Source: a virus (Duplodnaviria; Caudoviricetes). From it: a stretch of 64,000 bases of DNA. Below the pieces are notes generated by a model. That model was not told the origin of the DNA. It worked only from the letters and a program-made list of their open reading frames with translations, and searched no databases. Position numbers and translations under genes: made by a program. Shown piece by piece: positions 1 through 64,000 of the stretch (positions within the stretch are counted from its first letter, which is position 1; each line of letters starts with the position of its first letter). The stretch lies in the IMG/VR virus record IMGVR_UViG_3300027974_001530; one strand, written 5' to 3'.

Positions 1-228
1 ATCTTTTTGATCTCTTTCAATTAATACTTTTGATATCCAATTAAAATATTTTTTGGTTGGGGATGGGTCTAAATTATAAGCATCTTTTATAATATCATTA
101 TATGTGTCATTATATTTTTTTTCATAATATTTAAGTAAATCGTCAAGTTTACTTTCAGATAAAATGGTTTTATTTGATAAGAAATTTGTTAAACCATTAA
201 TTCTTTTTATCTCTTCTCTTAAATTCAT
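1..228 (-). CDS. 5' part of a hypothetical protein running off the left edge (MNLREEIKRINGL...DPSPTKKYFNW)
   Basis: Manual translation from ATG at 228, open to base 1; LxEEIxRI leader; TATTTAT motif at 233-239. Confidence 0.75.
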   Translation of the reverse strand, partial: MNLREEIKRINGLTNFLSNKTILSESKLDDLLKYYEKKYNDTYNDIIKDAYNLDPSPTKKYFNWISKVLIERDQKD

Positions 229-248
229 ATTAATAAATATCCCTTATA

Positions 249-641
249 CTAATAATTGTATTCATCATCATCATCGTCTTCTTCATCCCAAGTGATAGGC
301 TCATCATCGTCTTCAATAGTACCTAAATTACTACCTGATTCAACCCAAACTTCAAAAGGTGTTGAAAGTCCACAATTTTCAACATACTGAATAAAAAATT
401 CTTCCAAATATGAATCGTCTTTAAAAATTCTAGATATTTGGTCATAGATTTCTTTTTGTACCGATAATGATTTATCTGGTTTAACTATTAAAAATATAAC
501 AGTGTTTCCCGGAGTTGCAAGATATTCCATTCCATAACGTTTGTTTTCCCAAGGTCTTAAATCCAACCTTGAGAGGAATAGTTTTGCGATCTCTTGTTTA
601 TCTATAGTTTCTTTTAATATATGTCTAATATTTTCTTTCAT
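249..641 (-). CDS. hypothetical protein, MKENIRHILKE leader, acidic C-terminus
   Basis: ORF track; packed operon context. Confidence 0.8.
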   Translation of the reverse strand: MKENIRHILKETIDKQEIAKLFLSRLDLRPWENKRYGMEYLATPGNTVIFLIVKPDKSLSVQKEIYDQISRIFKDDSYLEEFFIQYVENCGLSTPFEVWVESGSNLGTIEDDDEPITWDEEDDDDDEYNY

Positions 642-645
642 AGTC

Positions 646-1143
646 TTACATATTTAATAATTCTGCACTAAACCCATTAAAAAAATTTAATTTAATTTCT
701 TTAAAATATCTTCTAAAATACTCATCCACAATTTCACTAACTTCATTTTTTATTTGCCAATATTCTTCAAAATCTTGCATTTCTTTACTTAAAAGATCAT
801 AAGTTTTATCTGTTGTCATAATTAAAGTTACCTTACCATATAAAACATCAAAATTAACTTCTAAAAAATCATCTTCATCATAATTATTAATTTCCCTAAC
901 TTTAAAAGTAAAATCATATCCACCAACTTGTATTTTAAATTCTAACTTTCTAACGTCAATTTCTTTACCTATAAACTCTTTTTTTAAAAGATCTATTTCT
1001 GACATTTTAACTATTTTAGAAACGTTTTTGATTCCTCCAACTTTTCTACAAACCATTAACAATCCTTCATTATTAATCATTTTTAAAAATTGATCACCTA
1101 AATTTAATTCTTCTTTTAAAATATTTCTTATTAGATTTTTCAT
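646..1143 (-). CDS. hypothetical protein, MKNLIRNILKEE leader
   Basis: ORF track; 4-bp overlap with the upstream gene. Confidence 0.8.
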   Translation of the reverse strand: MKNLIRNILKEELNLGDQFLKMINNEGLLMVCRKVGGIKNVSKIVKMSEIDLLKKEFIGKEIDVRKLEFKIQVGGYDFTFKVREINNYDEDDFLEVNFDVLYGKVTLIMTTDKTYDLLSKEMQDFEEYWQIKNEVSEIVDEYFRRYFKEIKLNFFNGFSAELLNM

Positions 1144-2009
1144 CCCTCTGTAATCTCTATATAATTGAAATGTTTATCTATATTAAAACCAAAGGATTCA
1201 ATAACATTATGAACAAACTGTTCAACCAATCCTACAATACCTTCTTTAAATTCATGATAAGAATAAAAATCATCAAATGGATTATTACCTGTTGAAAAAT
1301 TTATGTCTTGTCCTGATTCTGGATCATAAAATGTACCTTCTAATACAATAAAATTGGCGTCTAAATCTATATAATTTTTAGTTGGGTTTAATAGGTTTTC
1401 TTCATCCTCTTCACTAAATTCAACTTTATCAAATTTAATAGTTAGTTTACCATCAAAAAAATCACCCATGACTTGTATCATTTCTCTTTCAGTAAATGTA
1501 TTATCCATTAGGTATTTAGTTATTATTTCAGTTCTACTATTACCATCATAACCCATATATTCCATAAAAAATAGAATTATCTCATTTTTTTTTGAACCCA
1601 ATCCAAGTTTACTTATATCATATATGTTTGGTATTTTACCTTGTTTTTTTTCTTGGTCCCATTTATTGAAAAAGAATTTTTTAAGTTGGTCTATATTATT
1701 AGACTCCTGTATTTGATTTTTTCCTGTTTTTCTAAAATTATAATAATATGCCTTTAATAAAGGATCATAAATCTCAATCATATATACTATATACCCATCA
1801 ACTTCATTTGTTGGTAACTCATCTATATTGATATTGTATTTGTAAAAAATGTAATTTTCTAATGTTGCTTTAACTAATCTCCATTTAAACTCCTCAAGAG
1901 ATTCGGATTCATAAAAAATATAACTAGTTCCTTTCCTCATCATTTTTTCAAATTTATGATGATCAATTCTTCTCACAAAAAAAGGCGAAATATTATGATT
2001 GTTATCCAT
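1140..2009 (-). CDS. two-part hypothetical protein; second half paralogous to 8152..8718
   Basis: Start moved to MDNNHN (TATTTAT at 2017-2023); LKKFFFNKWDQEKKQGKIP vs LKKYFWDIWTNEVNSGKIP. Confidence 0.75.
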   Translation of the reverse strand: MDNNHNISPFFVRRIDHHKFEKMMRKGTSYIFYESESLEEFKWRLVKATLENYIFYKYNINIDELPTNEVDGYIVYMIEIYDPLLKAYYYNFRKTGKNQIQESNNIDQLKKFFFNKWDQEKKQGKIPNIYDISKLGLGSKKNEIILFFMEYMGYDGNSRTEIITKYLMDNTFTEREMIQVMGDFFDGKLTIKFDKVEFSEEDEENLLNPTKNYIDLDANFIVLEGTFYDPESGQDINFSTGNNPFDDFYSYHEFKEGIVGLVEQFVHNVIESFGFNIDKHFNYIEITEG

Positions 2010-2182
2010 ATAGTATATAAATACCTTAATGAATATATTTGTCACTGTGTTTTACTCATAAATCTTTTTAATCAACTAACATGGTAAAAGAATGTAAAAA
2101 AGGTAAAAACCCATCTTAAAGTGGATTTTTTTATTGTGATTATCCTATTGAATCTAACTTATAAAATATCTAATTTTAATTT

Positions 2183-2521
2183 ATGGATGACGTTACAAAA
2201 TATTTCCCAATATTTGATAAATTTTTAAATGAAATGTCGTATGGGTCTATATCCAATGTTGAGTTTATTAATGTAGAAAAGTTCTTTGACCGTACTGTTT
2301 TTATTGCCGAAACAAAGTTTGGTGAAGAGTTTGTGGTTAACCAAAGACGTATTAATTGTAAAATGGTTATTGGTGTTAATACATATAATTACCGTTGGTC
2401 TTACAATAAAAGTTTATTAGAAAAACAATTTGTTTCGATGTTTAAAAGACAATTTAAAAGTATAGACTTTGATTATTGTCAGGTCGTTATTGAATCTGCT
2501 AATATGATTTCAAGTTATTAA
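2183..2521 (+). CDS. hypothetical protein
   Basis: ORF track; fills the gap between minus-strand genes. Confidence 0.65.
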   Translation: MDDVTKYFPIFDKFLNEMSYGSISNVEFINVEKFFDRTVFIAETKFGEEFVVNQRRINCKMVIGVNTYNYRWSYNKSLLEKQFVSMFKRQFKSIDFDYCQVVIESANMISSY

Positions 2522-2972
2522 CAAATCTTTTTATTTCACGATTTGATATAAATTCCTCAGTGTCTTTTTTTACTTGTTCTTGATCACATTCGTTATTATC
2601 AAAGAACAAGTTAGGTATCCCATTACTTTCACCTTCTTTAATTGTTAGTTCTATAAAATCAGGAAGATATTTTACTGCTTCTGATTCATATTTTTCTATT
2701 TTATTAATTACGTCATCATAATCATGTACTCCTTTTGAATCGATATAATGGTCCCCTATTTTTATGTAAACGTGTATTAAATGATATTCAATAACTTCAT
2801 TTGTGTCCAAGACTAATTCTTCGGCAATAACCAAATAATAAGTTATATCTTTATTGGGTAATAGTTTTTGCAATTTTTCTTTAACATTCATTGCAAAATA
2901 ATGACAAAAACCAAACTGATAATCGTAAAAATTCCGATTTTCTCTTAAAATTTTTACAATTAAGTTTTTCAT
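2499..2972 (-). CDS. hypothetical protein, MKNLIVKILREN leader (CHYFA / HVY / DSKG motifs)
   Basis: ORF track. Confidence 0.8.
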   Translation of the reverse strand: MKNLIVKILRENRNFYDYQFGFCHYFAMNVKEKLQKLLPNKDITYYLVIAEELVLDTNEVIEYHLIHVYIKIGDHYIDSKGVHDYDDVINKIEKYESEAVKYLPDFIELTIKEGESNGIPNLFFDNNECDQEQVKKDTEEFISNREIKRFVNNLKSY

Positions 2973-3691
2973 AACTTGGAATCTATTTCTCTCCCTATTG
3001 TTTCGTATATTTTTAAATTACCGTGTGGATCTGAAACTTTACCAATTGGCGTATTTATAATTTTTGCTCCTTGGTTTTTGAATACGTTATAATACCTCTC
3101 AACATTTGATTCTTTAGTATCTTTGTTTCCTCCCCATCCCCAAGATCCCTGAACAACGTAAAAATTGGCCTTAGGGAAAGTTTTTTCTAAGTTGTCAAAC
3201 AACCCACTGATGTCGTCATTGGTGTTGAATCCTCCGTTGGTACCAATACTTATGATCACATTTTTAACGGTGTCATCCGTCTCATATTTTTTAACTGCAT
3301 TTTTTAACCAACTTACACCTATTCCACCTAACCATAAAGACTCTTCGCTACCTTTAGTTGATATTCTACTTGCCTTATCGGTCTTATTATCAATGTATGG
3401 AACCTGTGAGTCACCAATTATAATGTTTTTATTTTCTATTTTAGAGTTTTCAGACGAAAATGATTTCTTTTCTACTTCTTTTTTTATTTCTTTTTCAACC
3501 TCATCTTTGGTGGGTTCTTTTCCTTTAAACTTACTCATTATTTTTTTAAGAATATACCCCACCGCGGCACCTCCCAAAACATATTTACCTATTGTACCTA
3601 AAATACTAAATAAACCTTCATTAATTGGTTGATTTTTTAACTTGTTATTAACAAGTTTTTTAAATTGTTCTTCTGTTATTTTTATTTTCAT
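2969..3691 (-). CDS. SGNH/GDSL-like hydrolase with MKIKITEEQ leader
   Basis: IIIGDSQ (block I), VIISIGTNG (block III), DPH (block V-like). Confidence 0.65.
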   Translation of the reverse strand: MKIKITEEQFKKLVNNKLKNQPINEGLFSILGTIGKYVLGGAAVGYILKKIMSKFKGKEPTKDEVEKEIKKEVEKKSFSSENSKIENKNIIIGDSQVPYIDNKTDKASRISTKGSEESLWLGGIGVSWLKNAVKKYETDDTVKNVIISIGTNGGFNTNDDISGLFDNLEKTFPKANFYVVQGSWGWGGNKDTKESNVERYYNVFKNQGAKIINTPIGKVSDPHGNLKIYETIGREIDSKL

Positions 3692-3709
3692 TTTTTTATT
3701 TAATAAATA

Positions 3710-3741
3710 TTTGGTTAATCTTTTTAAATACTTTATTTTTG
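3710..3741 (+). promoter_or_regulatory. Bacteroidota-type sigma-70 promoter
   Basis: TTTG at 3710-3713, 20-nt spacer, TATTTTTG at 3734-3741. Confidence 0.65.
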
Positions 3742-3755
3742 TATAAAATATAATT

Positions 3756-3884
3756 ATGAAAAAAAATTCTTGGTCTTTTATTTTTACAATCTGTGAGATG
3801 TTAATAATGTTTTTACTATCAATGGGATTGACCGCTGCGTTGTATTCTATTTTTTTTATTGTTTATGTTTTTTTGATTAAATAA
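3756..3884 (+). CDS. 42-aa hydrophobic microprotein (MKKNSWSFIFTICEMLIMFLL...)
   Basis: Manual translation; preceded by a consensus TTTG-N20-TATTTTTG promoter. Confidence 0.55.
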   Translation: MKKNSWSFIFTICEMLIMFLLSMGLTAALYSIFFIVYVFLIK

Positions 3885-3904
3885 AAATTAGTGACCAAAA
3901 TATT

Positions 3905-6349
3905 TTAATATTTAATTCCGTCATAAATTAAAGAATTCTTCTCAACTGTTGTTGGTCCTGGTGTGTTCCTAAACATTGGTTCGTTATAATTAATTTGATT
4001 GGTGGTTTTATCTAACCTACCTTGAGGTGGAAAAATAATAATATTATTTTTTGAGTCAACTACTGCTGCCAATCCACTATTTAATGGTATACCTGGTGAC
4101 CTAAAATTAATAACTTTATTACCTGTTATGGGTGATACTTCATTTTTGAAAAAATTATAATAAGAGTCTTCGGATATTGATTTAACTGAAACAACGTCAA
4201 CTTTACCGTTTGGTGATTTAACAATCATATCAACACCAGCTTTATCTAAAGCATTACCTTTTCCTCCTCTCCATAAAACACTATACCCTAAATCCTCAAA
4301 TTTTTTTGCAATCAAATCTTCACCAAAATCTCCTCTTTTTGTATTCACAATAGAATTTTTTGTATATCTTTTTGTATTTTTAGAAATTTTTTCTTTCATT
4401 TTGGTTTTATTATTTTTCATGTAGTCCATAGTGTCTTTAAATAATTTTTCTATTTCTTTTTCATCTAAAAGTTGCATATCATTTATATTCTTTATTCGAT
4501 AATTACCTTCATTCAATTTATCTTGTAAAACATCTCTGAAAAATGTTTTTCTATCACCAGAATTTGTATTTAACATATTTATTGGTAACCATTCTTCATT
4601 TTCAGTAACATATTTATATTTTCCATTATCTAAGTTTTTAAAAAAGTTTTTTAATTCTGGAACTGATTCTATCGCATTTTTAATATCTTCCGTTACTCCG
4701 TTTGGAAAGGTATTGTCCACATCCGAAACTACTAATTTGACTTTTACACCATCTTCTAATTCGGATAAAATATCTTGGATTGTTTTTGTAAATTCTGTTC
4801 CATTATATCCTCGTAAATAATCACCGATTGATTTATTTAAATTATTTAATGAGGTTTCAGTTCTAAAAACATTATCAGTAAGATCAACTTCCTCACCTCG
4901 TAAATATTTTTCTACATCGTCAACTAAATTTTGTTGGAACTTTCCTAATTTTTTTTGGTTTTTTAAATATAGATAATTATTTGTTACTACTTCGCCTAAA
5001 TCCTCTAAACTTCTACTTTCACCGGGTAAATTTTTATTCATCATAGATAGATATTCTTCCATTGTACTTAATCCCATTTCAGATCTTTTAGCATTAAGTT
5101 TAGTTAAAAAATTAACATCATCTAATAATTTTTGTGGAGTTTCAAAAAAATAAAGTTTACCATCCATTTCTATTGGTCTAGGTATCCAATAATTACCATC
5201 AGAAGTAACACCCCCTTGTGATCCATATTTTTGTACTCCACTTGAAATTTCTGAAAAATTTAAATCTCCCGTTTTATTTACACTTATTCTGTCTTCCAAC
5301 ATTGCCATCCCTTTTTTAATTTTTAACTCTTGGTCAGGAAATTTATTTATAAAGTTTTCTTTATTTGTATCAAATAAGTTAAACATACTTTTTTGGAACT
5401 CTAAATCGTTGTCAGCATGTTGGGTTATTAACCAAATTGCTTCAATGTCTTCAATTTTATCTATACTTGATATAAAATTTTGTGGGTCGTCCCCCATTAT
5501 TTTTTTTAATTGTTCTTGATTTTTTATATCAACAGTTATGTCAAAAATTTCACTTTGTCTCATTGTTTGATCTAACTCAATCATTTTTGATAAATCTTGA
5601 CTATTTTTTTTAGGATTAACTATATCGTTTATTTGATTAACAACATTATTGTCTATTTTGTTTGCAAAATCTAATTCTTCATTTTTAATTTTTAATAAAT
5701 GTTCGTCAGGGCTTGTTTTTTTTAAAATATCATCACTTATTTTTTTTAAATAATCGTAAAGACCATCTGTTTTATTTTTATAATTAAGTTTTAAATTTTC
5801 TAAATTGACATTAAAAATGCCCCACAACTCGTCTTGACCTCCAAATATATCTGATTTCTCAACTCCACCTTTTTGTTCAATGTTAGATAACACATCAAAT
5901 ACCGTCAAATTTCCTCCTGTATTTGGTTTTGTGTTTTTTAAAAATTTTTGTACATCTGCGGATGTTTTTATAAGATTAGACCCTATTTTTGCACTTTTTT
6001 CTGATAATTCTTTTGCTAATAATCTTTCGGTTTTGGCTAAAACTGATTTTATTGTGTCTGTTCCTCCGTTCTTTAAAAAGTTTTTTAAACTTGCTATTGT
6101 TACCGCATCAGTTAAATTACCAGTAATTTTACCGTCCGAAGAATTAATTAAAGCCCTAAGTAAATTTTGATCCTCTTCTGATAAATTTTTAAAAAATACG
6201 GTTGCCTCATCATCTGATAATTTTAAAAGACTAATTAAAAGTTCTTGTAATCTTGGTCCTCCTGAAGAAGATAAAGATTCATTTAAAACCTCAGATTTAA
6301 TTCCCATTAACTCACGTATCCTACTTATTTCCGTTAAAAGTTTACTCAT
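3905..6349 (-). CDS. 814-aa multidomain protein: leader, DUF6624-like module, C-terminal PD-(D/E)XK-like nuclease
   Basis: AIWLITQHAD...LEDRI...QKYGSQ; RGDFGEDLIAKKF...GY...AGVDMIV...VSVK. Confidence 0.65.
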   Translation of the reverse strand: MSKLLTEISRIRELMGIKSEVLNESLSSSGGPRLQELLISLLKLSDDEATVFFKNLSEEDQNLLRALINSSDGKITGNLTDAVTIASLKNFLKNGGTDTIKSVLAKTERLLAKELSEKSAKIGSNLIKTSADVQKFLKNTKPNTGGNLTVFDVLSNIEQKGGVEKSDIFGGQDELWGIFNVNLENLKLNYKNKTDGLYDYLKKISDDILKKTSPDEHLLKIKNEELDFANKIDNNVVNQINDIVNPKKNSQDLSKMIELDQTMRQSEIFDITVDIKNQEQLKKIMGDDPQNFISSIDKIEDIEAIWLITQHADNDLEFQKSMFNLFDTNKENFINKFPDQELKIKKGMAMLEDRISVNKTGDLNFSEISSGVQKYGSQGGVTSDGNYWIPRPIEMDGKLYFFETPQKLLDDVNFLTKLNAKRSEMGLSTMEEYLSMMNKNLPGESRSLEDLGEVVTNNYLYLKNQKKLGKFQQNLVDDVEKYLRGEEVDLTDNVFRTETSLNNLNKSIGDYLRGYNGTEFTKTIQDILSELEDGVKVKLVVSDVDNTFPNGVTEDIKNAIESVPELKNFFKNLDNGKYKYVTENEEWLPINMLNTNSGDRKTFFRDVLQDKLNEGNYRIKNINDMQLLDEKEIEKLFKDTMDYMKNNKTKMKEKISKNTKRYTKNSIVNTKRGDFGEDLIAKKFEDLGYSVLWRGGKGNALDKAGVDMIVKSPNGKVDVVSVKSISEDSYYNFFKNEVSPITGNKVINFRSPGIPLNSGLAAVVDSKNNIIIFPPQGRLDKTTNQINYNEPMFRNTPGPTTVEKNSLIYDGIKY

Positions 6350-6536
6350 AACTTTCCCAAAATTTTAATAATTCTTTGTCTTTATATCTTTTTACTTTTT
6401 GATCCCAACCACATATATAACAGATAAAAGGATGATCATCATTTTTTTTCATTTTCCATGAATGATCACACTTTTTACAAACTATGTTATCTCCAAATAA
6501 TTTATCTGACTGTCTTTCTGTAATTATAATTTTCAT
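6342..6536 (-). CDS. small zinc-ribbon protein, MKIIITERQ leader
   Basis: CKKC...CYIC. Confidence 0.75.
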   Translation of the reverse strand: MKIIITERQSDKLFGDNIVCKKCDHSWKMKKNDDHPFICYICGWDQKVKRYKDKELLKFWESYE

Positions 6537-7033
6537 CTTTTTAAAGTGTTAATTATTTCTTCTTGGAAGAAGTTTTGAATTTCAGATTCACTGTCTTCAC
6601 TTTTTAATGTGTCTTGTAATCTTACGTCATCATCATTTAATACACTATAAAAATCATAGTCAGTTAAATACCCTCTTTTATCTGTAACAATAACTCCAAG
6701 AAACTCATCTCCATTGAATGTTATTTCTCCATAATATTCTACCTCATCACCTTTATTAATTTCTTCGGAGAATTCAAATCTAAATGGTCTACCTTTTAGA
6801 TTATATTTAAATCTCATTCCCTCTCTTTCATCAACCTTGTGAACATCTTCAATATCAAATATGAAATCTTCTGGATTACCTCCTCTTTCCGTAAAACTTT
6901 TAAAGGCTCTCAATATATCTTTTTCTGATGGTTTTAAATCTTCACCTTTATTCATTTTTGAATATAGGTCAAGTACCTGATCAAGATTTTCTTTTAGGTA
7001 ATTAAACTGTGATTCTGTAAGAATTATTTTCAT
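6533..7033 (-). CDS. hypothetical protein, MKIILTESQ leader
   Basis: ORF track. Confidence 0.8.
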   Translation of the reverse strand: MKIILTESQFNYLKENLDQVLDLYSKMNKGEDLKPSEKDILRAFKSFTERGGNPEDFIFDIEDVHKVDEREGMRFKYNLKGRPFRFEFSEEINKGDEVEYYGEITFNGDEFLGVIVTDKRGYLTDYDFYSVLNDDDVRLQDTLKSEDSESEIQNFFQEEIINTLKR

Positions 7034-7037
7034 TTTT

Positions 7038-7724
7038 TTATTTAAAATCGTCTCTTGTGATTATTTTTTCCATTCCAGAATCATACCATTCTCTTGATGA
7101 CCAAATGTGTGAACTACTAATAAATCCATTATTACTTATTTGTAATGTCCCTGTTGATCCATCATCAATTTCCCATCCACCATATTCCGATTCTAAGTAA
7201 TCATATGCCATGTTTATAATAGACATAGTTTTCTCATTACGTTCCCAAGTGTGAATATTCTCTTCTTTACCATCAACAGACACTGAATTTATTTGCCCAC
7301 TATCACCACCACCATCATATGAAAAATTAATAATTGATATTTTTTTTTCATTCATATATTTTATTGTATCTGAAGTTTCAATAGGAAATTTACGTTCATT
7401 ATATATATCCTGATCAACATATTCTTCAACAGAAACTCTTAATTCAAGTGTTTTATTTTTTGGTCTAAATATTGCCACTAACTGATACCCTTCAGTTTCA
7501 CTATATGCGTTATCTAATAAATTGTCAGTTGCAAATTCTTCAATAATACTAACAATAATATTCATTATAGATGACGGTATTTTTTTTCTACCTAAATCAT
7601 TACTTCCATATTCCCAATCTACATTTTCAATACCTGCCTCCCACATTGTCCATTCAAATCTTATCTCATTTTGTTCATAAGATGATAAAAAGTTCATAAT
7701 ATTATCAAAAATTCTTTTTTCCAT
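7038..7724 (-). CDS. DUF6878-like protein
   Basis: FSYDGGGDSGQI...GGWEIDDGSTG; adjacent to a DUF6915-like gene. Confidence 0.65.
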   Translation of the reverse strand: MEKRIFDNIMNFLSSYEQNEIRFEWTMWEAGIENVDWEYGSNDLGRKKIPSSIMNIIVSIIEEFATDNLLDNAYSETEGYQLVAIFRPKNKTLELRVSVEEYVDQDIYNERKFPIETSDTIKYMNEKKISIINFSYDGGGDSGQINSVSVDGKEENIHTWERNEKTMSIINMAYDYLESEYGGWEIDDGSTGTLQISNNGFISSSHIWSSREWYDSGMEKIITRDDFK

Positions 7725-7736
7725 AGTTATAAATAT

Positions 7737-8090
7737 CTAATCATCAAATTTAAGATCCAAAGTTCTAATCATCCACATTGGTTTTTCTTTTTCTTGTAAT
7801 GCTTTTATCCATTCTTTCGCAGATGGTACGTGATTAAAGCAGTCTTCTTTAACATGATCCTCACCAACATATCTGGTATAAACCGTTTTTCCATCACTGT
7901 TTTGAAATGATGGTCCGAACACTTTTTCACATTCAAATATACCCTCACTATGGTGTCTAAACACCCTATGATATGAGTGCCCAATCCATGCTTTTGTTTC
8001 ATCAAACCATTCATGTATCTTTATGTAATCTTCAACTTTTCCTCCATATTTTTTAACAGAACTTTTTGCGTGTATTTGTGGGTGTGCCAT
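7737..8090 (-). CDS. DUF6915-like His-rich protein
   Basis: MAHPQIHAKSSVKKYGG..DY..IHEWFDETK...HRVFRHHSEG...GEDHVKED. Confidence 0.8.
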   Translation of the reverse strand: MAHPQIHAKSSVKKYGGKVEDYIKIHEWFDETKAWIGHSYHRVFRHHSEGIFECEKVFGPSFQNSDGKTVYTRYVGEDHVKEDCFNHVPSAKEWIKALQEKEKPMWMIRTLDLKFDD

Positions 8091-8151
8091 AATTTTTACT
8101 TTTTAATAAATATAGTTTTTTACTTCATGTTTTTGTAGTATTTATTTAAAT

Positions 8152-8718
8152 ATGAAAGATCTTGTTAGGACTATACTTAGAGAAAATTCTCATTTAGAAA
8201 CGTTAAAAAAATATTTTTGGGATATTTGGACTAACGAAGTAAATTCAGGTAAAATACCTAAAATAGGTTACGTAGATATTCGTAGAAAAAACCTATCTAA
8301 ATATATTAAACAAATAGATAAGTGGTATAATGAATTTGTTGGTGGTAGTGATGAGTCTTTTAAATTATTTGATCGTTACATGACAAATTTAACTGTTACG
8401 GATGTTGACATGCGAAAAGCGAATCAACCTATTAACCCTGAAGACAAATTTGAAATTTTGATTACTCGTATTTTTAATAAATCTTATGACGAAAACATTG
8501 TAAAACAAACTTTAGATTTTGGTTTTATGATTAAAGATGCGACATTATTAACTGATGAAGGTAGATTGACTTGGGATGAACTTTGGGACGAAAAGTACGA
8601 TGATCTCTGGAATGATATTGAGAATTGGTTAAGAGGAGAACTTGAGGGTTATGTTCACACGATTCAATTAGATTTTGGTTTAGACTACCTATATATTGAT
8701 TCCCAATGGGATGATTAA
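8152..8718 (+). CDS. hypothetical protein, MKDLVRTILREN leader; paralog of the 1140..2009 C-half
   Basis: ORF track; TATTTAT at 8139-8145. Confidence 0.8.
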   Translation: MKDLVRTILRENSHLETLKKYFWDIWTNEVNSGKIPKIGYVDIRRKNLSKYIKQIDKWYNEFVGGSDESFKLFDRYMTNLTVTDVDMRKANQPINPEDKFEILITRIFNKSYDENIVKQTLDFGFMIKDATLLTDEGRLTWDELWDEKYDDLWNDIENWLRGELEGYVHTIQLDFGLDYLYIDSQWDD

Positions 8719-8725
8719 AAAATAA

Positions 8726-8752
8726 AAAAGTCGAACTTTCATCCGACTTTAT
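8726..8752. terminator. hairpin terminator between convergent genes
   Basis: AAAGTCG-loop-CGACTTT flanked by A/T runs. Confidence 0.55.
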
Positions 8753-8756
8753 CTTT

Positions 8757-8987
8757 TTATTTCTTTATCATATGGTATTCCATCATTTCGGTTGCTTTAG
8801 CCACCGCTTGGTCTTTGGTTTTAAACCCACGTTCTTTAATATTTTTAGCGTGTATGATTTGATAAGTAGTTGAGGCAACTTCTTTGTTTTCTCCTCTTCC
8901 TGGTTTTTTTCTCATTGCATCTGCCGCGTAAACATCTAAAAAACCAACTTTACAAATGTAACGACCTTTTGTTGTGCCCTTTCCCAT
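8757..8987 (-). CDS. small basic hypothetical protein
   Basis: ORF track; TAnnTTTG at 9021-9028. Confidence 0.7.
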   Translation of the reverse strand: MGKGTTKGRYICKVGFLDVYAADAMRKKPGRGENKEVASTTYQIIHAKNIKERGFKTKDQAVAKATEMMEYHMIKK

Positions 8988-9033
8988 TTTTTTATTTTTT
9001 TGTTTTAATTAATACTTCTACAAATATAGTATT

Positions 9034-9402
9034 TTATTTTTGATCTGACAATATGAAATTTAAAAAATTTCTAATTGTTTTCATAAATTTTTGTCTTTCT
9101 GGGTTGTTGACATTATTTGAACCAAAAAACCAATCACCAACCATATCAGTTTCCTCAACTAACATTTCAACAATTTTAAGTTCCATTTGTTTTTTATTAT
9201 TAAAATTATTAAATCCAAATCCAGGAAATCCTTCAAATGAATATTCGGTAGATTTTAATGGTTCCATATCAACCCATTCTCTGCCAAACTCTCGTTCAAC
9301 AACTTTAATCCTTCTTAATAAAAAGTTTAATAATGAACGATCAATCTCCTCGTGTTGTGAGGAGATTTGATCCTTTTCATTTTCATTTATTATTATTTTC
9401 AT
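9034..9402 (-). CDS. hypothetical protein, MKIIINENE leader
   Basis: ORF track. Confidence 0.75.
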   Translation of the reverse strand: MKIIINENEKDQISSQHEEIDRSLLNFLLRRIKVVEREFGREWVDMEPLKSTEYSFEGFPGFGFNNFNNKKQMELKIVEMLVEETDMVGDWFFGSNNVNNPERQKFMKTIRNFLNFILSDQK

Positions 9403-9932
9403 TTAAGAAATTTCAATTTATAGATTGTTGAGTTAATTAACTCCTGTACCGTATCAATTTGATTTTGAATATAACTATCTTCAATAGATTCTCTATTTTC
9501 ATCAATTATATCTAATAATTTTTCAAAATAAGAGATTGTTTTTTTACAGTTTTTATATTGTTCAATTTTAAATGTTTTGAAGTTTTTAATAATTCCGTAT
9601 TTACCTTGGTAAGATTCTATAATCCCATCAAATAAATCAACAACACCATCATAGTAATTGTTTAATGCATTGTGTTCAGCAAATGATTGTGTTTGAAGGT
9701 GAAATACGTGTGCTTGGTTTCTTGAATGTAAGATATTACAAACCATTTCACAAAAATCTTCATTACCGTCATCTTCTTGGTCATCCTCACCATCCTCCTC
9801 ATCATCATCGTCTTCTTCTTGATCGTTATCATCATCGTCTTGATCATCCTCGTCCTCATCTTCTTCGAACAATCTACGTTTTTTTAATTCTTCAAATAAT
9901 TTATTGGTTAGATCTTTTTCATTAATTTTCAT
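9399..9932 (-). CDS. DUF5856-like ferritin-fold protein with a long acidic tract
   Basis: LHSRNQAHVFHLQT.SFAEHNALN.YYD...D.IIESYQGKYG. Confidence 0.75.
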   Translation of the reverse strand: MKINEKDLTNKLFEELKKRRLFEEDEDEDDQDDDDNDQEEDDDDEEDGEDDQEDDGNEDFCEMVCNILHSRNQAHVFHLQTQSFAEHNALNNYYDGVVDLFDGIIESYQGKYGIIKNFKTFKIEQYKNCKKTISYFEKLLDIIDENRESIEDSYIQNQIDTVQELINSTIYKLKFLK

Positions 9933-9958
9933 AGTTTTTTTTATTATAAATATATTGT

Positions 9959-10642
9959 TTATTTATAGTCTTCAGGTTTTATTGTTAAATTTAAATTAGT
10001 TGGTTCATATTCTTCAGTATAATCAAATCCATCTATTAAAATATCATCACCCCATAATCTTACTTCACCTTTAGATCCAACACCTTCATTCCAAAATCTA
10101 CCTTGACGTAAAGTCATTAATTCGTTAACAACTGTCCAGTAATCTTCATCATCATAAGAGTCATGTTTCTTATTATTAACATAAACTTTTGTGATTTGTC
10201 CGTCATCCCACCTTCCATAGAATTCTATATCAACAATGTTTTCATTGTTATTTGTTAATACATTAATAATATTTCTTGTATCTTCTTTTAAGTCATTTAA
10301 AATGTATTCCCTTTCAAATTCATCCTCTTTTTCCTGTTTACAGGAACTTCGGAAGTTTATTTCTTTTATTTCTGTATTAATAAGAATAGTTAAATACCAA
10401 TATTCATCAATATCGTAATTATTGTATCTATTAAACTTGTATTCGTATTCTTCCAATAGATCTTTAATTACCTTAACTAAAAAATTTGGTAACTTTCTTG
10501 ATTGTCTTCGATCTTTTACATCATATATTATTGATTCATCCCATTCCTCAATAGTATTTACATCCAAAGTCATATTGATTTCACCAAGAAGAACTCCCAT
10601 TTGTTTTAAAAGTTCAAAAAATAATATAAGTCTTTTATTCAT
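9959..10642 (-). CDS. DUF6878-like paralog
   Basis: Same architecture as 7038..7724 (EFYGRWDDGQI; FWNEGVGSKG). Confidence 0.6.
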   Translation of the reverse strand: MNKRLILFFELLKQMGVLLGEINMTLDVNTIEEWDESIIYDVKDRRQSRKLPNFLVKVIKDLLEEYEYKFNRYNNYDIDEYWYLTILINTEIKEINFRSSCKQEKEDEFEREYILNDLKEDTRNIINVLTNNNENIVDIEFYGRWDDGQITKVYVNNKKHDSYDDEDYWTVVNELMTLRQGRFWNEGVGSKGEVRLWGDDILIDGFDYTEEYEPTNLNLTIKPEDYK

Positions 10643-10671
10643 ATTTCTATAAATATAAGGCTTATATTATT

Positions 10672-11364
10672 TTAAATAAATTCAATCTCATTTGTTTCTG
10701 GATCCCAATCAATGGTTATTGGTTTGTTTCGGAACTCATATCGTCCGTTTAACACCGCTGCGTTGATAAAGTGAGTATTACCATCAAACACATAACCATA
10801 ACCTTCGTGGATGTGTCCAAATACGTGGATTTTAGGTTTGATTTCTTGAACTCGTTTCATAAGTTCTTCACAACCAACACTTACACTATCATATGGTACA
10901 TAATCCAATTTACCAAATGGTGGTCCGTGAGTGATAAGGATGTCAGTATCAACAGGTATCATATCCCATTTTTCTTTTATCTTTTTACCACGAGGAAGAT
11001 TGAATGCCCAATTATTAAACTCAGGTTGCCAAGGTGTTCCCCATATTTTAACCATAGTATCATAATCTTCACCAACCATCAATAAGTCATCTTGAAGATA
11101 CTCTATAGTTTTGTAACCGGTAAGTAATCCTTTAACTTTTTCGTTATCATTTTCAAATCCAAAATCGTGATTACCACATATGAATACTTTGGTATCGTAG
11201 TTATTGATTTTATCATACCACTTAGTAAAGTTTTCTATTTCAGTGATATAACCACGGCTAGTTAAATCTCCGGCGTGGACAAGAATATCTCCACCAGTCA
11301 AGAACCCACTAATCTTGTCGTGTTTGGTGTGGGTGTCGCTTATAAATGTGATTCTTTTTTTCAT
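10672..11364 (-). CDS. metallophosphoesterase (calcineurin-like)
   Basis: SDTH, HAGD, GNHD, THGPP, FGHIHE. Confidence 0.92.
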   Translation of the reverse strand: MKKRITFISDTHTKHDKISGFLTGGDILVHAGDLTSRGYITEIENFTKWYDKINNYDTKVFICGNHDFGFENDNEKVKGLLTGYKTIEYLQDDLLMVGEDYDTMVKIWGTPWQPEFNNWAFNLPRGKKIKEKWDMIPVDTDILITHGPPFGKLDYVPYDSVSVGCEELMKRVQEIKPKIHVFGHIHEGYGYVFDGNTHFINAAVLNGRYEFRNKPITIDWDPETNEIEFI

Positions 11365-11400
11365 AAAACAAATATAAGTAATTTTATTAAATAAAAAAAA

Positions 11401-11637
11401 TTAACTTATTATTTTAATTTCACTTTCTGTTTCAATAACCACTCTTGCACCACAACTAATAATTGGTTTTTTATCTCCACTACCACAATACTTTATTTTA
11501 CTTGGTCCAAGTATTTCTACTTCATTACAGTACGTATTTGTTTTACCCTCCTTAATTGTGATAACAGGAAGATCTGTGTCCTTTGTTTTATTGGACCTGA
11601 CGTGGTGTTGGTTAACGTGGATTCTTTTTATCCCCAT
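11401..11637 (-). CDS. conserved-looking phage hypothetical protein (RIHVNQH...CGARVVIET)
   Basis: ORF track. Confidence 0.75.
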   Translation of the reverse strand: MGIKRIHVNQHHVRSNKTKDTDLPVITIKEGKTNTYCNEVEILGPSKIKYCGSGDKKPIISCGARVVIETESEIKIIS

Positions 11638-11714
11638 CCTCTACCCGATTGTGACATCGCGTTTATTCTTTGTTGTTCTAACCAACCTAAAAATTTAAAT
11701 AGTTTTTTAATCAT
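11628..11714 (-). CDS. 28-aa microprotein MIKKLFKFLGWLEQQRINAMSQSGRGWG
   Basis: Manual translation; overlaps both neighbours in operon fashion. Confidence 0.5.
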   Translation of the reverse strand: MIKKLFKFLGWLEQQRINAMSQSGRGWG

Positions 11715-11923
11715 TTTTTATTTCTGTTAAATGGTTCTTTTTTAAAAACGTATCCTGAAATATCCAAGTATCTCAATAACTCCCTATCCCCCTCAATTAT
11801 TGTGTGAGGTATAAAAGACTCTCCTCTATCATGTTTCTTATTACCATCAATTTTAATCATTCCTATTTTATATCCAAAACGGTTTGCTAACCATTTAATA
11901 AATAATGCGGGGTATCTTTTCAT
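11711..11923 (-). CDS. hypothetical protein
   Basis: ORF track. Confidence 0.7.
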   Translation of the reverse strand: MKRYPALFIKWLANRFGYKIGMIKIDGNKKHDRGESFIPHTIIEGDRELLRYLDISGYVFKKEPFNRNKK

Positions 11924-11930
11924 ATTTTAA

Positions 11931-12305
11931 TTATTTTATTGTTTTAACTGCTCTAGCGTTAATATGACCTTCTTTTAAAGTTATTGCTATAAGTTTGTGT
12001 GTAAAAACTTGCATCCAAGCATAATCAGAATTATGGTCGGTAGAACTCCAATAATTAGTATTAACAAAATTACCGATAAGGTCCTTATTTTCATACATTT
12101 TTTCTAATTCGTCTTTAGTTGGTAATCTCCAACCTTTACCTAATTCTTTACACTCTCTTTTAGCATTATACCATGTTACCTCTGTTGGTAAATCATATTG
12201 TGCAATTTCTATACTATCAAGCTTATATGTTGTTCCTATTATCTGAGATACAGATGTGAATGTAATAAAAAACAAAAGGATGATCAATATTGTTTTTAAT
12301 TTCAT
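11931..12305 (-). CDS. secreted Lcl/DUF1566-like (C-type lectin fold) protein
   Basis: Signal peptide; TWYNAKREC..LG.GWRLPTKDEL...YWSST...AW...ARAVK. Confidence 0.75.
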   Translation of the reverse strand: MKLKTILIILLFFITFTSVSQIIGTTYKLDSIEIAQYDLPTEVTWYNAKRECKELGKGWRLPTKDELEKMYENKDLIGNFVNTNYWSSTDHNSDYAWMQVFTHKLIAITLKEGHINARAVKTIK

Positions 12306-12321
12306 AATTTTTTATTTAAAT

Positions 12322-12567
12322 TTAATCTTCTAAATTTAAACTATAACCATTAAGTATTTCTCTCATTTGTTCTCTTATTTTTTCACAAATCTCTATTTCC
12401 TCACTTGATGCTTCATCGTTGGAATAAAACTTAATTCCGTGTTTGGTTGTTGTTCTTAACTTTTGGTCAAGATCCCACATTGACATCTTCCATTTCATGG
12501 CATCAAGTGCCACTCTTGCGTCTTGTGATTCTTCTACCGAATCAAATTCTATTGTTATTTTTCCCAT
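12322..12567 (-). CDS. hypothetical protein
   Basis: ORF track; TAnnTTTG at 12572-12579. Confidence 0.75.
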   Translation of the reverse strand: MGKITIEFDSVEESQDARVALDAMKWKMSMWDLDQKLRTTTKHGIKFYSNDEASSEEIEICEKIREQMREILNGYSLNLED

Positions 12568-12576
12568 AAAACAAAG

Positions 12577-12807
12577 TTATGAATTTTTTTCTAATGAATC
12601 AACAAACTCGTTGAATTCTATTTTAGATGGTGGTCTTCCATCAATATCACAACAGGTATTGTAATAATTTCTGATTTTATTGATTACCTCTTCTTTGTCA
12701 ATATTTTCTAACCCATCCATTAAAGTATTATCCCATAAGTTCATTTCGTCGTCTTCCATATAAAAATCACCATCCGACCCTATGTAAGGTGTTGTGTCTT
12801 CACTCAT
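12577..12807 (-). CDS. hypothetical protein
   Basis: ORF track. Confidence 0.7.
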   Translation of the reverse strand: MSEDTTPYIGSDGDFYMEDDEMNLWDNTLMDGLENIDKEEVINKIRNYYNTCCDIDGRPPSKIEFNEFVDSLEKNS

Positions 12808-12819
12808 AATATTTTTAAT

Positions 12820-13071
12820 TCAATTCTGTATTTCTTTATTTTCAAATTGATCCAATAAAGCAACTACACTTTCATCAACCAAACTAACGTTATGTAATTC
12901 TTTTGATGTTTTATAATCGGAAACATTAATTTTTGATTTTATTTTTTTTTCTCCATCTGTAATGGTAATTTTAATTTCAAAATCTTGTTTCGGTTTTGTT
13001 TTTTTATCTACCGGTGGTTTGTAACCAAATTCTTTCTCTTGTCTTATTTCGTTGAGTGTTCTTTTTTTCAT
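12820..13071 (-). CDS. hypothetical protein
   Basis: ORF track. Confidence 0.7.
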   Translation of the reverse strand: MKKRTLNEIRQEKEFGYKPPVDKKTKPKQDFEIKITITDGEKKIKSKINVSDYKTSKELHNVSLVDESVVALLDQFENKEIQN

Positions 13072-14081
13072 TTAATATTATTTTTTAATTTGTTTATATA
13101 TCCTTCAAGTAATACAATCTTTCTTCTAATACCAATATTATCCATATCAGATAACATTTTCAAGTAATCGTTTAGTTCATCAAGTTGTGTTTGTGGCTCA
13201 ACTTCCTTTTGAATCTCTAAGTCAGGAAATGTGTTTTTAATTGCGTTCTGTTGTCTGATTGGCATATCACCATCTGATAATTGGGGATCATCCCACGATG
13301 TGTCTCTTTCCATAGTGTTTTCTTTTATAAAGTTTTCTATCTCTTCTGTTGTTGCGGTAGCAATACCACCATTATTGGTAAATATTCTTATAAATTCGTC
13401 TTTTAGGTGTCTTGGTATTGGTTTACTTTTTAATGTTAAACTAAGTTGATTTGGTGTTTGATCTAGTGTTTTTTCCATATAATACGCCATATAACTATCA
13501 GAATCCATAGGTGTTCCTGTTAAATATGGTGGTTCTTTTCTATCAACACTTTTAGTTTTAAAAACACCTCTTACCATAATACCTCTCTCACCTTTTACTT
13601 TATATTCTTCAGGATTGTCCAATACGTCATCTAATAACTTATGAATATCATTTCTCAATGTTAATTCATTATTAGCTCCTGATACATCTTGAGCCATTTC
13701 AGGTGACCAAGTTAATACAATTTTTTTTCTTGGTTCAAATGTCATTGGATCATATAATGCTGGAGTAATTAATGCACCATTTTTAACCGGTGTATGTAAT
13801 GAGTTTGGATCAAACATTTCAGGAGTAAAACTTAAATTATATAAGAAAACTTTCCCATCAAATTTTGTATTATCACCAAGTTTCATTGTTTGTGCGGAAT
13901 ATGTTTTTCCCTCAATTTCTTGTACCGGTATATCCATAAATTCAATTCCCTCACATTCAGAAAATTCATCACATTTTAATAGTTCTTCTTTTAGTGGTTC
14001 TAAGTCCTTTTTTAAAAATTGATCGTTTGGATAAGACAGATTTTCACCAAATGTGTTAGTTAGTAATTCTTTTAGTTTCAT
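13068..14081 (-). CDS. 337-aa hypothetical protein
   Basis: ORF track. Confidence 0.75.
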   Translation of the reverse strand: MKLKELLTNTFGENLSYPNDQFLKKDLEPLKEELLKCDEFSECEGIEFMDIPVQEIEGKTYSAQTMKLGDNTKFDGKVFLYNLSFTPEMFDPNSLHTPVKNGALITPALYDPMTFEPRKKIVLTWSPEMAQDVSGANNELTLRNDIHKLLDDVLDNPEEYKVKGERGIMVRGVFKTKSVDRKEPPYLTGTPMDSDSYMAYYMEKTLDQTPNQLSLTLKSKPIPRHLKDEFIRIFTNNGGIATATTEEIENFIKENTMERDTSWDDPQLSDGDMPIRQQNAIKNTFPDLEIQKEVEPQTQLDELNDYLKMLSDMDNIGIRRKIVLLEGYINKLKNNIK

Positions 14082-14316
14082 ATTTTAATCCCCATTTTTC
14101 ACTTATCTCAGTGAATTTATCGTTTATTGTTTCTTCTTTAATTCCATTTAAAGATGAGAAATCTTTTTCAAATTGTAAACCGTGTTCTCGGTTTGCATCC
14201 ATAATTTTTTGTCCAAGAATAGAAAGTTCATTTGAAGTATAAAATTCTGTTCCGTGATCAATGATTTTTAGTTCCACAAGAACTTTTTTGTCAAAGGTTT
14301 TTATTTGGTGTATCAT
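14056..14316 (-). CDS. hypothetical protein
   Basis: ORF track. Confidence 0.65.
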   Translation of the reverse strand: MIHQIKTFDKKVLVELKIIDHGTEFYTSNELSILGQKIMDANREHGLQFEKDFSSLNGIKEETINDKFTEISEKWGLKYETKRITN

Positions 14317-14318
14317 AA

Positions 14319-15596
14319 TTAATTTGATAACGGTGCTTTAATTGGTGGGTGTGATTGATAGTTACCTAATTGAATGTCATCTTCTAATAAACATTTACAA
14401 AAATTATCATCTTTAAATGATTCAAATACCTTAACGGCATCTATAGATCCTACACCGCACTCACCTGATTCAGTTGGCCAGAACTCAGTGTTGATGTTTA
14501 GGATTGGTAGTGTATATGGTTCTCTTGTTCGGGTTGGTACATTCCATTGATCAATTTCAGAATGTGATAATGTGCTACTGTCTCCACCATTATAGATTTG
14601 ATTAAACATTTCTTGAGTAACCATTTCTCTTCTTTCATCTAAATCTAATTTTTGACCAATTTGTTCTTTCGTTTGTTCAATATGATTCAAATACAAATGT
14701 GTATCACCCAAGTTGCCAATCAATTCATCAGGAATCATATTAACTGCCTTAGCAATTATTTCCAATAACAGGCCGTAAGATGCAATGTTGAATGGTAGAC
14801 CTAAGAATGTATCTACTGAACGTTGATTCCACATTAGGGAGATTGCTCTGGTTGGTATTGTATCTTTGTATTTTTCATAGTCCATACCACCATCCCCATA
14901 TTTTTCAATATACAAATCGACTCTTTCATCTAAACTCAACTCTCTTGTATAAACTTGAAATCCATAATGACAAGGTGGAAGCATCATTTGATCCAATTCT
15001 CCAACATTCCAAGCATTAACCATTAAACGTCTTGAGTCTGGGTTTGTTTTAAGGTCGTTGATTAGGTTCGCAATTTGGTCATTCTTAGGGACTTCTTTAT
15101 AATGGGTTACAGAACCATGATTCCAACCAGAAGGGACTTTTTTATAACCACCCCAATTTCTCCATTGCTTACCATAAATTGGACCTAACTCACCCCACTT
15201 CTTAGCAAACTCATCATCTGTTTTGATTTCGTTGATGAATTCTTCCTGAGTCATCTTTCTCACTTCAATGTTACTACCTTCATATTGAAATGTTTTTTCA
15301 ACCTCAGGGTAAATTTTACAATAGTTCTTATAAGCATCACCATCCCAAATATGACAATTGTTATCAACAAGGAATTTAATGTTTGTATCACCACGTAGGA
15401 ACCATAGTAATTCAGTCACCATAGTTTTCCAAGCCATCTTCTTGGTTGTGAGTAATGGAAACCCATCACTCATTTTATGACGGATCTGTCTACCAAAAAC
15501 ACTAATTGTGCCGGTCTTTGTACGATCCATTTTACGGGTACCATTATCTAAAATGTCCTGTAATAAATCTGTGTATTGCCTATCTAAATTATTCAT
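14319..15596 (-). CDS. thyA: thymidylate synthase with large insertions
   Basis: DRTKTGT, FPLLTTKK, ELLWFLRG, LGPIYGKQWR, LPPCH, NQRSVDTFLGLPFN, GDTHLY. Confidence 0.95.
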   Translation of the reverse strand: MNNLDRQYTDLLQDILDNGTRKMDRTKTGTISVFGRQIRHKMSDGFPLLTTKKMAWKTMVTELLWFLRGDTNIKFLVDNNCHIWDGDAYKNYCKIYPEVEKTFQYEGSNIEVRKMTQEEFINEIKTDDEFAKKWGELGPIYGKQWRNWGGYKKVPSGWNHGSVTHYKEVPKNDQIANLINDLKTNPDSRRLMVNAWNVGELDQMMLPPCHYGFQVYTRELSLDERVDLYIEKYGDGGMDYEKYKDTIPTRAISLMWNQRSVDTFLGLPFNIASYGLLLEIIAKAVNMIPDELIGNLGDTHLYLNHIEQTKEQIGQKLDLDERREMVTQEMFNQIYNGGDSSTLSHSEIDQWNVPTRTREPYTLPILNINTEFWPTESGECGVGSIDAVKVFESFKDDNFCKCLLEDDIQLGNYQSHPPIKAPLSN

Positions 15597-15720
15597 CTTT
15601 GTTTAGTAATTTACGACCTTCTTCCCATATTGGTGATCCGTACATATAAGGATGTTCAATAACATCTTCAAGAAATTCCTCAAGTTCTTTTATTCTATTA
15701 TCCTTTTCTTCTTCCGTCAT
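15589..15720 (-). CDS. 43-aa microprotein MTEEEKDNRIKELEEFLEDVIEHPYMYGSPIWEEGRKLLNKDE
   Basis: Manual translation; overlaps the thyA start. Confidence 0.6.
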   Translation of the reverse strand: MTEEEKDNRIKELEEFLEDVIEHPYMYGSPIWEEGRKLLNKDE

Positions 15721-15803
15721 CTTTTAAAATATGATTTAATTTTCATCCAAACTATTTCGGGATAATTCCGTAACCACCAAAAAAATATATAAAATTTTCT
15801 CAT
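15717..15803 (-). CDS. 28-aa microprotein MRKFYIFFWWLRNYPEIVWMKIKSYFKR
   Basis: Manual translation; coupled to both neighbours. Confidence 0.5.
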   Translation of the reverse strand: MRKFYIFFWWLRNYPEIVWMKIKSYFKR

Positions 15804-16081
15804 CAGTCAATCATTTTATAAGTTGTTGATTTAACTTTATTGTTTTCGTCAATTTGGTATCTATTCTTATATCCTTCAATTACTTTTAGAGCATCTTCTT
15901 CATTACCATACCTCACAGTAATTGTTTTTGATATTCCAAATGCCTCTCCAATCTTATGGATATTATACCAAACAAGTTCTTGTGTTTGTTTGAATAATCT
16001 TTTTTTGATTTCTAATTTACAAGCTTGTGGTATGTAACCCTTCTCTCCGTTATTTTTTTCTTCAATTTTAATTCTGTACAT
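15803..16081 (-). CDS. hypothetical protein
   Basis: ORF track. Confidence 0.7.
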   Translation of the reverse strand: MYRIKIEEKNNGEKGYIPQACKLEIKKRLFKQTQELVWYNIHKIGEAFGISKTITVRYGNEEDALKVIEGYKNRYQIDENNKVKSTTYKMID

Positions 16082-16090
16082 ATTAGTTAT

Positions 16091-16300
16091 TTAAATATAA
16101 TTTTTTAAAAAATAATTTGTTTTTCCAACAGGAACTCTTAAAACCGAAATAAGTTTTGAGGTACCATTTAATAGTACCATAACACTATATAGTTTATCTG
16201 TGTATTCAACACTATGAACATTTTCAATGGTATATACAAATGCCGATTCATTTGATAAAAATACCTTTTTTTCATTTTTGTCGTAAGTAAGTGTTTGCAT
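16091..16300 (-). CDS. hypothetical protein
   Basis: ORF track. Confidence 0.65.
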   Translation of the reverse strand: MQTLTYDKNEKKVFLSNESAFVYTIENVHSVEYTDKLYSVMVLLNGTSKLISVLRVPVGKTNYFLKNYI

Positions 16301-16303
16301 AAC

Positions 16304-16639
16304 TTATTGTTTTTCAATATTAATTTCTTTTTTAATCTTTGGTTTACGTCCTCGTTTTTTTGGTTTTTTTGATGTAAATTTTTCTTGAAACTTTTTATCT
16401 TTTTCAATGATTTCAATAAATTCTTCCAATGTAAATTCTCTTACTTTATGTTCGTTTGGGTCGTCCATCAAATAATCATAATCTGGTTCTTCCAATGTTT
16501 TACAAAACTCAAGATATCTTTCATAAGATTTTTTAAGTTTTTCATAATCTGTATCGTCTTCAATAACAATCTTTATTGTTTCAGGGAATAACATATTCAT
16601 TCCAATTCCTAAATTCACTTCAATTTTTTTCATTTCCAT
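16304..16639 (-). CDS. hypothetical protein, basic C-tail
   Basis: ORF track. Confidence 0.7.
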   Translation of the reverse strand: MEMKKIEVNLGIGMNMLFPETIKIVIEDDTDYEKLKKSYERYLEFCKTLEEPDYDYLMDDPNEHKVREFTLEEFIEIIEKDKKFQEKFTSKKPKKRGRKPKIKKEINIEKQ

Positions 16640-16736
16640 ATTTTTTTCTTAAGTATTCTGCCCACGCAGCTTGTTTCCTACCATTAACGAAGAACCACCC
16701 AAAGTCCATCTCAAACCATTTTACAATTTTTCCCAT
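16620..16736 (-). CDS. 38-aa microprotein MGKIVKWFEMDFGWFFVNGRKQAAWAEYLRKKYGNEKN
   Basis: Manual translation; fills the gap after the GS gene. Confidence 0.6.
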   Translation of the reverse strand: MGKIVKWFEMDFGWFFVNGRKQAAWAEYLRKKYGNEKN

Positions 16737-16740
16737 AATA

Positions 16741-17943
16741 TTATTTATTTTTTAAATCAAATTTTATTTCTTCTGTCAGTACATTTGTTTTTGACCCCAT
16801 AACTTCTTCCGACATTTCATATTTAACATCGTCAGAATAATCTTTTAGTAATTCTTCAGATGTTAATGTACCGTACTTACCTTCAAAACCATTAACATCA
16901 ATCTTTACATTAATATTTTTATACATTCTTTCCCAATATTGTGTTCCATTCAATGAGATTGAAATTTCATTAATAATCTTATATGGGTCCGCATTTGATC
17001 CTGGTCTTCTATCTTCCAAATAACCTTTCCAATTATCTGCGGTTGTTTTTGGGACTCTGATTGATGATCCTCTATCCGATACACCCCAACTAAATTTATC
17101 AATTGATTGTGTCTCAAAATTTCCGGTTAATCTTAAATTATTATCGGAACCATATGATTCAATATGTTCTTTATGTCTATTTTCAAATGATGTGAATATT
17201 GATTTGAAGTATTCTTCCTTGCCATCATTTCTCATTTTGTCGTTTGAAAAGTTAGTATGTAAACCAGATCCGTTCCATTCTCCGTATTTAAGTGGTTTTG
17301 GATGTAGATTAACCCCATAATTATATTTTTCGGAAATTTTATATAAAAAGTACCTGGTCATCCACAAATCATCACCCGCCTTTAATTTACCTTTTGAAAA
17401 TACTTGGTATTCCCATTGACCTAATGCAACCTCAGCGTTGATCCCTGTAATATCAATTCCGTATTTTAAACACATATCCATATGTTCTTCAACAAAATCT
17501 CTTCCTGCAACATATTCACCTACACCACAATAATATTTACCTTGTGGTTCCAAGTTGTTTTCATCGTGACCTAAAATACATTTATTTTTTATATCCTGTA
17601 TAAAATATTCTTGTTCAAACCCAAACCATAAATCTTCTTGTTCTTCAATTAGTTTTGATCTTGTATTAGTTTTGTGTGGAGTACCATCAGAATTCATTAC
17701 TTCACACAACACGTAAATTGTGTTTGTATGATTGTAAAAATAATGTCTAACAGGTATTAAAATACAATCAGAACTACCTGTCTGAGCTTGTTTTGTTGAT
17801 GACCCATCAAAGTTCCATTTTGGAAAATTACCTAAAACCAAACAATTTCTAATTTCTTCGTATTCAACAATTTTAATTTTACTTCTCAAATTTGGTTCTG
17901 GTGTATACCCATCTAACCAAACATATTCTAATTTACACTTCAT
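16741..17943 (-). CDS. glnII: glutamine synthetase type II
   Basis: LEYVWLDG, WNFDGSST, FGFEQEY, GINAEVALGQWEYQ, WNGSGLHTNFS, RLTG.FET, GYLEDRRP. Confidence 0.93.
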   Translation of the reverse strand: MKCKLEYVWLDGYTPEPNLRSKIKIVEYEEIRNCLVLGNFPKWNFDGSSTKQAQTGSSDCILIPVRHYFYNHTNTIYVLCEVMNSDGTPHKTNTRSKLIEEQEDLWFGFEQEYFIQDIKNKCILGHDENNLEPQGKYYCGVGEYVAGRDFVEEHMDMCLKYGIDITGINAEVALGQWEYQVFSKGKLKAGDDLWMTRYFLYKISEKYNYGVNLHPKPLKYGEWNGSGLHTNFSNDKMRNDGKEEYFKSIFTSFENRHKEHIESYGSDNNLRLTGNFETQSIDKFSWGVSDRGSSIRVPKTTADNWKGYLEDRRPGSNADPYKIINEISISLNGTQYWERMYKNINVKIDVNGFEGKYGTLTSEELLKDYSDDVKYEMSEEVMGSKTNVLTEEIKFDLKNK

Positions 17944-18122
17944 TTATTCTCGTTTATATATTTTATTATTTCCTCTTTTGTTTTTCCCTCATTAAATATT
18001 TTGTAGACATTATGTGAAAATTCATCTGTACTGATAACCGCATCAGCATCCAAATAGGTCATAATATTGTCAACGTTTAACAATATTCCTTCTTTTCTTA
18101 AAAATCTTTTATTAAAACCCAT
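17940..18122 (-). CDS. hypothetical protein
   Basis: ORF track. Confidence 0.7.
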   Translation of the reverse strand: MGFNKRFLRKEGILLNVDNIMTYLDADAVISTDEFSHNVYKIFNEGKTKEEIIKYINENK

Positions 18123-18163
18123 TTGTTAAAAAATAAGAATAATTTATATTAAATTCAATTATT

Positions 18164-19429
18164 TTAAAAATATTTTTTAGATTGTTTTTGTCTGTGGAAT
18201 TTAATGGCAAATCTGTGTACTTCTTCTTGTATTTTACCAAAAAGTGTAAAGTTCTTATAATCCTTTATGTTAAATTCCGTACCGTCTATCTTATGAATAA
18301 CTGAAGACTTATGGTTAGAGTCCTTAGATATTGAAATTAAATCTATCTTATCAGTTAAATTAAGTTTTTCAAACACTCTTTTTGCAACACCTAATTGTCC
18401 TTTACCCCCATCAATTAAAATAAGATCAGGTAGTTTTTGTTTTTCATCAATAAGTCTTTTTAGTCTTCTTTGTAAGATCTCATCAAAAGATGCGTAGTCA
18501 TCAATACCAACAAAACTTTTAATATTGTATTTACGATACTCAGATTTTAATGGAACACCATCATCAAACCTAACCGAAGCCGCAACATTAGAATCTCCTT
18601 GGTTATGTGAATTATCAAAAGCCTCAATAACCTGCGGTATATTTTTCAGATTTAAAATATCCTTTATTTCAAAGATATTTTTTTTGCGTTTCTGAATTCT
18701 TATTACCTCTAACTTATTATCAATTGTTTCCAATACTGTAAGTTTCGATAATATAGTCTGAGCTTTTTCATATTCCGTATTATTTGAATAATGTTTCATT
18801 AATTTTTTTATCTTTGACTTTAATCCATCCAAATCAAGAGAAAGAACTTTTTTAACGTCACGAACTATTTCATTATAGTAAAACTTTTTAATACCATTTA
18901 CGCAAGGGGCATTACATCTACCAAGATGAAATTCTAAACAATTTTTAAATTTTTCTTTTAGAATATTTTCTTCTGTAAGATCGTAAGAACAACTACGAAG
19001 TTCAAAGATATCATGAATAAGATCATATACTTCACGACACAACATTCCTGAAGTAAAATCAAGACTTACTCTATCGTCTTGTTTATCTCTTACTATTTCA
19101 AGTTTAGGAAATTCTTCGTCCGTAAAACATAAGGACCATTTTCTAGTCTTATCATCTTTACCCTTGATATTAAACTTTGGTTTGTATAGTTTAATTAATT
19201 CTTCTTCAAGGATTATTGCCTCTTGTTCTGATGAGGTAATTTTAAACTCAACATCGTGAATGTTCTCAACGAGGGTTTTTGTTTTACCAGTTTGATTTTT
19301 TTGGAAATAAGAGGAGACTCTTTTTGGTAAGAACTTTGACATACCAACATAAATTATTTGCCCTTTGTTGTTTTTAAACAAATAGCAACCTGAATTTTTT
19401 GGTATGTCCTTAAGTCTTTCTAAAATCAT
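18164..19429 (-). CDS. uvrC: UvrC-like excinuclease (GIY-YIG + UVR + RNase H-like), no obvious C-terminal HhH
   Basis: GCYLF...IIYVG...RVSSYF; IEAFDNSH; PDLILIDGGKGQL; EEVHRFA; start moved to MILERLK. Confidence 0.85.
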   Translation of the reverse strand: MILERLKDIPKNSGCYLFKNNKGQIIYVGMSKFLPKRVSSYFQKNQTGKTKTLVENIHDVEFKITSSEQEAIILEEELIKLYKPKFNIKGKDDKTRKWSLCFTDEEFPKLEIVRDKQDDRVSLDFTSGMLCREVYDLIHDIFELRSCSYDLTEENILKEKFKNCLEFHLGRCNAPCVNGIKKFYYNEIVRDVKKVLSLDLDGLKSKIKKLMKHYSNNTEYEKAQTILSKLTVLETIDNKLEVIRIQKRKKNIFEIKDILNLKNIPQVIEAFDNSHNQGDSNVAASVRFDDGVPLKSEYRKYNIKSFVGIDDYASFDEILQRRLKRLIDEKQKLPDLILIDGGKGQLGVAKRVFEKLNLTDKIDLISISKDSNHKSSVIHKIDGTEFNIKDYKNFTLFGKIQEEVHRFAIKFHRQKQSKKYF

Positions 19430-19450
19430 ATCACAAAGATACAATTTTTT

Positions 19451-19696
19451 TTAGATACTATCAAATAATTTTTCGGGATCTGTGTACATAGTTCCACATT
19501 GGATACAAACTAAAATGTCCAAAGGTTTTACTTTATTTCCATCAATTCTTCTTACACTTTGGATTTTTATTTTATTGTTTTCTCTACAAGAAGGACAATT
19601 CATTAGATCAATCTTTAATACTTCTTCTTGCTCGTTTTCTTGAGTCTCTTGGTTTAATTCTTCATTTTGATTTTCAGGGGTAATGTTTTCTTCCAT
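19451..19696 (-). CDS. zinc-ribbon hypothetical protein
   Basis: CPSC...CIQC. Confidence 0.7.
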   Translation of the reverse strand: MEENITPENQNEELNQETQENEQEEVLKIDLMNCPSCRENNKIKIQSVRRIDGNKVKPLDILVCIQCGTMYTDPEKLFDSI

Positions 19697-19699
19697 TTT

Positions 19700-19927
19700 T
19701 TAATTTTTAAAGGTGTTATTTATTTCCACAAGTTCTTTACGTTTTAAAGTAATCTTATATTCTAAATCAACAATATAAGGTAAGGATATCATATCATCAT
19801 AATCACACTTACTCATTTGTGTTTTGAAATTTTTTATCAGTTTTTCACAAGTAGTTATTTGATCCCAAGTATTACAGGACTTAATAACCTTTTCTATCCA
19901 TTTTTTTGTTTTACTAAAATCTGTCAT
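19700..19927 (-). CDS. hypothetical protein
   Basis: ORF track. Confidence 0.7.
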   Translation of the reverse strand: MTDFSKTKKWIEKVIKSCNTWDQITTCEKLIKNFKTQMSKCDYDDMISLPYIVDLEYKITLKRKELVEINNTFKN

Positions 19928-19930
19928 TTA

Positions 19931-20308
19931 TTAATAATTTATAAATACACAATTCTCTAATTCATAAAGGTGATTTCTTCCTCTTGTCGATCTTACATAT
20001 AAATTTACTATATGTCCATATATTTCAAACTTTTTACGTTCTTCACCTTCTTTAACTGGTTTTAATGATTCCTTAAAATTGGTATGAATTCCCATTATTG
20101 TTTCAACATTTTTAACTTTGTCTGTCCAGTTGGATAACCCATACTTACCGTTATATCTAAACTCTTTACCTATGAGTGATGACAAATCAAAACAATAGTT
20201 ATCATCCTTGTTATCGGATATTAATGGATTTTTTTTACCTGTTAATTCCTCATAGTACGGATTTAACTCACCGGTATATGGATCATGTGTAGGTATTTCT
20301 GTTTTCAT
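19931..20308 (-). CDS. hypothetical protein
   Basis: ORF track. Confidence 0.7.
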   Translation of the reverse strand: MKTEIPTHDPYTGELNPYYEELTGKKNPLISDNKDDNYCFDLSSLIGKEFRYNGKYGLSNWTDKVKNVETIMGIHTNFKESLKPVKEGEERKKFEIYGHIVNLYVRSTRGRNHLYELENCVFINY

Positions 20309-20493
20309 TATTTATAAAGATTATATAAACTATTTGCAATTAACTTTAATTCTCTTTCAAGTTGTGCAATTTTTTTTCTATCTTCTTCTAAAGTGGTTTC
20401 AGTACTAGCTGCTCTTATTTCAGAAACCTCATTTAATATAAGTCTATGGGTATTCATTAATTTACCCTGTAATATTTTTTTATCTTCACTCAT
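20308..20493 (-). CDS. small coiled-coil protein
   Basis: ORF track. Confidence 0.7.
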   Translation of the reverse strand: MSEDKKILQGKLMNTHRLILNEVSEIRAASTETTLEEDRKKIAQLERELKLIANSLYNLYK

Positions 20494-20512
20494 GTTTTTT
20501 ATTTATTTTTTA

Positions 20513-20761
20513 TCATTTAACTATTGCCAGTGTGAGTTGATTTATTAAAGTTTGTAACTCACCAAATTCGTGGAATCTTACTGATGGATCCGTATTAAAA
20601 AACTCAACATACCAATTCCCTTCTTTTATTTCCTCGTTAGTTGGTGTAATGAATGTCAACCCATCAACAATGTCCAACACGTAGTAATAAGAGTCATCTT
20701 CATCGTGCTCTTCTATTAGTTCACTTTTAAATCCTAAAAGGATTAGTTCTTTTTCTGTCAT
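20513..20761 (-). CDS. hypothetical protein
   Basis: ORF track. Confidence 0.7.
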   Translation of the reverse strand: MTEKELILLGFKSELIEEHDEDDSYYYVLDIVDGLTFITPTNEEIKEGNWYVEFFNTDPSVRFHEFGELQTLINQLTLAIVK

Positions 20762-20773
20762 ATTATTTATTTT

Positions 20774-21025
20774 TTAATGTGTTCCATTTGTTAAACTTAC
20801 CCCATGTTTAAAACCGTGAATAAAATCGGTTATATCCTCATCAGTCATATCTTTAAATGTCAATCCAACAACAACACCAATTTCATTACCAAGATCCAAA
20901 ATATCACCTGTATAGTTCATTCTGTTAACGGTTTCTTTTAATGAGTTTGCAATGTAATTAAGTTTTGTGTTATCAAATTCCCTACTCATATTATTTAGTT
21001 TCAATAATTGTGTATGTTCCTTCAA
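20774..21025 (-). CDS. hypothetical protein (start probably downstream, MSREFD)
   Basis: ORF track. Confidence 0.65.
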   Translation of the reverse strand: MKEHTQLLKLNNMSREFDNTKLNYIANSLKETVNRMNYTGDILDLGNEIGVVVGLTFKDMTDEDITDFIHGFKHGVSLTNGTH

Positions 21026-21254
21026 TTACTCCCCAAGAAGATTCTTCGTGAAATTTATAAATCTGACAAGAATCTTGTGGTGACATTTCTCTTGTCAAAT
21101 ACCAAACTTGGGTTTCCTTCCAAGTAACATTAATTAATTTTTGTCCTTTTGGTAATGTAATTGTTCCGTCTCCGCCCCAACTTTTTACTCTACTGTTTTC
21201 TGTACAAGATGTTACCATAACACCCAACATAATTGCCAATAATACTTTCTTCAT
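20991..21254 (-). CDS. putative lipoprotein
   Basis: MKK + hydrophobic stretch + VTSC lipobox. Confidence 0.7.
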   Translation of the reverse strand: MKKVLLAIMLGVMVTSCTENSRVKSWGGDGTITLPKGQKLINVTWKETQVWYLTREMSPQDSCQIYKFHEESSWGVIEGTYTIIETK

Positions 21255-21265
21255 TTTACTATTTT

Positions 21266-21496
21266 TTATTTAAATCTATTATCTTTTAAAACATAAGGTG
21301 GATTAATTCTTACCTCAGATCCGTCACTATTAAAGTAATATGCGGTATCACCATCAAAACTAATTGTATCTGTATACCAAATAGCCGGATGAGGACCTTT
21401 ATTGGTAATAACACTACCTTTTATTTTATACCTATAATCGTTTCTTCCACAGGAAACTACGAGTAATACTATAAGAACACTAATTAACTTTTTCAT
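21266..21496 (-). CDS. putative lipoprotein
   Basis: MKK + hydrophobic stretch + VVSC lipobox. Confidence 0.7.
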   Translation of the reverse strand: MKKLISVLIVLLVVSCGRNDYRYKIKGSVITNKGPHPAIWYTDTISFDGDTAYYFNSDGSEVRINPPYVLKDNRFK

Positions 21497-21686
21497 CTTT
21501 CATTATTTTATCTGTAAACATATTATTTTCAGGATCATGTTTCCCTAAGTTATATGTTGTAAATGTACCATTTTCAAAGTATATTCTCAACATTAGATAA
21601 CCTAATTCAGAAACATAAATTTTATCAACAGTACCTAATCCTTTAAGGGTTTCTATTAGAACCGGATCTTTCATATTATTCAACAA
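21480..21686 (-). CDS. hypothetical protein
   Basis: ORF track. Confidence 0.7.
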   Translation of the reverse strand: MLNNMKDPVLIETLKGLGTVDKIYVSELGYLMLRIYFENGTFTTYNLGKHDPENNMFTDKIMKDEKVN

Positions 21687-22032
21687 TTATTTTTACTTTT
21701 TTGGTTGGTGCAAATGATACTCCCCAATCTTTTTTTACTTCTTCTTTACTTTCTTCTTCATCTATTTGACAAAACCATTGATTTTGTTCGATTATTACCA
21801 TTTCTTGATCTGTTATGTCAAGTTGTTCAGGTAAAGCGACAATTTTAAATGCCTTTGTTAGTGATAATTTTGAATCAATAATTAAGTTCAGGACTTGTTC
21901 GTTTTCACATTTAACCACACTTGGGAATTCTCCTCCTACGGTAACAACCGCATTGTCCCCTACTTTTATTGGATCAGCGGAAACTAAATAAGTTTTTTGA
22001 TCTATGTTGAATAATCTTACTGTTTTTTTCAT
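21676..22032 (-). CDS. hypothetical protein
   Basis: ORF track. Confidence 0.7.
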   Translation of the reverse strand: MKKTVRLFNIDQKTYLVSADPIKVGDNAVVTVGGEFPSVVKCENEQVLNLIIDSKLSLTKAFKIVALPEQLDITDQEMVIIEQNQWFCQIDEEESKEEVKKDWGVSFAPTKKVKIIVE

Positions 22033-22335
22033 TTATTTTTTATTATATACGTATTTATGGTTGTAGTTTCCGCATTGATCGCAAGATGTTCCTTCATCGG
22101 ATTCTTCAACATTATATTCATATTCATCAGACAAATTAACAATAATTTCGGCAATCACAGTCCAATCATTCATCCCCATTCCACCTTTTAATTCGTGTAG
22201 TCTTGAGATTAACTCATCTTGTATGTCCTCAACTACCTTTGGATCTCTATTGTCGTATTCGTGTATGAACAAAGACTCTCCATCAATTTCTACATCAGGA
22301 CCAAAACAATTTTCCTTTAAAATAATTTCTTTCAT
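22033..22335 (-). CDS. hypothetical protein
   Basis: ORF track. Confidence 0.7.
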   Translation of the reverse strand: MKEIILKENCFGPDVEIDGESLFIHEYDNRDPKVVEDIQDELISRLHELKGGMGMNDWTVIAEIIVNLSDEYEYNVEESDEGTSCDQCGNYNHKYVYNKK

Positions 22336-22712
22336 TTTTTAAAGTTTAATAAAATACCAACTTCTTGGTTTTTTGTTTCCGTTATCGGTCCCCATTCGCC
22401 TTTATAGGTAATACCTCTTACTGGTTTATTATCAATCCAAACATATTCTTCATCCTCTAAACATCTTGGTTTATCTGTAATCAAGTCATGAAACTTGAAT
22501 CCGTGTCTCCATAACCAAGCAAGAGTGGTCCCTTTATCTTTATACTCTCTAGCGGTAAAAAAAACAATTTTGTTTCCTTCATCGTAAAGTTTATTTATCT
22601 CTTCCTTGGATCCTTCGTATGGTTTTGCAATTGAGTATAGATCACTATCCTCGTTTTTTATGTCATCACATACCGTTCCGTCAATATCAATCAAATAAAC
22701 TCTTTTTTTCAT
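22332..22712 (-). CDS. HAD-superfamily phosphatase-like protein
   Basis: IDIDGTV, FFTAR, WIDNK. Confidence 0.8.
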   Translation of the reverse strand: MKKRVYLIDIDGTVCDDIKNEDSDLYSIAKPYEGSKEEINKLYDEGNKIVFFTAREYKDKGTTLAWLWRHGFKFHDLITDKPRCLEDEEYVWIDNKPVRGITYKGEWGPITETKNQEVGILLNFKK

Positions 22713-23023
22713 AAACTTAAATTATTCATAAAACTCATATCTAAAATATAATCTTTTAAATTTTTTACTAAAGATTCTGCATCACTTTTTTCATACATAC
22801 CAGGGTATCTTTCAGCAAGTTTGTTTGTTTCCTCCATATCACGACAACTATTTAATATATCCTGCAACATAGATTTTAACATATGTTCCTTACTATAATT
22901 GTCCTCAATGTTTTTTTCAAACACCTTACCTTCAAGTTCTTGAGTATATTCTATTAACTCATCAACAGGAGTTAGATCCATTAGATGTTCATTATTTTTG
23001 AATATTTGTCTTATATTTTTCAT
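22709..23023 (-). CDS. hypothetical protein
   Basis: ORF track. Confidence 0.7.
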   Translation of the reverse strand: MKNIRQIFKNNEHLMDLTPVDELIEYTQELEGKVFEKNIEDNYSKEHMLKSMLQDILNSCRDMEETNKLAERYPGMYEKSDAESLVKNLKDYILDMSFMNNLSL

Positions 23024-23204
23024 TTAAAAAATTTTATAGTTCCCAAATACTTTTTTTTTATTAGGGAATTTATAATAAAACCATAACATTACTTTTAATA
23101 TCTGTCTTATATTTTTCATTTAAAAAATTTTATAGTTCCCAAATACTTTTTTTTTATTAGGGAATTTATAATAAAACCATAACATTACTTTTAATATCTG
23201 TCTT
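23007..23204. repeat. perfect 96-bp tandem duplication (2 copies) carrying a ~30-aa micro-ORF
   Basis: TGTC anchors at 23007, 23103 and 23199; copies identical on reading; micro-ORFs 23120..23209 (GTG start) and 23024..23119. Confidence 0.9.
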
Positions 23205-23205
23205 T

Positions 23206-23556
23206 TCACTTCCAAAGTAGTTGTATTATTAATATCATAAATGATAAAAATAAACAAACGTATGTTTTTGTTGTTAGAGGTTCACTAAATACCGCCCAAC
23301 TTAACCACGTAAATACCATTGCCCCTATACTAAAACCTATTAATCTGGAGGGCCACATTTCACCACCAAACGCAGAAATCATATTTTTTACTGAAAACAT
23401 AAATAACATAGATATTGGTATACCTGTTAATACTGTCAACCAATAGTGATCTTTAATCCAATCAAATTTTAGTTGTCCTTGTAGTTGAAAAAATGTTAGT
23501 ATCTGAGCCAAACCCCCAAAAACAATACCGATTAAAAGATTATTTATATTTACCAT
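23206..23556 (-). CDS. small 4-TM membrane protein (DMT/SMR-like size)
   Basis: Four hydrophobic segments in 116 aa. Confidence 0.7.
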   Translation of the reverse strand: MVNINNLLIGIVFGGLAQILTFFQLQGQLKFDWIKDHYWLTVLTGIPISMLFMFSVKNMISAFGGEMWPSRLIGFSIGAMVFTWLSWAVFSEPLTTKTYVCLFLSFMILIIQLLWK

Positions 23557-23744
23557 ATTTTAATTACCTCAATTATTCTTTTAAAAAAAGTTTTTAATTT
23601 ATTATTTTTTTTTATTTCTTTTTTTGAAAATCTTCCATGATTACCCATACTATCGTAATCAGCACAATCCATATACGCCATTGGTGACGGCATATCGCTA
23701 TATTCGCACCACAAATCTTCTTTATTTATTTTTTTATTTTTCAT
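23550..23744 (-). CDS. hypothetical protein
   Basis: ORF track. Confidence 0.65.
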   Translation of the reverse strand: MKNKKINKEDLWCEYSDMPSPMAYMDCADYDSMGNHGRFSKKEIKKNNKLKTFFKRIIEVIKIW

Positions 23745-24319
23745 CCTAAGTAGTTTAAAATCTTTTCTTTAACTCCTGATTGTTTAATACCTTCATTTGA
23801 TTTTGGTGTTAATACAAAATTATCAATTGCCCATTCATCCTTCCAAGGCTCCCCAATCTTACCCATATTTAAATCATCTATAGAAACCCAGTGAGTTATT
23901 TCAGGGTGATCGTGAAGATATTGTTTAATTTCAATAGTTCGTAATTGTTCTGACTCCCATCGTGGTGACCACATAAATAAATTACCATGAACCGTACAAT
24001 GTTGTATGTTAGGTGTCAAAGCAATTGGTCGTTTGATAATACCCTGACTTTCGTAGTAATCTCCAAGTTCTTCAAGAGTTGCGTGTAATTTCCAATCTGA
24101 ACTTACAACAATTTCAGCTCCCGTTTCTTCAAGTATCTCATTAAGTACCTTAATAGCCTTTGTGTCAAAATCATCAAAACGATATTCAACAGGTGAGTCT
24201 TTTTTTTCTTTACTACCATCAGGGTTTTCACTACGGTATTTTGCCCATTTCTTAGTTCGTCCACCCCAATTGTTGGAGAGACATATAACTCCGTCGTTGT
24301 CTAAAAATATAACCTTCAT
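23741..24319 (-). CDS. HAD domain protein (HAD_SAK_2, RNA-repair-associated type)
   Basis: FLDNDGVI, IVVSSDWK, WVSIDD. Confidence 0.8.
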   Translation of the reverse strand: MKVIFLDNDGVICLSNNWGGRTKKWAKYRSENPDGSKEKKDSPVEYRFDDFDTKAIKVLNEILEETGAEIVVSSDWKLHATLEELGDYYESQGIIKRPIALTPNIQHCTVHGNLFMWSPRWESEQLRTIEIKQYLHDHPEITHWVSIDDLNMGKIGEPWKDEWAIDNFVLTPKSNEGIKQSGVKEKILNYLG

Positions 24320-24324
24320 AGATA

Positions 24325-24356
24325 CAAATATAATAAAAAAATTTTGATTTTACAAA
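24325..24356 (-). promoter_or_regulatory. Bacteroidota-type sigma-70 promoter
   Basis: Minus strand TTTG (24353-24356), 20-nt spacer, TATATTTG (24325-24332). Confidence 0.7.
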
Positions 24357-24364
24357 TAAAATAA

Positions 24365-24967
24365 TTACGAATGTTTTTCGTTATAACTTTTTGCCTTTTT
24401 AAAATACTCCTTTGCGGACATTTTAACTATTTTTGGGTATTCGTTTAAATACCAAGATATTACCTGATCTAAAGTTTTAAACTCAATGTCACTCATATCG
24501 TATGTGAATTCAAGATGAAATTCATCTTCTTCAATATAATTATTATCAGGTTCTTTCCAATCACCTCTCGTATAGTATTCAAAACGAAAACTAATTATCA
24601 TTGACCGCCTACTTGAACATAAAAATGGTTGAGCGTATCCATAAGTAGTTTCTACAACCTCAGACCCATTAATAATTGATGTATTCCAATGAAATCCATT
24701 ACCATCATACTCTTCATTTGTTATTTCTATTTCATCAACTTTTAATATTTCTGGTATATCTTTAGTTTGAAAAATGTAATAAAACATTATCTCAGTTAGT
24801 TCTTGACAACTAAAGTTATTTCCATTTTTTGGTTTTAAAAAAATCTTAGCTGCAGATAAAGGTAATTTAAATCCCCTTAATGTTTCATAATAACCAACAT
24901 TATCTGACATTTTAATTAGTTGTTTTGATATATCATTTGCTTGTGATTCATTAAGAATATATTTCAT
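24365..24967 (-). CDS. hypothetical protein, MKYILNESQ leader
   Basis: ORF track; TATTTAT at 24972-24978. Confidence 0.8.
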   Translation of the reverse strand: MKYILNESQANDISKQLIKMSDNVGYYETLRGFKLPLSAAKIFLKPKNGNNFSCQELTEIMFYYIFQTKDIPEILKVDEIEITNEEYDGNGFHWNTSIINGSEVVETTYGYAQPFLCSSRRSMIISFRFEYYTRGDWKEPDNNYIEEDEFHLEFTYDMSDIEFKTLDQVISWYLNEYPKIVKMSAKEYFKKAKSYNEKHS

Positions 24968-24990
24968 AACAATAAATATGGTATTAAATT

Positions 24991-25015
24991 AAAAACCCCA
25001 CTTAGATGGAGTTTT
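24991..25015. terminator. hairpin terminator
   Basis: AAAAACCCCACTTAGATGGAGTTTT; similar hairpins at ~2106, ~40350 and ~60611. Confidence 0.5.
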
Positions 25016-25565
25016 ATATAACTTCATGGGCTTTTAAAGACCAAGGATCAAAAAAATTATTAACATCACAAACCATAATCTCATTAGTCTTGGCGTTGTA
25101 ATATAAATCACCATTATTTATTGGTTCCAATAATTTTGTCAAATATGTTTTTCCTTGGTATTCAATATATAGTTTTTCGTCTCTATGATTTTCACATAAA
25201 GTATAAACCCAACCTTTAATTCTATTTTGTTCTCCCGGTTCTCCACAAACTTCACAAACAGAAAATGTTTCTTTTTCCGCTTCCACCACAAAGTAAAACC
25301 CATTTTCTGGTAGGTTATCCAAAAATATGCTCATACCGCCAAATTTTTGTTTAACGTTAATAAAACTTTTGTCCCATCCCATTTTTATTAGTACATCAAA
25401 AAGTCTTTGGAGGATCCCTAACCATCCATTTTCAACACCAAATCGTTTTCTTTCTGTTATTGGTTCCAAGTGTGGTTTATGTGAAATTTTTATACCACCA
25501 ATATTTTTCAAAAAGTTTTCAAATTCCTGATCTGTCCTGTGATTATCATTCATTCTTACCCCCAT
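25014..25565 (-). CDS. hypothetical protein with CxxC...C..H zinc motif
   Basis: VKQKFGG, CEVCGEPG, GWVYTLCENH. Confidence 0.75.
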   Translation of the reverse strand: MGVRMNDNHRTDQEFENFLKNIGGIKISHKPHLEPITERKRFGVENGWLGILQRLFDVLIKMGWDKSFINVKQKFGGMSIFLDNLPENGFYFVVEAEKETFSVCEVCGEPGEQNRIKGWVYTLCENHRDEKLYIEYQGKTYLTKLLEPINNGDLYYNAKTNEIMVCDVNNFFDPWSLKAHEVI

Positions 25566-25974
25566 TTTTTCTTTCTATTTTAACCATGGTTAAAGCGTTT
25601 GTCAATATCCAATAATTGTCCCAAAAACCACCTCTATCATCAAGGAATATATTAGCGTATATCTTACCATTTACGCCATATGGTTTATCCCATTCAGGAT
25701 GCATTTTATTTACTCCGTGTACGGTGATCCCAAGTTCTTCAACTTGTTCTTTTGCTTTTTCTAATTGGTATTCACTTCTTGCGGTATTGATTAAAAATAT
25801 AATACCTTCCTTTTGGCATTCCAAAATTAAATCAACCATTTTTTTACAGTTGTCTTTAATTTCTTCATTATAAGGAATAATTGTATCATCAAGATCACAA
25901 CCAATTATAATTTTACCATTTTTTAACCATTCGGTAACTAACCTATTTGTGTAAAAGTTTACGTGATGTCTCAT
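25546..25974 (-). CDS. HAD-like phosphatase
   Basis: GCDLDDTI, INTAR, FLDDRGG. Confidence 0.75.
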   Translation of the reverse strand: MRHHVNFYTNRLVTEWLKNGKIIIGCDLDDTIIPYNEEIKDNCKKMVDLILECQKEGIIFLINTARSEYQLEKAKEQVEELGITVHGVNKMHPEWDKPYGVNGKIYANIFLDDRGGFWDNYWILTNALTMVKIERKNGGKNE

Positions 25975-26124
25975 TTAATCAATTTTAATAACGCCCATAA
26001 TTCTTAATTGTGCAAGTAATGCACAACCCCAACCTCCACTGGCAATCCAATTCTCTAATACAATACACATTCCAACGTTTAATACATAAAGTATTGCCAA
26101 AAATGTTTCAATTTTTCTATTCAT
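25975..26124 (-). CDS. 49-aa hydrophobic microprotein (MNRKIETFLAILYVLNVGMC...)
   Basis: Manual translation; fills the gap exactly. Confidence 0.55.
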   Translation of the reverse strand: MNRKIETFLAILYVLNVGMCIVLENWIASGGWGCALLAQLRIMGVIKID

Positions 26125-26127
26125 AAT

Positions 26128-26661
26128 TTAAAGATAATGTTTATTTTCTTCGAACCAAAGTTCTTTTATTTTTTTGACCGATATTTTTTCTTTTGTCGTA
26201 TCACAAACCAATTCTTTAATACCAACAGATTCTAATTTTTTATCCCATTCAATACAGGACTCTATATTATCGTAATTAAAATTCCATTCATGTTTGAATA
26301 CTTTACTGTTATTCAATGCCTTTTCTATCGGTAATAAAACATTTAAAGCCTTTAAAGTTTTCTTAAAGTCTTCCACCGATTTCCATTTTTTATGTAAACC
26401 TTTTTTGTGTATATATAAAACAATATTACTCATTCCAATCAGGTGATCATCCGTTTCCTTTTCCATATTCTCAACATGGAATGGTAATTTTGATTTAACC
26501 TCTTTAACGTTATTATCAAATATAATAGGGTTTCTTAACATTGTAGCACAAGTCTCCAAAATTTGATGGTTATCATTAAAGTCCTCAGTTAATGAATCCA
26601 TAACTGACATCAATCTTCTAACACATTGATATCTATTTTCCCATTCTTCTTTAGTCCTCAT
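26128..26661 (-). CDS. hypothetical protein
   Basis: ORF track. Confidence 0.7.
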   Translation of the reverse strand: MRTKEEWENRYQCVRRLMSVMDSLTEDFNDNHQILETCATMLRNPIIFDNNVKEVKSKLPFHVENMEKETDDHLIGMSNIVLYIHKKGLHKKWKSVEDFKKTLKALNVLLPIEKALNNSKVFKHEWNFNYDNIESCIEWDKKLESVGIKELVCDTTKEKISVKKIKELWFEENKHYL

Positions 26662-26857
26662 TTGTATTTTCTATTAATGTTTCTTCCTTTATTAATTTAA
26701 CACTACCCATAGTTTTTGAGTAATATTCTTCAAGATCATAACCACTTTTACCACAGTCACATATTTGCATGTCCCAACGTCTATTTGAGAATGACTCGTG
26801 TTGTGTTTTACATTCACCACATTCCCAAGTTACTTTTTTATATGTATTATTTTTCAT
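26651..26857 (-). CDS. zinc-ribbon hypothetical protein
   Basis: CGEC...CDCG. Confidence 0.7.
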   Translation of the reverse strand: MKNNTYKKVTWECGECKTQHESFSNRRWDMQICDCGKSGYDLEEYYSKTMGSVKLIKEETLIENTNED

Positions 26858-26865
26858 TCTTTATT

Positions 26866-27912
26866 TCAATTATAATCATCATTGTCCTCATTAATATGGT
26901 CAACGATACATTTGGTTAGATATTCTTCCGTTGTTTCTTCTCTTCTAACAATAGTAGGTAAAGGAATAGTTTGTCCTATATGTCTTCTTAATCTTGGTAA
27001 AACTCGTAGTCGTGGTGCAAAGTCTTCCACCTGTGTCGGCATTGGTAATTCATCAACCAATTCTTCTGTTACAGTATCATAACCATTGTATTTTCTAAAA
27101 ATAATTTTTTCCTCTTCCGAAAATAACTTATAGTTAGGTAATGTTGTTGGTAAACTAGTGTCCGCCTCCATTAAAATGATCTTAATAATATTAATTGGTA
27201 GACCTGTTTGGATTGTGTCTATTTGTTTATCTTCTTGATTATACGTTTTAAATACAAGATTTTCATGTGAATCCATGTCGTAAAATTCTTTAACAGGACT
27301 ATGGAATGCAAATTTTCTATTTTCTTTTTTATCAATTAAATAAATTAAAACTCCTCTTGAATGACTGTAGAAATACGATGCGTCATTAACCATTGCAGTA
27401 CACCATTTTGTTTGATACCCGTAAGAACAAGATGCCATATAACTTAATGGTCTAAAAATTAAATAATTCTCGTCCTCAAAAATAATACTAATTTCTTTTT
27501 TTGACTTTTTGAACATGTCTTTATTCTTAGCCTCAAAAAGTTGCATTTCTAACATATCCCAAGAATCGTATTTACTAATGTCTTTTTCATCAACTAATCC
27601 TTTATCCATTAATTTACAAAATTCAACAAATCTTTCCATAGCATCATGACTAAAAAGACTATCACAAACATAATGTCTTATCATATTATTATCAAAATCA
27701 GAACTAGGAATAACTTCATCCAAATGATTATTTTGTAAATTACGTATGTAATTTTCTTTAGTTTCATTATTAAAAATCTCCCTTCTTTTATTTATCATTT
27801 TAACCAAAAATTGAGTATATTTTTTGGTCTTACTTGTATCGAACTTTCCTAACATTTCAACTAATGTCATGTTAAGATAATCATTTTCTTTTTTTAATTG
27901 TTTAATTCCCAT
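26866..27912 (-). CDS. hypothetical protein with an 'ED..LIF.P...WCT' domain
   Basis: FEDENYLIFRP..ASCSYG..TKWCTA; shared with 48180..50114. Confidence 0.75.
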   Translation of the reverse strand: MGIKQLKKENDYLNMTLVEMLGKFDTSKTKKYTQFLVKMINKRREIFNNETKENYIRNLQNNHLDEVIPSSDFDNNMIRHYVCDSLFSHDAMERFVEFCKLMDKGLVDEKDISKYDSWDMLEMQLFEAKNKDMFKKSKKEISIIFEDENYLIFRPLSYMASCSYGYQTKWCTAMVNDASYFYSHSRGVLIYLIDKKENRKFAFHSPVKEFYDMDSHENLVFKTYNQEDKQIDTIQTGLPINIIKIILMEADTSLPTTLPNYKLFSEEEKIIFRKYNGYDTVTEELVDELPMPTQVEDFAPRLRVLPRLRRHIGQTIPLPTIVRREETTEEYLTKCIVDHINEDNDDYN

Positions 27913-28111
27913 TTTCTTCTTTATTTTCTATTAGACATGAACTAAATATAAAAAATTCAAATATAACAAACAATACCCCACCCCAAAAATATTGGGAGAT
28001 CCACCAATCTATTGGGTTAAATGATTTATTAACTATTACCATGATGGAATACCAAAAAAGGTTTTTTGATAGGAACGGTATTAGATCTAAGTTAAATTTT
28101 TTATTCATCAT
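27902..28111 (-). CDS. small membrane protein
   Basis: Hydrophobic segments. Confidence 0.6.
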   Translation of the reverse strand: MMNKKFNLDLIPFLSKNLFWYSIMVIVNKSFNPIDWWISQYFWGGVLFVIFEFFIFSSCLIENKEENGN

Positions 28112-28350
28112 CTTAAAACAAAATTATGTATAATGATTAATAACTCCTCTACTCTATCTGTTTTCAGTATAACGGCTCTATCTTCTTTAACCACAATGTC
28201 CATATATCCAAGATCTTCTTTTAATCTGTTTGCTTGGATTTTAATTTCTTTTTTTGCATCATCTTCATTTTTGAAGAATCCAAAGTACGAATCACATTTT
28301 CCTGTTTTATCGCACACACCATAAATGATGTCTCTTGACGGTTGTATCAT
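28108..28350 (-). CDS. hypothetical protein
   Basis: ORF track. Confidence 0.7.
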   Translation of the reverse strand: MIQPSRDIIYGVCDKTGKCDSYFGFFKNEDDAKKEIKIQANRLKEDLGYMDIVVKEDRAVILKTDRVEELLIIIHNFVLR

Positions 28351-28398
28351 AATTGTTTATTTATATATTTTTATAAAGTTAATAAAAAAAGGTGACTC

Positions 28399-29526
28399 TT
28401 AGTGAGAGTCACCAACATTATTTTTTTCACCGTATATTAAGTAGTCGGGATTTATCACTTTGGATACTTTTCTACGATCACCAGTTACTGATTTAACCAC
28501 TATACCTTCGTGTGGTACTTTGGTACCTTCTATGTTATTATTGAACACAAACTTATCTTGTTCCTCCTTATTCCAATTACCTTGGTATAATAATTCTACT
28601 TGTGGTAATTGTAGGCAATCAAAGTGTATAGTTTCATTTATGTATGGTTGGTATTCACCATCAACTTCAACATCAAACCCAACAAACTTAACATCAGTTA
28701 AACCGTATTCATAGTTTTTTTGTATTCCCGCTCCGTATATCTCACCGTATATAACAACACCTTCAGTTAACATAGATGGTTCGTAAGTATCCTTTACGTG
28801 GTCCCATAACTTACCTCTTATGTCGTAAGTGTTAGCCACAGTTTTCCACACATCGGTATCATAGAAACCTTGAGAGTCAGATCCTTTTTCAACGTTATGG
28901 GATCCATAAACATACTCAAATGCCACCCACTCATTTCCAAAAAACATTTTAACTCGGTCCCACAAAGAAAGTGTTTTCTTTCTAACTATCCCGTAACGAG
29001 CATTGGTTCCGTGTAACTTACGAGTTATAACAACCTCATCTTCCTCACTGAACATATCAGGTACGTTCTTTTGATTAGGAAACTTGTAGTAAACTTTGAA
29101 GTTAGGATTTTGGTGGTATTTTACTTTACGTCCACCTACACTTAACTGTATAGTTTTTACAGGTGGTTCATACTTATGTATTCCCATTTTTTCCATTAAG
29201 TCCATCCCCACATAATATACATCTCCAAAACCTGGTATGTATTTGTTAGGTATTAAAAGACATTCAGAATAAACCCCACGAAGTTTTACAGTCCTAACTC
29301 TTTGACCTTTACGTAAATAATTAGTAACACCCAATTTATCTGATAATTCTTTTGGTATTACCGCATCAGTAGTTGCAACAACTACAAGATCATCAACCTT
29401 ATATTCACCTTTTTTAGTTATGGCATTCCAACCACCAACAGTTACTAATTCTATGTTGTCGGCACCTGGTATTTCAGATACTGAACCTATTACCCCTACG
29501 TATGATACACTATTTTGATTTTCCAT
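28399..29526 (-). CDS. RNA ligase, DRB0094 family (OB-like N-terminus + nucleotidyltransferase)
   Basis: IPGADNIE, LRGVYSECL, motif I TRKLHGTN, YGEIYG, FDV, EGIVVK, SKVIN. Confidence 0.9.
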   Translation of the reverse strand: MENQNSVSYVGVIGSVSEIPGADNIELVTVGGWNAITKKGEYKVDDLVVVATTDAVIPKELSDKLGVTNYLRKGQRVRTVKLRGVYSECLLIPNKYIPGFGDVYYVGMDLMEKMGIHKYEPPVKTIQLSVGGRKVKYHQNPNFKVYYKFPNQKNVPDMFSEEDEVVITRKLHGTNARYGIVRKKTLSLWDRVKMFFGNEWVAFEYVYGSHNVEKGSDSQGFYDTDVWKTVANTYDIRGKLWDHVKDTYEPSMLTEGVVIYGEIYGAGIQKNYEYGLTDVKFVGFDVEVDGEYQPYINETIHFDCLQLPQVELLYQGNWNKEEQDKFVFNNNIEGTKVPHEGIVVKSVTGDRRKVSKVINPDYLIYGEKNNVGDSH

Positions 29527-29528
29527 AT

Positions 29529-29789
29529 TTATATATTTTCAAATTCTTTGTTCACTAACTTTATTTCCTCATTTATTCTCTCAAGTTCTTTAGACAACAT
29601 CTCCCTAATTGATCCTGTGTTATAAATATTAACTTCACCTTTACTTCGGAATTCTCCACCTTTTGAGTATGCAATTGTTGCCCCTAAAGAACAAGATTTA
29701 AGTGCATATTCTAATTTAGATTTTTGTGTTTCCAACCTATCAAGTGTTTCTTTTATTTTTTTTGCTTGTTCAAATTTTTCTAATTCCAT
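29529..29789 (-). CDS. hypothetical protein
   Basis: ORF track; TAnnTTTG at 29794-29801. Confidence 0.7.
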   Translation of the reverse strand: MELEKFEQAKKIKETLDRLETQKSKLEYALKSCSLGATIAYSKGGEFRSKGEVNIYNTGSIREMLSKELERINEEIKLVNKEFENI

Positions 29790-29813
29790 AATACAAAGGT
29801 ATAAATTATTTTT

Positions 29814-30338
29814 TTAATTATCACCATCTTCTTCAAGATAATTTATCTTCATAGATCTTGGTTCAGTAAAATCCCACTTCTTACTTTCAAACTCTGTAAC
29901 CCATTCACTAACATCTTCTCTTGTCCAATGTGGAGCAAAAGAAGGACGGTACTTAAATGGTAAATTTTTACTTTCATCCCATTCATCAAGTCGTTTTGTT
30001 ACATCTTCAATAAGGTTTTTAGTCTTAGTATGTTTAATCCACTCTCTGTAATCATCCTCGGATTTAATAAACATAACGTCACCATAATTTTCAAACTCCA
30101 TCTCAGGAAATTCCAAATTTGGGTTGTTAGTATAAACATCAACAATACCATTGTCTCCGTAATATGAATCACAAAGTTCTTTCAAACCATATAAACTACT
30201 TGGGTTTTCTTCCCATACACTACCGAACTGACGGACAGAACAGATATACAAATACCCATCTGTGTAGGAATGTATTCTTCCTTGTATCTCATTTCTTAAT
30301 GAAATAAGTTCGTCCATTGTTAATTTGTCTAAATTCAT
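29814..30338 (-). CDS. hypothetical protein
   Basis: ORF track. Confidence 0.7.
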   Translation of the reverse strand: MNLDKLTMDELISLRNEIQGRIHSYTDGYLYICSVRQFGSVWEENPSSLYGLKELCDSYYGDNGIVDVYTNNPNLEFPEMEFENYGDVMFIKSEDDYREWIKHTKTKNLIEDVTKRLDEWDESKNLPFKYRPSFAPHWTREDVSEWVTEFESKKWDFTEPRSMKINYLEEDGDN

Positions 30339-30583
30339 ATTGTTCGTGTACTGTTTGCGTTTTTAATCATTTTAATTTTTACAATAATTTCTTCTGGGGT
30401 TTCTTTAACTTTAAAATCACTTTTATCATTAACCACTAAACCTATCCAAGTATGTTTCATCTCGATTGGTTTACCCTCAAACCAATCATCACTTTGTTTT
30501 CCTTCATAGAAATATCCGATTTGATTCACATTAATGTAAATCGGTTTATCGTCTTTATATGATGTTAATTTAATTAGTTTCAT
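30335..30583 (-). CDS. FlbD-like small hypothetical protein
   Basis: MKLIKLT...PIYINV.QI...VKETPEEI pattern. Confidence 0.55.
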   Translation of the reverse strand: MKLIKLTSYKDDKPIYINVNQIGYFYEGKQSDDWFEGKPIEMKHTWIGLVVNDKSDFKVKETPEEIIVKIKMIKNANSTRTI

Positions 30584-30584
30584 A

Positions 30585-31007
30585 TTACAAAGATAAATGT
30601 TTTTTTGCGTTTTCTAAAAATTTCTCAATATTTTCTTTTCCTGCAGGATTTGCCGAATGAACCAAATATTTTGGTAATGGTACGTTCTTGTTTACACAAT
30701 ACTCAACAAGGAACTTTGCACAATCAAGTCCAGTTTTTTCCATAGAACCAAATTTCATATTCATTTCATCTTCAGACATACCTTCATAATCTTCAGGTTT
30801 AAAGTCGTAGTGAAAATCAGCCAGGTCGTGGTCAAATGAAACAAACTCCGGAACACCGTTATCTTCAAGGTACTGAACAAAATTATCGTAGTTTGTTACT
30901 ATATCCCAATCATTCTCCCAATAAAATTTATTGAATTCTGATGGTATTAATCTTATTGCGTCTTTTGGAATTCTGATATCATCCAAAAATAATTTATTAT
31001 TTTTCAT
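30585..31007 (-). CDS. cyclic-phosphate-processing receiver-like domain protein
   Basis: LFLDDIR.P, SFDHDL, TGLDCAKFL, VHSANPAG. Confidence 0.8.
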   Translation of the reverse strand: MKNNKLFLDDIRIPKDAIRLIPSEFNKFYWENDWDIVTNYDNFVQYLEDNGVPEFVSFDHDLADFHYDFKPEDYEGMSEDEMNMKFGSMEKTGLDCAKFLVEYCVNKNVPLPKYLVHSANPAGKENIEKFLENAKKHLSL

Positions 31008-31444
31008 CTTTTAATTTTTTTTAATTGTTGTTCAAACTCTTTTCTGAGAATATCCACTTCATCTGTTAGGTAATCTTTACTATCTAACCATTCAAATACT
31101 TCAATCTGTGCCTTTAACTTTTCAGTTTGTAACCACTTCGCCTTTTTAACATACTTTCGTATGAGTTTGAATATTTCTTCAATATCTGTAAATTCAGATA
31201 CGGGACTATCGTTTCTACCAGGAAGAAATATCAAGGTAAACCCATGATTTGCAAGAAATGTTTCAGTAACCCTCACACCACAAATCTCATCAATATAAAC
31301 CCAAGGAAAGTTTCCTGATAGTTTTACATCAATACCAATTTTTTTTAATCTCTCAACAAACCTTGTGATTTTATTGCCAGTTAGTTTTGTACTACTCTCT
31401 GTTTCCATTTTTATATATGTCCCAAATTTAGTTTTTACTTCCAT
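31004..31444 (-). CDS. hypothetical protein
   Basis: ORF track. Confidence 0.7.
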   Translation of the reverse strand: MEVKTKFGTYIKMETESSTKLTGNKITRFVERLKKIGIDVKLSGNFPWVYIDEICGVRVTETFLANHGFTLIFLPGRNDSPVSEFTDIEEIFKLIRKYVKKAKWLQTEKLKAQIEVFEWLDSKDYLTDEVDILRKEFEQQLKKIKR

Positions 31445-31601
31445 AACATTCTAATTTTTTATCTTTAACATTCCACAAATCTTTTTTTCCTTCTGTCATA
31501 TGACAATTGTGTTTCTTACCGGTTCTCTCAGCAAAATCAACAATAGTATCGTTGTGACGATTACGAATGAAGTGTGGGCATTCTTTACAGGGTTTTTTCA
31601 T
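31428..31601 (-). CDS. 57-aa Cys/His microprotein (MKKPCKECPH...HNCHM...C)
   Basis: Manual translation; abuts the upstream gene's stop. Confidence 0.65.
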   Translation of the reverse strand: MKKPCKECPHFIRNRHNDTIVDFAERTGKKHNCHMTEGKKDLWNVKDKKLECYGSKN

Positions 31602-31838
31602 TTAACAATAAATTTTATAAATTAAAAACCCCTCAATATCTCTAAGAATTTGATTAATACCGTTTTTGGGTGAATCCAAATATAAAAAACCACCACCATT
31701 TTTAATGGTAACAATTTTTCCGTTTGATAGGTATATCCTTTTTTTTGTTTTTTTGGTAACAACAATATCATTATAACCTTCACCAACGTTCAAGGATAAT
31801 AAAAACTTCTCGGAATCTCTAAAATCTGTCATATTCAT
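31602..31838 (-). CDS. hypothetical protein
   Basis: ORF track. Confidence 0.7.
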   Translation of the reverse strand: MNMTDFRDSEKFLLSLNVGEGYNDIVVTKKTKKRIYLSNGKIVTIKNGGGFLYLDSPKNGINQILRDIEGFLIYKIYC

Positions 31839-31842
31839 ACCA

Positions 31843-31874
31843 CAAAGATATAAAAGTTTTTTTAATAAAACAAA
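31843..31874 (-). promoter_or_regulatory. Bacteroidota-type sigma-70 promoter
   Basis: TTTG (31871-31874), 20-nt spacer, TATCTTTG (31843-31850). Confidence 0.7.
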
Positions 31875-31901
31875 AAATCCCTCCGTAAAGAAGGGATTTA
31901 A
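31873..31901 (-). terminator. terminator after the T9SS-domain gene
   Basis: AAAAAATCCCTCCGTAAAGAAGGGATTT. Confidence 0.6.
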
Positions 31902-31933
31902 TTTATTTTTATATCAAAAATATTAATATTTTT

Positions 31934-34750
31934 TTATTTAATTATTTGTTTTATTACTTGTGTTGAAAAATTTCCATTACTTACCTGAATATAATAGATT
32001 CCATCTACTATATTTAAATCACCAATATTATATAAATTAATCCCTGAAACAATATTAATTTCTTTATTAAAAATTTCAGATCCTTTTGTATCTTTAATTA
32101 TTAGTTTTCCATTACCAATCATATTTTTATTGTTTAACACAACTTGAAAATCTCCAGAACTAGGATTTGGAAATATGAGAAAATAACCTTTTGAATTTCC
32201 ATTACAAATAACATTTATTGGTCCATACTCTTTATTCACTCCGTCTATGTCATATTGAAGAAGTTTATAATAGTTATTTCCATCAATTGCGTTTTCATCT
32301 TTTGTCGTGTAGGTTAACTCTTGAGTTGAGTTTCCTGCCGAATTCAAAGTTGTTAATTTAGACCAATTAATACCATCTCTTGATTTAAGAACATCAAAAT
32401 AGTCAGAGTTATGTTCGGTTGCCGTTTTCCAATTTAAAGTAATTAAGTTGTTATTACAAGACCCATCAAAAGATAATAGTTCCACAGGAAGAGCACCATT
32501 AGTAATAATATTAAAAAATCTGGTTTGAGTTCCACAATTTGAAGCGTTTGATACCGTAACCCTAACAGAACCATTAGTTGTTGTCTGTGGCCAAGTAAAT
32601 GTAATTGATGGAGAGTTAGAATTTGGAACGTTTATCCAAAGTTGTGCGGTTACGGACTGTGTGTATGCCCATTGGTATGTTGCGTTTGCTACCGGTGTTA
32701 TTGAATAACTTTCTTGTGTTCCGGCAATTATGGTATTATTACCAGATATTGTAGACACAAAACCAACAGAAGGATTTACGGTTATTGTTGTTGAAGTTGA
32801 TGCCGAACATCCATTTGCCGTTGCGGTTAATTGATAGGTCTGTGTAGTCGTAGGAGAAGCAAATGGACTTGGAGCACTTGCATTTGTAAGTCCGTTTGAA
32901 GGTGTCCATAGATATGTTACACCGGGAGAAGACCCACAAGATGATATTGATTGTGTTATGCTCTGTCCACCAACTAAACTTCCACTTAGGACCGTTGTTC
33001 CGTTACAAGTTACCAAATAATTTGCCGTGTTGTCATTCCATATTCCTTGAGTTTCCACATTAAATGTATATGGGCCATTTGCCGATGAACCGATTGGAAT
33101 TATATTTGTTGACCCTAAACCATAAGGTCCACCTGAACCAATTACAGCCCCTAAACTATTTGTTAAAGTCCAAGAACTTTCGTCTAAGAATCCACTGGTG
33201 GAGATGGTTACAACAAGATTTCCTGGTGATGACACTCCACTAATGTTAGATATCAATTGGGTATTTGATCCGTTACATATTGTATTGGTTGCCGCACTTA
33301 TAGTTACAGTGGGATTAGGGTTAACTGTTATTGTTGTTGAAGCGCACCCACTACTAAAAAGACCTCCGTTTAGATTTCTCGCATAGTATGTAGTGGTTGA
33401 TGCAGGACTTACCGAGATGGAATTTCCAGTTGACACGAAAGTGGATGCACAACCTCCTATATACCAATAAACCACACCCAAAGCGCCATTTGCGGTTAGA
33501 GTGGTAGATGATCCATTACAAATAGTATTTTGTGTCGCAGATATTGATGTTGGGTCTGCTGGCGGGGGAGATATACAAGTTAGACCAATAGAAAAACTAC
33601 TACTTGCGCTATACCCATGAACTAATATATAGTAATTTGTTCCAATTGACGAAGTCCATGAAAATGAGGCTGATGAACTAGAACAAGCGGGCCCAAAATC
33701 ATCATTACCTCCAACACATGATAATGTTGAGCAATTAGGACCACTAAATACAGACATTTTACTATCCCATGCCGTTGCACAAAGATTTGCGGTCATAATT
33801 TGTCCGTTTCCTGAAATAACATACCAAACACCGGGTTGTGTTTGACTAACAGAACATAAACCATTTTCACCCGTTCCAGAGTTAGTTGCATTTACGGTGG
33901 TTCCTGATAGTGTTTGACCACAAGTAATTGGAGTTGAGTTACATACTAAATCGTTGGATGGGGGTGGTGGTGGTGCACAAGTTAGACAAGTAATATAAGA
34001 TGTTCCACAACTTGAAGCAGTTCCACAAGTGTTATTTGTGTTGTAATGAACAAAATATGTTCCTGAGGACGGACAAACCCAATTTAGTGGAGAGTTTCCA
34101 CTAGTTACTACAGTACCATTATAAGTTCCAGATCTAACTGTGATATATCCACCTAAATTGTAATATGATTGATATGTTTGTCCTGCAACACAAGAATAAA
34201 TTGTATTATATTCAGTTTGGTATTGACAAGTACTGATGGTTACAGTTGTTGGTGTTGATGGTGCAGTTGCCGTCATGTAAGAGGAAGTATTAGTACATGG
34301 GCCGGCAGCAACTGCGGCACAACTACCTAATACTGTTTGTCCTCCCGTAGTTGCGGTTCCGGCAACTGGTTGTATAGTATTGATTATGATAGATCCTGAG
34401 CCATTTAGAACCTGTATACGCATTTCGGAAGGGTAAGACCCTGCGAGTGTTCGGTATACTCTAATGGTTGACCCAACAGATGCGGTAAATGTAGAATTAG
34501 TAGGACCTAATCCAACACAACTTAAATTAGATAAAACGGTTACTCCGTTAACGGAAACTGCGACTGTTCCTCCATTCCACCCATCACCAAAGGTATCTGT
34601 TCGTTTAATAGTGTGGAGACATGATTGAGAAAATAAGAAAGATGAAAATAGAACAAAAAGTCCAAGCAATATATTCTTCATAGTAAAAATAAATAAAATA
34701 AAATTATTTACTCTCTTGAAGAATCTTTTTAGGAAACCCCCATCTTCCAT
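31934..34750 (-). CDS. secreted adhesin-like protein with a T9SS type A C-terminal sorting domain
   Basis: Signal peptide from the ATG at 34681 (MKNILLGLFVLFSSFLFSQ); Thr/Ser/Gly/Cys-rich beta repeats; LPVELLSF...LNWKTATEHNSDYF; IFPNPS...G.E....GIYYIQV...K.IIK. Confidence 0.9.
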   Translation of the reverse strand: MEDGGFLKRFFKRVNNFILFIFTMKNILLGLFVLFSSFLFSQSCLHTIKRTDTFGDGWNGGTVAVSVNGVTVLSNLSCVGLGPTNSTFTASVGSTIRVYRTLAGSYPSEMRIQVLNGSGSIIINTIQPVAGTATTGGQTVLGSCAAVAAGPCTNTSSYMTATAPSTPTTVTISTCQYQTEYNTIYSCVAGQTYQSYYNLGGYITVRSGTYNGTVVTSGNSPLNWVCPSSGTYFVHYNTNNTCGTASSCGTSYITCLTCAPPPPPSNDLVCNSTPITCGQTLSGTTVNATNSGTGENGLCSVSQTQPGVWYVISGNGQIMTANLCATAWDSKMSVFSGPNCSTLSCVGGNDDFGPACSSSSASFSWTSSIGTNYYILVHGYSASSSFSIGLTCISPPPADPTSISATQNTICNGSSTTLTANGALGVVYWYIGGCASTFVSTGNSISVSPASTTTYYARNLNGGLFSSGCASTTITVNPNPTVTISAATNTICNGSNTQLISNISGVSSPGNLVVTISTSGFLDESSWTLTNSLGAVIGSGGPYGLGSTNIIPIGSSANGPYTFNVETQGIWNDNTANYLVTCNGTTVLSGSLVGGQSITQSISSCGSSPGVTYLWTPSNGLTNASAPSPFASPTTTQTYQLTATANGCSASTSTTITVNPSVGFVSTISGNNTIIAGTQESYSITPVANATYQWAYTQSVTAQLWINVPNSNSPSITFTWPQTTTNGSVRVTVSNASNCGTQTRFFNIITNGALPVELLSFDGSCNNNLITLNWKTATEHNSDYFDVLKSRDGINWSKLTTLNSAGNSTQELTYTTKDENAIDGNNYYKLLQYDIDGVNKEYGPINVICNGNSKGYFLIFPNPSSGDFQVVLNNKNMIGNGKLIIKDTKGSEIFNKEINIVSGINLYNIGDLNIVDGIYYIQVSNGNFSTQVIKQIIK

Positions 34751-34839
34751 GGGCCGGTCGAGTTCACTAATAAATACGAATATAATTGGGATTAGTGGTT
34801 AATAAATCCTCGTATTGAGCAAACTATGATTTTAGTTTA

Positions 34840-36096
34840 TTATTTAATCTTCCAATCTTTAATTTCGGTTTCTATTTTTCTTTTACCGTATTTTTTTTCC
34901 ATAAGTTTCTGGTGTAAATCCCAATTTAATATAGATTCGTTTGTTTGTTCTTTCTCATCAGGAATAAGTGAATATATTTTAGAAAGTCTTTTAATTAATT
35001 TTGTTGCAACATAATTAAATCTTTCGCACTCATCAACAAAGAACCGTTCTTCTTTATTTCGGTATCTAGCAATGTGGTTTAAAAACTTATTTCTAACTTT
35101 CTCCAATCCTTCACTATTATTATCTTTAACCATATGCCCCATACCCATCATTCTCATAAATGCCGCGGCTCTATCATTCATATCCTCTGTCATTCTATCA
35201 AAAATATCTTTTTTAGCACTTATTAGATTAATATAAACCAAATCCATAAGTACATATATTTTTTTATCTTCAGACATATCTTCATAAGGTACTCCAGCAT
35301 GTGATAATAAAGAATCAATTCTATCCATTTGTTCGTGTAGTTTTTTAACTAAATTAGTATAACTAAAATATCTAATTTCTTTTAGTTCTTTAACTACTTT
35401 ATCGTTTTCAAAAAATTCTCTAAACTTTTCTTTTGTAATACCGGTTAATTTCATTCTTGTTGCAATTTCAGTTGGTCTAACAAGGTTCTCAACGTGTTGA
35501 ATAAAATAACTGTGTCTCATAAATTCATTAATCACTGGAATTCCAAAGTTTAATCCTGAACTAGTGTATGCTTGGTAATCAGCATCTTTACCTATCAAAT
35601 CCGTTTCTTTTTTTTGTTTATCAAACTTATGTTTAATTTCGTGAGCAATTACAGATATAAATTCAACCTTATCTTTACTAAAATAGTTATAAATGTCTTC
35701 AGAATCCCAATTATCCTCATTTGATCCAAAATTTAAAGATAATTCAATACTATTATCTAATTTATGCACCTTCATTAATATTTTTTTATCAAAATTAAAT
35801 TGGCTTGCAACTCCAGCAGACATCATAACAAGAGGTCCATCATAATCATCCATTTCGTTAATTTCAACTCGTAATTCTAACTCGTGTATTTTATAATCAG
35901 ATATTGTTAAATCTAAATTGTTTTCAGTAAATGTTTGTGTGGTATTGTAATCGTCCATACCTTTTAATAGATTCAAAATGATTTCATATAATTTTTCTGC
36001 TGATTCAATAATACCTTCTGGAACACCAACTGCCTCACTTAATAGATTTTTTACTATCAAGTCCATTTGTCTTTCTGTAATAATAATTTTTGTCAT
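34840..36096 (-). CDS. HExxH putative zinc metallopeptidase with MTKIIITERQ leader
   Basis: IAHEIKH with a downstream acidic residue (VENLVRPTE); TATTTAT at 36101-36107. Confidence 0.6.
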   Translation of the reverse strand: MTKIIITERQMDLIVKNLLSEAVGVPEGIIESAEKLYEIILNLLKGMDDYNTTQTFTENNLDLTISDYKIHELELRVEINEMDDYDGPLVMMSAGVASQFNFDKKILMKVHKLDNSIELSLNFGSNEDNWDSEDIYNYFSKDKVEFISVIAHEIKHKFDKQKKETDLIGKDADYQAYTSSGLNFGIPVINEFMRHSYFIQHVENLVRPTEIATRMKLTGITKEKFREFFENDKVVKELKEIRYFSYTNLVKKLHEQMDRIDSLLSHAGVPYEDMSEDKKIYVLMDLVYINLISAKKDIFDRMTEDMNDRAAAFMRMMGMGHMVKDNNSEGLEKVRNKFLNHIARYRNKEERFFVDECERFNYVATKLIKRLSKIYSLIPDEKEQTNESILNWDLHQKLMEKKYGKRKIETEIKDWKIK

Positions 36097-36122
36097 ACAT
36101 ATAAATATTATGGTGTTGCGAT

Positions 36123-36776
36123 TTAACCCACAACACCAACTAATCCATCCAAGTGATGATCTCCTGACATATCAGAACCAACTGTTCTTTTATCCATTAT
36201 TTTAATGATATCAGAAATACTATATGGATCCATCCCATTACCATCAACACCAACGTCCATTCTTCTACCATTACCAAATTTTCTATTTTCCGGTAAGTGA
36301 ACGTGCCCATGAAGGTGTATTACACCTTTGTTTAGTCCATTCCAACTTTGTAGTGGGTAGTGACATAACACAAAATCTTTACCTTCAATGTTCACTTCCA
36401 AATAATGTTGAACACTTAAAAACCTTTTTTGAACAAAATCATAGTTTCTGTCAATATGGTGATCGTGATTCCCTAATATTAAGTGAATGTTGTGACAAAC
36501 CAACCTTTCAAGAAAGATTCCAATATTATCAAATCCACCAAATGAAACATCACCCAACATAATTAGAGTGTCTTCCTGACCCACAAAATGATTTATACCA
36601 TCAATCAAACGTTCATTCATCTGTTCAATAGTTTGAAAGTCACGAGTAGAACCCACCGGTACTTCACCATCTTGTGTTCTCCAATTGGTAGTTCCTCTTA
36701 CAATATTTTTGTGACCGTAGTGTGTATCACTTGTAATCCACACTTTTCCTGTTGTCAATATTTTTTTAAAACTCAT
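36123..36776 (-). CDS. metallophosphoesterase (calcineurin-like)
   Basis: SDTHYGH, LGD, GNHD, CHYP, HLHGHVH, MDVGVD. Confidence 0.9.
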   Translation of the reverse strand: MSFKKILTTGKVWITSDTHYGHKNIVRGTTNWRTQDGEVPVGSTRDFQTIEQMNERLIDGINHFVGQEDTLIMLGDVSFGGFDNIGIFLERLVCHNIHLILGNHDHHIDRNYDFVQKRFLSVQHYLEVNIEGKDFVLCHYPLQSWNGLNKGVIHLHGHVHLPENRKFGNGRRMDVGVDGNGMDPYSISDIIKIMDKRTVGSDMSGDHHLDGLVGVVG

Positions 36777-37162
36777 AATTTTATATTAAAACGATTACGC
36801 ATTTGTTCTAACTTATCTTCAGGTACTCCATGTTGGTTTACTCCCCCATGCCTGTTTTCAACTACCACTGAAAAAACAGTATACCCATATTCTTTTGCCA
36901 ATTCAAAGTATACTTCAAGTTCCCACTCTTGTGTTGAGGTATTGGAAACCACAATCTTTGGGTACTCCAATATCATGTCTGTTTTAATCATTCCTTGGCA
37001 CCATTGGTGAGCATCTTTGATTTTAGTAAAATCAAAATTATATTCCCCATTCTCACTAATGAAGAACATATCCGCTTCATAATGTTGCCCTCCCAAAGTT
37101 TTTGCAAATGTTGATTTTCCTGATCCCGGAATTCCTCTAACAATATATAATACTTTTTCCAT
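36773..37162 (-). CDS. P-loop kinase (AAA_33 / polynucleotide-kinase-like)
   Basis: GIPGSGKST; IVVSNT. Confidence 0.85.
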   Translation of the reverse strand: MEKVLYIVRGIPGSGKSTFAKTLGGQHYEADMFFISENGEYNFDFTKIKDAHQWCQGMIKTDMILEYPKIVVSNTSTQEWELEVYFELAKEYGYTVFSVVVENRHGGVNQHGVPEDKLEQMRNRFNIKL

Positions 37163-37165
37163 ATC

Positions 37166-37378
37166 TTACGCCTTTACCCAACCAAAATTATTTCCAGGAT
37201 TAACTTTAATCATCCCTTTTTCTAACAAATCAAAAGCAATATTCCAAGCCTTGTACGCGATTACTTTATCATAACCCTTTTTATCTTTAGTGGTGTAAAA
37301 AACATAATCAAATTGCCATACAACACCCTCTCTTTCCAAGAGATCCATAAATAATTGTTCTTTCTTTGTTATTTTCAT
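37166..37378 (-). CDS. hypothetical protein (start MKITKK)
   Basis: Promoter TTTG-N19-TATCTTTG at 37383-37413 fixes the start. Confidence 0.7.
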   Translation of the reverse strand: MKITKKEQLFMDLLEREGVVWQFDYVFYTTKDKKGYDKVIAYKAWNIAFDLLEKGMIKVNPGNNFGWVKA

Positions 37379-37500
37379 AAGACAAAGATAATGTTTTTTT
37401 TTAAATAAACAAAAAAAAGGAACCATTTCTGATTCCTTTTTAGGGTCGCACAAGGATTGTGTCGATCTTCCACCACTTTGTTTTAAAGTTAACAAAGAAA

Positions 37501-37776
37501 CTATTTTGTCACAAGTGCCTCAATTTTACTCTTAACTTGTTCTACCATTGTTATTTCCTTTATGTTTGTAACAATAACAGAGTCTTTTAGAATTCTATTA
37601 GGTATGTTCACAAAAAATGTATCTCCATTGAAGAATGTAAGGTCTTCTCCTAATTCAACACACCCGTGTATCATTTTAAGGAACAATTTAAATTGTATTT
37701 GGTCCATGAAAGTTTCGTTGATAAGATCACCAAACTTTTCATTCATAACTCTAATATTAAAACCCGTCTTATTCAT
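37501..37776 (-). CDS. hypothetical protein (start MNKTGF)
   Basis: Promoter TTTG-N20-TATATTTG at 37781-37812. Confidence 0.75.
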   Translation of the reverse strand: MNKTGFNIRVMNEKFGDLINETFMDQIQFKLFLKMIHGCVELGEDLTFFNGDTFFVNIPNRILKDSVIVTNIKEITMVEQVKSKIEALVTK

Positions 37777-37823
37777 ACCACAAATATACATTATTTATTT
37801 AAAAACCACAAATTTTATTATAA

Positions 37824-38015
37824 TTAATTTTTCATTTCTAACCAAATTTCATTCAACTTGTCAATTGAGATCTCCTGACTAAGGTCTTCGTATCTGTTTG
37901 TTAGGATTTTAACAAACCGAATTCTTTCTTTAGCCAACTCAGGATTAAATCCCATTTCAATCAATGCGTCGCTAAGATGACTATTCACGGCAATATACAA
38001 TTTAGTGCTTCTCAT
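37824..38015 (-). CDS. hypothetical protein
   Basis: ORF track; TAnnTTTG at 38030-38037. Confidence 0.7.
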   Translation of the reverse strand: MRSTKLYIAVNSHLSDALIEMGFNPELAKERIRFVKILTNRYEDLSQEISIDKLNEIWLEMKN

Positions 38016-38052
38016 ATTTTTTATTTAGACAAATATAAAAGAAAATATTAGA

Positions 38053-38093
38053 TAAAAAAAATCCACAAAGAAATTTTACAATTTTGTGGATTT
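38053..38093. terminator. strong hairpin terminator
   Basis: AAATCCACAAA...TTTGTGGATTT with an A run. Confidence 0.65.
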
Positions 38094-38171
38094 AATTTTG
38101 ATAAACCATTACTAGTTTTGAAAGGGGTAATGCTTTTTGTGTTAAATAAATATATGGTACTTTAACAAAAA

Positions 38172-38597
38172 TCAATCTTTATTAAAGATATTCATAATTA
38201 TTTTCTTAAAATCTTTGTTTTTTTCATTTAATGGGTTATTTGTTTTTGTAAAATACCCACATTTGGTATGTTCAAACCCATCTCTAGCCTTTTTTAGATC
38301 CGGATTAATTTCTTGATTTGTATTATATTGATATACATACATAAGACCTTTTTTAGTTTCTCCATCTCTTTTGTACATATTAAGAATGTCAACAATATTT
38401 AAATCACCTTTTAATTTAATATTAGTTTCCTCATAAAACTCCCTTATAGCCGCCTCTTTTGGGGTTTCATTTCCTTCAACCTTACCAGATGGTATGGACC
38501 ATTCATTTGGTAAAGTTTTATTCGGTGACCTTTTACAAAGTAAAACTTTATCTTTGTTTTTTACCACCACACCTGAATATCTGTTAAATTCTGCCAT
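38172..38597 (-). CDS. NUDIX hydrolase
   Basis: SGKVEGNETPKEAAIREFYEETN Nudix box; start MAEFNRY. Confidence 0.9.
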   Translation of the reverse strand: MAEFNRYSGVVVKNKDKVLLCKRSPNKTLPNEWSIPSGKVEGNETPKEAAIREFYEETNIKLKGDLNIVDILNMYKRDGETKKGLMYVYQYNTNQEINPDLKKARDGFEHTKCGYFTKTNNPLNEKNKDFKKIIMNIFNKD

Positions 38598-38603
38598 GTT
38601 AAT

Positions 38604-38617
38604 ATATTTATAAATAT
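38604..38617. promoter_or_regulatory. perfect palindrome ATATTTATAAATAT between divergent genes
   Basis: Presents TATTTAT on both strands within an 18-bp gap between ATGs. Confidence 0.6.
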
Positions 38618-38963
38618 GGATATAATCATAAATAATAACAAATACACAGTTAAACCTGTTATCACACAAAAAGATATCTCAAATGGAATGATGAATAAAA
38701 AATTCAATAATTCTTTTGATGGTATGTTATTTATTATGGAAGATGGTGATCATAGTTTTTGGATGAAAAACTGTATAATCCCTTTAGATATTATATTCAT
38801 AAAAAATAACGAAGTAACGGAAATACACCACAACTGTCTTCCTTGTAAAGAAGAAGAGTGTGAAAGATTTGAAGGGTATGGTGATATGATATTAGAAATA
38901 CCGGCAGGACATTGTGAAGAATATAATATCGTTGAGGGTAATAAGATTACTTTTCACTATTAA
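38616..38963 (+). CDS. DUF192 family protein
   Basis: GM...DGMLF...HSFWMKNCIIPLDIIFI...ILEIPAG. Confidence 0.88.
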   Translation: MDIIINNNKYTVKPVITQKDISNGMMNKKFNNSFDGMLFIMEDGDHSFWMKNCIIPLDIIFIKNNEVTEIHHNCLPCKEEECERFEGYGDMILEIPAGHCEEYNIVEGNKITFHY

Positions 38964-40326
38964 TCTTTGTTTGTAAAATTTCGTAAAACTTCTGTTGTAT
39001 TTCTTTTGTTAGATCAACATAACTTTTTTGTCCATTCCCATCTTTTTTTCTATATAAAGAATTAATACCTGAAATATTAGTAATACATTTATGTCCACCT
39101 GAATTAGCATTTATGATGTCTCTACCATTTAACACAACTTTGTCCAATAGTGCAACTTGTTTTACACTTAAATTTCTGTAAGGTCTATCCATTATATTTT
39201 CTATAATCGGGAACAATGTCTCTTTTCTACCAAAAACTTTTAAGGAAGGACTTTTGCCATATATCGCCATAAAGTCTTTGAATGTAAATCCGACTGATTT
39301 GAATGTTGCTTTTTGTTCTGAAACAACTTTTAATGTTGATAATGGGACTATAATACTTTCTAATTCTGGATTCATCTCATCCAAAACCTCATTTTTTATT
39401 TCACCTAAATCAACACCTTTAAGTGCTCTTTCTTTTTTATATGGGTTACAGGAAGCCTGAACTAATCCCATTGGCCAAGCAATAACTAAAAAGTCAGCGT
39501 CAGGATTATTTTTAAAAGGCGTGTATCTATCGTAAGATCCTTGTGGTGTCATATAACCTCCACCGTATTGTACCAATATGTTTCCACTAACATTTACGTT
39601 AGGACTAACATTCATACTTTGAATATATTTTTGTTGGTTTTGTGTTAGTTTTTCTTCATTATCAAAACCTTCTCTTTTCATTATAGATTTTATCTTAAGT
39701 AGTATATTAAGTAAAGAAGGTTTACAATCTAAAACTAATTCCTCTAAGAATCCTGGTTTGTTTTTAAATGCCAATAGTAATTTGTTTGCAACTAATCCCA
39801 TTAACATTTTATTTCTTTTAACGTCAGAATTTCTATCTATCTTAAATAGATAATTTATAACTTCATCAACAGAAATATTATATTGAGCAAAATTTGCGGA
39901 GTCTACGGTAGAAATTAATGTAATATCTTCATTAGGGAATATTTCTTTAGGTGAAACACTTTGAGATATTGTCTCTACATTAGATCTTGAACTTCTAAAA
40001 GAAGTTGCAGTTCCGTCCTCAACTCCGGCTTGAGTGTCGTGGTGATCTGTATGAATAACAAACATTGGTTTACCGTGAGCAAAATCAACTAAAACAGGCA
40101 TTATATCACCTTTAGCGTCTAATTTTTTAATTGCAAACTCTTTATCTCCATATTGAATAATTTCAGCATCCACAACATTTATGTTATTTGACTCTAAATA
40201 TTCTTTCATCGCAATGGCGGTTGTTACACCATCTAAATCTTGATGAAAATAAATTTTTGCTTTAGGGTATCTTTTTGATAAATTTTTGATGTCTCTAATA
40301 CCCGATTCTTTAATTAGTCTTTTCAT
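38947..40326 (-). CDS. DHH-family phosphoesterase-like protein with MKRLIKES leader
   Basis: HQDLDG, VDF, TDHH, DS, GGH motifs; TATTTAT at 40332-40338. Confidence 0.75.
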   Translation of the reverse strand: MKRLIKESGIRDIKNLSKRYPKAKIYFHQDLDGVTTAIAMKEYLESNNINVVDAEIIQYGDKEFAIKKLDAKGDIMPVLVDFAHGKPMFVIHTDHHDTQAGVEDGTATSFRSSRSNVETISQSVSPKEIFPNEDITLISTVDSANFAQYNISVDEVINYLFKIDRNSDVKRNKMLMGLVANKLLLAFKNKPGFLEELVLDCKPSLLNILLKIKSIMKREGFDNEEKLTQNQQKYIQSMNVSPNVNVSGNILVQYGGGYMTPQGSYDRYTPFKNNPDADFLVIAWPMGLVQASCNPYKKERALKGVDLGEIKNEVLDEMNPELESIIVPLSTLKVVSEQKATFKSVGFTFKDFMAIYGKSPSLKVFGRKETLFPIIENIMDRPYRNLSVKQVALLDKVVLNGRDIINANSGGHKCITNISGINSLYRKKDGNGQKSYVDLTKEIQQKFYEILQTKINSEK

Positions 40327-40361
40327 ACTAAATAAATACCATATAAAATAAAAAACCCCAT

Positions 40362-41213
40362 TTATGAAAATGGGATTTCTTTTATTTGACCTAATGTTTT
40401 AAAATATTCAACTCTTGTTTTGGCAATCTCAGTATAATTTGGTGATAACTCAATACCCAACCATCTACGCCCCAATATCTCTGCTGCTACCAAACTTGTT
40501 CCTGACCCAACAAATGGGTCTAATACTACATCGTTTTTGTAGGACAATATTTTAATCGCCTTTGTTGGGATGTCCATTGAGAAGGTCGCCTTGGTGAGTG
40601 ATTTAGTATCTGCAAAGTAATTCCACTGACCAAAAACAAGTTCCATAAATTCTTTCTTATCTTGTTCTTCATATACCACTTTATTTTTTATGGTTCCATC
40701 CTCCTGAATAATTTCAGTTGGTGTTCCCTTCCACTGTGGTTCTCCTTTAACCTTTTTGATGTGTAATTTTTTATAACCCAAAATAACACATTCTTTTGGG
40801 TTATATATATAAGGACTTGACGGTGACATCCAAGATCCCCACGCAGTTGTTTTACTACGATGAGGTGATTGTTCTTCAAGGTCAACAATACCAAAGAACC
40901 CAAACCCTATCTCTTTCATTATTTGATACATCTCAGAAACAAAAAAGATTCTTCCTCCTTTCTTTTGTCTGTTAATTTCATACGGTATGTTTAACGCAAT
41001 TCTACCATCATCTTTTAACACATTATAGGCTTCAGTTAACCAATTCCTTGCAAAGACCAAGTATTCTTGAAACTCCACGTCATCATCATGAGTATCATAA
41101 GCAATACCAACACCGTATGGTGGTGAGGTAACAATTAAATCAACACAACCTTCAGGTAAGGTTTTCATCACTTCAACACAATCTCCAGTTATTATTTTTC
41201 CTGTTTCTATCAT
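40362..41213 (-). CDS. site-specific DNA methyltransferase (N4-C/N6-A, beta arrangement)
   Basis: GDC, VTSPPY before VLDPFVGSGTS. Confidence 0.92.
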   Translation of the reverse strand: MIETGKIITGDCVEVMKTLPEGCVDLIVTSPPYGVGIAYDTHDDDVEFQEYLVFARNWLTEAYNVLKDDGRIALNIPYEINRQKKGGRIFFVSEMYQIMKEIGFGFFGIVDLEEQSPHRSKTTAWGSWMSPSSPYIYNPKECVILGYKKLHIKKVKGEPQWKGTPTEIIQEDGTIKNKVVYEEQDKKEFMELVFGQWNYFADTKSLTKATFSMDIPTKAIKILSYKNDVVLDPFVGSGTSLVAAEILGRRWLGIELSPNYTEIAKTRVEYFKTLGQIKEIPFS

Positions 41214-41425
41214 TTTTTTTCCAATGTTTTAATGTGATGTTGTAAATACCAAAGTGCCTTTTTAAGATCTTCAAGTTCTTTATCTTTATTTTTCTTACCT
41301 GCTCTTGAGATATATTTTACGGTGTTTCCTAAACTAAAACCCAAATCCCAAGCATCAATGACTTTGATTGCTTCGTATGGATTTTCTTCACCACCGTAAT
41401 GGTTGGGGTGATTAACTTGTTCCAT
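41210..41425 (-). CDS. DUF3310 protein
   Basis: VNHPNHY, FSLGNTVKYISRAGKK, EDLKKALWYL. Confidence 0.9.
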   Translation of the reverse strand: MEQVNHPNHYGGEENPYEAIKVIDAWDLGFSLGNTVKYISRAGKKNKDKELEDLKKALWYLQHHIKTLEKK

Positions 41426-42196
41426 TTAAATCGTTTCTTTTTCTTTTTTAAAATTTTCTGAGATTTTTTTCTGATTAATATATGAAATCAGTTTTCTTTT
41501 AAAGATAGGTAACAATGTTTCCTGTATTGGAAAAATCCCTTTACTTGTCATTTCAAAAACCGGTAACTTATTATTTTCAGAATTCCATATTGAAAAATTA
41601 TTAATTATTTTTGTAAATGTCAAATCTTTAACGTCAGAATAAATTAAATTTACCTTTGTTTTACTTTCCATGGAACCTTTGGCCGCCGGTTTTATGTTAT
41701 ATTCCCAAACATGTATTTTATTATCTGATGTGTTGTTGAAGTAGAAGTACCCGGTGTCTGACAGGGTTTCTTTTGCTCTTCTATTTGGTTTTATGTCCAC
41801 ATTCTCATAAACTATTGTCCAAACAGATTTTGCTATGTTAAAATACTCTAACATTCTAGGGGCACTATAACTTAATATTTGTATAAATTCTTTTGATTCA
41901 TCATCATTTAGTTCAGGTATCTCTTTTAACTTTAGATCCTTAACTAATAACTCATCGTCTACTGAGTCTAATTTCTTATTTGTGTAGATAATTTTTTTAT
42001 CTTTAATAAGTGTCTGCAAATTTGCGAGATGTAATGAAAGTTCTATGAATCCAGGATAAAGTTCCATTTTATCAAGTTTATCTCCCATTTTTTGAAAGTA
42101 CGACAATAATTTATATTCTTTGTGTTCTCTGTCAATTGGTTTTTCGAACATCCAATCGGTGTCCATCAAAAATTCTATTTTCTTTTTTCTTCTCAT
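41426..42196 (-). CDS. hypothetical protein
   Basis: ORF track. Confidence 0.75.
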   Translation of the reverse strand: MRRKKKIEFLMDTDWMFEKPIDREHKEYKLLSYFQKMGDKLDKMELYPGFIELSLHLANLQTLIKDKKIIYTNKKLDSVDDELLVKDLKLKEIPELNDDESKEFIQILSYSAPRMLEYFNIAKSVWTIVYENVDIKPNRRAKETLSDTGYFYFNNTSDNKIHVWEYNIKPAAKGSMESKTKVNLIYSDVKDLTFTKIINNFSIWNSENNKLPVFEMTSKGIFPIQETLLPIFKRKLISYINQKKISENFKKEKETI

Positions 42197-42235
42197 TTGA
42201 CATAATAATAATCATAATTTGTTAATCAGTAAATA

Positions 42236-43747
42236 TTAGTCTATTCTCATTACAACATAATTAGTACCATTAATGTTAACTGTATCATAACTACCATCAT
42301 AACCATTTAAATCACCATAATCCCCATTTCTAACTAAATCATCTAATAACTCTCTTGTATCAATAAAATCGGCAATATCCCCACCCATATTATCTAACCA
42401 TCCGGCTGGATCATAACCTATCTCATTTTCTAAGTAATTATCAACCGCCTCTTCAATACTACTTTCGTCAGGATCCCCATCAGGACTTTCTTTTATATCA
42501 TCTATCTCTGAGTCTATTTCACTAATCCTATTTTCACGATCGGTTTCATGTTCTTCGGTGTCCTCATCGTCATATAATTGTCTTGGTGGAACAACTTGAC
42601 CCTCCTTATATAATATTGAATTATTTCCTTCTCTTCTATATTGTAATTCATTATCCTCAGAATCATAAAAATCAAATGTTCCATCTTTTTCTTTTGATGG
42701 GTACCTGATTGGGGCTCTTACTCCTTCATTTTCGTAAACCCATTTTTCCATTTCTAGTAACCAAATTTCTTCTTCTTGAGAATTACTTAATTCTTTTTCA
42801 ACCCCGTAACTATCAGGTTCATCTCTTATCCATTCTTCTACAGAATCCCTATAATATTCTTTTATTTTATCTTCATCAACATAACTTGATAGAGTTTCTT
42901 TAGAAAAATAATTATCAAGGTCATCAATTTGTTGTTCATAATAATCCTCCAATGAATCATCGGCTTCCCTATATTCACCAACCGCAAATCTCATTTTTGT
43001 TGACAATGACTCAAACTCGGCCAAATTATAATGGGAACCTGTCGGATATAGATCATATACATCATTTTTATCTTCAATTAATCTATCAATGTCTTCTTGT
43101 ATACTATCTATTTCTTCTTGTATCTCATCAAATTTGTCACTGTAGTCATATTCATCAGTATCTGTACTTAAATTTTCTTGCTCTTCTTCTTTATTTTTTA
43201 TTCTTATTTTAAGTTCCTTAAGTTCTATTTTTTCGTCATCATCAAGAGATTGTAAATGCCCATCATTTACCGCATATTGAAAAACCGCATTGGCTCTTGG
43301 ACTTTCGTAACCAGTATTTTCTATATCCCAATCACCATCTTCTCTTTTTTCATTTTGTTCATTATATTTGGCTTGTAGTTGTCTTCTTTCAATAACCTTT
43401 TCGTAAGGGGTTTGCCAAAAAGTTTTATGTCCCGTAACCTTAACATCATCCAATGATTTAACATTTGTGTATGAAACATTCAAACCTCCTTCAACCTCAA
43501 TGTCCCCAATTTTATAAATCTTTTGTTTACCATCAACATTACTAAGATTAAGGTCACCTTTAACAACAAGTTTTTTACCCCTAAATTTTGGTAAATAAGG
43601 TATTGCATGAGCCATAAAACCAACTTGTCTTAAATATTGCATATATTGTTCAGGTGAAATATAAACTTTTTCAATTTCATCTTCTTTAATTAATTTAAGA
43701 ATAATACTAACAAGTTTATTTTCAGTAAGTCTTATTTTCTTTTTCAT
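42236..43747 (-). CDS. acidic protein with MKKKIRLTE..L..II.KLIKE leader and a short LRR-like segment
   Basis: VKGDLNLS...VEGGLNVSYTNVKSL; TATTTAT at 43754-43760. Confidence 0.75.
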   Translation of the reverse strand: MKKKIRLTENKLVSIILKLIKEDEIEKVYISPEQYMQYLRQVGFMAHAIPYLPKFRGKKLVVKGDLNLSNVDGKQKIYKIGDIEVEGGLNVSYTNVKSLDDVKVTGHKTFWQTPYEKVIERRQLQAKYNEQNEKREDGDWDIENTGYESPRANAVFQYAVNDGHLQSLDDDEKIELKELKIRIKNKEEEQENLSTDTDEYDYSDKFDEIQEEIDSIQEDIDRLIEDKNDVYDLYPTGSHYNLAEFESLSTKMRFAVGEYREADDSLEDYYEQQIDDLDNYFSKETLSSYVDEDKIKEYYRDSVEEWIRDEPDSYGVEKELSNSQEEEIWLLEMEKWVYENEGVRAPIRYPSKEKDGTFDFYDSEDNELQYRREGNNSILYKEGQVVPPRQLYDDEDTEEHETDRENRISEIDSEIDDIKESPDGDPDESSIEEAVDNYLENEIGYDPAGWLDNMGGDIADFIDTRELLDDLVRNGDYGDLNGYDGSYDTVNINGTNYVVMRID

Positions 43748-43828
43748 ATAACAATAAATATGAAACATTTACAAATAAGACAATAGACTGATATTTATGT
43801 TTAAATAAACATTAAAAAACAATTTGTT

Positions 43829-43972
43829 ATGGGATGTGGTTGTAAAAATAAAGGAAATCAACAAGCTTCAGCTCCTCAACAGGCAGCAAGACCTCAAAAT
43901 GAACAGGTTAAAAATCAATCAGTTCAAGAGTCAGTAAAGAAGATAGTTGAAAAATATTATAATAAAAAGTAA
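43829..43972 (+). CDS. 47-aa microprotein MGCGCKNKGNQQASAPQQAARPQNEQVKNQSVQESVKKIVEKYYNKK
   Basis: Manual translation; TATTTAT at 43792-43798; terminator follows. Confidence 0.7.
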   Translation: MGCGCKNKGNQQASAPQQAARPQNEQVKNQSVQESVKKIVEKYYNKK

Positions 43973-43998
43973 TTAATTTCCTTTGGCCAAAGAAATTA

Positions 43999-44023
43999 AG
44001 GTGGAGTTTTTTCCACCTTTTTT
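43999..44023 (+). terminator. terminator
   Basis: AAGGTGGA-loop-TCCACCTT followed by a T run. Confidence 0.65.
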
Positions 44024-44035
44024 GTATTTATAATT

Positions 44036-45148
44036 ATGGACAATTCAAACTTAAAAGAACTAATTGAACTATTCAATAATGGGTATTGGGAAAAGAGCGT
44101 AAAACCATACTTTAAAAGAGTCCGTACTTTTTTAAAGTACGTTGCAGTAAAAGGTTTATCTGAAGAAATTAGTGTTGAGGTATTAGATAGTGAAGATTAT
44201 AATGAAGGTCCTGATTTTTTTGGGTTTTTAAATGAGAATGGTTATTTAAAAGGAAAAGAGTATGATGACTTTGATAATGAACTTAGAAATTACTTTTTAT
44301 CTTATTGGATTTCAGTTGCTCCAAATAACGCATTTAAATATATAACGAATAATATTATAACCGATGTAGAAATTAGAGATGATGGATTTTGGTTATATTT
44401 AAGGGATCGAGATGAATTGGCCCCTCTTTTTGATGGTAGAGGTCGTGATACGACGGCTAGAAATGTTGCCGAACATGTTTTTGGTGAAGATATGTGGGAA
44501 CCTTATTGGGACACAACATCTGACGTATATAGTGATGTAATTGAGGAACTTGATGAATCTAACTATAGACATTTAGAAAATTATATTTTAAAAATGATCG
44601 GTAATCAGGATTTGGTTGTTGACGATTATAGTTCTGATTTTTTTCATGATTTGGCAAAGTCTCAAAATAGAGGCGAGTTTTTTATGATAACCCAAAATGA
44701 TGTTAATGAGTTACTAAAGGATTCTGAGGCAATGAACGAACTTCTTGATGGTGATCTATCCGATTTAAAAAGTGAATTATATTCTATACATAATAACGCC
44801 TATAATGGTGCATATCAAGATGAATGTTACGCACTTGTTTATGGTGGTCTTGAGGAATTTTTTTCCTCTAAGATTGAGGACGTTCAGATTAAGTCAGGAG
44901 ATAAAACAAAATGGGCATCGTATATTAAGATCGGGGATTTTAAAAGGGATATTATGGAATTTATTGGCCTTGAGGGTGGTAGTGGATATAATGAATCAAA
45001 TTTAGAATACTGGGGTGGTTATGTTAGTATGTTAGGACATCTAATGGATAATGATGTATATGACGAAATTGACTTTAGAGTACCTGATTATGCAGATTGG
45101 ACCTATATTAGAAAAAATATAAACGATCTTTTTACAGACTATATATAA
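44036..45148 (+). CDS. acidic 370-aa hypothetical protein
   Basis: ORF track; TATTTAT at 44025-44031. Confidence 0.8.
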   Translation: MDNSNLKELIELFNNGYWEKSVKPYFKRVRTFLKYVAVKGLSEEISVEVLDSEDYNEGPDFFGFLNENGYLKGKEYDDFDNELRNYFLSYWISVAPNNAFKYITNNIITDVEIRDDGFWLYLRDRDELAPLFDGRGRDTTARNVAEHVFGEDMWEPYWDTTSDVYSDVIEELDESNYRHLENYILKMIGNQDLVVDDYSSDFFHDLAKSQNRGEFFMITQNDVNELLKDSEAMNELLDGDLSDLKSELYSIHNNAYNGAYQDECYALVYGGLEEFFSSKIEDVQIKSGDKTKWASYIKIGDFKRDIMEFIGLEGGSGYNESNLEYWGGYVSMLGHLMDNDVYDEIDFRVPDYADWTYIRKNINDLFTDYI

Positions 45149-45223
45149 TACGTTTTTTAAACTAAATCACTTAACTATTTATATATTAAAATAAAACTCA
45201 TATCCATTATAAAAAAATAGATT

Positions 45224-45919
45224 ATGAGATTATTAAACAAAAATTCAAAAAGATTTATAGTAAATTTATTTTCTGATTTTATTCTTTCAAAGATAGATAA
45301 AACAGAAAAAACTATAATACAAGTTTCTGACTGTAATAGCTTTATTGTTGTCGCAGGTAAAAGTACCAGTAAGGAGATACTTGATCTACAATCAATAAAA
45401 GGAGAGTTCTTTATTAAATTTAAATCTTATTTAGATGACGTTGGTATTGATCACATGAATATAATTGATATAATCACCTATGGTGCAACTTTAGAACCAT
45501 TAGAATGTGGTTGGGTGAATGTTACTAAAGATCTGTATTATAATGTTCCTGAACCTGTGACAAACATTATAACGACTTCAGAATTTCCTTACGGACATAG
45601 TTTAAGTTGTGGTAGATCTATGGTGTATTACTCTAACTACATATTCAATCATATGTATAGTTTGCTTGGTGTAAAAGATTTAAAATTTTATTTCACAACT
45701 GATGTTGACTCTGATGAAGATTTTAAAATTGAAATTTTATCTAAATCTAAAGTTAGTCCTAATGAAATTAAATCTTTGATTTTGGATGTTTTTGATTTTA
45801 ACCTAAATGAGTTCAATAATAAATTAACTAACTATAACCTTATTGAAGACATTTTATACCAAGATAACAATAAGCCATACATGGTACAGGACAGATTAGA
45901 ACATGTAGTTTTATTATAA
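45224..45919 (+). CDS. possible degenerate S-adenosylmethionine synthetase (MetK)-fold protein
   Basis: By-eye similarity to the MetK N-terminus (SDFIL...IVVAGKSTS...DL..I) and C-terminus (KVSPNEIKSLILDVFDF); GHPDK absent. Confidence 0.4.
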   Translation: MRLLNKNSKRFIVNLFSDFILSKIDKTEKTIIQVSDCNSFIVVAGKSTSKEILDLQSIKGEFFIKFKSYLDDVGIDHMNIIDIITYGATLEPLECGWVNVTKDLYYNVPEPVTNIITTSEFPYGHSLSCGRSMVYYSNYIFNHMYSLLGVKDLKFYFTTDVDSDEDFKIEILSKSKVSPNEIKSLILDVFDFNLNEFNNKLTNYNLIEDILYQDNNKPYMVQDRLEHVVLL

Positions 45920-45945
45920 AGAAAAACCACTATTAGGTGGTTTTT

Positions 45946-46233
45946 TTATTTCTTAAAAAATTCTTTTATTATTTTCACCCCATCTTCAATTTCGTCAAAA
46001 TCTCTTTCAGGAGCAAATAATTTAGTTTTTGGTCTTTTTGAGTTTGGGTTCTCTATTGTCATAAAAGATGGTACGTATTCATTCTTTGTTATTTCTGTAA
46101 AAATATCATACTCCTCTTTATAATCGTCAATATCCCTATCAAAGTATTTAATGTTTTCTTTATCCAACATATTTTTTAAGTCGTGACAATAAGAACAACT
46201 TTTCATGGTATATAGTACAACTATCTTATCCAT
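45946..46233 (-). CDS. glutaredoxin-like protein
   Basis: YTMKSCSYC, YVPSF. Confidence 0.8.
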   Translation of the reverse strand: MDKIVVLYTMKSCSYCHDLKNMLDKENIKYFDRDIDDYKEEYDIFTEITKNEYVPSFMTIENPNSKRPKTKLFAPERDFDEIEDGVKIIKEFFKK

Positions 46234-46236
46234 ATT

Positions 46237-46377
46237 TTATTTATTTAAGTAATTTATACTATCATTATAATAGTTTTTATTTTGGTTCGACCCATAAGCA
46301 TCGCAATTAGCGGATTTTGTTGTCTTACATGAAAATAAAACAAAGGTTAACAAAACTGATAAAATTATTCTATACAT
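46237..46377 (-). CDS. 46-aa small lipoprotein (MYRIILSVLLTFVLFSCKTTKSANCDAYG...)
   Basis: Manual translation; LFSC lipobox; fills the Trx-Grx gap. Confidence 0.65.
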   Translation of the reverse strand: MYRIILSVLLTFVLFSCKTTKSANCDAYGSNQNKNYYNDSINYLNK

Positions 46378-46378
46378 A

Positions 46379-46693
46379 TTAATTTAATAAAAGATTTTTA
46401 ACTAAACTTTTTATGTTGTTTTCGGCCATAACACCAACTCGTGTATCAACAACATTTCCCTCATTGAAAATTTTTACAGTAGGGATGCTTCTAATCCCTA
46501 GAGTTGAACTAATCTCTTTATTAAGATCCACATTCATCGTATACATTTCAACTTCTGTTTCATTTTCCGTTGATACTTTTTCAAAAACTGGTTTCATCAT
46601 CTTACATGGTCCGCACCATTCCGCCCAAAACTCAACAATAACTTTTTTACCTGAGTTTATTTTTTTTGTTAGTTCATCACCACTAATTTCCAT
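46379..46693 (-). CDS. trxA: thioredoxin
   Basis: WAEWCGPCK, IRSIPT. Confidence 0.95.
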   Translation of the reverse strand: MEISGDELTKKINSGKKVIVEFWAEWCGPCKMMKPVFEKVSTENETEVEMYTMNVDLNKEISSTLGIRSIPTVKIFNEGNVVDTRVGVMAENNIKSLVKNLLLN

Positions 46694-47031
46694 TATTTTA
46701 ATTTTATTAAATTTTTTATGAAGAATTTTATTTCTTCTAATCTTTCAGGGTCAAAATATATCATGGTTTGATAACCAACTTCATTTGTTTCCTTTTTTGA
46801 TAAATATATGAATATGTCAGACTTATTTCTAAAAATGGTATCCGTATAAAAAAACCCATTTTCATATGTTAACATATCACAATACTCTATCTTATAATTC
46901 TTTTCAAGTAATAATTCAGGAGTTAAATTAAGAGTTCCCTGTACCCTATTTTTGGATAATAGTTTACCTTCTTTATCGTAAATTGATTTTAAGAACTCAT
47001 CTTCCTTTCCAAAATAATCTTTTTTATCCAT
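46693..47031 (-). CDS. hypothetical protein
   Basis: ORF track. Confidence 0.7.
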   Translation of the reverse strand: MDKKDYFGKEDEFLKSIYDKEGKLLSKNRVQGTLNLTPELLLEKNYKIEYCDMLTYENGFFYTDTIFRNKSDIFIYLSKKETNEVGYQTMIYFDPERLEEIKFFIKNLIKLK

Positions 47032-47075
47032 AATATAAGAATAAAAAAAGTGGTGAAAAAGTCACCACTTCTTTA

Positions 47076-47831
47076 TTAAATCATTTCTTCGGCCAATTCC
47101 CAAAGTTTTGTGTTAATTGTGTTTTGTGCGATTATGTTATCAATTTTTCGCATCTTTGCCATATTACCTCTTTGGTTTGACACTTGTACCCCACCACGGA
47201 TAAATTTCTCTTGTACGGTGTTAAAAACTCTCCAAAGGTCATCTCCTTCATCTTCTTGTCGATTAGGCGTTAGAAGACCCAAGATTTCCATATCATTTAA
47301 TGTTTTTTCAGCATTAAATCTAATTTTTGCAGATTCACGTACGAAATTTATTTTTTCATCAACCGTTAGTTCTCGAGACATCATACGACCAACAGATTGT
47401 TCAATAAATGGAAGTTTTTTAGAAAAGTTGTCTGCCAACTCTTTAACGTCGTCTAATTGAAAGTGGTTATGTCTCATTGTGAATCTCTCAGCGACTGCGG
47501 TTGGTACTGTTAATCCGTTTGAACACACAAGTCTGAATAGTCCTGCACTCAATGAAAATGCCGATGAACCGTTGTGTGAGTTTTTTACGATCGCCTCAAC
47601 CAAAGTGTCACCTACTTTTGGTAGTTCACTATTACGGAATCTGATCTCGTGTAGAGAATGTACTCCCTTCCCTGTTTGTTTTACTGATGCGATTTGCCAA
47701 CCTTCTCTATCAAAGAATTCCAAAACCTGGTCTGTTGGTACAAATGTGTACTTTTCTGTCATCTTAGGTGAGGCTGAAGTTGCAAATACTGAAGGTGCTT
47801 GTGTTTTAATAAGTTCTGGTGTGTAGATCAT
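47076..47831 (-). CDS. DUF932/DUF945 family protein
   Basis: KYTFVPT, NSHNGSSAF, AGLFRLVCSNGL, LWRVFNTVQEKFIRGG; promoter TTTG-N19-TACATTTG at 47856-47886. Confidence 0.85.
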   Translation of the reverse strand: MIYTPELIKTQAPSVFATSASPKMTEKYTFVPTDQVLEFFDREGWQIASVKQTGKGVHSLHEIRFRNSELPKVGDTLVEAIVKNSHNGSSAFSLSAGLFRLVCSNGLTVPTAVAERFTMRHNHFQLDDVKELADNFSKKLPFIEQSVGRMMSRELTVDEKINFVRESAKIRFNAEKTLNDMEILGLLTPNRQEDEGDDLWRVFNTVQEKFIRGGVQVSNQRGNMAKMRKIDNIIAQNTINTKLWELAEEMI

Positions 47832-47887
47832 GTCTTTAGATTTAAAATTATAAAACAAATGTAATGGTTTATTTTAAATAAACAAAA

Positions 47888-48178
47888 TTAATTTAAAATA
47901 ATATCACCAAATTTTGTTCTTTGTATTATCTTATCAATATAAGGTTTTTTTTCTCCCTTAATGATAGGTAATTTTAATTCCAATACCACCTCAACAATTT
48001 GTGACTTTGTTAAAATATAATCCTGACCCTTTTCAAAATTAGAAATAGCTCTTTCTTTTAATTTTACATAGAATTCATCCTTTTGTAAGTCACCTATTAA
48101 AACAAGCAAATCATTAGGATTTTTTTCAAAAAAATTAATGAGGTTACTAATATAAACCTCTATGTCTACGTTTTTCAT
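47888..48178 (-). CDS. hypothetical protein (start MKNVDIEV)
   Basis: ORF track, start adjusted. Confidence 0.7.
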   Translation of the reverse strand: MKNVDIEVYISNLINFFEKNPNDLLVLIGDLQKDEFYVKLKERAISNFEKGQDYILTKSQIVEVVLELKLPIIKGEKKPYIDKIIQRTKFGDIILN

Positions 48179-48179
48179 T

Positions 48180-50114
48180 TTAGTCTTCGCTTTTACAACC
48201 TCTTTTCTTTTTAAGTTCCGGTGGGAAATTAACAATAAAGAAGTCTTCGGTTGGTATCATGTATTTAAATAACTCTTTAGGTAGTCTATCAACATCAATA
48301 CCAGAATCTAACACTGACACAAATGTCAGACAGTATAATGTTGATAATGATTTTGGTAAAGTTTTAAGTTCCTTATTCCCGGTAACGTTTAGGAATGATA
48401 ATACCCCACACTCACCAATAGATTCAGGTAAACTTTTTATTATGTTGTCAGCAACAAAGGTCTTTAAATTTTTAAATCTTGATATATTTGCTGGCACATC
48501 AAATGGTTTTACTTTATCTGATTTGTTTTCTAAGTTAATAAACTGAGTATCTTTAGGTAACATTTCGAATAAAGTTTCTAACCCAAACATCATAGCAAAT
48601 TTGGCAACAGAATCATTAGGGAAAGAAATAGGTAAATATGACAGGTCAAGATTTTTCTTAGCCAATTGTTTTGCATATGAATTAATAAGTGCCTCATGGT
48701 AAGGAGCCATCTCATCACTCATAATTAAGGAAACATCCGCTTCACTTAATTTGTCAATATCTGTTAACAACAACGATTTTCTTTTCTTTGAAAGGTAATA
48801 ATCCTTACTTTCTTTGTCACTTACTTTAAGCATTTCACCATTAATCTTACCATCCATACCAATGTATTTGTGTCTTAAGTATGGCGTAAAGTTTGCCCAT
48901 ATTTGATCACCATTACCAACAGTTGTTAAGTCAGGTGTTCTTAATTCTAACCATAATTCAACATTCTCTTCTGATCCTAATTCCTTTATCGCATCGTCTG
49001 TTGTTAAATTTTTTCTTTCAAAAGTCATCATCATACTTTGTTGTTCACTTGAGTATGGATTAGGTTTGAAGTATTTTTCTTTTCCGTTTAGGTTTGGTAT
49101 TTTTTGTACAATCTCACTAAAAGGCATAATCGTAGATCCTGCGAATCTACCTGAGTTAGTTCCATCCGCTAATCTAAATTGTGTGTTATTTCTCCAATCG
49201 TTATCAACTAAGATTACCACCGCATAATTAACATCACTTTCTTTTAAATTTTTATTAATTACATAGTATAAAGTTAAATTCTGTCTTAATCTATAATTGT
49301 AATAATAGTTTGAGGATCCCTCCCAAGATGTACACCATCTTCTATCAGGAGCGAATTTTTTTCTAATATTAATACACTTATGTTTTTGATCAGGTGCAAA
49401 TATTAATATAGTGTCATCCTCATATGTGACATCAACATCATTAACATCAACTTCAGGCATTTTATATTCATCCTGCATAGGTAAAACGTCAACAACATGT
49501 TCAAACTCAATAAAAGTCATCATACCCGCCGGTTTAGTATTAATAGGGACCAAAGGATAGTTTGCAATATATCTATCAACCCTATTAACGACTTGTTCTA
49601 TATTTTCTTGGGGATTTTCTTTAACCAACTTTTCAGTTAACTTTTCTTTCATAAAATTTTCAAAGTCTCTTCTTATTAAAGCAGAAAGTTCTATGGATGT
49701 CATAGTTAAAATGTCTTTTCTGAACTTCTTAGAATCCAAAGCTTTCATTTCAAAAAATTTCTTAATGTTTAACTTTGTTAATCTTTTATCTGCTCCGGCA
49801 TTTTTTTCCATGAAAGTCTTATAAATGTCATCAAAAGATTTTTTAGACTTTTGACTCTCAGACTTGGAGTTTACAACATCTTTTAGTTTTTGATAGTCAT
49901 AAGTAAAGATATCTCTCTCATTACCCTGTAAAGTACCTTTAAATCTTTCAAAATCAGATATTGTTTGTTTAATAACCTCAATCGAATCTTCTGTTTGGCC
50001 AGAAAATTTTCCAACAAGTTTTTTAACGGTAGATTCTGGATATTCAAGTAATAACCTATTTTTTTTATTCGTATTTTCTTTAACTATATTTGATAATAAT
50101 TTAACAAGTTCCAT
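48180..50114 (-). CDS. 644-aa protein: leader, 'WCT' domain, C-terminal leucine-rich repeats
   Basis: LLSNIVKE/LLLE leader; YEDDTILIFAP...RWCTS; IKSLPESIG..LSFLNV.GN..LKTLPKSL. Confidence 0.75.
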   Translation of the reverse strand: MELVKLLSNIVKENTNKKNRLLLEYPESTVKKLVGKFSGQTEDSIEVIKQTISDFERFKGTLQGNERDIFTYDYQKLKDVVNSKSESQKSKKSFDDIYKTFMEKNAGADKRLTKLNIKKFFEMKALDSKKFRKDILTMTSIELSALIRRDFENFMKEKLTEKLVKENPQENIEQVVNRVDRYIANYPLVPINTKPAGMMTFIEFEHVVDVLPMQDEYKMPEVDVNDVDVTYEDDTILIFAPDQKHKCINIRKKFAPDRRWCTSWEGSSNYYYNYRLRQNLTLYYVINKNLKESDVNYAVVILVDNDWRNNTQFRLADGTNSGRFAGSTIMPFSEIVQKIPNLNGKEKYFKPNPYSSEQQSMMMTFERKNLTTDDAIKELGSEENVELWLELRTPDLTTVGNGDQIWANFTPYLRHKYIGMDGKINGEMLKVSDKESKDYYLSKKRKSLLLTDIDKLSEADVSLIMSDEMAPYHEALINSYAKQLAKKNLDLSYLPISFPNDSVAKFAMMFGLETLFEMLPKDTQFINLENKSDKVKPFDVPANISRFKNLKTFVADNIIKSLPESIGECGVLSFLNVTGNKELKTLPKSLSTLYCLTFVSVLDSGIDVDRLPKELFKYMIPTEDFFIVNFPPELKKKRGCKSED

Positions 50115-50157
50115 GATATTTTTTTATTAATAAATATTAGAATTATGAAAAAAAATC

Positions 50158-51003
50158 TTAATAGTTCATTATTAATATCTCTTCTCCCATATTTTGTTTT
50201 TTACCTTTTTTTGCTGCCGCGGCCTTTGCAAACTCCTTTGATTCCCATCTGTATTCATTTTTAGGGAACCATTCGGATAATAAAGGGAAATCATAATACG
50301 ATAAAGAAAACTTACCTTCAATGTTTTTCAACGTGTTTGCCAATCTTTCATGGTCTTGTCTATCAAAATCATGGTTAGAATAATAGTTTTCTGTTTTCCA
50401 ATATGGTGGATCCAAATAAATGTATGTGGATGGTGAGTCATATTTTTTAATTACATCCGCAAAGTCCATATTTTCCACTTTTGTGATCTTAATAAAATGA
50501 TCAATCCAATCAGGCTTTGATAGTTTATCTCTAAACGTCAAATACTTTGACTTGTACTTACCTTTAAGATCAATAAAAGAACTTGTTTCAGGTTTTGATC
50601 CACTAAATACTTGAGTTAAAACGTAAACATATTTTGCTGCAACTTCATAATCGCCAGGTTTTACGCTGAAACCTTCATTAAATATTTCAGCTTGGAACCT
50701 GGTAAATTGTTCTTTATATAATGGTGGAGTTGTCACCTCACCAAATTTTTGACAATCAATTGAGTTTATTGCCTTCAATAACTCCGTTGGGTTTTGGATA
50801 CACTTAAATAAGTTGTAGTTTAATGGGTTAAAGTCGTTGTAAACAACTTTCTTTAGGTTGGGGAACTCTTTTAAGTCCATATTATAAAAACACCAAAACA
50901 TTCCTCCAAACGTCTCAACATACGTTTCCATATTCTTATCATAGAAAGGGACGATCCACTTTCCTATTTTACTTTTTCCTCCGATATAACTTAACATATT
51001 CAA
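50158..51003 (-). CDS. Dam-like (D12 class) DNA adenine methyltransferase
   Basis: SYIGGKS, YNDFN, YLDPPY, FSLSY, EEILIMNY. Confidence 0.9.
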   Translation of the reverse strand: MNMLSYIGGKSKIGKWIVPFYDKNMETYVETFGGMFWCFYNMDLKEFPNLKKVVYNDFNPLNYNLFKCIQNPTELLKAINSIDCQKFGEVTTPPLYKEQFTRFQAEIFNEGFSVKPGDYEVAAKYVYVLTQVFSGSKPETSSFIDLKGKYKSKYLTFRDKLSKPDWIDHFIKITKVENMDFADVIKKYDSPSTYIYLDPPYWKTENYYSNHDFDRQDHERLANTLKNIEGKFSLSYYDFPLLSEWFPKNEYRWESKEFAKAAAAKKGKKQNMGEEILIMNY

Positions 51004-51054
51004 AAAATAATAAACTTATAGTAATTAATCAACAAGAAAAAAATATAAAAAAAC

Positions 51055-51086
51055 TTTGGTGGATAAATATAAAACAACTATATTTG
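51055..51086 (+). promoter_or_regulatory. Bacteroidota-type sigma-70 promoter
   Basis: TTTG (51055-51058), 20-nt spacer, TATATTTG (51079-51086). Confidence 0.75.
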
Positions 51087-51116
51087 TATTGTGGATGTGG
51101 TTAACCACTAAACAAA

Positions 51117-51215
51117 ATGGATGATTTGGTACACCATTTAAAAAACGCAAGTCGTGATGTCATCTTACGGTTATTAGAGACAGGTCAAAATACCTTCCTA
51201 ACAGGAAAAATATAA
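51117..51215 (+). CDS. 32-aa micro-ORF MDDLVHHLKNASRDVILRLLETGQNTFLTGKI
   Basis: Manual translation; lies between a consensus promoter and a terminator. Confidence 0.45.
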   Translation: MDDLVHHLKNASRDVILRLLETGQNTFLTGKI

Positions 51216-51243
51216 AGAGGGGACTTTTGGTCCCCTTTTTTTA
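51216..51243 (+). terminator. terminator
   Basis: AGGGGAC-loop-GTCCCCT followed by a T run. Confidence 0.7.
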
Positions 51244-51263
51244 TTTCATTATATTTATTAATA

Positions 51264-51770
51264 ATGAAAACATTAAATGTTCTTAAAAATTTAATTTTAG
51301 AAAATAGAGGTAAGTACCATAGGTTATTTACTTCTCCTGAAGGAGTTAAATTTATTTCAACAACTCATCAAACAGAAGATAGAAAGAGTAATTTAAGTTA
51401 TGATGAAATAAAAGACATAATTCTAACTGCGATTAGTTCCAATATTAATATACATACACGAGTTGGTGTCCCTAACCTTATGATTTCAAAATTAATAAGA
51501 GACAAATATAGAAAAATACTTAATGAATTTTCATTAAACCCGGAAGAGAAAAAAATAAAATTTGTACACAAAAGAAATAATAATGAAGATGAGGAGGTTT
51601 TTGACTACATTGAATTTATCCTTGCTCGTGGCGAAGATAATACTTTTTTAGTGGTGTCAAGTACTTTTTCCGATAATGGTAATTATTTAAAACTTTACGG
51701 TAGAGATGTTGTCCAAGCAAGAAAAGTTATAATAGAAAAGTATTTTCATTTAAGAACCGTGTTATTATAA
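51264..51770 (+). CDS. hypothetical protein, MKTLNVLKNLILE leader
   Basis: ORF track; TATTTAT at 51252-51258. Confidence 0.8.
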   Translation: MKTLNVLKNLILENRGKYHRLFTSPEGVKFISTTHQTEDRKSNLSYDEIKDIILTAISSNINIHTRVGVPNLMISKLIRDKYRKILNEFSLNPEEKKIKFVHKRNNNEDEEVFDYIEFILARGEDNTFLVVSSTFSDNGNYLKLYGRDVVQARKVIIEKYFHLRTVLL

Positions 51771-51777
51771 TTAATTT

Positions 51778-51936
51778 ATGGAAAAGAAAGAAGCAACTAA
51801 AGTCACAGGATGTCGTAAATGTAATAAAGGACAAGAAAATTTACAAATGTTTTTAGTAATCTCAGGTGGATTATTATTTTCTTTGGCAATTTACGGAGCC
51901 GTTAGATTGGTTCAAGACATCGTATCTTGGTTTTAA
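51778..51936 (+). CDS. 52-aa CxxC + TM microprotein
   Basis: Manual translation MEKKEATKVTGCRKCNKG...LVISGGLLFSLAIYGAV. Confidence 0.6.
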   Translation: MEKKEATKVTGCRKCNKGQENLQMFLVISGGLLFSLAIYGAVRLVQDIVSWF

Positions 51937-52856
51937 TCCCTATCATATTTCAAATATGGTCTTATTAGCAGATCTCCTATAACAGTCTGTAATCTAAATC
52001 CTTTACTCTTAATTCTCAATGGTTTAGATGTATCCATATGTTTTGGGAAATTGACCGATATGTCCCCATCAGGGTGTGGAACTATAAAATTATCCTTGTT
52101 AATCTCTTCTAAATTAAAAAACTTATTATAAATTAAATGTTCCCCAAATTTTTCAAATCCACTCTCATTTGTTAAACTAATTTTTAATAATAAATCCCCG
52201 TATATTCCATTACCATAATCGCCCATATCATTTAGTCTCAACATTTGTCCATCATCAATACCATGTGGTACTTTAACTTCAACTGACTTTACCTCATCTT
52301 TTGTACCAGATCCATGACAAGCATAACAAGCATTCGTTATAATTGTTCCAAATCCTCGACAAGAGTCACATGGAGATTGTACCATTTGTACGAACATTCC
52401 ACTCCCCATTTGTTTCCAAGTAATCCCTTCTCCTTTACATGTTTCACAAACTTTTTTATCACCACCAGTACCATTACAAGGATCACACTTTTCTTTTCTT
52501 TTATAATTTAACGAAACTTTTTCATTAGTGAAACTTTTTAAAACATCCACACTTAAGTTGATTACTCTTGATGGTTTTCTTTGTTGTCTAAATTGATTAT
52601 TAAACATCTCATACATATCCGAAAATTGGTCGAACTTTGAATTGCCGAATGGGTTCTTTCTTTGGATGTCATATTCTCTACGTTTATTGTCATCCCCAAT
52701 CACATCATAAGCACCAGATATTTTCTTAAACAATTCTTCATCCCCGCCTTTATCTGGGTGGTTTTCCTTTGCTAAACTTCTATAAGCCTTCTTAATTTCG
52801 TCTTGTGTTGCCGTCTCCTCAACGCCTAATATGTTATAATAATTTTCAGAGTTCAT
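51933..52856 (-). CDS. dnaJ: DnaJ chaperone
   Basis: J-domain with HPDK; four CxxCxGxG repeats; VKVPHG C-terminal domain. Confidence 0.93.
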   Translation of the reverse strand: MNSENYYNILGVEETATQDEIKKAYRSLAKENHPDKGGDEELFKKISGAYDVIGDDNKRREYDIQRKNPFGNSKFDQFSDMYEMFNNQFRQQRKPSRVINLSVDVLKSFTNEKVSLNYKRKEKCDPCNGTGGDKKVCETCKGEGITWKQMGSGMFVQMVQSPCDSCRGFGTIITNACYACHGSGTKDEVKSVEVKVPHGIDDGQMLRLNDMGDYGNGIYGDLLLKISLTNESGFEKFGEHLIYNKFFNLEEINKDNFIVPHPDGDISVNFPKHMDTSKPLRIKSKGFRLQTVIGDLLIRPYLKYDRD

Positions 52857-52900
52857 TTATTAATTTTTTGTTGTATTATTTGTAATATAGGATAAAAAAT

Positions 52901-53539
52901 ATGAAATATCTAATAGTCTTATTTAAAAATAAGAAAAGAAAAAAGATTTTAAATAAATTTAAAACATTAGAGAGGGCAAACAAATATTTTAACGATACCC
53001 TTAAAACAAGTAACAATGTTTTATTTTCAAAATCATTCGAGAATGGTAAACCTTGTAAGTATGAGATTGGTTTTTTAGAATCAGGTTCAACAGACTTTAA
53101 TTTATATTTTGTTAAAGACGAACTAGGAAGACAAATAAAAGTGGATATTGATGATCCTGATTACCGTCTTACTAAGATTGTTGATTATAATATTGAAGAG
53201 TTACTATATGATGTTGATGAAAAGAATAAAATATCTTTCGGTGGTTTTATTAAAAAGTATCTAACAAGGTCAGGAATAAAACTAATATCTAAACTTAATA
53301 ATAAAGTTGCAATACAAAATGATGATAAGGTAAATTTGGTTTCTTTAAAATCTATTGATGAATGCTCAAGATTTATAGATGTTCTTGAGGATTATTTAAT
53401 AAAAAATGGTAGGTTGGATTGTATCTTGGTTAAGGATACCTCTAAACAACAAAAAAAATACCTTTATACTATTTTAGAGTCTAAAGGTATTGATAAATCA
53501 TTTCTTTATAGAAGGTTTACTACGTTTACTAGGGAATAG
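52901..53539 (+). CDS. hypothetical protein
   Basis: ORF track. Confidence 0.75.
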   Translation: MKYLIVLFKNKKRKKILNKFKTLERANKYFNDTLKTSNNVLFSKSFENGKPCKYEIGFLESGSTDFNLYFVKDELGRQIKVDIDDPDYRLTKIVDYNIEELLYDVDEKNKISFGGFIKKYLTRSGIKLISKLNNKVAIQNDDKVNLVSLKSIDECSRFIDVLEDYLIKNGRLDCILVKDTSKQQKKYLYTILESKGIDKSFLYRRFTTFTRE

Positions 53540-53827
53540 TCTTTCCCAAAAACTTATTTTTTTCTTTTCAATAACTTCTTCTTCAATAACTTCTTCCTCG
53601 TAAATTTTATTATTGATAAAAACAATTTCTGTCCCTGAAATTTCAACTTTAAATCTTAATCTATTACTATCAACTTTTCTAAAATTTTTTTGTACTTCTT
53701 TAAAATCTTCATTGTCTAATTCATACACCAAAATTGTTTTTCCTGAAGGAAAAATATTATTAGCGGCATCAGTAACAATAACTAATTTTTCTAAGATATC
53801 ATTAATATTTTTTTCAGTTTCTCCCAT
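53498..53827 (-). CDS. hypothetical protein
   Basis: ORF track. Confidence 0.7.
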   Translation of the reverse strand: MGETEKNINDILEKLVIVTDAANNIFPSGKTILVYELDNEDFKEVQKNFRKVDSNRLRFKVEISGTEIVFINNKIYEEEVIEEEVIEKKKISFWERLFPSKRSKPSIKK

Positions 53828-53991
53828 AAAGTAAGTTTCTTAGGTTTTTTTGGTAATATATCCTCTTTTTTTAATTCTTTGATCTTATTGATAAAGTTAT
53901 TTTTTTCAAAATTTAAATCTTTAGAGTCTCTTTCTATTTCATTTTTTAGCCAATCAATCTCAGCTTCCAATTTGCTTTTCTTCTTCATCAT
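53791..53991 (-). CDS. small coiled-coil protein
   Basis: ORF track. Confidence 0.65.
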   Translation of the reverse strand: MMKKKSKLEAEIDWLKNEIERDSKDLNFEKNNFINKIKELKKEDILPKKPKKLTLWEKLKKILMIS

Positions 53992-54376
53992 CTTCTAACT
54001 CAATTTTAGGTGATTTTATTTCAAATTTCAATCCTTGTAGGTCATTTAATTTTTGTTTTTCAAAAATATGTTTTAGTTCGTCTATCTTTTGTTGAAATAA
54101 TTTATCTTTGTCTTCTCTCTCCTTATTGTAAGCAATTATATTTTTTATATTAGTGATCTGATTATCAATTAATTGTTCATTAAATTCACTAACAAAAGAA
54201 AACAACCTTACGTTAGGGGTTTGGGTTTTACTTTCTAGTACGCTTTTTTCATCGACAAATTTTTTAGGTAATTTCCAAGTGTCTGGAAATTCTATGTCAA
54301 ATGATAGATAATTTTTTAATTTTCTTACCGATTGTAAGTACGGAAATAAGATATTAAATTCTTGGAACATGCTCAT
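53960..54376 (-). CDS. hypothetical protein
   Basis: ORF track. Confidence 0.75.
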   Translation of the reverse strand: MSMFQEFNILFPYLQSVRKLKNYLSFDIEFPDTWKLPKKFVDEKSVLESKTQTPNVRLFSFVSEFNEQLIDNQITNIKNIIAYNKEREDKDKLFQQKIDELKHIFEKQKLNDLQGLKFEIKSPKIELEDDEEEKQIGS

Positions 54377-54567
54377 TCGTTTGTTTGTATTAAAAATGTT
54401 ATTATATAAGTTAAAGATAAACCATACAAAAATATTTCCCTACCACTTAAATCAATTGGTTTAGGATTACTATGTAGTAGGGAAATAACAAATTTTAGAA
54501 AAATTCTAAATATTGATAATATTGAAAATATAAATACAAAAAGATATAATGTATTAATGTTTGTCAT
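54373..54567 (-). CDS. small 2-TM membrane protein
   Basis: Hydrophobicity pattern. Confidence 0.7.
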   Translation of the reverse strand: MTNINTLYLFVFIFSILSIFRIFLKFVISLLHSNPKPIDLSGREIFLYGLSLTYIITFLIQTNE

Positions 54568-54568
54568 A

Positions 54569-54739
54569 TTATACTTTTTTACTTTCTAAAATTTCACCTC
54601 TTAGTTGTTGCATTAAAGCCTTTAACTCCTGAGCCGATTTTCTTGCTCTTGTTCCCGCACTTTTATTACCCTCAAAAAATTTTGTGGTATCTACGCTAAG
54701 TTGTTCTGTTAAAACTTTGATTTTTTCAAGTGTTTCCAT
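54569..54739 (-). CDS. Hc1 / Bacteroidota 'histone H1'-like protein, 56 aa
   Basis: Manual translation METLEKIK...EGNKSAGTRARKSAQELKALMQQLR; GNK.AGTRARK signature; absent from the ORF track. Confidence 0.85.
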   Translation of the reverse strand: METLEKIKVLTEQLSVDTTKFFEGNKSAGTRARKSAQELKALMQQLRGEILESKKV

Positions 54740-54799
54740 TTTTTATTATTATATGTTTATTTAATATTAAAAATATCAATTTTAAGATCTTAGTAAATA

Positions 54800-55273
54800 T
54801 TAAACAGTTAAATTGTTATCTAATGATTTGTATATATTTAACATTATGTCAAGATCTGATTGTGTGAAAGTTTTTTCTATGTTGAATATGTCATCAAAAA
54901 ACTCCCCTATTGATTCTTTAATTTTTTTATCGTTTTGATTATAAAAGATCTCTATAAAAAATAATACAAAGTATTCGTAGTGTTTTCCCTCGTTGGTAAA
55001 AAATATACCTTCTTTACCAAAATTATCTATTGTTTTATTCCAACACCATTTAAAATGATTGACTATATCTTCTTCCGACATTTTTATTTTGGTTTCAGAA
55101 TTATCTTCCTCCCCTAAAAATGTTTTTTTAATTAAATCATATAATGAATATGAAAAATCATAATACAATTCTAATTTTTCCGGTAAGATATTGTTAATTT
55201 TAAACCAAGTATCAATATCTTCTTTATTGATAGGTTTAGAGATATAGTTAAAAAAATTATCCATAGAGTTCAT
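54800..55273 (-). CDS. hypothetical protein
   Basis: ORF track. Confidence 0.75.
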   Translation of the reverse strand: MNSMDNFFNYISKPINKEDIDTWFKINNILPEKLELYYDFSYSLYDLIKKTFLGEEDNSETKIKMSEEDIVNHFKWCWNKTIDNFGKEGIFFTNEGKHYEYFVLFFIEIFYNQNDKKIKESIGEFFDDIFNIEKTFTQSDLDIMLNIYKSLDNNLTV

Positions 55274-55310
55274 CTATGGATAATTATAGGTTATTATATT
55301 TTTATGTAAA

Positions 55311-56753
55311 TTATTGTGTTTTTCTACCGTATGAAATTAAATTTCCTATTCTTTCTAAATCCTCGTTAATTTTTTTAGACTTTTTACTACTTCTTTTTTC
55401 CCCACTTTCAACTTTATTTAAAAGATCAGAAGCATCATCACTTCCTGGTCTATCTTTAACAATAGGTTGTGGAGATTTATTATAAGCCTTTTTCTTAATT
55501 TGACCTAACAAATTCTTTTCTCTAATTTCATTTCTTCTTTTGTTTGTTGGTGTTTCTACCGCATTTGCCCATTTAGGGTTGTTTCCTGTTCTTGACGATC
55601 CAAGAACATTATCTTCAACCCACTCTTTATTAGGTGCGAATTCATCGTATTCAATATTTTCTAATGCTGCTGCAGTAAAGTTTTCAACGTATTCTGCAAC
55701 ACTATCTGAAGGAACATACGCCATCTTATCCATTTCTTCTATCTCTCCATTACCCATTGGGAAATGTTTAGGTTCCATAGTAAATGACTCTTTAGATCCA
55801 TCTTTCATGTAATCTTTCATTTTTTTAGAAACTTCTTTGTAGTAATCTTGATTTTCTTTTCCTGATTTATCAAAAGATCTTTCATACTCAGAATATCCTC
55901 TAGTTTTTTTAGATGGTTTTAATTTCTCTTCGGCCAAAGTCTCAATTAAATTAACAACTTGTTCTTCACTTAATCTTACGGTTCTACCTAACTTATCGTT
56001 GAATATTTCGTACTCATACATTTTTGTTCTGAAGGTTTTTTCTCCGTCATTCCAAAAATCAGATGTTTTTTTCGCATTATCAAACATGTCTTCTTCAAGT
56101 TTTGGTTCGTACTGGAAGTCGATACCTTGAGAAAAACCTTCTCCTCCACACCATTCACATTCAGTGTCATTAAATTCGTCGTATCCTGTTCCATTACAAT
56201 GTGAACACTCCTCTTCATGATCACCATAATAAGGGTTAAACATACTTAAATCTTTATAATCATCACCTTTAAATTCTAAAAGATCAGACTCTTTCATTCC
56301 ACATTCAGAACATTCTCCCTCCATTTTCAATCCACCACACTCACAAACATCACTTTCATTAACCTCAAATTCGTAGATTGTTTCTTCTTCCATTGGCCAT
56401 TTACCTCCACATTCCATACATTCTCCACGACCTTCTTTTGTTTCTTTTTTGTTTCTTAACATTTTGAAGTCCTCTCTATCGATTCTACCATTTTTGTTTT
56501 TGTCTATATTTCTTTGTTTACCATATAGTTTTTCGCTAAGGTCTTTTTCCATACTTTCTTTTGTTTCTTTTTTGTTTCTTAACATTTTAAAATCTTCACT
56601 ATCAATTCTACCGTTTTTGTTTTTGTCTATATTTCTTTGTTTACCATATAGTCTTTCATTAAGATCTTCTTCCACATAATCAAAAGAATTTCCGGCTTTA
56701 TTGAATTTCATTGTATCGTATTTTTCGGATATTTTTCCTCTATAGTTTTTCAT
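55311..56753 (-). CDS. modular protein with duplicated EF-hand-like unit, Cys-rich zinc ribbons and many xxE sites
   Basis: DKNKNGRIDxEDF twice; CMECG, CSECG, CSHCNGTG..CEWCGGEG; TATTTAT at 56767-56773. Confidence 0.75.
   Translation of the reverse strand: MKNYRGKISEKYDTMKFNKAGNSFDYVEEDLNERLYGKQRNIDKNKNGRIDSEDFKMLRNKKETKESMEKDLSEKLYGKQRNIDKNKNGRIDREDFKMLRNKKETKEGRGECMECGGKWPMEEETIYEFEVNESDVCECGGLKMEGECSECGMKESDLLEFKGDDYKDLSMFNPYYGDHEEECSHCNGTGYDEFNDTECEWCGGEGFSQGIDFQYEPKLEEDMFDNAKKTSDFWNDGEKTFRTKMYEYEIFNDKLGRTVRLSEEQVVNLIETLAEEKLKPSKKTRGYSEYERSFDKSGKENQDYYKEVSKKMKDYMKDGSKESFTMEPKHFPMGNGEIEEMDKMAYVPSDSVAEYVENFTAAALENIEYDEFAPNKEWVEDNVLGSSRTGNNPKWANAVETPTNKRRNEIREKNLLGQIKKKAYNKSPQPIVKDRPGSDDASDLLNKVESGEKRSSKKSKKINEDLERIGNLISYGRKTQ
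56434..56658. repeat. 123-bp-period in-frame imperfect duplication
   Basis: CCATATAGT at 56521 and 56644; 41-aa period LYGKQRNIDKNKNGRID. Confidence 0.85.
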
Positions 56754-56778
56754 TTCTTTTTTTATTATAAATATATGA

Positions 56779-57504
56779 TTATCCAAGTTTATTCATTTCA
56801 CTTAAGATAATATCTTTAATAATATCCTCATGAATTTCATACTTATCACTTATTCTTTTTATTACATTTTCTACCGATTGATTCTCAAAAATGTTAAGAG
56901 CTTTGATATCACCTTGGTTACAATATGGGAAACGTTTACATTTTTTTTTAACCTGAACAAATTTTCCTCCAGGTAATTGTGTTTTGGCTCTACCTCTCCA
57001 ATTTTTCTTACTCATAGATTTAGCCCAAGCTCCTGTTGTTTCATATGATCCGGAAGATGAAGATGAGGTTGCCTCAGTTGCCTCAATTTTTTTCGGTTCT
57101 TCACCTGAAAATAAAGGTTCAAAGGATCCTGATCCTCCTGTTGCGGTCGCCTCTTTGGTTTCTGAATTATTTTTTTTAGTAGTAACTACCATTTCTAAAA
57201 AATCCTTTAATTCTTCAGGATCTTTTAAATATTTTTTCATTTCCTGTTTTATCTTGTTTTTTGATAACTTTTTGTTTTTAATAAGTTTGTACATTTCAAT
57301 TATATCCTTCTTATCTTTTAAAAAATCCATATAATGATTTTTTGTATTTTCTCCGTTATCTTCTTCTGTTTGTATTGTTGATAATAAATCGTTTTTTGAT
57401 TGGATGGCAGAGGTAGGATCTAATTGACCTCCACCCTCATAACCTCTAGCATTTGCAATTACTTCGGAAAAACTTTTTTGTATTGCCCCTTTCCAATCTT
57501 CCAT
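56779..57504 (-). CDS. hypothetical protein with repeated EAT-Ser/Gly segments
   Basis: TKEATATGGSGSF, ATEATSSSSSGSY; KKCKRFPYC. Confidence 0.75.
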   Translation of the reverse strand: MEDWKGAIQKSFSEVIANARGYEGGGQLDPTSAIQSKNDLLSTIQTEEDNGENTKNHYMDFLKDKKDIIEMYKLIKNKKLSKNKIKQEMKKYLKDPEELKDFLEMVVTTKKNNSETKEATATGGSGSFEPLFSGEEPKKIEATEATSSSSSGSYETTGAWAKSMSKKNWRGRAKTQLPGGKFVQVKKKCKRFPYCNQGDIKALNIFENQSVENVIKRISDKYEIHEDIIKDIILSEMNKLG

Positions 57505-57506
57505 TT

Positions 57507-57923
57507 TTATTTAAAAATTAAAATATATGTTAATGCTCCAACTATTGATCCTGAAACTATTTCAATAATTGTGTTTTTTGTTTTTATTTTTTTAATATCT
57601 TTTCTTAACTCTTTGTTTTCAGTATCTAATAGTGTTACCTTTTCTTCGGTATCTTTTATTATTATTTCACTATTTTTATCTTTTTGTTCCAAAAATTTAA
57701 CAACACCCTCTTCTTTAATTACTTTGGTTTCTAATTCTTTTATTTCTTTTTGATCTAAAATAGATTGTTTTTTTAATTTATCTAAGTCATTAAGATCTAA
57801 TAGTATTTGTTTCCCCACATTAACAGGAAAACATATTGTAGTGGTATCTTCTTTTTGTGGTTTAGTTTGACTAAAACCTATAAAAGACACCATAAAAAAT
57901 GTTAATAAAATAATTTTTTTCAT
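57507..57923 (-). CDS. secreted coiled-coil protein with C-terminal TM (spanin-like candidate)
   Basis: N-terminal signal sequence, coiled coil, C-terminal hydrophobic helix. Confidence 0.5.
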   Translation of the reverse strand: MKKIILLTFFMVSFIGFSQTKPQKEDTTTICFPVNVGKQILLDLNDLDKLKKQSILDQKEIKELETKVIKEEGVVKFLEQKDKNSEIIIKDTEEKVTLLDTENKELRKDIKKIKTKNTIIEIVSGSIVGALTYILIFK

Positions 57924-57925
57924 AA

Positions 57926-58279
57926 TTAATATTTGTATCTTTGTTTGAACGAACTGTCAATTTCTTTTTTGTCCATTCCTTTTATTTGATCTTTCTTTTG
58001 TTCGTAATAATTATTTACGGTTGTTTTTTCACTTTTTATTTTTAATATATTTTCATCAATCTTTTCAATATCTTTTTTATATGATGTGATAGAATCATTT
58101 AATTGTAGTTGTAAGTTTTTAACTTTACTAATGTTTTGATCTAATTGATCTAACTTATAATTTAATAATTCAGACCTATCTTCAATTGGTTTAAATATCT
58201 TAATTAGAATTATTGTTAATAATAATGTTAATACTACTAATAAGATTTCTTTATAATATTTAACTAAAAAATTTTTCAT
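57926..58279 (-). CDS. N-terminal TM + coiled-coil protein (i-spanin-like candidate)
   Basis: Hydrophobic residues ~11-29, then heptad pattern; near the amidase gene. Confidence 0.5.
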   Translation of the reverse strand: MKNFLVKYYKEILLVVLTLLLTIILIKIFKPIEDRSELLNYKLDQLDQNISKVKNLQLQLNDSITSYKKDIEKIDENILKIKSEKTTVNNYYEQKKDQIKGMDKKEIDSSFKQRYKY

Positions 58280-58851
58280 TTTTCTTTTGGTGTTTTTTTT
58301 CTGTTAGCGATAACTTTTGACCATTTTGCCTTAAACTTTTCGTAATAAGTTCTTAACTTAGTGGTAAATTCAACAAATTCATCATTAATGTTTATCATGT
58401 CTCCGTTTATGTAAACCCCATTTGTTTCACCAATAGAGAAGAAAAATTCAATATCTAAGTCTTGTATTTTACCTGACCATTCTACGTTATTTGGGTATAA
58501 ATTAAGAGTATTAAAATCAACTAATTCAGATACTTCACCAACAAACTCGTCCATTGATTCCTGAAATGCGTTTTTATCGTCTGTTGTTAATTGTAATTCT
58601 TTTTTATCTTTACCATTTATTGTCATAAGTCCTCCTGAAATCCTATAGGTTGTTTTCTTTTCAAACTTTCTATCTTCAGGAGTTTCTTCATTATCTTCGT
58701 CGTTGGGTTCTGCGGTTTCATATTCATCATCAGATTCCTTAATTATACCGTAATACTTATTAAGTATGTCTGTTGATTCCTTCACCATATCTTTGTTAAG
58801 AAGATTTCTTGATGCTGACAATAATTTTTTTATTTCTTCCTGTCTATTCAT
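58276..58851 (-). CDS. hypothetical protein, MNRQEEIKKLL leader
   Basis: ORF track. Confidence 0.75.
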   Translation of the reverse strand: MNRQEEIKKLLSASRNLLNKDMVKESTDILNKYYGIIKESDDEYETAEPNDEDNEETPEDRKFEKKTTYRISGGLMTINGKDKKELQLTTDDKNAFQESMDEFVGEVSELVDFNTLNLYPNNVEWSGKIQDLDIEFFFSIGETNGVYINGDMININDEFVEFTTKLRTYYEKFKAKWSKVIANRKKTPKEK

Positions 58852-59440
58852 TTTCTAATAATTTACTAAATAATTCAAAATTAAAGGCCGGACTTAAGTC
58901 TGTAATCTCACTTAAATAATTACTTTTTGTGACAATACCTTCAAAATTTTCAATACCATTTATTTTTGTGTTGTTTCCCAAAATTTTGACCTCAATATTG
59001 TTATCACCACATAATTTTAAACATAAGTCTGAAGTAGATTTCATCTGATCTTCAGTATATGGTTGCCAATAATAATAATCTCTCCATCTTCTTTGGAAAA
59101 CTTCACTATTATAAATATTGCCAATCCAGTTAATGTAACCAGTTTTTAATGGTTGTTTTTCTAACCAACCTAAATTTTCTAAACAAACAAAAATTGCGTT
59201 TTTATTTAAATCATTTTTATTAAAAAATTTTGAGTATTCTTGATCCTCCAATAACTTAACTATTTTACCTTCCCGATCAATAAAATAGTTAGGTATTTTA
59301 TTGTATGACTCGTTGTGCCTGTATTTTAGGGATGTAATATATTCTTCAGAATATCTGGAGGAATGTATTAATATGATTTGTTTTTTTAAATCTGATACAT
59401 TTTTAGATTTAAAGTTTCCATATTTTATTATGTCCACCAT
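58844..59440 (-). CDS. N-acetylmuramoyl-L-alanine amidase-like (Amidase_2 fold)
   Basis: IILIHS, YFIDREGKI, NAIFVCLEN, YTEDQMKS, TDLSP. Confidence 0.7.
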   Translation of the reverse strand: MVDIIKYGNFKSKNVSDLKKQIILIHSSRYSEEYITSLKYRHNESYNKIPNYFIDREGKIVKLLEDQEYSKFFNKNDLNKNAIFVCLENLGWLEKQPLKTGYINWIGNIYNSEVFQRRWRDYYYWQPYTEDQMKSTSDLCLKLCGDNNIEVKILGNNTKINGIENFEGIVTKSNYLSEITDLSPAFNFELFSKLLENE

Positions 59441-60573
59441 TATTTTTTATAAATCAATCTTTTCTTATTGTTTTCTTCAACATAGTCGGTTTCCCCCAAA
59501 TCTTCAATTTCATATGGGGTAAATACCAATGCGGTAGGTTCATCAATCTTTTCTTCTTCTGTTTGTTCAAGAGGTAATAAACCTTTTTTTCTTAATTTTT
59601 TAACCCTTTCCCAAACCTTTTTTACTTCGTCGGTACTTAGTCGGTACTTAGTCGGTACTTCGTCGGTAACTTGAGGGGTATGATGAGTTAAATAACTTTC
59701 AGGAATCTCAACCTCATCATGTATGGTAACTTGGGGGGTAACTTGGGGGGTAACTTGGGGGGTAAGTTCGTCTTTTCTTTTTCCTTTAAACGCTTGGTTT
59801 GTTGCAATAACTAACGTGATTGCCAATGGATCAAACACAAATATCAGAATTAAAATAAAAAGATTTGCCGTTCTTTTAATATCCCAATCAAGTAGTTCGC
59901 TAACATACTTTAGAGCTCCCAATTCACTTCCTGAAATTTCTTTTGATTCCATGTTTAAAATATCAATATCAAGTTGTGTGATACTATCATTCATATTATC
60001 AATTCTTTTTGCTATAGTGTCCCTTCTAACTTGTGCTTGCGATAATTGAGATTCAAATAATTTTCTATTACCGTCGTTGGCTCTTGTAATTACCTGTCCT
60101 GTTCTTCTATCTATAGATTGTGTTGTTGTGTTATTAGATACCCCATCTCTTAACTTAGTAATGTCTCCATCTAAAGTGTTTTTTTCTTTGGTTAACTCAA
60201 CTTTAACTTCATCAAATCGTTTCTTTTTGACTTCAATATTTTTAACTTGTTTTTCATTTATTTCAAGTTTTGCGATATTACTCTGAAAACCGGTACTTAA
60301 CAGTCCGTATATCCCTAAAGAGGTAATTATAGATAGTACTATAAGAGCAATTGATAGGTAAATCTTAAGAATACCATAGGTTTCTTTCCATTTATCGTGT
60401 AAGTATGTTGCAATTGCAATCTTGGATATTTCAAGAAATGATCCCATAATGATAACGGGTAATGCTACACCAACAAATACTATTGATAAACCAACTACTG
60501 AATAATATGCCGCAGTTCCAGATAAACCCAACGCACAAAATAACATAAACCAAGGTAAAAATTTTTCTTTCAT
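59440..60573 (-). CDS. multi-TM membrane protein with coiled coil and repeat-rich C-tail
   Basis: Three N-terminal TMs, coiled coil, TM at LFILILIFVFDPLAI; TATTTAT at 60592-60598. Confidence 0.8.
   Translation of the reverse strand: MKEKFLPWFMLFCALGLSGTAAYYSVVGLSIVFVGVALPVIIMGSFLEISKIAIATYLHDKWKETYGILKIYLSIALIVLSIITSLGIYGLLSTGFQSNIAKLEINEKQVKNIEVKKKRFDEVKVELTKEKNTLDGDITKLRDGVSNNTTTQSIDRRTGQVITRANDGNRKLFESQLSQAQVRRDTIAKRIDNMNDSITQLDIDILNMESKEISGSELGALKYVSELLDWDIKRTANLFILILIFVFDPLAITLVIATNQAFKGKRKDELTPQVTPQVTPQVTIHDEVEIPESYLTHHTPQVTDEVPTKYRLSTDEVKKVWERVKKLRKKGLLPLEQTEEEKIDEPTALVFTPYEIEDLGETDYVEENNKKRLIYKK
59623..59666. repeat. 4 x 11-bp tandem repeat TACTT(C/A)GTCGG inside a CDS
   Basis: Units start at 59623, 59634, 59645 and 59656. 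Confidence 0.9.
59725..59765. repeat. 3+ x 12-bp tandem repeat GGTAACTTGGGG (encodes TPQV)
   Basis: Units start at 59725, 59737 and 59749; partial at 59761. Confidence 0.9.
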
Positions 60574-60610
60574 ATTAATAAACTATACTTAATAAATATA
60601 AAAGATAAAG

Positions 60611-60638
60611 AAAAACCCCCATTTTAGGTGGGGGTTTA
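60611..60638. terminator. hairpin terminator
   Basis: AAAACCCCCA-loop-TGGGGGTTTT. Confidence 0.7.
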
Positions 60639-60663
60639 TATATGATAGGGTTGTTATTTTAAA

Positions 60664-61110
60664 TTAACGATCTTCAATTGTAAAACCAGAAGAATCAACT
60701 TCAGGACCATTGTTAATTAACATTTCAACTTTGATCTCACCATCAACAAATCTTGACACAGAACAGAATTCAATTTCAACATCCTCATTAAGATTTAATT
60801 TAAATTCATTATATTGTTCCTCAGTTTCAAAAGAACCACACTGAGTTGCTGGTGATTGATAAACTTTTAACCGGTAAGAACCGTATGGATTTTTTAATTC
60901 ATTAGTTTCCCATATTAGATTATCAAAAGTGTAATTTTCAGTACCATCCTCGGTAAGAAATTTACCATCCTCACCTCTTTTATAAAATCCAGATCTATGA
61001 TATCCACAATTGTTACAATTTAAATATTCTTCTCCTGTTTTGTAATAGAAATCACTAAAGGCTTCTTGTTTACAATTTGGACATTCAATAAAGTCAATTA
61101 CACTTCCCAT
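60664..61110 (-). CDS. zinc-ribbon hypothetical protein
   Basis: CPNC...CNNCG. Confidence 0.75.
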   Translation of the reverse strand: MGSVIDFIECPNCKQEAFSDFYYKTGEEYLNCNNCGYHRSGFYKRGEDGKFLTEDGTENYTFDNLIWETNELKNPYGSYRLKVYQSPATQCGSFETEEQYNEFKLNLNEDVEIEFCSVSRFVDGEIKVEMLINNGPEVDSSGFTIEDR

Positions 61111-61130
61111 TTTAATTTATATATTTTTTA

Positions 61131-61313
61131 TTAATTTTTATTTTTCCATTCTTTCCAAGTATCAAAGTCCTTGAGTTTCTCCATCTCTTCTTCCATCCAT
61201 TTAGCTCCTGATATAAACATATCTTTCCAATAACCTGCATCTGATGGTCGATGATAAGGGTATTTCCTATCTAATACTTTAGTAGCTGCTTCTTCAACTG
61301 TTTCTTTTTCCAT
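61131..61313 (-). CDS. hypothetical protein
   Basis: ORF track. Confidence 0.65.
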   Translation of the reverse strand: MEKETVEEAATKVLDRKYPYHRPSDAGYWKDMFISGAKWMEEEMEKLKDFDTWKEWKNKN

Positions 61314-61324
61314 ATCACTTATTT

Positions 61325-61660
61325 TTATTTTGTTTCAACTACGTATTTTCTTCCTTCTTTTTCTAATTTCCCGACAAAATCATTTTCGTGATTAATACCA
61401 CCATAAAAACCACTTCCGTCCGACCAAACACCTTTTTTATTATTTTTATAAACCATTTCACCATCGAATGTAATATATTCAGGTTGGTCATTTTTAGTCA
61501 AAGCGTAAGCTCTTGTCATTTCTCTCTTCTCAGATGGTGAGTAATTACCTGACCAATCTTGACGACACATAAATGTTGCTTGTCCAACAACAACCTTCTC
61601 TCCGTTGAAGGTTGCGTTCTTATCAAATTTTTTCTTGTAGGTATAAATGTAGGTTCCCAT
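61325..61660 (-). CDS. hypothetical protein (start MGTYIY)
   Basis: ORF track, start adjusted. Confidence 0.7.
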   Translation of the reverse strand: MGTYIYTYKKKFDKNATFNGEKVVVGQATFMCRQDWSGNYSPSEKREMTRAYALTKNDQPEYITFDGEMVYKNNKKGVWSDGSGFYGGINHENDFVGKLEKEGRKYVVETK

Positions 61661-61664
61661 AATT

Positions 61665-62111
61665 TTAATTTTGTTTAAATGATTTGTCTGCCCAAGTTTT
61701 TGCTCCCATTCTACCCCACAATTCCATGTCACACATATCAGGGAATGACTCTCTCATAGTTCCTACGGTTAACACGTCCAAGAACCCTTTGTCGATTGAG
61801 TACCATTTACCTCCTTTGACAGTGTAAACGTTCATCCAGTATCCGTACTCATTTTTTGCTTGGATATTAACCAATGAGTTTTTTTGGTATCCACGGATTA
61901 CTGATTCTGCGGTTCCTTTAGTGTCGTGGATATTGATAAACCCTGCCTGACATTTATTTGCGATACGGAATTCGTATTCTTTGTTCACATCTTTAAGGTG
62001 GTTAGATACCCCAACGGTAATTCTTTTACCTTTGATGTTTGTGTTAAAAGATCCGTAGAATACATCTCCGGACATTATCCCTTCAGTTACTTTGATGATG
62101 TCAGTTGTCAT
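61665..62111 (-). CDS. hypothetical protein (start MTTDII)
   Basis: Promoter TTTG-N19-TACCTTTG at 62135-62165. Confidence 0.75.
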   Translation of the reverse strand: MTTDIIKVTEGIMSGDVFYGSFNTNIKGKRITVGVSNHLKDVNKEYEFRIANKCQAGFINIHDTKGTAESVIRGYQKNSLVNIQAKNEYGYWMNVYTVKGGKWYSIDKGFLDVLTVGTMRESFPDMCDMELWGRMGAKTWADKSFKQN

Positions 62112-62185
62112 AATATTTCGTTTTAGATACATTACAAAGGTAATGATTTTTTTTAAACCACCAAACAAAAAGTATGAAAAATTAT

Positions 62186-62986
62186 TTAAATATATTCAAA
62201 TAATACAGAACCACCATTTCTAAGTCTTCGTAACGCTTTTTCTTTAATCTGTCTAACTCTTTCTTTTGTTAGGCCAAAATCAGTCCCAATGTCCTCAAGG
62301 GTTCTTGGTGTTCCTGTTAACCCAAAATAATCTCCAACAATTATTTTTTCACGATCGTCTAAAACATTTAACAAAGACATTAATTTATCTTTTAATAAAT
62401 CTTTAGTATTAAATGCTGAATCAGGTTGTTCGGCATCTGGGTTTGAGATCATGTCAATTAAAGTATCTCCTTCATCATTAATTTTCATATCTAAATCAAT
62501 TATTGATGGTAAAGATGAGAACTTATCTTCAAGTTTTTTACCTGTTTGTTCTAACTCTTTCTTTGCTCTTTGTAGATCCTGAACAACATTAACTGGTAGT
62601 CTTATTGTTCTTGCGTTATCATTTAATGATTGGATTATAGATTGTTTAACCCACCACACTGCGTATGAGATAAATCTTAAGTCCTTATTCCAATCAAAGT
62701 GTTTAATTGCCTTCATAAGACCTAAATTACCTTCAGCGATTAAATCTGAAAGATCCAATCCTTGGTTTTGGTATTGTTTTGCGACTGTTATCACAAAACG
62801 TAAGTTACCTCTAAGTAATTCTTCCTCAATTTGTTTTCTTTGGTCCACACTTATTTCATCTGACTTCATAAGTTTTGCCATTTCCTTTTCTCTATCGGGA
62901 GTCATAACTTTTATTTTCCTAATGTCTTTAAGGTAGTGTTGAATTTCTTCTTGGTTTATTGGTGCCCCAACATTTTTGTCTTTCAT
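62186..62986 (-). CDS. RNA polymerase sigma-70 factor, Bacteroidota RpoD-like (regions 1.2, 2, 3, 4)
   Basis: HYLKDI; GNLRFVITVAKQYQNQGL.L.DLIAEGNLGL; FISYAVWW; RTIRLP; TLEDIG..FGLTKERVRQI. Confidence 0.93.
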   Translation of the reverse strand: MKDKNVGAPINQEEIQHYLKDIRKIKVMTPDREKEMAKLMKSDEISVDQRKQIEEELLRGNLRFVITVAKQYQNQGLDLSDLIAEGNLGLMKAIKHFDWNKDLRFISYAVWWVKQSIIQSLNDNARTIRLPVNVVQDLQRAKKELEQTGKKLEDKFSSLPSIIDLDMKINDEGDTLIDMISNPDAEQPDSAFNTKDLLKDKLMSLLNVLDDREKIIVGDYFGLTGTPRTLEDIGTDFGLTKERVRQIKEKALRRLRNGGSVLFEYI

Positions 62987-62987
62987 A

Positions 62988-63518
62988 TTATACGTTTTTA
63001 GAATATTCGTCAAGTTTATTTTTTTCTGATTTAGTTAAAGAGTTAATACCATTATCTGTTATTTTATCTAATATCTCATCAACTGTAAGGATACAAATAT
63101 CTTCATTTTTTTCCTTATAATCAACAGATGATAGATAATTTTTTATAAACTCCTCTTCGTTGAGTTCAATTTTAGGTAATTCAAAGATACCTTTATTACT
63201 TTTTCTTTTTTTCTTATTTGGATAAAGATCCATTAGGTGGTCTAAATTTTGTTTCTCAATATTACTTGCAAAATTCCTTCCTTTTGGGATTAAGAAGTAC
63301 GTAAAGTCATCAAAGTCTTTACTAACTAATTCCAAATAGATATTCAATTCAGGAAATGACATTTCTGTTTCAAAATGGTAAACCGCGTTTGTATCACCAA
63401 AAACAAATTTAATTTCGTCTGATTTAACAATTGGACTTAATTCTTGAGCAATTCCTCCAACAAATTCGGTTTTGTTTTTTTTATCGTCACAACGGTAGAT
63501 AAATAAGATATATTTCAT
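62988..63518 (-). CDS. hypothetical protein (start MKYILF), C-terminal DUF6576-like 'VDEILDKI...G..SLT..EK'
   Basis: ORF track; TAnnTTTG at 63567-63574. Confidence 0.7.
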   Translation of the reverse strand: MKYILFIYRCDDKKNKTEFVGGIAQELSPIVKSDEIKFVFGDTNAVYHFETEMSFPELNIYLELVSKDFDDFTYFLIPKGRNFASNIEKQNLDHLMDLYPNKKKRKSNKGIFELPKIELNEEEFIKNYLSSVDYKEKNEDICILTVDEILDKITDNGINSLTKSEKNKLDEYSKNV

Positions 63519-63623
63519 TTTTATAATTTTCGTAAGAATTAAAACAACTATACTGTTATTGTTGTACAAATATAGTTGTTTTTTTTTGATTTACAGAATT
63601 TTTAATGAATAAATATTTTTTAA

Positions 63624-64000
63624 TTATTTTGATAGTCTTGAGACATTATTTTGTTTGGATATCTTAACCGTTGAGTCTGCCCATTGATTAACCAAAGGAT
63701 TGTGCGAAATAAGGAATATCTTATCAAAATATGTCTTAATTTTGATGAAAAATTCGGAAACCATTTCTAAATTATCGTTAGATATTTTACCAAATACCTC
63801 ATCAAAGACAACAACATTTGGTTTTGGTAACGAACAAACCTTACTTAATACCGATCTTAACGCTAACGAAGCAATTGTTTTTTCGTAACCTGAACCTGAA
63901 ACCATCAATTTTTCAATACCAGTTCCATTATCAACCATAATAAATTCAACCTCACTTTTATCATTAATTCTCACCTCCAATTTAAAATATGAACTATCTT
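63624..64000 (-). CDS. C-terminal part of an SbcC/Rad50 (gp46-like) ATPase, truncated by the window edge
   Basis: SGSGYEK signature, VVVFDEVFG Walker B, FLISHN H-loop; frame open to base 64000. Confidence 0.85.
   Translation of the reverse strand, partial: DSSYFKLEVRINDKSEVEFIMVDNGTGIEKLMVSGSGYEKTIASLALRSVLSKVCSLPKPNVVVFDEVFGKISNDNLEMVSEFFIKIKTYFDKIFLISHNPLVNQWADSTVKISKQNNVSRLSK

Follow-up and report, generated by a model that had tools for sequence, protein, structure and literature searches.

Why should a phage place the same few short leaders in front of proteins with unrelated bodies? The question is raised by a stretch of 64,000 nt (hereafter, the window), which belongs to an uncultured clade of T4-like jumbo phages (~300 kb), has a GC content of 29%, and encodes proteins in which Lys, Ile, and Glu are abundant. 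A preliminary description of this DNA reported such leaders on about 20 proteins, and proposed that they act like the capsid-targeting sequence (CTS) of phage T4, i.e., as a modular tag removed after I/L-x-E, with enzymes as its cargo.

Tagged genes in the window

All 17 starts listed in that description are true ORF starts bearing the quoted peptides, and 14 of them fall in tag families that recur both in the window and in the genome of an independent relative. The tags are built from two modules, alpha, (K)IIITE-x-Q, and beta, LI(R/K)-x-IL(K/R)E, along with an additional R-I-K-x-L-M-G type, and each module is closed by a Glu after I/L-x. The alpha type, MK(I/Y)I(I/L)(T/N)E-x-Q, is found at starts 3691, 6536, 7033, 9402, and 24967; the beta type, MKxLI(R/V)xIL(K/R)E, at 641, 1143, 2972, 8152 and, in a looser form, 51264; the long alpha+beta tag, termed T1, at 36096 and 43747; and the R-I-x-x-L-M-G type at 6349 and, more loosely, at 228. 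Starts 40326 and 50114 are weak members, having a minimal I/L/V-x-E only, which is kept in their orthologues, while 58851 was rejected as a recurrent tag; the count in the window is nearer 14-16 than 20. The genes are listed below, and G003 is a complete relative genome of 373 genes used for comparison; a slash follows the Glu of interest, and TATTTAT is a promoter-like motif whose distance upstream is given.

1..228 (-): tagged, its 3' end lying beyond the edge of the window; MNLREEIKRINGL (nt 190-228), a leader of loose R-I-x-x-L-M-G type, resembling MNLQENIHRIKSMMGL of G003; TATTTAT at 11 nt
249..641 (-): 130 aa, tagged; MKENIRHILKE (nt 609-641), beta type
646..1143 (-): 165 aa, tagged; MKNLIRNILKE (nt 1111-1143), beta type
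2499..2972 (-): 157 aa, tagged; MKNLIVKILRE (nt 2940-2972), beta type
2969..3691 (-): 240 aa, tagged; alpha type, from MKIKITE-x-Q to a conserved P-I-N-E/G (nt 3617-3691), then a hydrophobic helix rich in Gly and Ala, and an SGNH/GDSL hydrolase domain (GDS 93-95, GTN 150-152, H223); TATTTAT at 18 nt
3905..6349 (-): 814 aa, tagged; MSKLLTEISRIRELMG...VLNE (nt 6278-6349), in the order L-T-E, R-I-R-E-L-M-G, L-N-E
6342..6536 (-): 64 aa, tagged, rich in Cys; MKIIITE-R-Q (nt 6516-6536), alpha type, retained in the G003 orthologue
6533..7033 (-): 166 aa, tagged; MKIILTESQ (alpha type) followed by FNYLKE (nt 6989-7033), tag retained in the G003 orthologue
8152..8718 (+): 188 aa, tagged; MKDLVRTILRE (nt 8152-8184), beta type; TATTTAT at 13 nt
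9034..9402 (-): 122 aa, tagged; MKIIINE (nt 9382-9402), alpha type
24365..24967 (-): 200 aa, tagged; MKYILNESQ (nt 24947-24967), alpha type; TATTTAT at 11 nt
34840..36096 (-): tagged gene, 418 aa, conserved clade-wide; leader MTKIIITERQ...LLSE/AVGVP (nt 36034-36096); HExxH (H152, E153, H156) invariant; TATTTAT at 11 nt
38947..40326 (-): possible minimal tag, weak member; DHH-like protein, 459 aa; MKRLIKE/SG, orthologue ...LILE/SG; TATTTAT at 12 nt
42236..43747 (-): 503 aa, tagged; MKKKIRLTENKLVSIILKLIKE (nt 43682-43747), long alpha+beta type; true start 43747, the upstream ATG at 43768 being rejected; TATTTAT at 13 nt
48180..50114 (-): possible tagged gene, weak member, 644 aa; MELVKLLSNIVKE, conserved in the G003 orthologue; TATTTAT at 22 nt
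51264..51770 (+): 168 aa, tagged; MKTLNVLKNLILE (nt 51264-51302), loose beta type; TATTTAT at 12 nt
58276..58851 (-): untagged gene from the earlier list; N-terminus matching its own orthologue only

That the bodies are unrelated is borne out by an all-versus-all BLASTP of the tagged bodies in the window, which gave zero mutual matches at E < 1e-3. The proposed identities of the cargo fared unevenly. The fold confirms the SGNH hydrolase (2969..3691); for the presumed HExxH peptidase (34840..36096), the motif is conserved but no fold match was found; and the DHH, LRR, and zinc-finger assignments had sub-threshold Pfam matches only. Since just 2 of 56 tagged proteins of G003 match any Pfam family, most cargo consists of small ORFans and not of recognizable enzymes.

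Conservation and modularity of the tags

The tags are real: they stand at N-termini, are modular and can replace one another, are conserved at the protein level, and are restricted to viruses. The regular expression for type B of the preliminary description matched 6 of 112 N-termini and none of 19,292 internal positions, its six matches over 1,142 open ATGs all fell on true starts, and residue shuffles gave a mean of 0.0005; type A matched 5 N-termini and one internal position (shuffle mean 0.16). With expressions derived from G003 only, 11 of the 113 N-termini of the window were recovered, and none of 87 control segments (residues 41-70). G003 itself has 60 tagged genes out of 373, against 1 of 339 control segments, and the tags are confined almost wholly to N-termini. 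A chance outcome of a K/I/E-rich, AT-rich proteome would find some footing in the composition given above and in starts 40326, 50114, and 58851, the weakest of those listed, which could be chance. We regard it as extremely improbable, and for the core tag set it is refuted by the shuffle and internal-position controls together with recurrence in independent genomes and in the 8,226 protein clusters retrieved by a profile of the long tag.

It is also very unlikely that conservation acts on DNA or RNA, with the peptide as a by-product of a promoter-plus-start cassette of near-leaderless late mRNAs, or of a recombination linker for gene shuffling. TATTTAT lies just 11-13 nt before many ATGs, which may leave the transcripts with almost no leader, the first few codons have a very high AT content, and the arrays of tagged genes look recombinogenic. 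However, codons differ synonymously between tag copies while the Ile, Leu, and Arg residues are kept, which places the conservation at the protein level; moreover, the peptide is kept in promoterless tags and in in-frame internal copies, structural genes with the same promoter lack it, and amphipathic conservation over 22 residues in those 8,226 clusters is a protein signature.

Alpha, beta, long, and R-I-K-L-M-G tags interchange among orthologues or homologous bodies; for instance, the G003 orthologue of 9034..9402 (body identity 50%) bears a beta tag, hence a tag swap. In G003, the tagged genes represent 53 body families, all located inside 120 kb just upstream of the head module, and, among long-tag proteins, about 10% have a further copy of the tag inside the protein. 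Across 596 Gb of cellular genomes, no match was obtained with an exact 12-residue form of the tag, which occurred in at least 119 stretches of IMG/VR; one alpha-tag DNA pattern tried on Flavobacterium phage immuto, the nearest cultured relative found (capsid protein identity 38%), had no exact match there. In G003, R[IM][KRQ]x[LM][MI]G has 8 occurrences versus 0.67 expected, five of them as N-terminal tags and three at extreme C-termini, one of which is the conserved C-terminus of the scaffold-position protein, which thus closes with the motif of a tag type.

Head genes, promoters, and the possible destination of tagged proteins

The tags are linked to late-type promoters and to genomes carrying an S77 protease. 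TATTTAT stands 11-13 or 21-22 nt ahead of the ATG in 25 of 55 tagged G003 genes (chance 0.016 per gene), and in the window it precedes 7 of 14 tagged genes versus 9 of 96 others (p = 7e-4). In G003 it is also found before the protease, scaffold-position, and portal-adjacent genes, a virion structural/tail-spike gene, and a head-tail adaptor-like gene. A gp21-like prohead protease, which the preliminary description proposed to look for, was not found within the 64,000 nt of the window; all seven tag-bearing IMG/VR records with a completeness of 90% or more encode PF03420 (S77, gp21-type), and these seven are a sample of tag-bearing genomes inside one broad clade. The relatives have a T4-like order of portal, core-position genes, protease, scaffold-position gene, and gp23-like capsid gene. 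The T4 gp23 cut site, FLTE/A, is aligned with (F/H)LINE/A in four of them, and their scaffold-position protein starts with ...VIAE/NAQGILAS, to be compared with ...LIAE/AQKIDAS of T4 gp22.

Because the tags resemble the load-then-cut signal of T4, the capsid is probably loaded with small proteins of many different kinds, and T4-CTS-like targeting followed by proteolytic removal is, by a modest measure, the favored function of the leaders. The original proposal is partly supported in that the sequence-level tests run all fit. Tagged genes would be transcribed late from a TATTTAT-type promoter common to head and tail genes; an amphipathic N-terminal helix would dock the nascent cargo onto the prohead scaffolding core, the gp21-type (S77) protease would cut behind the Glu of each I/L-x-E module, and cleavage would free the mature protein inside the head, beside the DNA. 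Delivery to the host, with an injected arsenal of enzymes, might follow. Counted against capsid targeting are the number of cargo species per genome, sixty, far above T4; the frequency of I/L-x-E in this proteome (1.6 per 100 residues), so that its mere presence proves little; its mild enrichment in the scaffold-position protein (2.6 observed versus 1.8 expected); and conservation of the Q of ITE-x-Q beyond the first putative cut, by which the alpha module exceeds a bare cleavage site.

This last feature would also suit a possible, although clearly less probable, alternative, in which the tags are uncleaved N-terminal docking or oligomerization helices that recruit late proteins to a virion part or to late assembly (scaffold, tail, and baseplate being candidate targets), and I/L-x-E is merely part of an amphipathic, heptad-like helix. 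The long-tag hydrophobics at 5, 12, 15/16, and 19/20 fit a coiled-coil stripe, and R-I-K-L-M-G stands also at C-termini, where removal of a propeptide is unusual; the internal copies, which may be taken in its favor, suit polyprotein-style processing equally. Against a retained helix, M1, E9, and E22 are the only invariants of the long-tag alignment, the two Glu being the sole such positions within the leader, L7 and I/L20 each lie two positions ahead of a Glu, and conservation falls away directly after E22. Two families were selected by their bodies; in them, 24/24 and 16/16 sequences have the I/L-x-E at the end of the leader while the remainder of the leader is variable or partly deleted, and the predicted maturation site of the capsid protein shares the I-N-E form. 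In line with capsid targeting, the leaders in AlphaFold2 models have low confidence and stay apart from the bodies, whose confident part begins past the I/L-x-E site.

A late function outside the virion, either membrane or periplasm targeting around lysis or entry, or recognition by a chaperone or degradation system, appears unlikely. In its favor, the tag of the SGNH family sits where most homologues have a transmembrane signal-anchor, the window has a DnaJ-like protein at 51933-52856 (judged from a reading of the N-terminus alone), and tagged relatives include cell-wall enzymes, namely Amidase_2, NlpC/P60, M23, CHAP, lysozyme, and PG-binding proteins. Cell-wall enzymes, however, occur among the ejected internal proteins of other phages, such as T7 gp16; the tags are hydrophilic or amphipathic, unlike signal peptides, the tagged bodies are mostly small soluble ORFans, and this reading does not account for the ties of the tags to the head module, to the capsid cut site, and to the scaffold C-terminus. 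Hydrophobic, membrane-like segments in some tagged proteins could argue for a membrane destination, but a transmembrane helix is likewise predicted in one head ejection protein of SPN3US that is processed (PMC5694885).

Comparison with T4 and phiKZ-like phages

In T4, protease gp21 removes the CTS of IPI, IPII, and IPIII and the short propeptides of gp24, Alt, gp67, and gp68, and the function of the CTS and the Glu-specific cutting by this protease family are documented (PMC9026906, PMC3012670, PMC5694885). As in T4, leaders of 7-25 residues stand at the N-termini of unrelated proteins, with the layout M-K-x-hydrophobic...hydrophobic-x-Glu and an I/L-x-E end, which is matched by MKTYQEFIAE of ipII/ipIII and MAKINELLRE/S of gp24; a gp21-family protease and the head gene order are shared, and the cargo is likewise small, diverse, and fast-evolving. 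Unlike T4, there is no detectable sequence homology to MKTYQEFIAE, two modules give rise to several swappable tag types, in which a pair of Glu sites is frequent, dozens of genes are tagged per genome (60 in G003) rather than a handful, one tag type is common to the C-terminus of the scaffold-position protein, and internal copies exist.

In the phiKZ-like giant phages (phiKZ, 201phi2-1, and SPN3US), a homologous protease cuts the propeptides of head and ejection proteins. Many different head-internal proteins (putative ones in the present clade), a homologous protease cutting after Glu, several cuts per propeptide (the cuts likewise putative here), conserved N-termini among diverged paralogues, and predicted transmembrane helices in some cargo (PMC5694885) are likenesses to this group. 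However, the residue two before Glu is small there (A/S/G) and I/L here, as in T4, and the propeptides of those phages are mostly longer than 100 residues, with no portable short tag, while the present clade has a T4-like head gene order.

The window and its clade

The window has a GC content of 29%, and its minus strand holds most of the genes. They include the following.

Genes of the window
thymidylate synthase, recognisable gene
RNA ligase, recognisable gene
2969-3691 (-), SGNH protein, tagged
9399-9932 (-), 177-aa protein with a long Asp/Glu run, TATTTAT upstream
16741-17943 and 18164-19444 (-), in the order listed a glutamine-synthetase-like gene (Gln-synt_N + Gln-synt_C) and, paired with it, a UvrC-like GIY-YIG + RNase H-domain nuclease
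31934-34750 (-), T9SS-type secreted adhesin-like protein, 938 aa, with a signal peptide, an Ig-like CHU_C-associated domain and a T9SS C-terminal sorting domain
34840-36096 (-), 418-aa protein, tagged
62186-63013 (-), sigma-70-family protein with regions 1.2, 2 and 4

With the 418-aa protein as query, 58 IMG/VR loci were retrieved, some of them on contigs 257-304 kb long. Genes for both a gp21-type prohead protease (S77, PF03420) and a gp23-type capsid protein (PF07068) occur in four near-complete relatives (G003-G006). The head genes of G003, which is complete at 304 kb, follow the order of T4, i.e., terminase, portal, two small genes, protease, a 466-aa acidic protein in the scaffold position, and capsid protein, the last of these being 38-40% identical to the proteins of Flavobacterium phage immuto and a Microcystis phage and ~25% identical to those of T4-like coliphages. 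It is on these protein families, gene order and capsid identities that the window is assigned, by sequence, to an uncultured T4-like jumbo-phage clade. The host is probably a member of the Bacteroidota, judging from the T9SS domain and the Flavobacterium-style signal peptides. Most of the stretch 31934-34750, which has a lower AT content than its flanks, is missing from a near-identical fragment (G001).

Shared leaders on unrelated proteins

The preliminary description had placed shared leaders at 17 coordinates. All 17 are starts of open reading frames with the peptides quoted, and 14 of the sites hold, while 40326 and 50114 are weak and 58851 has an orthologue-specific N-terminus. The bodies of the 14 tagged genes, meaning the rest of each protein after the tag, have no BLASTP matches to one another. 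At 42236-43768 (-) the tag starts at the ATG at 43747 and the promoter-like motif falls inside the longest-ORF extension, so that the start at 43768 is probably wrong and 43747 the true one.

The same description had asked whether the motif might be no more frequent than a K/I/E-rich composition would produce, and both the shuffles and the internal-position controls fall far below the observed counts. A regular expression for MKIIITE-x-Q matches 6 of the 112 gene starts of the window and 0 of 19,292 internal positions; 1,142 ATGs, counted over every frame, have 15 or more open codons behind them, and of these it finds the six true starts only; shuffled N-terminal residues give a mean of 0.0005 matches. 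The LI(R)xIL(K/R)E expression matches five starts and one internal position (shuffle mean 0.16). Expressions built from G003 alone match 11/113 window N-termini versus 0/87 control segments. For the core set, a composition artefact is rejected on these shuffles, internal positions and control segments. Ile, Leu and Arg codons vary between tag copies, and the upstream DNA is unconserved except for a short promoter-like motif; the conservation therefore sits at the protein level, and a DNA-level cassette is rejected as an explanation.

Types A, B and C of the preliminary description consist of genuine peptides, and comparison with G003 resolves them into combinations of simpler units. These are an alpha unit, (K)-I-I-(I/L)-(T/N)-E-x-Q, a beta unit, (L/I)-(I/V)-(R/K)-x-(I/V)-(L/I)-(K/R/N)-E, and a third motif, E-I-x-R-I-(K/R)-x-(L/M)-M-G. 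Alpha followed by beta forms a long tag of 22 residues, MKKVIRLTESDLTRIVKRVINE, present in the window at 43747 and in variant form at 36096. In 17 aligned long tags only M1, E9 and E22 are invariant, L7 and I/L20 stand two positions ahead of each Glu, and conservation ends abruptly past E22. All core leaders of the window terminate in I/L-x-E, as in gp21-type sites, a likeness of sequence pattern. In the family of the 418-aa protein, selected by body, the middle of the leader is missing in about half of the members, ITE-x-Q is present in most, T7 and E8 are nearly invariant and Q10 is invariant, and (L/I)-x-E↓A-(V/L)-G-V-P (the arrow marking the putative cut) occurs in 24/24; in the SGNH family, (I/L)-N-E directly precedes the body in all 16 alpha-tagged members. 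AlphaFold2 models of both proteins, computed from body-selected alignments, have confident bodies and low-confidence leaders (pLDDT ~37-57), and in the SGNH model a disordered stretch lies near P-I-N-E↓G.

In the complete relative, 60 of 373 genes are tagged versus 1 of 339 control segments. These 60 genes, of median length 144 aa and belonging to 53 body families, are all located in the initial 120 kb of the record, immediately upstream of the head module. Tagged proteins and head-module neighbours gave almost no matches in Pfam and PHROGs scans (Pfam, 2/56 of the tagged G003 proteins), and the ESM Atlas returned viral hypothetical clusters only. Among 1.84 billion proteins, a long-tag profile matched 8,226 representatives of clusters at 50% identity (E <= 0.001); the tag is N-terminal in 143 of the best 150 matches, with a second, internal copy in ~10%. 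One exact 12-residue version has 0 matches in 596 Gb of cellular genomes and occurs in at least 119 stretches of IMG/VR. Searching cultured phage genomes by tblastn with the 418-aa protein and with a 25-aa tag gave no matches; the single alpha-tag DNA pattern looked for in phage immuto has no exact counterpart there, and no cultured, proteomically studied tag carrier was found.

The tags can be exchanged. The protein at window 9034-9402 has an alpha tag versus a beta tag on its G003 orthologue, whose body is 50% identical, and G003 body families show mixed tag types. The SGNH domain of 2969-3691, alpha-tagged in the window, comes elsewhere with an alpha, beta, long or R-I-K-L-M-G tag or has a simple membrane anchor instead, and there are also fusions of it to Amidase_2, NlpC/P60, M23, CHAP or PG-binding domains; at one related phage locus, tags are present on the amidase, lysozyme/PG-binding, PAP2 and DUF6576 proteins alike. 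The identification of 2969-3691 as an SGNH hydrolase, made initially from sequence, is borne out: G93-D94-S95, G150-T151-N152 and H223 are invariant, and Foldseek (best E = 6e-5) matches the body to GDSL esterases, sialate and carbohydrate O-acetyl esterases and peptidoglycan O-acetyl-transferase domains, with no Pfam match to the protein. The HExxH peptidase proposed as another cargo stands in part: HExxH is invariant in the 418-aa body, but Foldseek finds no match in the PDB, and the protein is therefore not called a peptidase.

In G003 141536-142969 (locus L204) and 53511-54218 (L199), and in the proteins P0001, P0007, P0022 and P0081, one ORF carries a full in-frame second or third tag, each starting with Met; such ORFs look like fused tag-body units or polyproteins.

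Probable late-type expression and head-maturation genes

The promoter-like motif is TATTTAT. It stands 11-13 or 21-22 nt ahead of the ATG in 81 G003 genes (chance 0.016 per gene). Among them are 25 of the 55 that were scored as tagged, together with those for the protease, the scaffold-position protein, a head-tail adaptor-like protein and a virion structural/tail-spike protein of 1,513 aa, a portal-adjacent gene and many very large genes of the structural half of the genome. In the window it precedes 7 of the 14 core tagged genes versus 9 of 96 others (Fisher p = 7e-4), and is absent from the recognisable enzyme genes of nucleotide and nucleic-acid metabolism. The other seven are located further down same-strand runs, mostly right behind a gene that has the motif; 641 and 1143 are assumed to be reached by read-through from 3691.

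Window gene starts with TATTTAT 11-13 or 18-26 nt upstream
228, 3691, 7724, 8090, 8152, 9932, 10642, 19927, 24967
34750, 36096, 38616, 40326, 43747, 44036, 50114, 51264, 60573

TATTTAT is likely the late promoter of the clade, differing from the T4 late promoter, TATAAATA, and at a spacing of 11-13 nt its transcripts would be nearly leaderless. The sigma-70-family protein at 62186-63013 is a candidate that may direct a phage-specific promoter class. A late function outside the virion, e.g., envelope targeting, is one of two main rivals to head loading and is judged unlikely. An S77 protease is present in every tag-bearing record with a completeness of 90% or more, seven in all. This answers the earlier call for a gp21-like protease at the level of the relatives; within the 64-kb window none is present, and the tag-bearing records that lack one are fragments, 41-71% complete. 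A complete 269-kb tag-bearing phage (G009, IMGVR_UViG_3300032296_003307) has two separate PF03420 genes, at 31291-31773 and 233494-233940.

Several head proteins carry sequences of the same form. T4 gp23 is cut after residue 65 (PMC5694885). This site, FLTE↓A, aligns with (F/H)LINE↓A in G003-G006, and the same I-N-E form closes many tags. The scaffold-position protein starts ...VIAE↓NAQGILAS, comparable to ...LIAE↓AQKIDAS of T4 gp22; the portal-adjacent protein, of 238 aa, has the N-terminus MKFGLLKSQIENILIE, and in G003 and G006 beta tags open two genes just past the capsid gene. The density of I/L-x-E is mildly raised in the scaffold-position protein (2.6 versus 1.8 expected; weak evidence) and in the core-position protein (3.8 versus 2.3). 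The 177-aa protein at 9399-9932 is like T4 gp67, an acidic prohead core protein, in composition only.

The third motif, as R[IM][KRQ]x[LM][MI]G, occurs in eight copies in G003 versus 0.67 expected, five as N-terminal tags, three at extreme C-termini and none internally. One such C-terminus is the conserved end of the scaffold-position protein, ...PQFLRMKDLMGKLK, and this sharing suggests that at least tags of the R-I-K-x-L-M-G type may reproduce a docking element of the scaffold itself. Loci with R-(I/M)-K-x-L-M-G include G003 L203:16865-18265, also L186, L188, L190 and L185, and in the window 3905-6349 and 55311-56786, the latter a 491-aa EF-hand/dockerin-like protein with a related ...EDLERIGNLISYG... 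sequence at its end. The other main rival, that the leaders are docking helices that are never cleaved, we consider unlikely in view of the I/L-x-E endings and the abrupt loss of conservation behind them. A predicted complex of the G003 protease with the first 40 residues of one tagged protein scored 0.00, without controls, and counts neither way.

A proposed CTS-like system and its relation to known leaders

A capsid-targeting and cleavage system resembling the capsid targeting sequence (CTS) of T4 is, in our judgement, the best explanation of the leaders, with the balance tilting modestly in its favour. More tentatively, and at somewhat less than even credence, this large aquatic clade may use a combinatorial N-terminal address code, in which two short modules ending in I/L-x-Glu and a motif copied from the scaffold C-terminus fill the capsid with at least 50 different cargoes per genome, small proteins with a rapid turnover and cell-wall enzymes, which the prohead protease releases. 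If so, packaged or ejected proteins would make up a major part (~15%) of jumbo-phage coding capacity, so far unrecognised, across more than 8,000 protein clusters. Likeness to T4 IPI* and to the ejected cell-wall enzymes of other phages makes it plausible that the cargo would be delivered to the host and act against its defences.

If the tags load the head, the proteins that thousands of uncultured jumbo phages package, and possibly inject, could be named from a simple rule of sequence, ORFan genes forming a large block would gain a role, and candidate anti-defence and cell-entry effectors, tagged peptidoglycan-active enzymes included, would be indicated. The tags could also be natural packaging handles for phage engineering beyond the T4 model. 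To our knowledge no docking mechanism is known for a CTS, even in T4, and the suggested link between tag and scaffold C-terminus offers a testable one.

Other known leaders fit less well. Double-glycine (bacteriocin-type) leaders, which end in Gly-Gly or Gly-Ala, are rejected, as no GG follows the tags and no C39 peptidase/ABC exporter was seen in the window; so are Sec, Tat and lipoprotein signal peptides, in which a hydrophobic core comes after a basic N-terminus, since the tags are charged and amphipathic and the true signal peptides of the window, e.g., the N-termini at 57923 and 21254, differ. The propeptides of phiKZ-like ejection proteins end in (A/S/G)-x-Glu and mostly exceed 100 aa, whereas here I/L stands two before Glu and the leaders are 7-25 aa long. 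No earlier description of these motifs turned up when the searchable full-text literature was queried with the motif strings or with capsid targeting sequence together with metagenomes.

The CTS principle of T4 is established for a handful of proteins. There, N-terminal propeptides of 10-19 residues direct IPI-III to the scaffolding core, and gp21 cuts them off; targeting depends on residues 4 and 7, processing on 8 and 10, and Asp at position 10 blocks processing; foreign proteins fused to the CTS are packaged, and the authors of this work remark that evolution may have employed the CTS as a means of bringing in varied proteins (PMC9026906; PMC3012670). Proteases of the gp21 family all cut after Glu, at L/I-x-E in T4 and at A/S/G-x-E in phiKZ-like phages (PMC5694885). 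The N-termini of T4 ipII and ipIII are both MKTYQEFIAE, and that of gp24 is MAKINELLRE↓S. The tags of the clade share with these their layout, the T4-type I/L two positions before Glu and the placing of a short N-terminal peptide on proteins with unrelated mature parts (n = 14 in the window, n = 60 in G003), although they have no sequence homology to MKTYQEFIAE. If they load the head, the T4 principle would be expanded into a modular system spanning ~15% of a genome's genes; what is new relative to the known CTS is this number of tagged genes, the combinatorial build from two modules, a third tag that is like the scaffold, the internal copies and the metagenomic breadth.

Follow-up and report, generated by a model that had tools for sequence, protein, structure and literature searches.

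Does a large phage of the Bacteroidota encode a protein that is to be exported by its host's type IX secretion system (T9SS), and what controls the synthesis of such a protein? Phage use of this Bacteroidota-specific system has so far rested on a few annotations. We examined a window of 64,000 nucleotides, the whole stretch of DNA analyzed here (virus record IMGVR_UViG_3300027974_001530), in which an initial annotation had placed a complete phage gene for a T9SS-secreted, adhesin-like protein. The reading that we favor, with a probability of roughly 0.55, is that this gene is an accessory cargo cassette of a T4-like jumbo phage, gated by a leader RNA, whose product would pass through Sec and then the host T9SS and act on the cell surface in the manner of a lectin or an adhesin. 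What is new here, as judged by comparative sequence analysis, is the leader itself, a structured 5' element of ~58 nt that shows covariation and matches no Rfam family.

Coding Sequence and Borders of the Cargo Gene

A 938-codon open reading frame (ORF) occupies positions 31934..34750 of the minus strand. The initial annotation was correct in the frame, and its start was placed 69 nt too far upstream: homologues of the protein are 914-925 aa long and start at MKN, matching M24 of the ORF translation (P0001; window position 34681). These homologue starts, together with the finding that the upstream reading frame is not kept among homologues, place the real coding sequence at 31934..34681. Residue numbers below follow P0001.

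31934..34681, minus strand: corrected coding sequence of the cargo protein, with its stop codon; product of 915 aa, corresponding to residues 24-938 of P0001
31875..31899, minus strand: intrinsic terminator 3' of the cargo gene, with a 10-bp stem, a 5-nt loop and a T-run

The 23 codons before M24 are, by their pattern of conservation, a noncoding leader that was read through by the ORF finder. A leader peptide or an N-terminal extension was considered for this stretch and rejected, as the ATG is replaced by GTG in some copies, the stops differ, and 1-3-nt indels shift the frame. At the other border, the gene was indeed found to have its own terminator, the stem and T-run at 31899..31875 on the minus strand; this stretch is 100% identical in the nearest relative of the window (G001), where it lies behind an RlpA-like gene.

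Domain Architecture of the Cargo Protein

The protein was divided into the following parts ahead of its C-terminal domain.

34622..34681, minus strand: Sec signal peptide, aa 24-43, read from the sequence as MKN, a hydrophobic core of 14-16 residues, then S/Q(S)C (the slash marking the junction)
34295..34621, minus strand: Domain 1, aa 44-152, a CxH..TDTxGDGWNGG beta-sandwich with a CBM-like fold
33977..34288, minus strand: Domain 2, aa 155-258, a Cys-rich jelly roll
33572..33955, minus strand: Domain 3, aa 266-393, with the fold of a collagenase collagen-binding/pre-peptidase C-terminal (PPC) domain
32642..33562, minus strand: Ig_7 region, comprising Ig_7 (CHU_C-associated Ig-like, aa 397-478) and residues 479-703
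32195..32491, minus strand: FN3-like "LPVELLSF" linker domain, aa 754-852 (model m711932391802)

The proposed Sec signal peptide was present from residue 24 (MKNILLGLFVLFSSFLFSQ/SC), and its pattern, by inspection and conservation, is kept in all full-length homologues; it is of the Bacteroidota type. The description of the following region as Thr/Ser/Cys-rich, beta-sandwich-like repeats agreed with the residue frequencies after removal of the signal peptide (S 13.6%, T 13.4%, G 10.2%, N 9.7% and C 3.2%) and with the modeled beta-sandwich domains. The AF2 model of Domain 1 (m76b5b0967bfb) had a mean pLDDT of 82 and only a middling fold match (VIA) to 2xhh, with Z 7.8; the Cys, His and GDGW of this domain were invariant in 74 sequences. 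Domain 2 resembled PliG, CBM6 and HA70-type jelly rolls (VIA, Z 6-8), and Foldseek matched it to SGBP-B and HA70. Matches of Domain 3 (VIA) were 3jqw (Z 11.2, rmsd 2.3, 103 aa), 5sv5 (Z 10.7) and 1nqd (Z 10.5), a resemblance to PPC at the fold level only, as PF04151 gave no match at E <= 1. These matches of the binding domains, at Z 7-11, are generic. In the cargo family, the N-terminal 359 residues contain 16 invariant cysteines. Ig_7 (PF19081) scored 37.8 bits against a gathering threshold of 27.3, at residues 397-478 plus a second stretch, and residues 479-703 include a region found in the 914-925-aa homologues and missing from forms of ~815 aa. The LPVELLSF linker domain noted earlier was predicted to fold as an FN3-like domain (VIA, Z ~10 to FN3 domains) and was the only part of the cargo matched by tblastn in GenBank huge phages (four huge uncultured phages). 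A PHROGs search with the protein yielded one chance-level match only. No enzyme domain was recognized in the mature protein, and the recognizable modules are all of the binding type. This absence, together with the chain of disulfide-rich, binding-type beta-sandwiches, suggested a lectin- or adhesin-like protein, which, judging from these models, may alter what the surface of the infected cell binds or exposes.

The C-Terminal Sorting Domain

31937..32182, minus strand: T9SS type A C-terminal sorting domain (CTD), aa 857-938, from TIGR04183, a CTD profile and the fold

The assignment of a type A domain was supported by TIGR04183, whose full profile (1-72/72) aligns to residues 859-935. The outcome of this search depended on the query: the CTD alone scored 29.2 bits and all 59 distinct CTDs of the cargo family were matched, whereas the whole protein, at 21.8 bits, stayed below the cut-off of 23. 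A 95% orthologue in another genome (G003) reached 27.1 bits, and PF18962 (Por_Secre_tail) gave a whole-protein score of 18.3 against a cut-off of 27. The CTD family profile further matched the CTD of a T9SS substrate, 8glk_D (E 2e-4). The modeled fold (model residues 156-239) resembled the mirolase CTD 8qb1 (Z 9.3, rmsd 2.4, 76 aa), as well as BT_1867 (4g5a, Z 10.3) and PorU (6za2), and these fold matches are supportive only, since the Ig-like fold of the CTD is common. SprA is encoded in both of the Flavobacteriales MAGs that carry the closest homologues from bacteria. Taken together, sequence and models indicate that the cargo protein has every part that a Sec plus T9SS type A substrate needs, and its export by the T9SS and attachment to the surface would be expected.

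It is very unlikely, in our judgment, that the protein is no T9SS cargo in practice, with the CTD being merely an Ig-like structural domain and the protein being freed at lysis or serving as a virion decoration or fibre. The sub-threshold whole-protein scores of both HMMs, the frequency of Ig-like and FN3 domains on virions, and the non-CTD tails of other alleles (see below) would fit such a role, but a conserved cleavable signal peptide is unusual among virion proteins, the CTD by itself passes TIGR04183 with a profile match to a solved substrate CTD, and the gene has early/metabolic-type neighbors (RNA ligase, phosphoesterase, AAA_33) and is not part of a structural module.

Phage Context and an Exchangeable Cassette

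The replicon is an uncultured freshwater T4-like jumbo phage, with a Flavobacteriales-type member of the Bacteroidota as its most likely host. The locus order AAA_33 - Metallophos - 415-aa - cargo - RNA ligase is kept in a 283-kb contig and in several IMG/VR contigs. That the gene resides in a phage, as had been stated, was borne out by relatives that share the synteny and measure 283-292 kb, among which one with a completeness of 99% has a gene for T4 Gp23. A search for homologues in phage genomes found 35 IMG/VR loci, besides more than 500 metagenomic ones; Gp23-encoding genomes with a homologue measured 166 kb (DTR, 100% complete), 229 kb and 292 kb (99% complete). When 12 kb were compared with GenBank phages by megablast, no match was obtained. 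Bacterial cousins of the cargo were only 47-75% identical and were found in Flavobacteriales MAGs with SprA and without Gp23; in one such MAG, the homologue had 50-75% identity in the N-terminal domains.

31842..35013, minus strand: exchangeable cassette block of leader, gene and terminator, from comparison with a related locus (L012) and G001

The identity of this block to L012 is 91.7%, against only 69-82% in the flanks of that locus. In G001, the flanks are 95-99% identical and the cargo gene is absent; 416 bp with the RlpA-like gene replace window positions 31911-34859. The occupation of the same slot by another gene indicates that the cargo gene is an exchangeable cassette, and its absence from the nearest relative indicates that it is dispensable. 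The type A sorting domain of the cargo thus sits in a region that differs between close phage variants.

The cargo gene was confirmed to be less AT-rich than its surroundings, with a GC content of 0.34-0.40 versus ~0.28-0.31 in the flanks. The excess lies wholly at codon position 2 (0.528), and GC3, at 0.205, is the same as in the adjoining phage genes, so that the raised GC reflects amino-acid composition and not foreign DNA. Recent capture from a host, as a cause of the higher GC, was ruled out by this GC3 value. The dN/dS of the gene was 0.16-0.30 against 11 phage homologues (~0.2 across phage lineages) and 0.17-0.30 within the CTD alone. The cargo gene is functional, phage-adapted and under purifying selection inside phage genomes.

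These data also bear on whether the gene could be a passenger, that is, a recently captured host gene without a role in the phage, or an assembly chimera. The GC above that of the flanks and the lack of the gene in the closest relative would suit this explanation, which we nevertheless regard as barely credible: GC3 equals that of phage genes, dN/dS is low across phage lineages, the same position is filled in at least six independent assemblies, and the gene is preceded by a phage-specific leader that was not found in 151 Flavobacteriales genomes. A chimeric assembly at the gene borders, which the initial annotation had raised against its own proposal, is excluded by the phage-like GC3 and by the same locus order in those assemblies.

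A Conserved Structured Leader RNA

34708..34765, minus strand: conserved structured 5' leader RNA with core helices P1-P3 (covariance model R1, ~58 nt)
34687..34713, minus strand: hairpin P4, situated between the core of the leader and the AUG; the 5' arm overlaps the 3' strand of P1
34770..34776, minus strand: TATTTAT box, a candidate -10-type promoter element at a conserved position upstream of the leader

The covariance model R1 scored 80.1 bits at 34708..34765; the next match in the window (22596-22638; 17.4 bits, E 0.032) was treated as chance. The structure predicted by RNAalifold agreed with that read by hand. Across 83 distinct copies, 98.5% of cells were paired, a count taken from an alignment (A6) fitted to the model and made of related sequences, and compensatory changes occurred in P1 (CG to UA, 8; UA to CG, 8) and in P3, where one pair was represented by CG 30, UA 25, UG 5, GU 2 and AU 1. 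None of 500 shuffles reached the observed value, and slid controls were 32-60% paired. Covariation was confined to P1, P3 and P4, the sequence being otherwise strongly conserved, with near-invariant junction nucleotides in the core. Rfam 15 (4227 families) contained no match to the leader; the hits were at chance level (E >= 1), far under the gathering scores, and nothing credible appeared at E <= 10.

Sequences that are unrelated to one another fold into the P4 hairpin in 32 of 35 distinct leaders; the median distance from its end to the following AUG is 2 nt, and the mean z versus shuffles is -2.2. An anti-start helix between AUUCUUCA and UGAAGAAU, the latter at the start codon, is a possibility suggested by the sequence; 93% of its cells are paired, almost without covariation. 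Pairing of the P2 loop with the UUCUUCAAG junction in a pseudoknot was considered by eye; it suits GGAAG loops and one further locus (L076, GUAG/CUAC) and has a mismatch in the majority GGUAG/CUUC pairing. The TATTTAT motif reported upstream of the gene was located at 34776..34770, and its position is conserved: among 109 distinct upstream regions, 64 have it starting at -15 to -13 relative to the leader and 97 at -25 to -8, which is consistent with a promoter. The conserved structure of the leader is thus established, and a regulatory action is probable.

Distribution of the Leader and Its Cargos

The leader stands before every homologue of the cargo gene, in one copy per phage genome, and none was present in G001, which is without the cargo gene. 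It is always followed by a signal-peptide gene and precedes at least 10 unrelated secreted cargo families, also in a 635-kb megaphage; its copies number roughly 170 altogether. An R1 search of 151 genomes of the Flavobacteriales (the order of the MAG G006) did not find it in those searched, and the pattern GGGGGTTTY..TTCTTCAAG in IMG/VR returned mostly chance matches and only two new true leaders. Comparative analysis thus points to a previously undescribed structured RNA as the mark of one slot that recurs in many large phages.

The modules recognized in leader-linked cargos were CBM-like, PPC/collagen-binding, CUB, F5/8 type C, Ig and FN3, and none was an enzyme. Binding modules of this kind, and the invariant cysteines of the N-terminal region, typical of extracellular proteins, would agree with a helper in adhesion or nutrient capture, the displayed lectin-like cargo tying the infected cell to particles, algae, polysaccharide or host neighbors and so sustaining a long jumbo-phage infection or placing progeny by new hosts. 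We consider this possible though doubtful; a direct nutritional role is made less obvious by the lack here of glycoside hydrolases such as those described among Cryophage cargos (PMC7468147).

Some leader-linked cargos are just 110-133 aa long, with only a short spacer between the signal peptide and a CTD-like domain; the megaphage LR745206.1 encodes one such protein. Such mini-cargos would be expected if the cargo, or its CTD alone, blocked the T9SS/gliding apparatus or other surface receptors, so that further phages were barred and progeny were not lost on debris, by analogy with the masking of FhuA by T5 Llp. T9SS/gliding mutants of Flavobacterium are phage-resistant, and the slot is polymorphic and swapped between phages, as an arms-race locus would be. 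We nonetheless think exclusion or jamming unlikely as the function, since a long chain of binding domains is superfluous for merely jamming a pore and the CTD-like domains of the mini-cargos score below cut-offs.

About one fifth of the cargo-family alleles and many other leader-linked cargos end in a short tail. These tails (B/C) had no TIGR04183, TIGR04131 or PF18962 match. A reading of them as truncated type A CTDs was not supported, the hhalign probability being 0.7%. As so many alleles end in unrecognized tails, the canonical type A signal is not essential to the role of the slot. We tentatively suggest that the leader represents a new class of sensor RNA in phages, which would work as a riboswitch or be bound by an RNA-binding protein of the phage or the host, and which would gate translation of a single, freely exchangeable cargo slot; jumbo phages and megaphages of Bacteroidota might time T9SS loading in this way, and the short tails might be a second, undescribed sorting signal.

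Proposed Mechanism and Significance

In the favored reading of a leader-gated, T9SS-exported cargo, the mRNA would start just after the TATTTAT box, at the A residues predicted to lie directly ahead of CUCGACC, and carry the structured leader, which, with the hairpin abutting the AUG, is a probable gate on translation. Sec would take the product over the inner membrane, the type A CTD would hand it to the host T9SS, and the latter would cleave the CTD, a loss of about 9 kDa, and then anchor or release the cargo at the cell surface. The displayed protein may change the binding or exposure of the infected cell surface, and the phage would presumably benefit through surface remodeling, exclusion or adhesion. 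Receptor masking, aggregation, grazer avoidance and jamming, the purposes put forward in the initial annotation, are all conceivable on the present data.

The locus provides a large natural series that makes the use of the T9SS by phages testable, with hundreds of alleles, at least 10 cargo families, three kinds of C-terminal end and one leader, in T4-like jumbo phages of 166-300 kb and the 635-kb megaphage. The leader offers a search handle for phage secretion cargo in metagenomes; as a candidate for a new regulatory RNA, it is amenable to reporter assays in Flavobacterium johnsoniae. A cargo made of binding modules alone suggests that phages modify the sticking of infected freshwater Bacteroidota to particles, neighboring cells or other phages; if so, aggregation, carbon flux and superinfection in lakes would be affected.

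Comparison with Known Systems

Phage-encoded T9SS cargo is not a new idea. Variable T9SS-CTD cargo genes, namely an endoglucanase, a GH39 and a PA14 protein, were reported bioinformatically for Cryophage (Bellas et al. 2020, Nat Commun, PMC7468147), and de Jonge et al. (2019, PMC6949934) pointed out ORFs with T9SS sorting domains in crAss-like phages of the gut. These systems share with ours a phage-encoded type A sorting domain in a flexible, variant-specific region and a hijack of the host T9SS presumed from bioinformatics only. The cargo described here, unlike that of Cryophage, consists purely of binding modules and occupies a single slot per genome, in freshwater T4-like jumbo phages and megaphages. 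A further difference is the conserved structured leader RNA dedicated to this slot, no such element being found in the T9SS passages of PMC7468147 and PMC6949934.

Bacterial T9SS type A adhesins and CHU_C/Ig_7 proteins of Flavobacteriia and Cytophagia (TIGR04183, PF18962, PF19081) have the same signal peptide, beta-sandwich chain, Ig_7 repeats, FN3-like linker and type A CTD. In contrast to these, the present gene lies on a lytic-type phage, has phage codon usage and stands behind a leader not found in the 151 Flavobacteriales genomes, and its alleles exchange the C-terminal end for unrecognized short tails. RemA of F. johnsoniae, a T9SS-secreted, lectin-like adhesin, is a related case.

The leader resembles translational riboswitches and RNA thermometers in its compact multi-helix 5' domain with near-invariant junctions, followed by a start-codon-abutting hairpin that shares nucleotides with P1, the usual layout of aptamer plus expression platform. 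It is a candidate only, and it differs in being tied to phage genes for secreted cargo and not to a metabolic pathway, an association that yields no metabolic clue to a ligand. The promoter-early stem-loops (PeSLs) of T4-type phages, reportedly described by Arbiol et al. in 2010 as mobile regulatory cassettes, likewise place a short conserved promoter plus hairpin before variable accessory ORFs in T4-like genomes and may offer a homology arm for shuffling. PeSLs, however, occur as many repeats per genome flanking many unrelated ORFs, whereas our leader is single-copy, always precedes a signal-peptide gene, and has a three-helix core with compensatory changes. Finally, the T5 lipoprotein Llp, which masks FhuA, is a phage surface modifier for superinfection exclusion. 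Like Llp, the cargo would be a phage product that reaches the host envelope during infection and thereby benefits the phage, its export being predicted here, and it differs from Llp in its export route (the T9SS), its size and its modular binding architecture.

Limits of the Cargo Gene and Its Sorting Domain

The initial annotation had placed a phage-borne gene for a T9SS cargo protein at 31934-34750, with its own terminator, and the features of this locus are as follows.

31934..34750, minus strand: open reading frame of 938 codons, as called in the window
31899..31875, minus strand: 10-bp terminator 3' of the cargo gene, as claimed
34708-34765, minus strand: core of the structured leader RNA, single copy in the window
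34687-34776, minus strand: leader with P4 hairpin and TATTTAT box, also found in L009-L046, L057-L115, L192-L296 and L298:4501-4558

The start of this frame lies 69 nt too far 5', within a conserved non-coding element. The actual start is Met24 (34681), where homologues of 914-925 aa also begin, and it yields MKNILLGLFVLFSSFLFSQ|SC. The protein parts, namely the signal peptide, the repeats, the LPVELLSF linker and the type A C-terminal domain (CTD), were present as described. The mature protein contains 13-14 % each of Ser and Thr and 3.2 % Cys. Ig_7 scored over the Pfam threshold, and a sub-threshold Por_Secre_tail match was observed at the extreme C-terminal end. The TIGR04183 search proposed earlier matched residues 859-935 over the full model length, with 21.8 bits (cut-off 23) for the whole protein and 29.2 bits for the last 82 residues alone. 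All 59 distinct CTDs of the family matched this model, and the family CTD profile matched 8glk_D, a T9SS substrate chain with a CTD of solved structure (E 2e-4).

Residence in Phages and Base Composition

Genes at the locus run from AAA_33 kinase through metallophosphoesterase, a 415-aa protein, cargo gene and small ORFs to RNA ligase, and the same order was found in a 283-kb contig and several IMG/VR contigs. The window also encodes a phage-type thymidylate synthase, and many of its ORFs have PHROG-only matches or none. Its nearest relative, G001 (a 76-kb IMG/VR fragment with a CheckV completeness of 26 %), is 95-99 % identical in the flanks. Cargo homologues occur together with a T4 Gp23-type capsid gene in three records.

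G002: 291,867 bp, 99 % complete, Gp23-type capsid protein and cargo homologue
G004: 166 kb, terminal repeats, 100 % complete, Gp23-type capsid protein and cargo homologue
G005: 229 kb, Gp23-type capsid protein and cargo homologue

Both the synteny in relatives and these homologues in genomes with a capsid gene bear out the claim of a phage gene. A role in the virion, or by release at lysis, is unlikely because the protein has a signal peptide and its neighbourhood is non-structural.

The gene is indeed less AT-rich than its flanks (GC 0.34-0.40), but the reading of this as a recent import did not stand: the excess is confined to codon position 2 (0.528), and the GC3 of 0.205 is phage-like, within the 0.16-0.28 of neighbouring genes, indicating that the GC bump reflects a Thr/Ser/Gly/Ala/Cys-rich protein. 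Against 11 phage homologues, dN/dS was 0.16-0.30 for the whole gene and 0.17-0.30 for the CTD, and selection maintains the gene inside phages. An artefact or a passenger gene is excluded.

Elsewhere in the window, the phage encodes at 51933-52856 (minus strand) a full-length DnaJ with its J domain, CXXCXGXG zinc finger and C-terminal domains, and a 491-aa protein at 55311-56786 (minus strand) carries EF-hand (PF00036, 30.4 bits) and dockerin-like calcium-binding motifs (Dockerin_1, 21.9 bits, slightly under the cut-off).

A Structured Leader RNA Precedes the Cargo Gene

Alignment of upstream regions revealed a near-invariant element, ACUCGACCGGCCCAUGG-N-A-N-AUGGGGGUUUCY ... RGAUUCUUCAAGUGAGU, upstream of every homologue fetched. 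Copies of this leader were recovered from 64 stretches of IMG/VR and 106 of metagenomes, once each from the related records G002-G005 and not from G001, and from the GenBank megaphage LR745206.1 (634,780 bp; L298:4501-4558). An Rfam search gave no match, nor did its covariance model in 151 genomes from the order of the Flavobacteriales MAG. A coding function was rejected, since start codon, stops and frame differ between copies.

RNAalifold and a by-eye reading agreed on three helices, with 98.5 % of cells paired in 83 distinct copies, which are related sequences in an alignment fitted to the model. Every shuffle scored below the observed value, and slid controls were only 32-60 % paired. P1 switches CG to UA and UA to CG; P2 is paired in all copies with GU/AU changes only; P3 is a hairpin of variable length, with CG, UA, UG, GU and AU all seen at one pair, and in some copies with UUCG or GNRA loops or long helical insertions. 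Between core and AUG, unrelated sequences form the P4 hairpin in 32 of 35 distinct leaders, ending a median of 2 nt from the start codon; its 5' arm shares GU of the P1 3' strand. The invariant AUUCUUCA is able to pair with UGAAGAAU at the start codon, a pairing with no covariation. The TATTTAT motif reported earlier was found at a fixed distance upstream of the leader; if it is a promoter element, as we infer, transcription would start at the leader's first bases.

Some leaders form a subgroup with a length of just 46 nt, apparently without P3 (L256, L196, L197, L206, L207, L218, L224, L230 and L248), and L256 carries two leader-cargo cassettes in tandem (leaders at 3519-3564 and 5090-5136). 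The leader also occurs on IMG/VR contigs of 436-483 kb.

Genes Behind the Leader

The leader precedes the GDGW family (homologues of the cargo protein) in 49 IMG/VR and about 60 metagenome copies, and other genes in 12 and 39, respectively. All leader-linked genes begin with a signal peptide, and at least ten unrelated N-terminal types were counted among them, with CUB and F5/8 type C among the recognisable pieces. In mini cargos, which are 110-133 aa long, about 40 residues separate a signal peptide from a CTD-like domain (Por_Secre_tail 22.8 bits, sub-threshold); they were found at L088:1514-1912, L298:4572-4925, L212, L217, L224, L230, L249 and L259, and that of the 635-kb megaphage LR745206.1 adjoins a tRNA-synthetase-like ORF.

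Three C-terminal kinds were distinguished: the type A CTD, a short tail NLxGQEV..G.V.EIY.DG..K.I[KR] and a tail YYDIGGRPV..GVYLR... The short tails follow an FN3-like linker in many alleles and other leader-linked cargos (e.g., P0015, P0093, L057:7286-9358, L070:2540-3493, L076:4233-6227, L110:5922-6992 and L043:10697-12685). T9SS models gave no match to either of these conserved tails, and neither resembles the type A CTD at the profile level; they may serve for sorting or anchoring as a signal not yet described. Related phages have further, leaderless ORFs in which TIGR04183 scores a strong 41-53 bits, at G005:C1:63818-68632 and G002:C1:287643-287882, and two of those in G005 lie directly 3' of the Gp23 capsid gene.

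Exchange of the Slot and Bacterial Relatives

The cargo gene is absent from G001, where window 31911-34859 is replaced by 416 bp, followed by an identical terminator. The replacement encodes a 121-aa secreted RlpA/DPBB-like protein (L005:1562-1927, minus strand; G001 about 38164-38529), and DPBB and cargo genes are in tandem in the 283-kb relative (L009:9430-9837); the slot seems to be kept for exported proteins. In L012, the block 35013-31842 is 91.7 % identical to the window and the backbone only 69-82 %, with synonymous divergence from 0.02 to 0.97 depending on the domain. The likeness of G004 and a 520-kb contig to the window covers only the gene itself plus some 80 nt on its 5' side. Together, these patterns show that the cassette and pieces thereof are swapped among phages. 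Exclusion or jamming, as a possible purpose of the protein, would fit the slot polymorphism and the CTD-only mini cargos.

Beside the cassette, ORFs of 140 aa (30585-31007) and 78 aa (31602-31838), both on the minus strand, have no G001 counterpart in surroundings 88-99 % identical to G001; genes are gained and lost with special frequency across this whole stretch. In L010 (ENA contig k141_822149, 519,707 bp), which may be a megaphage, the cargo gene lies in unrelated, phage-like surroundings with SmpB, Fapy glycosylase, methyltransferase and many small ORFs.

Among the species-representative bacterial genomes searched, only distant cargo relatives were found. The best, a gene broken between the ends of two contigs in a Flavobacteriales MAG, is 50-75 % identical in its N-terminal domains; this MAG encodes the T9SS translocon SprA, and Gp23 was not found in it.

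Predicted Fold, Proposed Role and Comparison with Known Phage Cargos

AlphaFold models were built from family alignments for the N-terminal 359 and C-terminal 239 residues. The former, with 16 invariant cysteines, form three beta-sandwiches (mean pLDDT 82): the first weakly matches a calcium-dependent CBM (Z 7.8), the second resembles jelly rolls of the PliG, CBM6 and HA70 type, and the third resembles collagenase collagen-binding/PPC domains (Z 10.5-11.2). The latter comprise an FN3-like domain and a CTD similar to the mirolase CTD and to PorU (mean pLDDT 79). ESM Atlas neighbours with GBD_T9SS_assoc and PPC are leads only, and a catalytic domain was not found in the protein. Adhesion as the purpose would also fit, the module content being all of binding type. 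We put at slightly better than even (about 0.55) the reading that a lectin- or adhesin-like protein, its translation gated by the leader, would be exported by Sec and then T9SS and would change the infected cell's surface.

The main novelty is the leader RNA, conserved and structured and without a described family in Rfam. Also new are the size of the cargo family and its spread among jumbo phages and megaphages of fresh water, the one slot per genome that is polymorphic and exchanged between phages, and a cargo made of binding modules only. The core idea was already known: a 2020 paper described T9SS cargo encoded by Cryophage, there called a unique occurrence (PMC7468147), and a 2019 paper noted such cargo in crAss-like phages (PMC6949934).

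What the first reader, a model, noticed from the sequence alone, without database searches (positions are those of the whole stretch)
45224..45919. Possible shrunken, catalytically dead MetK (SAM synthetase) mimic
Seen by eye: IVNLFSDFILSKI...FIVVAGKSTSKEILDLQSI aligns with MetK IADQISDAVLDAI...MVLVGGEITTSAWVDIEEI, and KVSPNEIKSLILDVFDF aligns with KVPSEQLTLLVREFFDL. The protein is only 231 aa and lacks GHPDK. Established: MetK is oligomeric, and T3 SAM lyase binds and inhibits MetK, lowering the SAM needed by type I restriction-modification and BREX. Inference: a dominant-negative or scaffolding MetK mimic that manipulates host SAM pools as anti-defence.
Basis: inference. Interest (0 to 1): 0.62.

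Follow-up and report, generated by a model that had tools for sequence, protein, structure and literature searches.

The report
Shrunken dead MetK homologue in phage
A giant lake-water phage that probably infects Flavobacteria-like hosts carries a well-conserved 231-residue relative of the SAM-making enzyme MetK; it has lost the enzyme's middle third and every catalytic residue checked, so it cannot make SAM, and its real job is still unknown.

Summary
ORF 45224-45919(+) encodes a 231-aa protein whose AlphaFold2 model (pLDDT 95) matches only methionine adenosyltransferases. Foldseek gives E 4e-8 and TM 0.62-0.68. An independent aligner gives Z 15.4 with 218/231 residues aligned, and the next unrelated fold scores 5.3.

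The protein keeps the PF00438-like and PF02773-like segments. It lacks PF02772 and the P-loop strand. All 16 MetK catalytic or ligand residues checked are substituted or deleted.

The gene is real: dN/dS is 0.07-0.17, it forms about 280 clusters at 50% identity, and it is found only on viral contigs. It was present in 40 of 40 related phage loci chosen through an independent marker, so it is a core gene.

The "dominant-negative, SAM-lowering anti-defence" reading is not shown, and circumstantial evidence leans against it. These phages carry their own SAM-dependent DNA methylases, the gene is core rather than accessory, and it has no host-type early promoter.

My best guess (about 0.4) is a self-associating binder that uses the remodelled MetK cleft.

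The scan has found this family before on other DNA, with the same verdict.

The parts
45224..45919 (+). Gene for the 231-aa two-segment MetK homologue ('mini-MetK'), stop codon included
   Evidence: ORF and translation. 588+ near-length homologues and 279 clusters at 50% identity. dN/dS 0.07-0.17. AF2 pLDDT 95. MAT fold.
45245..45526 (+). Residues 8-101: counterpart of the MetK PF00438 segment (helix, two strands, helix, strand); GHPDK replaced
   Evidence: Registers from hhalign and the TIGR01034 hit of P0181, 16-92 <-> 19-98. Secondary structure. MetK His15/Asp17/Lys18/Glu43/Glu56 (numbering with Met1) correspond to S/T, K/R, G/F, Q/E/K and variable.
45527..45577 (+). Residues 102-118: short variable linker standing in for MetK ~105-260 (all of PF02772 plus the start of PF02773); site of a ~45-aa insert in the ~270-aa subfamily
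   Evidence: Pfam boundaries on E. coli MetK are 4-101, 114-231 and 233-370. Alignment registers. Column variability. Insert position, with no GAGDQG remnant.
45578..45631 (+). Residues 119-136: family hallmark S-x-F-P-x-G-[YF]-S-L-x-x-G-R-x-x-x-Y-Y, collinear with the MetK signature-2 loop (GAFSGKDxxKVDRSxxY)
   Evidence: S119, F121, P122 and G124 are >=90% conserved in 95 diverse members. The ungapped register keeps Phe263/Arg273/Tyr277, but Lys266->Gly, Lys270->variable and Asp272->Gly.
45578..45898 (+). Residues 119-225: counterpart of the MetK C-terminal segment (PF02773 from ~255/261 to 374)
   Evidence: hhalign P=1.8e-4. PF02773 is the only recurrent Pfam hit among 95 members (9 members, best E 4.3e-5).
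45920..45947 (.). Bidirectional terminator-like hairpin (12-bp stem, T-runs on both sides) between the mini-MetK gene and the convergent glutaredoxin gene
   Evidence: 6 terminator-like sites in 2.7 kb against 0.7 expected.

Best explanation
SHOWN: the gene encodes a genuine, divergent homologue of S-adenosylmethionine synthetase (MetK/MAT). It retains the PF00438-like and PF02773-like segments, which are two of the enzyme's three pseudo-symmetric lobes. It has lost the PF02772 segment and the P-loop strand, and it has lost all 16 catalytic/ligand residues checked, so it cannot make SAM. It is a purifying-selected core gene, fixed in position, of a lineage of large (about 220-300 kb) freshwater phages with Bacteroidota-type expression signals.

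INFERRED (my commitment, about 0.35-0.4): it is not a decaying relic and not a poison subunit. I read it as a neofunctionalised binding module. The flat beta-sheet face that in MetK makes the tight dimer must still be buried, so the protein most likely self-associates. The former inter-subunit active-site cleft would then be lined by the family's own near-invariant residues: Asn14/Asp18 at the start of helix 1, Asp82/Tyr86 on the sheet face, the Ser119-Phe-Pro-x-Gly124-[Tyr/Phe]-Ser126...Gly130-Arg131 loop in place of the triphosphate loop, and Tyr135/Tyr136. I propose that this cleft binds a small anionic ligand (nucleotide-, phosphate- or SAM-related) or carries a new chemistry, serving the phage's own replication or nucleotide/cofactor metabolism rather than acting as an immediate-early anti-restriction weapon.

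Confidence in the identity part is about 0.9. The confidence figure given for this explanation is for the mechanism.
For: Fold: Foldseek PDB E 3.7e-8, prob 1.00, TMq 0.62-0.68, all top hits MAT. VIA-align Z 15.4 (218/231 aligned), 13.5 and 8.9 for bacterial and archaeal MATs against 5.3 for the next fold. The ESM-Atlas nearest cluster is a viral MAT family, TM 0.71.

Homology: hhalign P 1.8e-4. PF02773 is the only recurrent Pfam hit (9/95, best 4.3e-5). TIGR01034 metK is the top recurrent NCBIfam hit (7/95, best 8.3e-5).

Dead as a MAT: the 16 residues are >=95% conserved in 37 MetKs (14 invariant), and in the family each is substituted or in the deleted segment. No member of the family approaches 380 aa.

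Functional gene: dN/dS 0.07-0.17.

Core gene: 40/40 marker-selected loci carry it, and synteny with Grx/Trx is kept at 25-30% identity.

Remodelled rather than decayed site: the strongest conservation in 95 diverse members lies in the loop collinear with MetK's phosphate loop and in residues that by register face the old cleft. A protein that only needed to fold would let these drift.

No own MetK partner: none of the four >=90%-complete genomes has a canonical MetK.

Host-type signals: Shine-Dalgarno motif in 4/87 genes, TAnnTTTG enriched.
Against: No ligand, oligomer or activity has been shown. I had no model coordinates, so the claim that the conserved residues cluster in the old cleft rests on sequence register and strand periodicity, not on measured distances. 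The adenine-, methionine- and metal-binding residues of MetK are all gone, so there is no positive sign of SAM or nucleotide binding. Several conserved residues (F121, R131, Y135, F190, D191) are also conserved in MetK and may be purely structural. Conservation of the sheet face and loop would equally fit a protein-protein interface, including one with host MetK. Core-gene status could reflect lineage inheritance only.
Confidence: 0.4

Rival explanations
1. MetK pseudo-subunit. The protein docks on host MetK through the retained sheet face or at the tetramer interface. It either poisons the shared active sites (lowering SAM, as anti-RM/BREX) or regulates or redirects the enzyme for the phage's own methylases.
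For: It has the MetK fold and keeps two of the three lobes that build the MetK dimer face. The phages have no MetK of their own, so any MetK partner must be the host's. There is precedent that phages target MetK: T3 SAMase forms heteropolymers with MetK and blocks SAM synthesis (PMC8406200; bioRxiv 10.1101/2023.02.27.530186; PDB 8bb1 appears among the Foldseek hits). The conserved sheet-face residues would suit an interface.
Against: Identity to MetK is only 9-16%, and the residues on MetK's dimer/active-site face are replaced. The phages encode 1-3 N6/N4 and usually a Dam-type SAM-dependent DNA methylase, two of them in this window, so SAM depletion would be self-harming. It is a strict core gene rather than a variable accessory gene. 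No host-type early promoter lies upstream. As inference, subunit poisoning acts only on newly made MetK, because assembled dimers exchange slowly, which makes it a poor weapon for a lytic phage.
Confidence: 0.2
2. Ligand-free protein scaffold or adaptor. The two MetK lobes serve only as a stable platform that binds other phage proteins, for example in a nucleotide-metabolism or replication complex with the neighbouring glutaredoxin and thioredoxin.
For: It lies next to Grx and Trx in every context examined, down to 25-30% identity. It is a core gene. All MetK ligand residues are lost.
Against: Grx and Trx lie on the opposite strand behind a bidirectional terminator, so the linkage may be mere lineage synteny. 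A glycine/serine/arginine-rich invariant loop at a helix N-terminus looks more like a small-molecule or anion site than a protein-docking patch.
Confidence: 0.2
3. Sponge or degrading enzyme for a SAM-derived defence signal such as SAM-AMP, the second messenger of type III CRISPR with the CorA effector first described in Bacteroides fragilis. This would make it an anti-CRISPR built from a MetK scaffold.
For: The host signals are Bacteroidota-type. SAM-AMP signalling exists in Bacteroidota, and phage or host lyases that remove it are known (PMC10600005, PMC12255297). The MetK cleft natively holds SAM next to a (tri)phosphate, so it is a plausible starting point for a SAM-nucleotide pocket (inference).
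Against: This is pure inference. MetK's adenine and methionine contacts are gone. Core-gene status and the lack of an early promoter are atypical for an anti-CRISPR. There is no PADLOC or defence-related hit.
Confidence: 0.07
4. The resemblance to MetK is convergent or a modelling artefact, and the protein is unrelated.
For: The single-sequence searches are blank. The first, shallow-alignment model was poor (pLDDT 68).
Against: Two independent structure aligners put only MATs on top, with a large gap to the next fold. The match spans 218/231 residues in the MetK order. Sequence-only profiles recover MetK as the one recurrent family.
Confidence: 0.03

Closest known systems
Canonical S-adenosylmethionine synthetase MetK/MAT (PF00438 + PF02772 + PF02773; e.g. 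E. coli MetK, PDB 1xra/7r2w; Thermus 5h9u; Campylobacter 4le5)
   Same: Same fold and segment order over 218/231 residues (Z 15.4). Weak but specific profile homology to the C-terminal segment, and in some members to the N-terminal segment. Phe/Arg/Tyr of the signature-2 region and the F-D of the last helix are retained.
   Different: About 150 residues shorter. PF02772 and the DxGxTGRKII strand are absent. GHPDK, GAGDQG and the Lys/Asp of GGGAFSGKD..D are all replaced or deleted. It is found only in phages. It cannot be a SAM synthetase.
Archaeal-type MAT (PF01941; M. jannaschii, PDB 7p82)
   Same: Same fold at a lower score (Z 8.9, 195 residues aligned).
   Different: It is a full three-domain active enzyme, and it is more distant from this family than the bacterial MATs are.
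Full-length MetK genes carried by phages as auxiliary metabolic genes
   Same: Viral genes of the MetK superfamily. 126 IMG/VR stretches encode 46-84%-identical full-length MetK. The nearest ESM-Atlas cluster is a mostly viral MAT family.
   Different: Those are recent, intact, three-domain copies with all motifs. The mini-MetK lineage is old, deleted and dead, and the phages that carry it have no full-length MetK.
T3 SAMase / SAM lyase (Svi3-3 family), which cleaves SAM and polymerises with MetK (PMC7877911, PMC8406200, bioRxiv 10.1101/2023.02.27.530186)
   Different: It has an unrelated fold and a demonstrated enzymatic activity. It is an immediate-early accessory gene of phages that leave their DNA unmethylated. 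None of this is shown here, and the phage here encodes its own methylases.

Membership tests
MetK/MAT enzymes (functional S-adenosylmethionine synthetases) | Three-segment architecture PF00438 + PF02772 + PF02773 (~380 aa) | tested here: not met
   The protein is 231 aa. E. coli MetK domains are 4-101, 114-231 and 233-370. The family aligns only to ~15-100 and ~255-374. No member of 279 clusters exceeds 277 aa among the best 150.
MetK/MAT enzymes (functional S-adenosylmethionine synthetases) | GHPDK motif (His14/Asp16/Lys17 in literature numbering) | tested here: not met
   The aligned positions 8, 10 and 11 are S/T, K/R/Q and G/F/S in 95 members, while H, D and K are invariant in 37 MetKs.
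MetK/MAT enzymes (functional S-adenosylmethionine synthetases) | GAGDQG motif and the middle-segment ligands (Asp118, Asp163, Lys165, Phe230, Asp238, Arg244, Lys245) | tested here: not met
   All of them lie in MetK ~105-260, which is replaced by a 17-residue variable linker. The ~45-aa insert of the long subfamily has no such motif.
MetK/MAT enzymes (functional S-adenosylmethionine synthetases) | Signature 2 GGGAFSGKD...D with Lys265, Lys269 and Asp271 | tested here: not met
   The loop is retained in place, but Lys->Gly124 (93/95), Lys->variable position 128, and Asp->Gly130 (73/94). Only Phe, Arg and Tyr are kept.
MetK-like superfamily (common descent and fold) | MAT fold: repeated beta-alpha-beta-beta-alpha-beta lobes in MetK order | tested here: met
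   Foldseek E 3.7e-8, TMq 0.62-0.68. VIA Z 15.4/13.5/8.9 against 5.3 for the next fold. Atlas TM 0.71. Model pLDDT 95.
MetK-like superfamily (common descent and fold) | Sequence-profile similarity beyond chance | tested here: met
   hhalign P 1.8e-4. PF02773 hit by 9/95 members, best 4.3e-5, with all other families singletons or doubletons. TIGR01034 hit by 7/95, best 8.3e-5. This is weak for any single member: the window's own protein gives no hit alone.
MetK-like superfamily (common descent and fold) | Oligomerisation through the flat sheet face | not testable with these tools
   No coordinates or oligomer data were obtained. It needs SEC-MALS, native MS or a structure.
Phage SAM-depleting or MetK-inhibiting anti-restriction proteins (T3 SAMase type) | SAM lyase fold and activity | tested here: not met
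   The fold is MAT, not SAM lyase. Activity was not assayed.
Phage SAM-depleting or MetK-inhibiting anti-restriction proteins (T3 SAMase type) | Physical binding to host MetK and a fall in SAM | not testable with these tools
   It requires pull-down or co-expression with the host MetK and a SAM measurement.
Phage SAM-depleting or MetK-inhibiting anti-restriction proteins (T3 SAMase type) | Early, accessory gene in phages that do not depend on SAM themselves | tested here: not met
   It is a core gene in 40/40 loci. No host-type promoter lies upstream. SAM-dependent DNA methylases are present in the window and in 4/4 complete relatives.

The most novel reading that the evidence does not exclude
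The mini-MetK is a MetK-derived sponge or hydrolase for a SAM-containing immune signal (for example SAM-AMP of Bacteroidota type III CRISPR/CorA systems), or a pseudo-subunit that rewires host MetK. Either way it would be a new class of phage counter-defence or takeover protein built by deleting one lobe of a universal housekeeping enzyme.
Probability: 0.1. Interest if true: 0.85.

Novelty: new variant of a known kind. Interest (0 to 1): 0.55.

Why it matters
MetK is one of the most conserved enzymes in biology. I know of no described natural derivative that has lost a whole lobe and all its catalytic residues yet stays under strong purifying selection, and my literature searches found none. 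Here such a derivative is a fixed core gene in a widespread lineage of giant freshwater phages. If it binds a SAM-related ligand or host MetK, it would reveal a new way in which phages handle the cell's methyl-donor economy. If it has another ligand, it is a clean example of a pseudoenzyme being re-used. It is also a compact, confidently modelled two-lobe version of the MAT fold, which is useful for asking how the three-lobe enzyme was built.

Tried and rejected
(1) Single-sequence searches of P0001 against Pfam, PHROGs, NCBIfam, PADLOC and PDB sequences gave nothing significant. A shallow profile (A1) against PDB sequences also gave nothing.

(2) tblastn against 50,697 isolate phage records found no match, so there is no cultured relative.

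(3) The first AF2 model, from a 26-sequence alignment, was poor (pLDDT 68). It was replaced by the 95-sequence model.

(4) Complex prediction with Flavobacterium johnsoniae MetK (METK_FLAJ1, a stand-in host) plus the family alignment returned 'no answer' (score 0.00, controls not run). It is not evidence either way.

(5) Host inference failed. A genome-contig scan with the family found none in 185,579 species genomes, which is a pattern-limited result. The same scan with the phage DnaJ found no close cellular relative. The window's own assembly is not held.

(6) The alignment A2 was too diverse for the search for related loci.

(7) The ESM-Atlas look-alike search was unusable because the Atlas's own model of this protein is poor (pLDDT 0.34).

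(8) Global-mode hhalign fails. Only local alignments are informative.

(9) RNA evidence: contigs from lake metatranscriptome libraries overlap the gene in X19 (100% identical, 45441-45591 and 45752-45902) and X22 (~94%, 45420-45668). DNA carry-over was not excluded and the parts without cover mean nothing, so this does not count as proof of transcription.

(10) The ~45-aa insert of the 270-aa subfamily was checked as a possible remnant of the lost lobe. No MetK motif was found.

(11) The 370-aa upstream gene was considered as an obligate partner and rejected, because it is absent in the 273-aa subfamily contexts.

(12) BFVD holds only one uncharacterised family member.

Full report
THE GENE. 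It lies in a short plus-strand island within a mostly minus-strand region. The island holds a 47-aa ORF (43829-43972), a 370-aa ORF (44036-45148) and this gene. A strong bidirectional terminator-like hairpin (45920-45947) separates the gene from the convergent glutaredoxin and thioredoxin genes. Pairwise dN/dS among 13 orthologues is 0.07-0.17 where dS is unsaturated, so it is a real, constrained protein-coding gene.

THE FAMILY. A word-indexed search found 588 or more homologues, almost all exactly 231 aa and none carrying a name. An exhaustive HMM search of 1.84 billion representatives found 279 clusters at 50% identity. Full-length members are 205-277 aa, and none of the best 150 approaches MetK's ~380 aa or is fused to another domain. 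A pattern scan of 185,579 species genomes found no member. IMG/VR holds at least 316 contigs with it, several of 220-304 kb and 93-100% complete.

IS IT MetK-LIKE? Single-sequence methods see nothing. With a 95-sequence alignment spanning 23-69% identity (A2), AlphaFold2 gives a confident model (pLDDT 95.0, pTM 0.90).
- Foldseek against the PDB returns only methionine adenosyltransferases at the top (E 3.7e-8, probability 1.00, query TM 0.62-0.68).
- An independent aligner run against 48,161 representative chains gives Z 15.4 (218 of 231 residues aligned), 13.5 and 8.9 for two bacterial MATs and one archaeal MAT. The next, unrelated chain scores 5.3 and covers one lobe only.
- The ESM-Atlas nearest structural cluster is a mostly viral MAT family (TM 0.71).

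Sequence-only evidence also points to common descent. I built a MetK profile from E. coli metK and 36 full-length viral MetK genes. hhalign aligns family residues 120-225 to MetK 255-374 with P=1.8e-4. When the 95 members are scanned one by one, PF02773 is the only recurrent Pfam family (9 members, best E 4.3e-5). TIGR01034 metK is the top recurrent NCBIfam model (7 members, best 8.3e-5). One member matches metK over its N-terminal half, 16-92 <-> 19-98.

WHAT IS KEPT AND WHAT IS LOST. On E. coli MetK the Pfam segments are 4-101 (N), 114-231 (M) and 233-370 (C). The family matches ~15-100 and ~255-374. MetK ~105-260 is replaced by a variable 17-residue linker (residues 102-118), which carries a ~45-aa insert without MetK motifs in a ~270-aa subfamily. 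In the structural nomenclature I recall from the E. coli MetK papers, this removes the body of the 'N-terminal domain', one of three pseudo-symmetric lobes, plus the P-loop strand.

I listed 16 residues that the MetK literature assigns to catalysis or to metal, phosphate, adenine or methionine binding (roles from memory, marked as such). All are at least 95% conserved in my 37 MetK sequences, and 14 are invariant. In the family, eight are substituted: His->Ser/Thr, Asp->Lys/Arg, Lys->Gly/Phe, Glu->Gln/Glu/Lys, Glu->variable, Lys->Gly, Lys->variable and Asp->Gly. Eight have no counterpart. The protein cannot be a SAM synthetase.

The most conserved element of the family is S119-x-F-P-x-G124-[YF]-S126-L-x-x-G130-R131-x-x-x-Y135-Y136. 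It is collinear, without gaps, with MetK's signature-2 phosphate loop, and it keeps that loop's Phe, Arg and Tyr. Other near-invariant residues are N14, G45, F40, F62, D82, Y86, S184, D188 and F190. By register and strand periodicity, N14/D18, D82/Y86 and the loop face what was the inter-subunit active-site cleft. This is an inference, because I had no coordinates.

CONTEXT AND HOST. The window is phage-like. It has thymidylate synthase, RNA ligase, a sigma factor, DUF932, DnaJ, two DNA methylases, thioredoxin and glutaredoxin. Shine-Dalgarno motifs are essentially absent (4 of 87 genes, against 7.7% at random positions), and TAnnTTTG is enriched upstream of genes (16% against 4.4%). Full TTTG-N17-23-TAnnTTTG promoters occur 19 times against 7.1 expected. 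These are Bacteroidota hallmarks. The DNA recurs in lake and freshwater metagenomes from 2017 to 2024. A recent paper describes similar large aquatic phages ('moraphages') with DnaJ/DnaK, glutaredoxin and a sigma factor, predicted to infect Flavobacteriia (PMC12619734). It does not mention this gene, and I did not verify that this phage belongs to that lineage.

CORE OR ACCESSORY? I selected related phages through an independent marker, the 644-aa protein 2.3 kb away (identity down to ~45-50%). All 40 loci with enough flanking DNA carry the mini-MetK at the same place and orientation. Members only 25-30% identical keep the same convergent arrangement with Grx, Trx, a ~112-aa gene and a ~570-645-aa gene. 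It is therefore a vertically inherited core gene of the lineage.

BEARING ON THE ANTI-DEFENCE IDEA.
- None of the four >=90%-complete genomes has a canonical MetK, so a MetK partner could only be the host's.
- All four encode N6/N4-type DNA methylases, three also encode Dam-type ones, and two methylases sit in this window. A phage that methylates its own DNA gains little from draining SAM.
- No host-type promoter precedes the gene, whereas T3 SAMase is the first protein made (PMC8406200).
- The MetK dimer-face residues are replaced.
- By inference, poisoning by subunit exchange would act only on newly made MetK.
These points lower the dominant-negative reading but do not exclude it. My one complex-prediction job gave no verdict and is listed only under Tried and rejected.

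VERDICT. Identity as a two-lobe, catalytically dead MetK homologue has a confidence of about 0.9. For mechanism I commit, at about 0.4, to a self-associating binder that re-uses the remodelled MetK cleft for a small anionic ligand or a new chemistry in the phage's own metabolism. The rivals are a host-MetK pseudo-subunit (0.2), a ligand-free scaffold (0.2), a SAM-AMP-type signal sponge (0.07) and no real relationship (0.03).

The scan has met this family before on other genomes. An earlier follow-up on another lake phage reached the same 'two-domain dead MetK, job unknown' verdict. My analysis is independent of it. It adds the core-gene test, the residue table, the recurrent-family homology tests and the methylase argument.

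Noticed in passing
window 43829-43972 (+), hairpin 43998-44019: A 47-aa ORF with an invariant N-terminus MGCGCKNK, a Gln-rich middle and an invariant C-terminus (...QESVKKIVEKYYNKK) is conserved just upstream of the mini-MetK unit, even in the divergent 273-aa subfamily (L083, L086, L087). It has its own terminator-like hairpin and is covered by contigs in three lake RNA libraries. Its function is unknown and no family hit was found.
   Followed up: partly
window 44036-45148 (+): A 370-aa acidic protein lies between the small ORF and the mini-MetK and has no family hit. It is present in close relatives, sometimes with an extra 331-aa gene, but absent in the 273-aa subfamily contexts, so it is a variable insertion in the unit.
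   Followed up: partly
window 46379-46693 (-), 45946-46233 (-), 46237-46377 (-): Thioredoxin and glutaredoxin genes converge on the mini-MetK in every relative examined. Between them in this window lies a 46-aa ORF with a lipoprotein-like signal (...LFSC).
   Followed up: no
window 47076-47858 (-) and 48180-50114 (-): A DUF932 protein and a 644-aa protein (its homologues give a weak PcfJ hit) form a conserved pair downstream. Both families are typical of conjugative-element leading regions and their function is unknown.
   Followed up: no
window 40362-41213 (-) and 50158-51003 (-): Two orphan SAM-dependent DNA methyltransferases (N6_N4 type and Dam/D12 type) lie within 5 kb on either side of the mini-MetK.
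   Followed up: partly
window 14319-15596 (-): The thymidylate synthase homologue is 425 aa, but its match to the PHROG profile spans only ~280 profile positions. This suggests a ~140-aa insertion (an extra domain or intein-like element?).
   Followed up: no
window 55311-56786 (-): A 491-aa protein has EF-hand or dockerin-like calcium-binding repeats, which is unusual in a phage.
   Followed up: no
window 51933-52856 (-): There is a full-length DnaJ (J domain, Zn-finger and C-terminal domain). No close cellular relative was found by the pattern scan of species genomes.
   Followed up: partly
IMG/VR loci L003-L082: At least 126 viral contigs carry intact full-length MetK genes (46-84% identical to E. 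coli MetK). Phage-borne active MetK is therefore common and is a separate phenomenon from the mini-MetK.
   Followed up: partly
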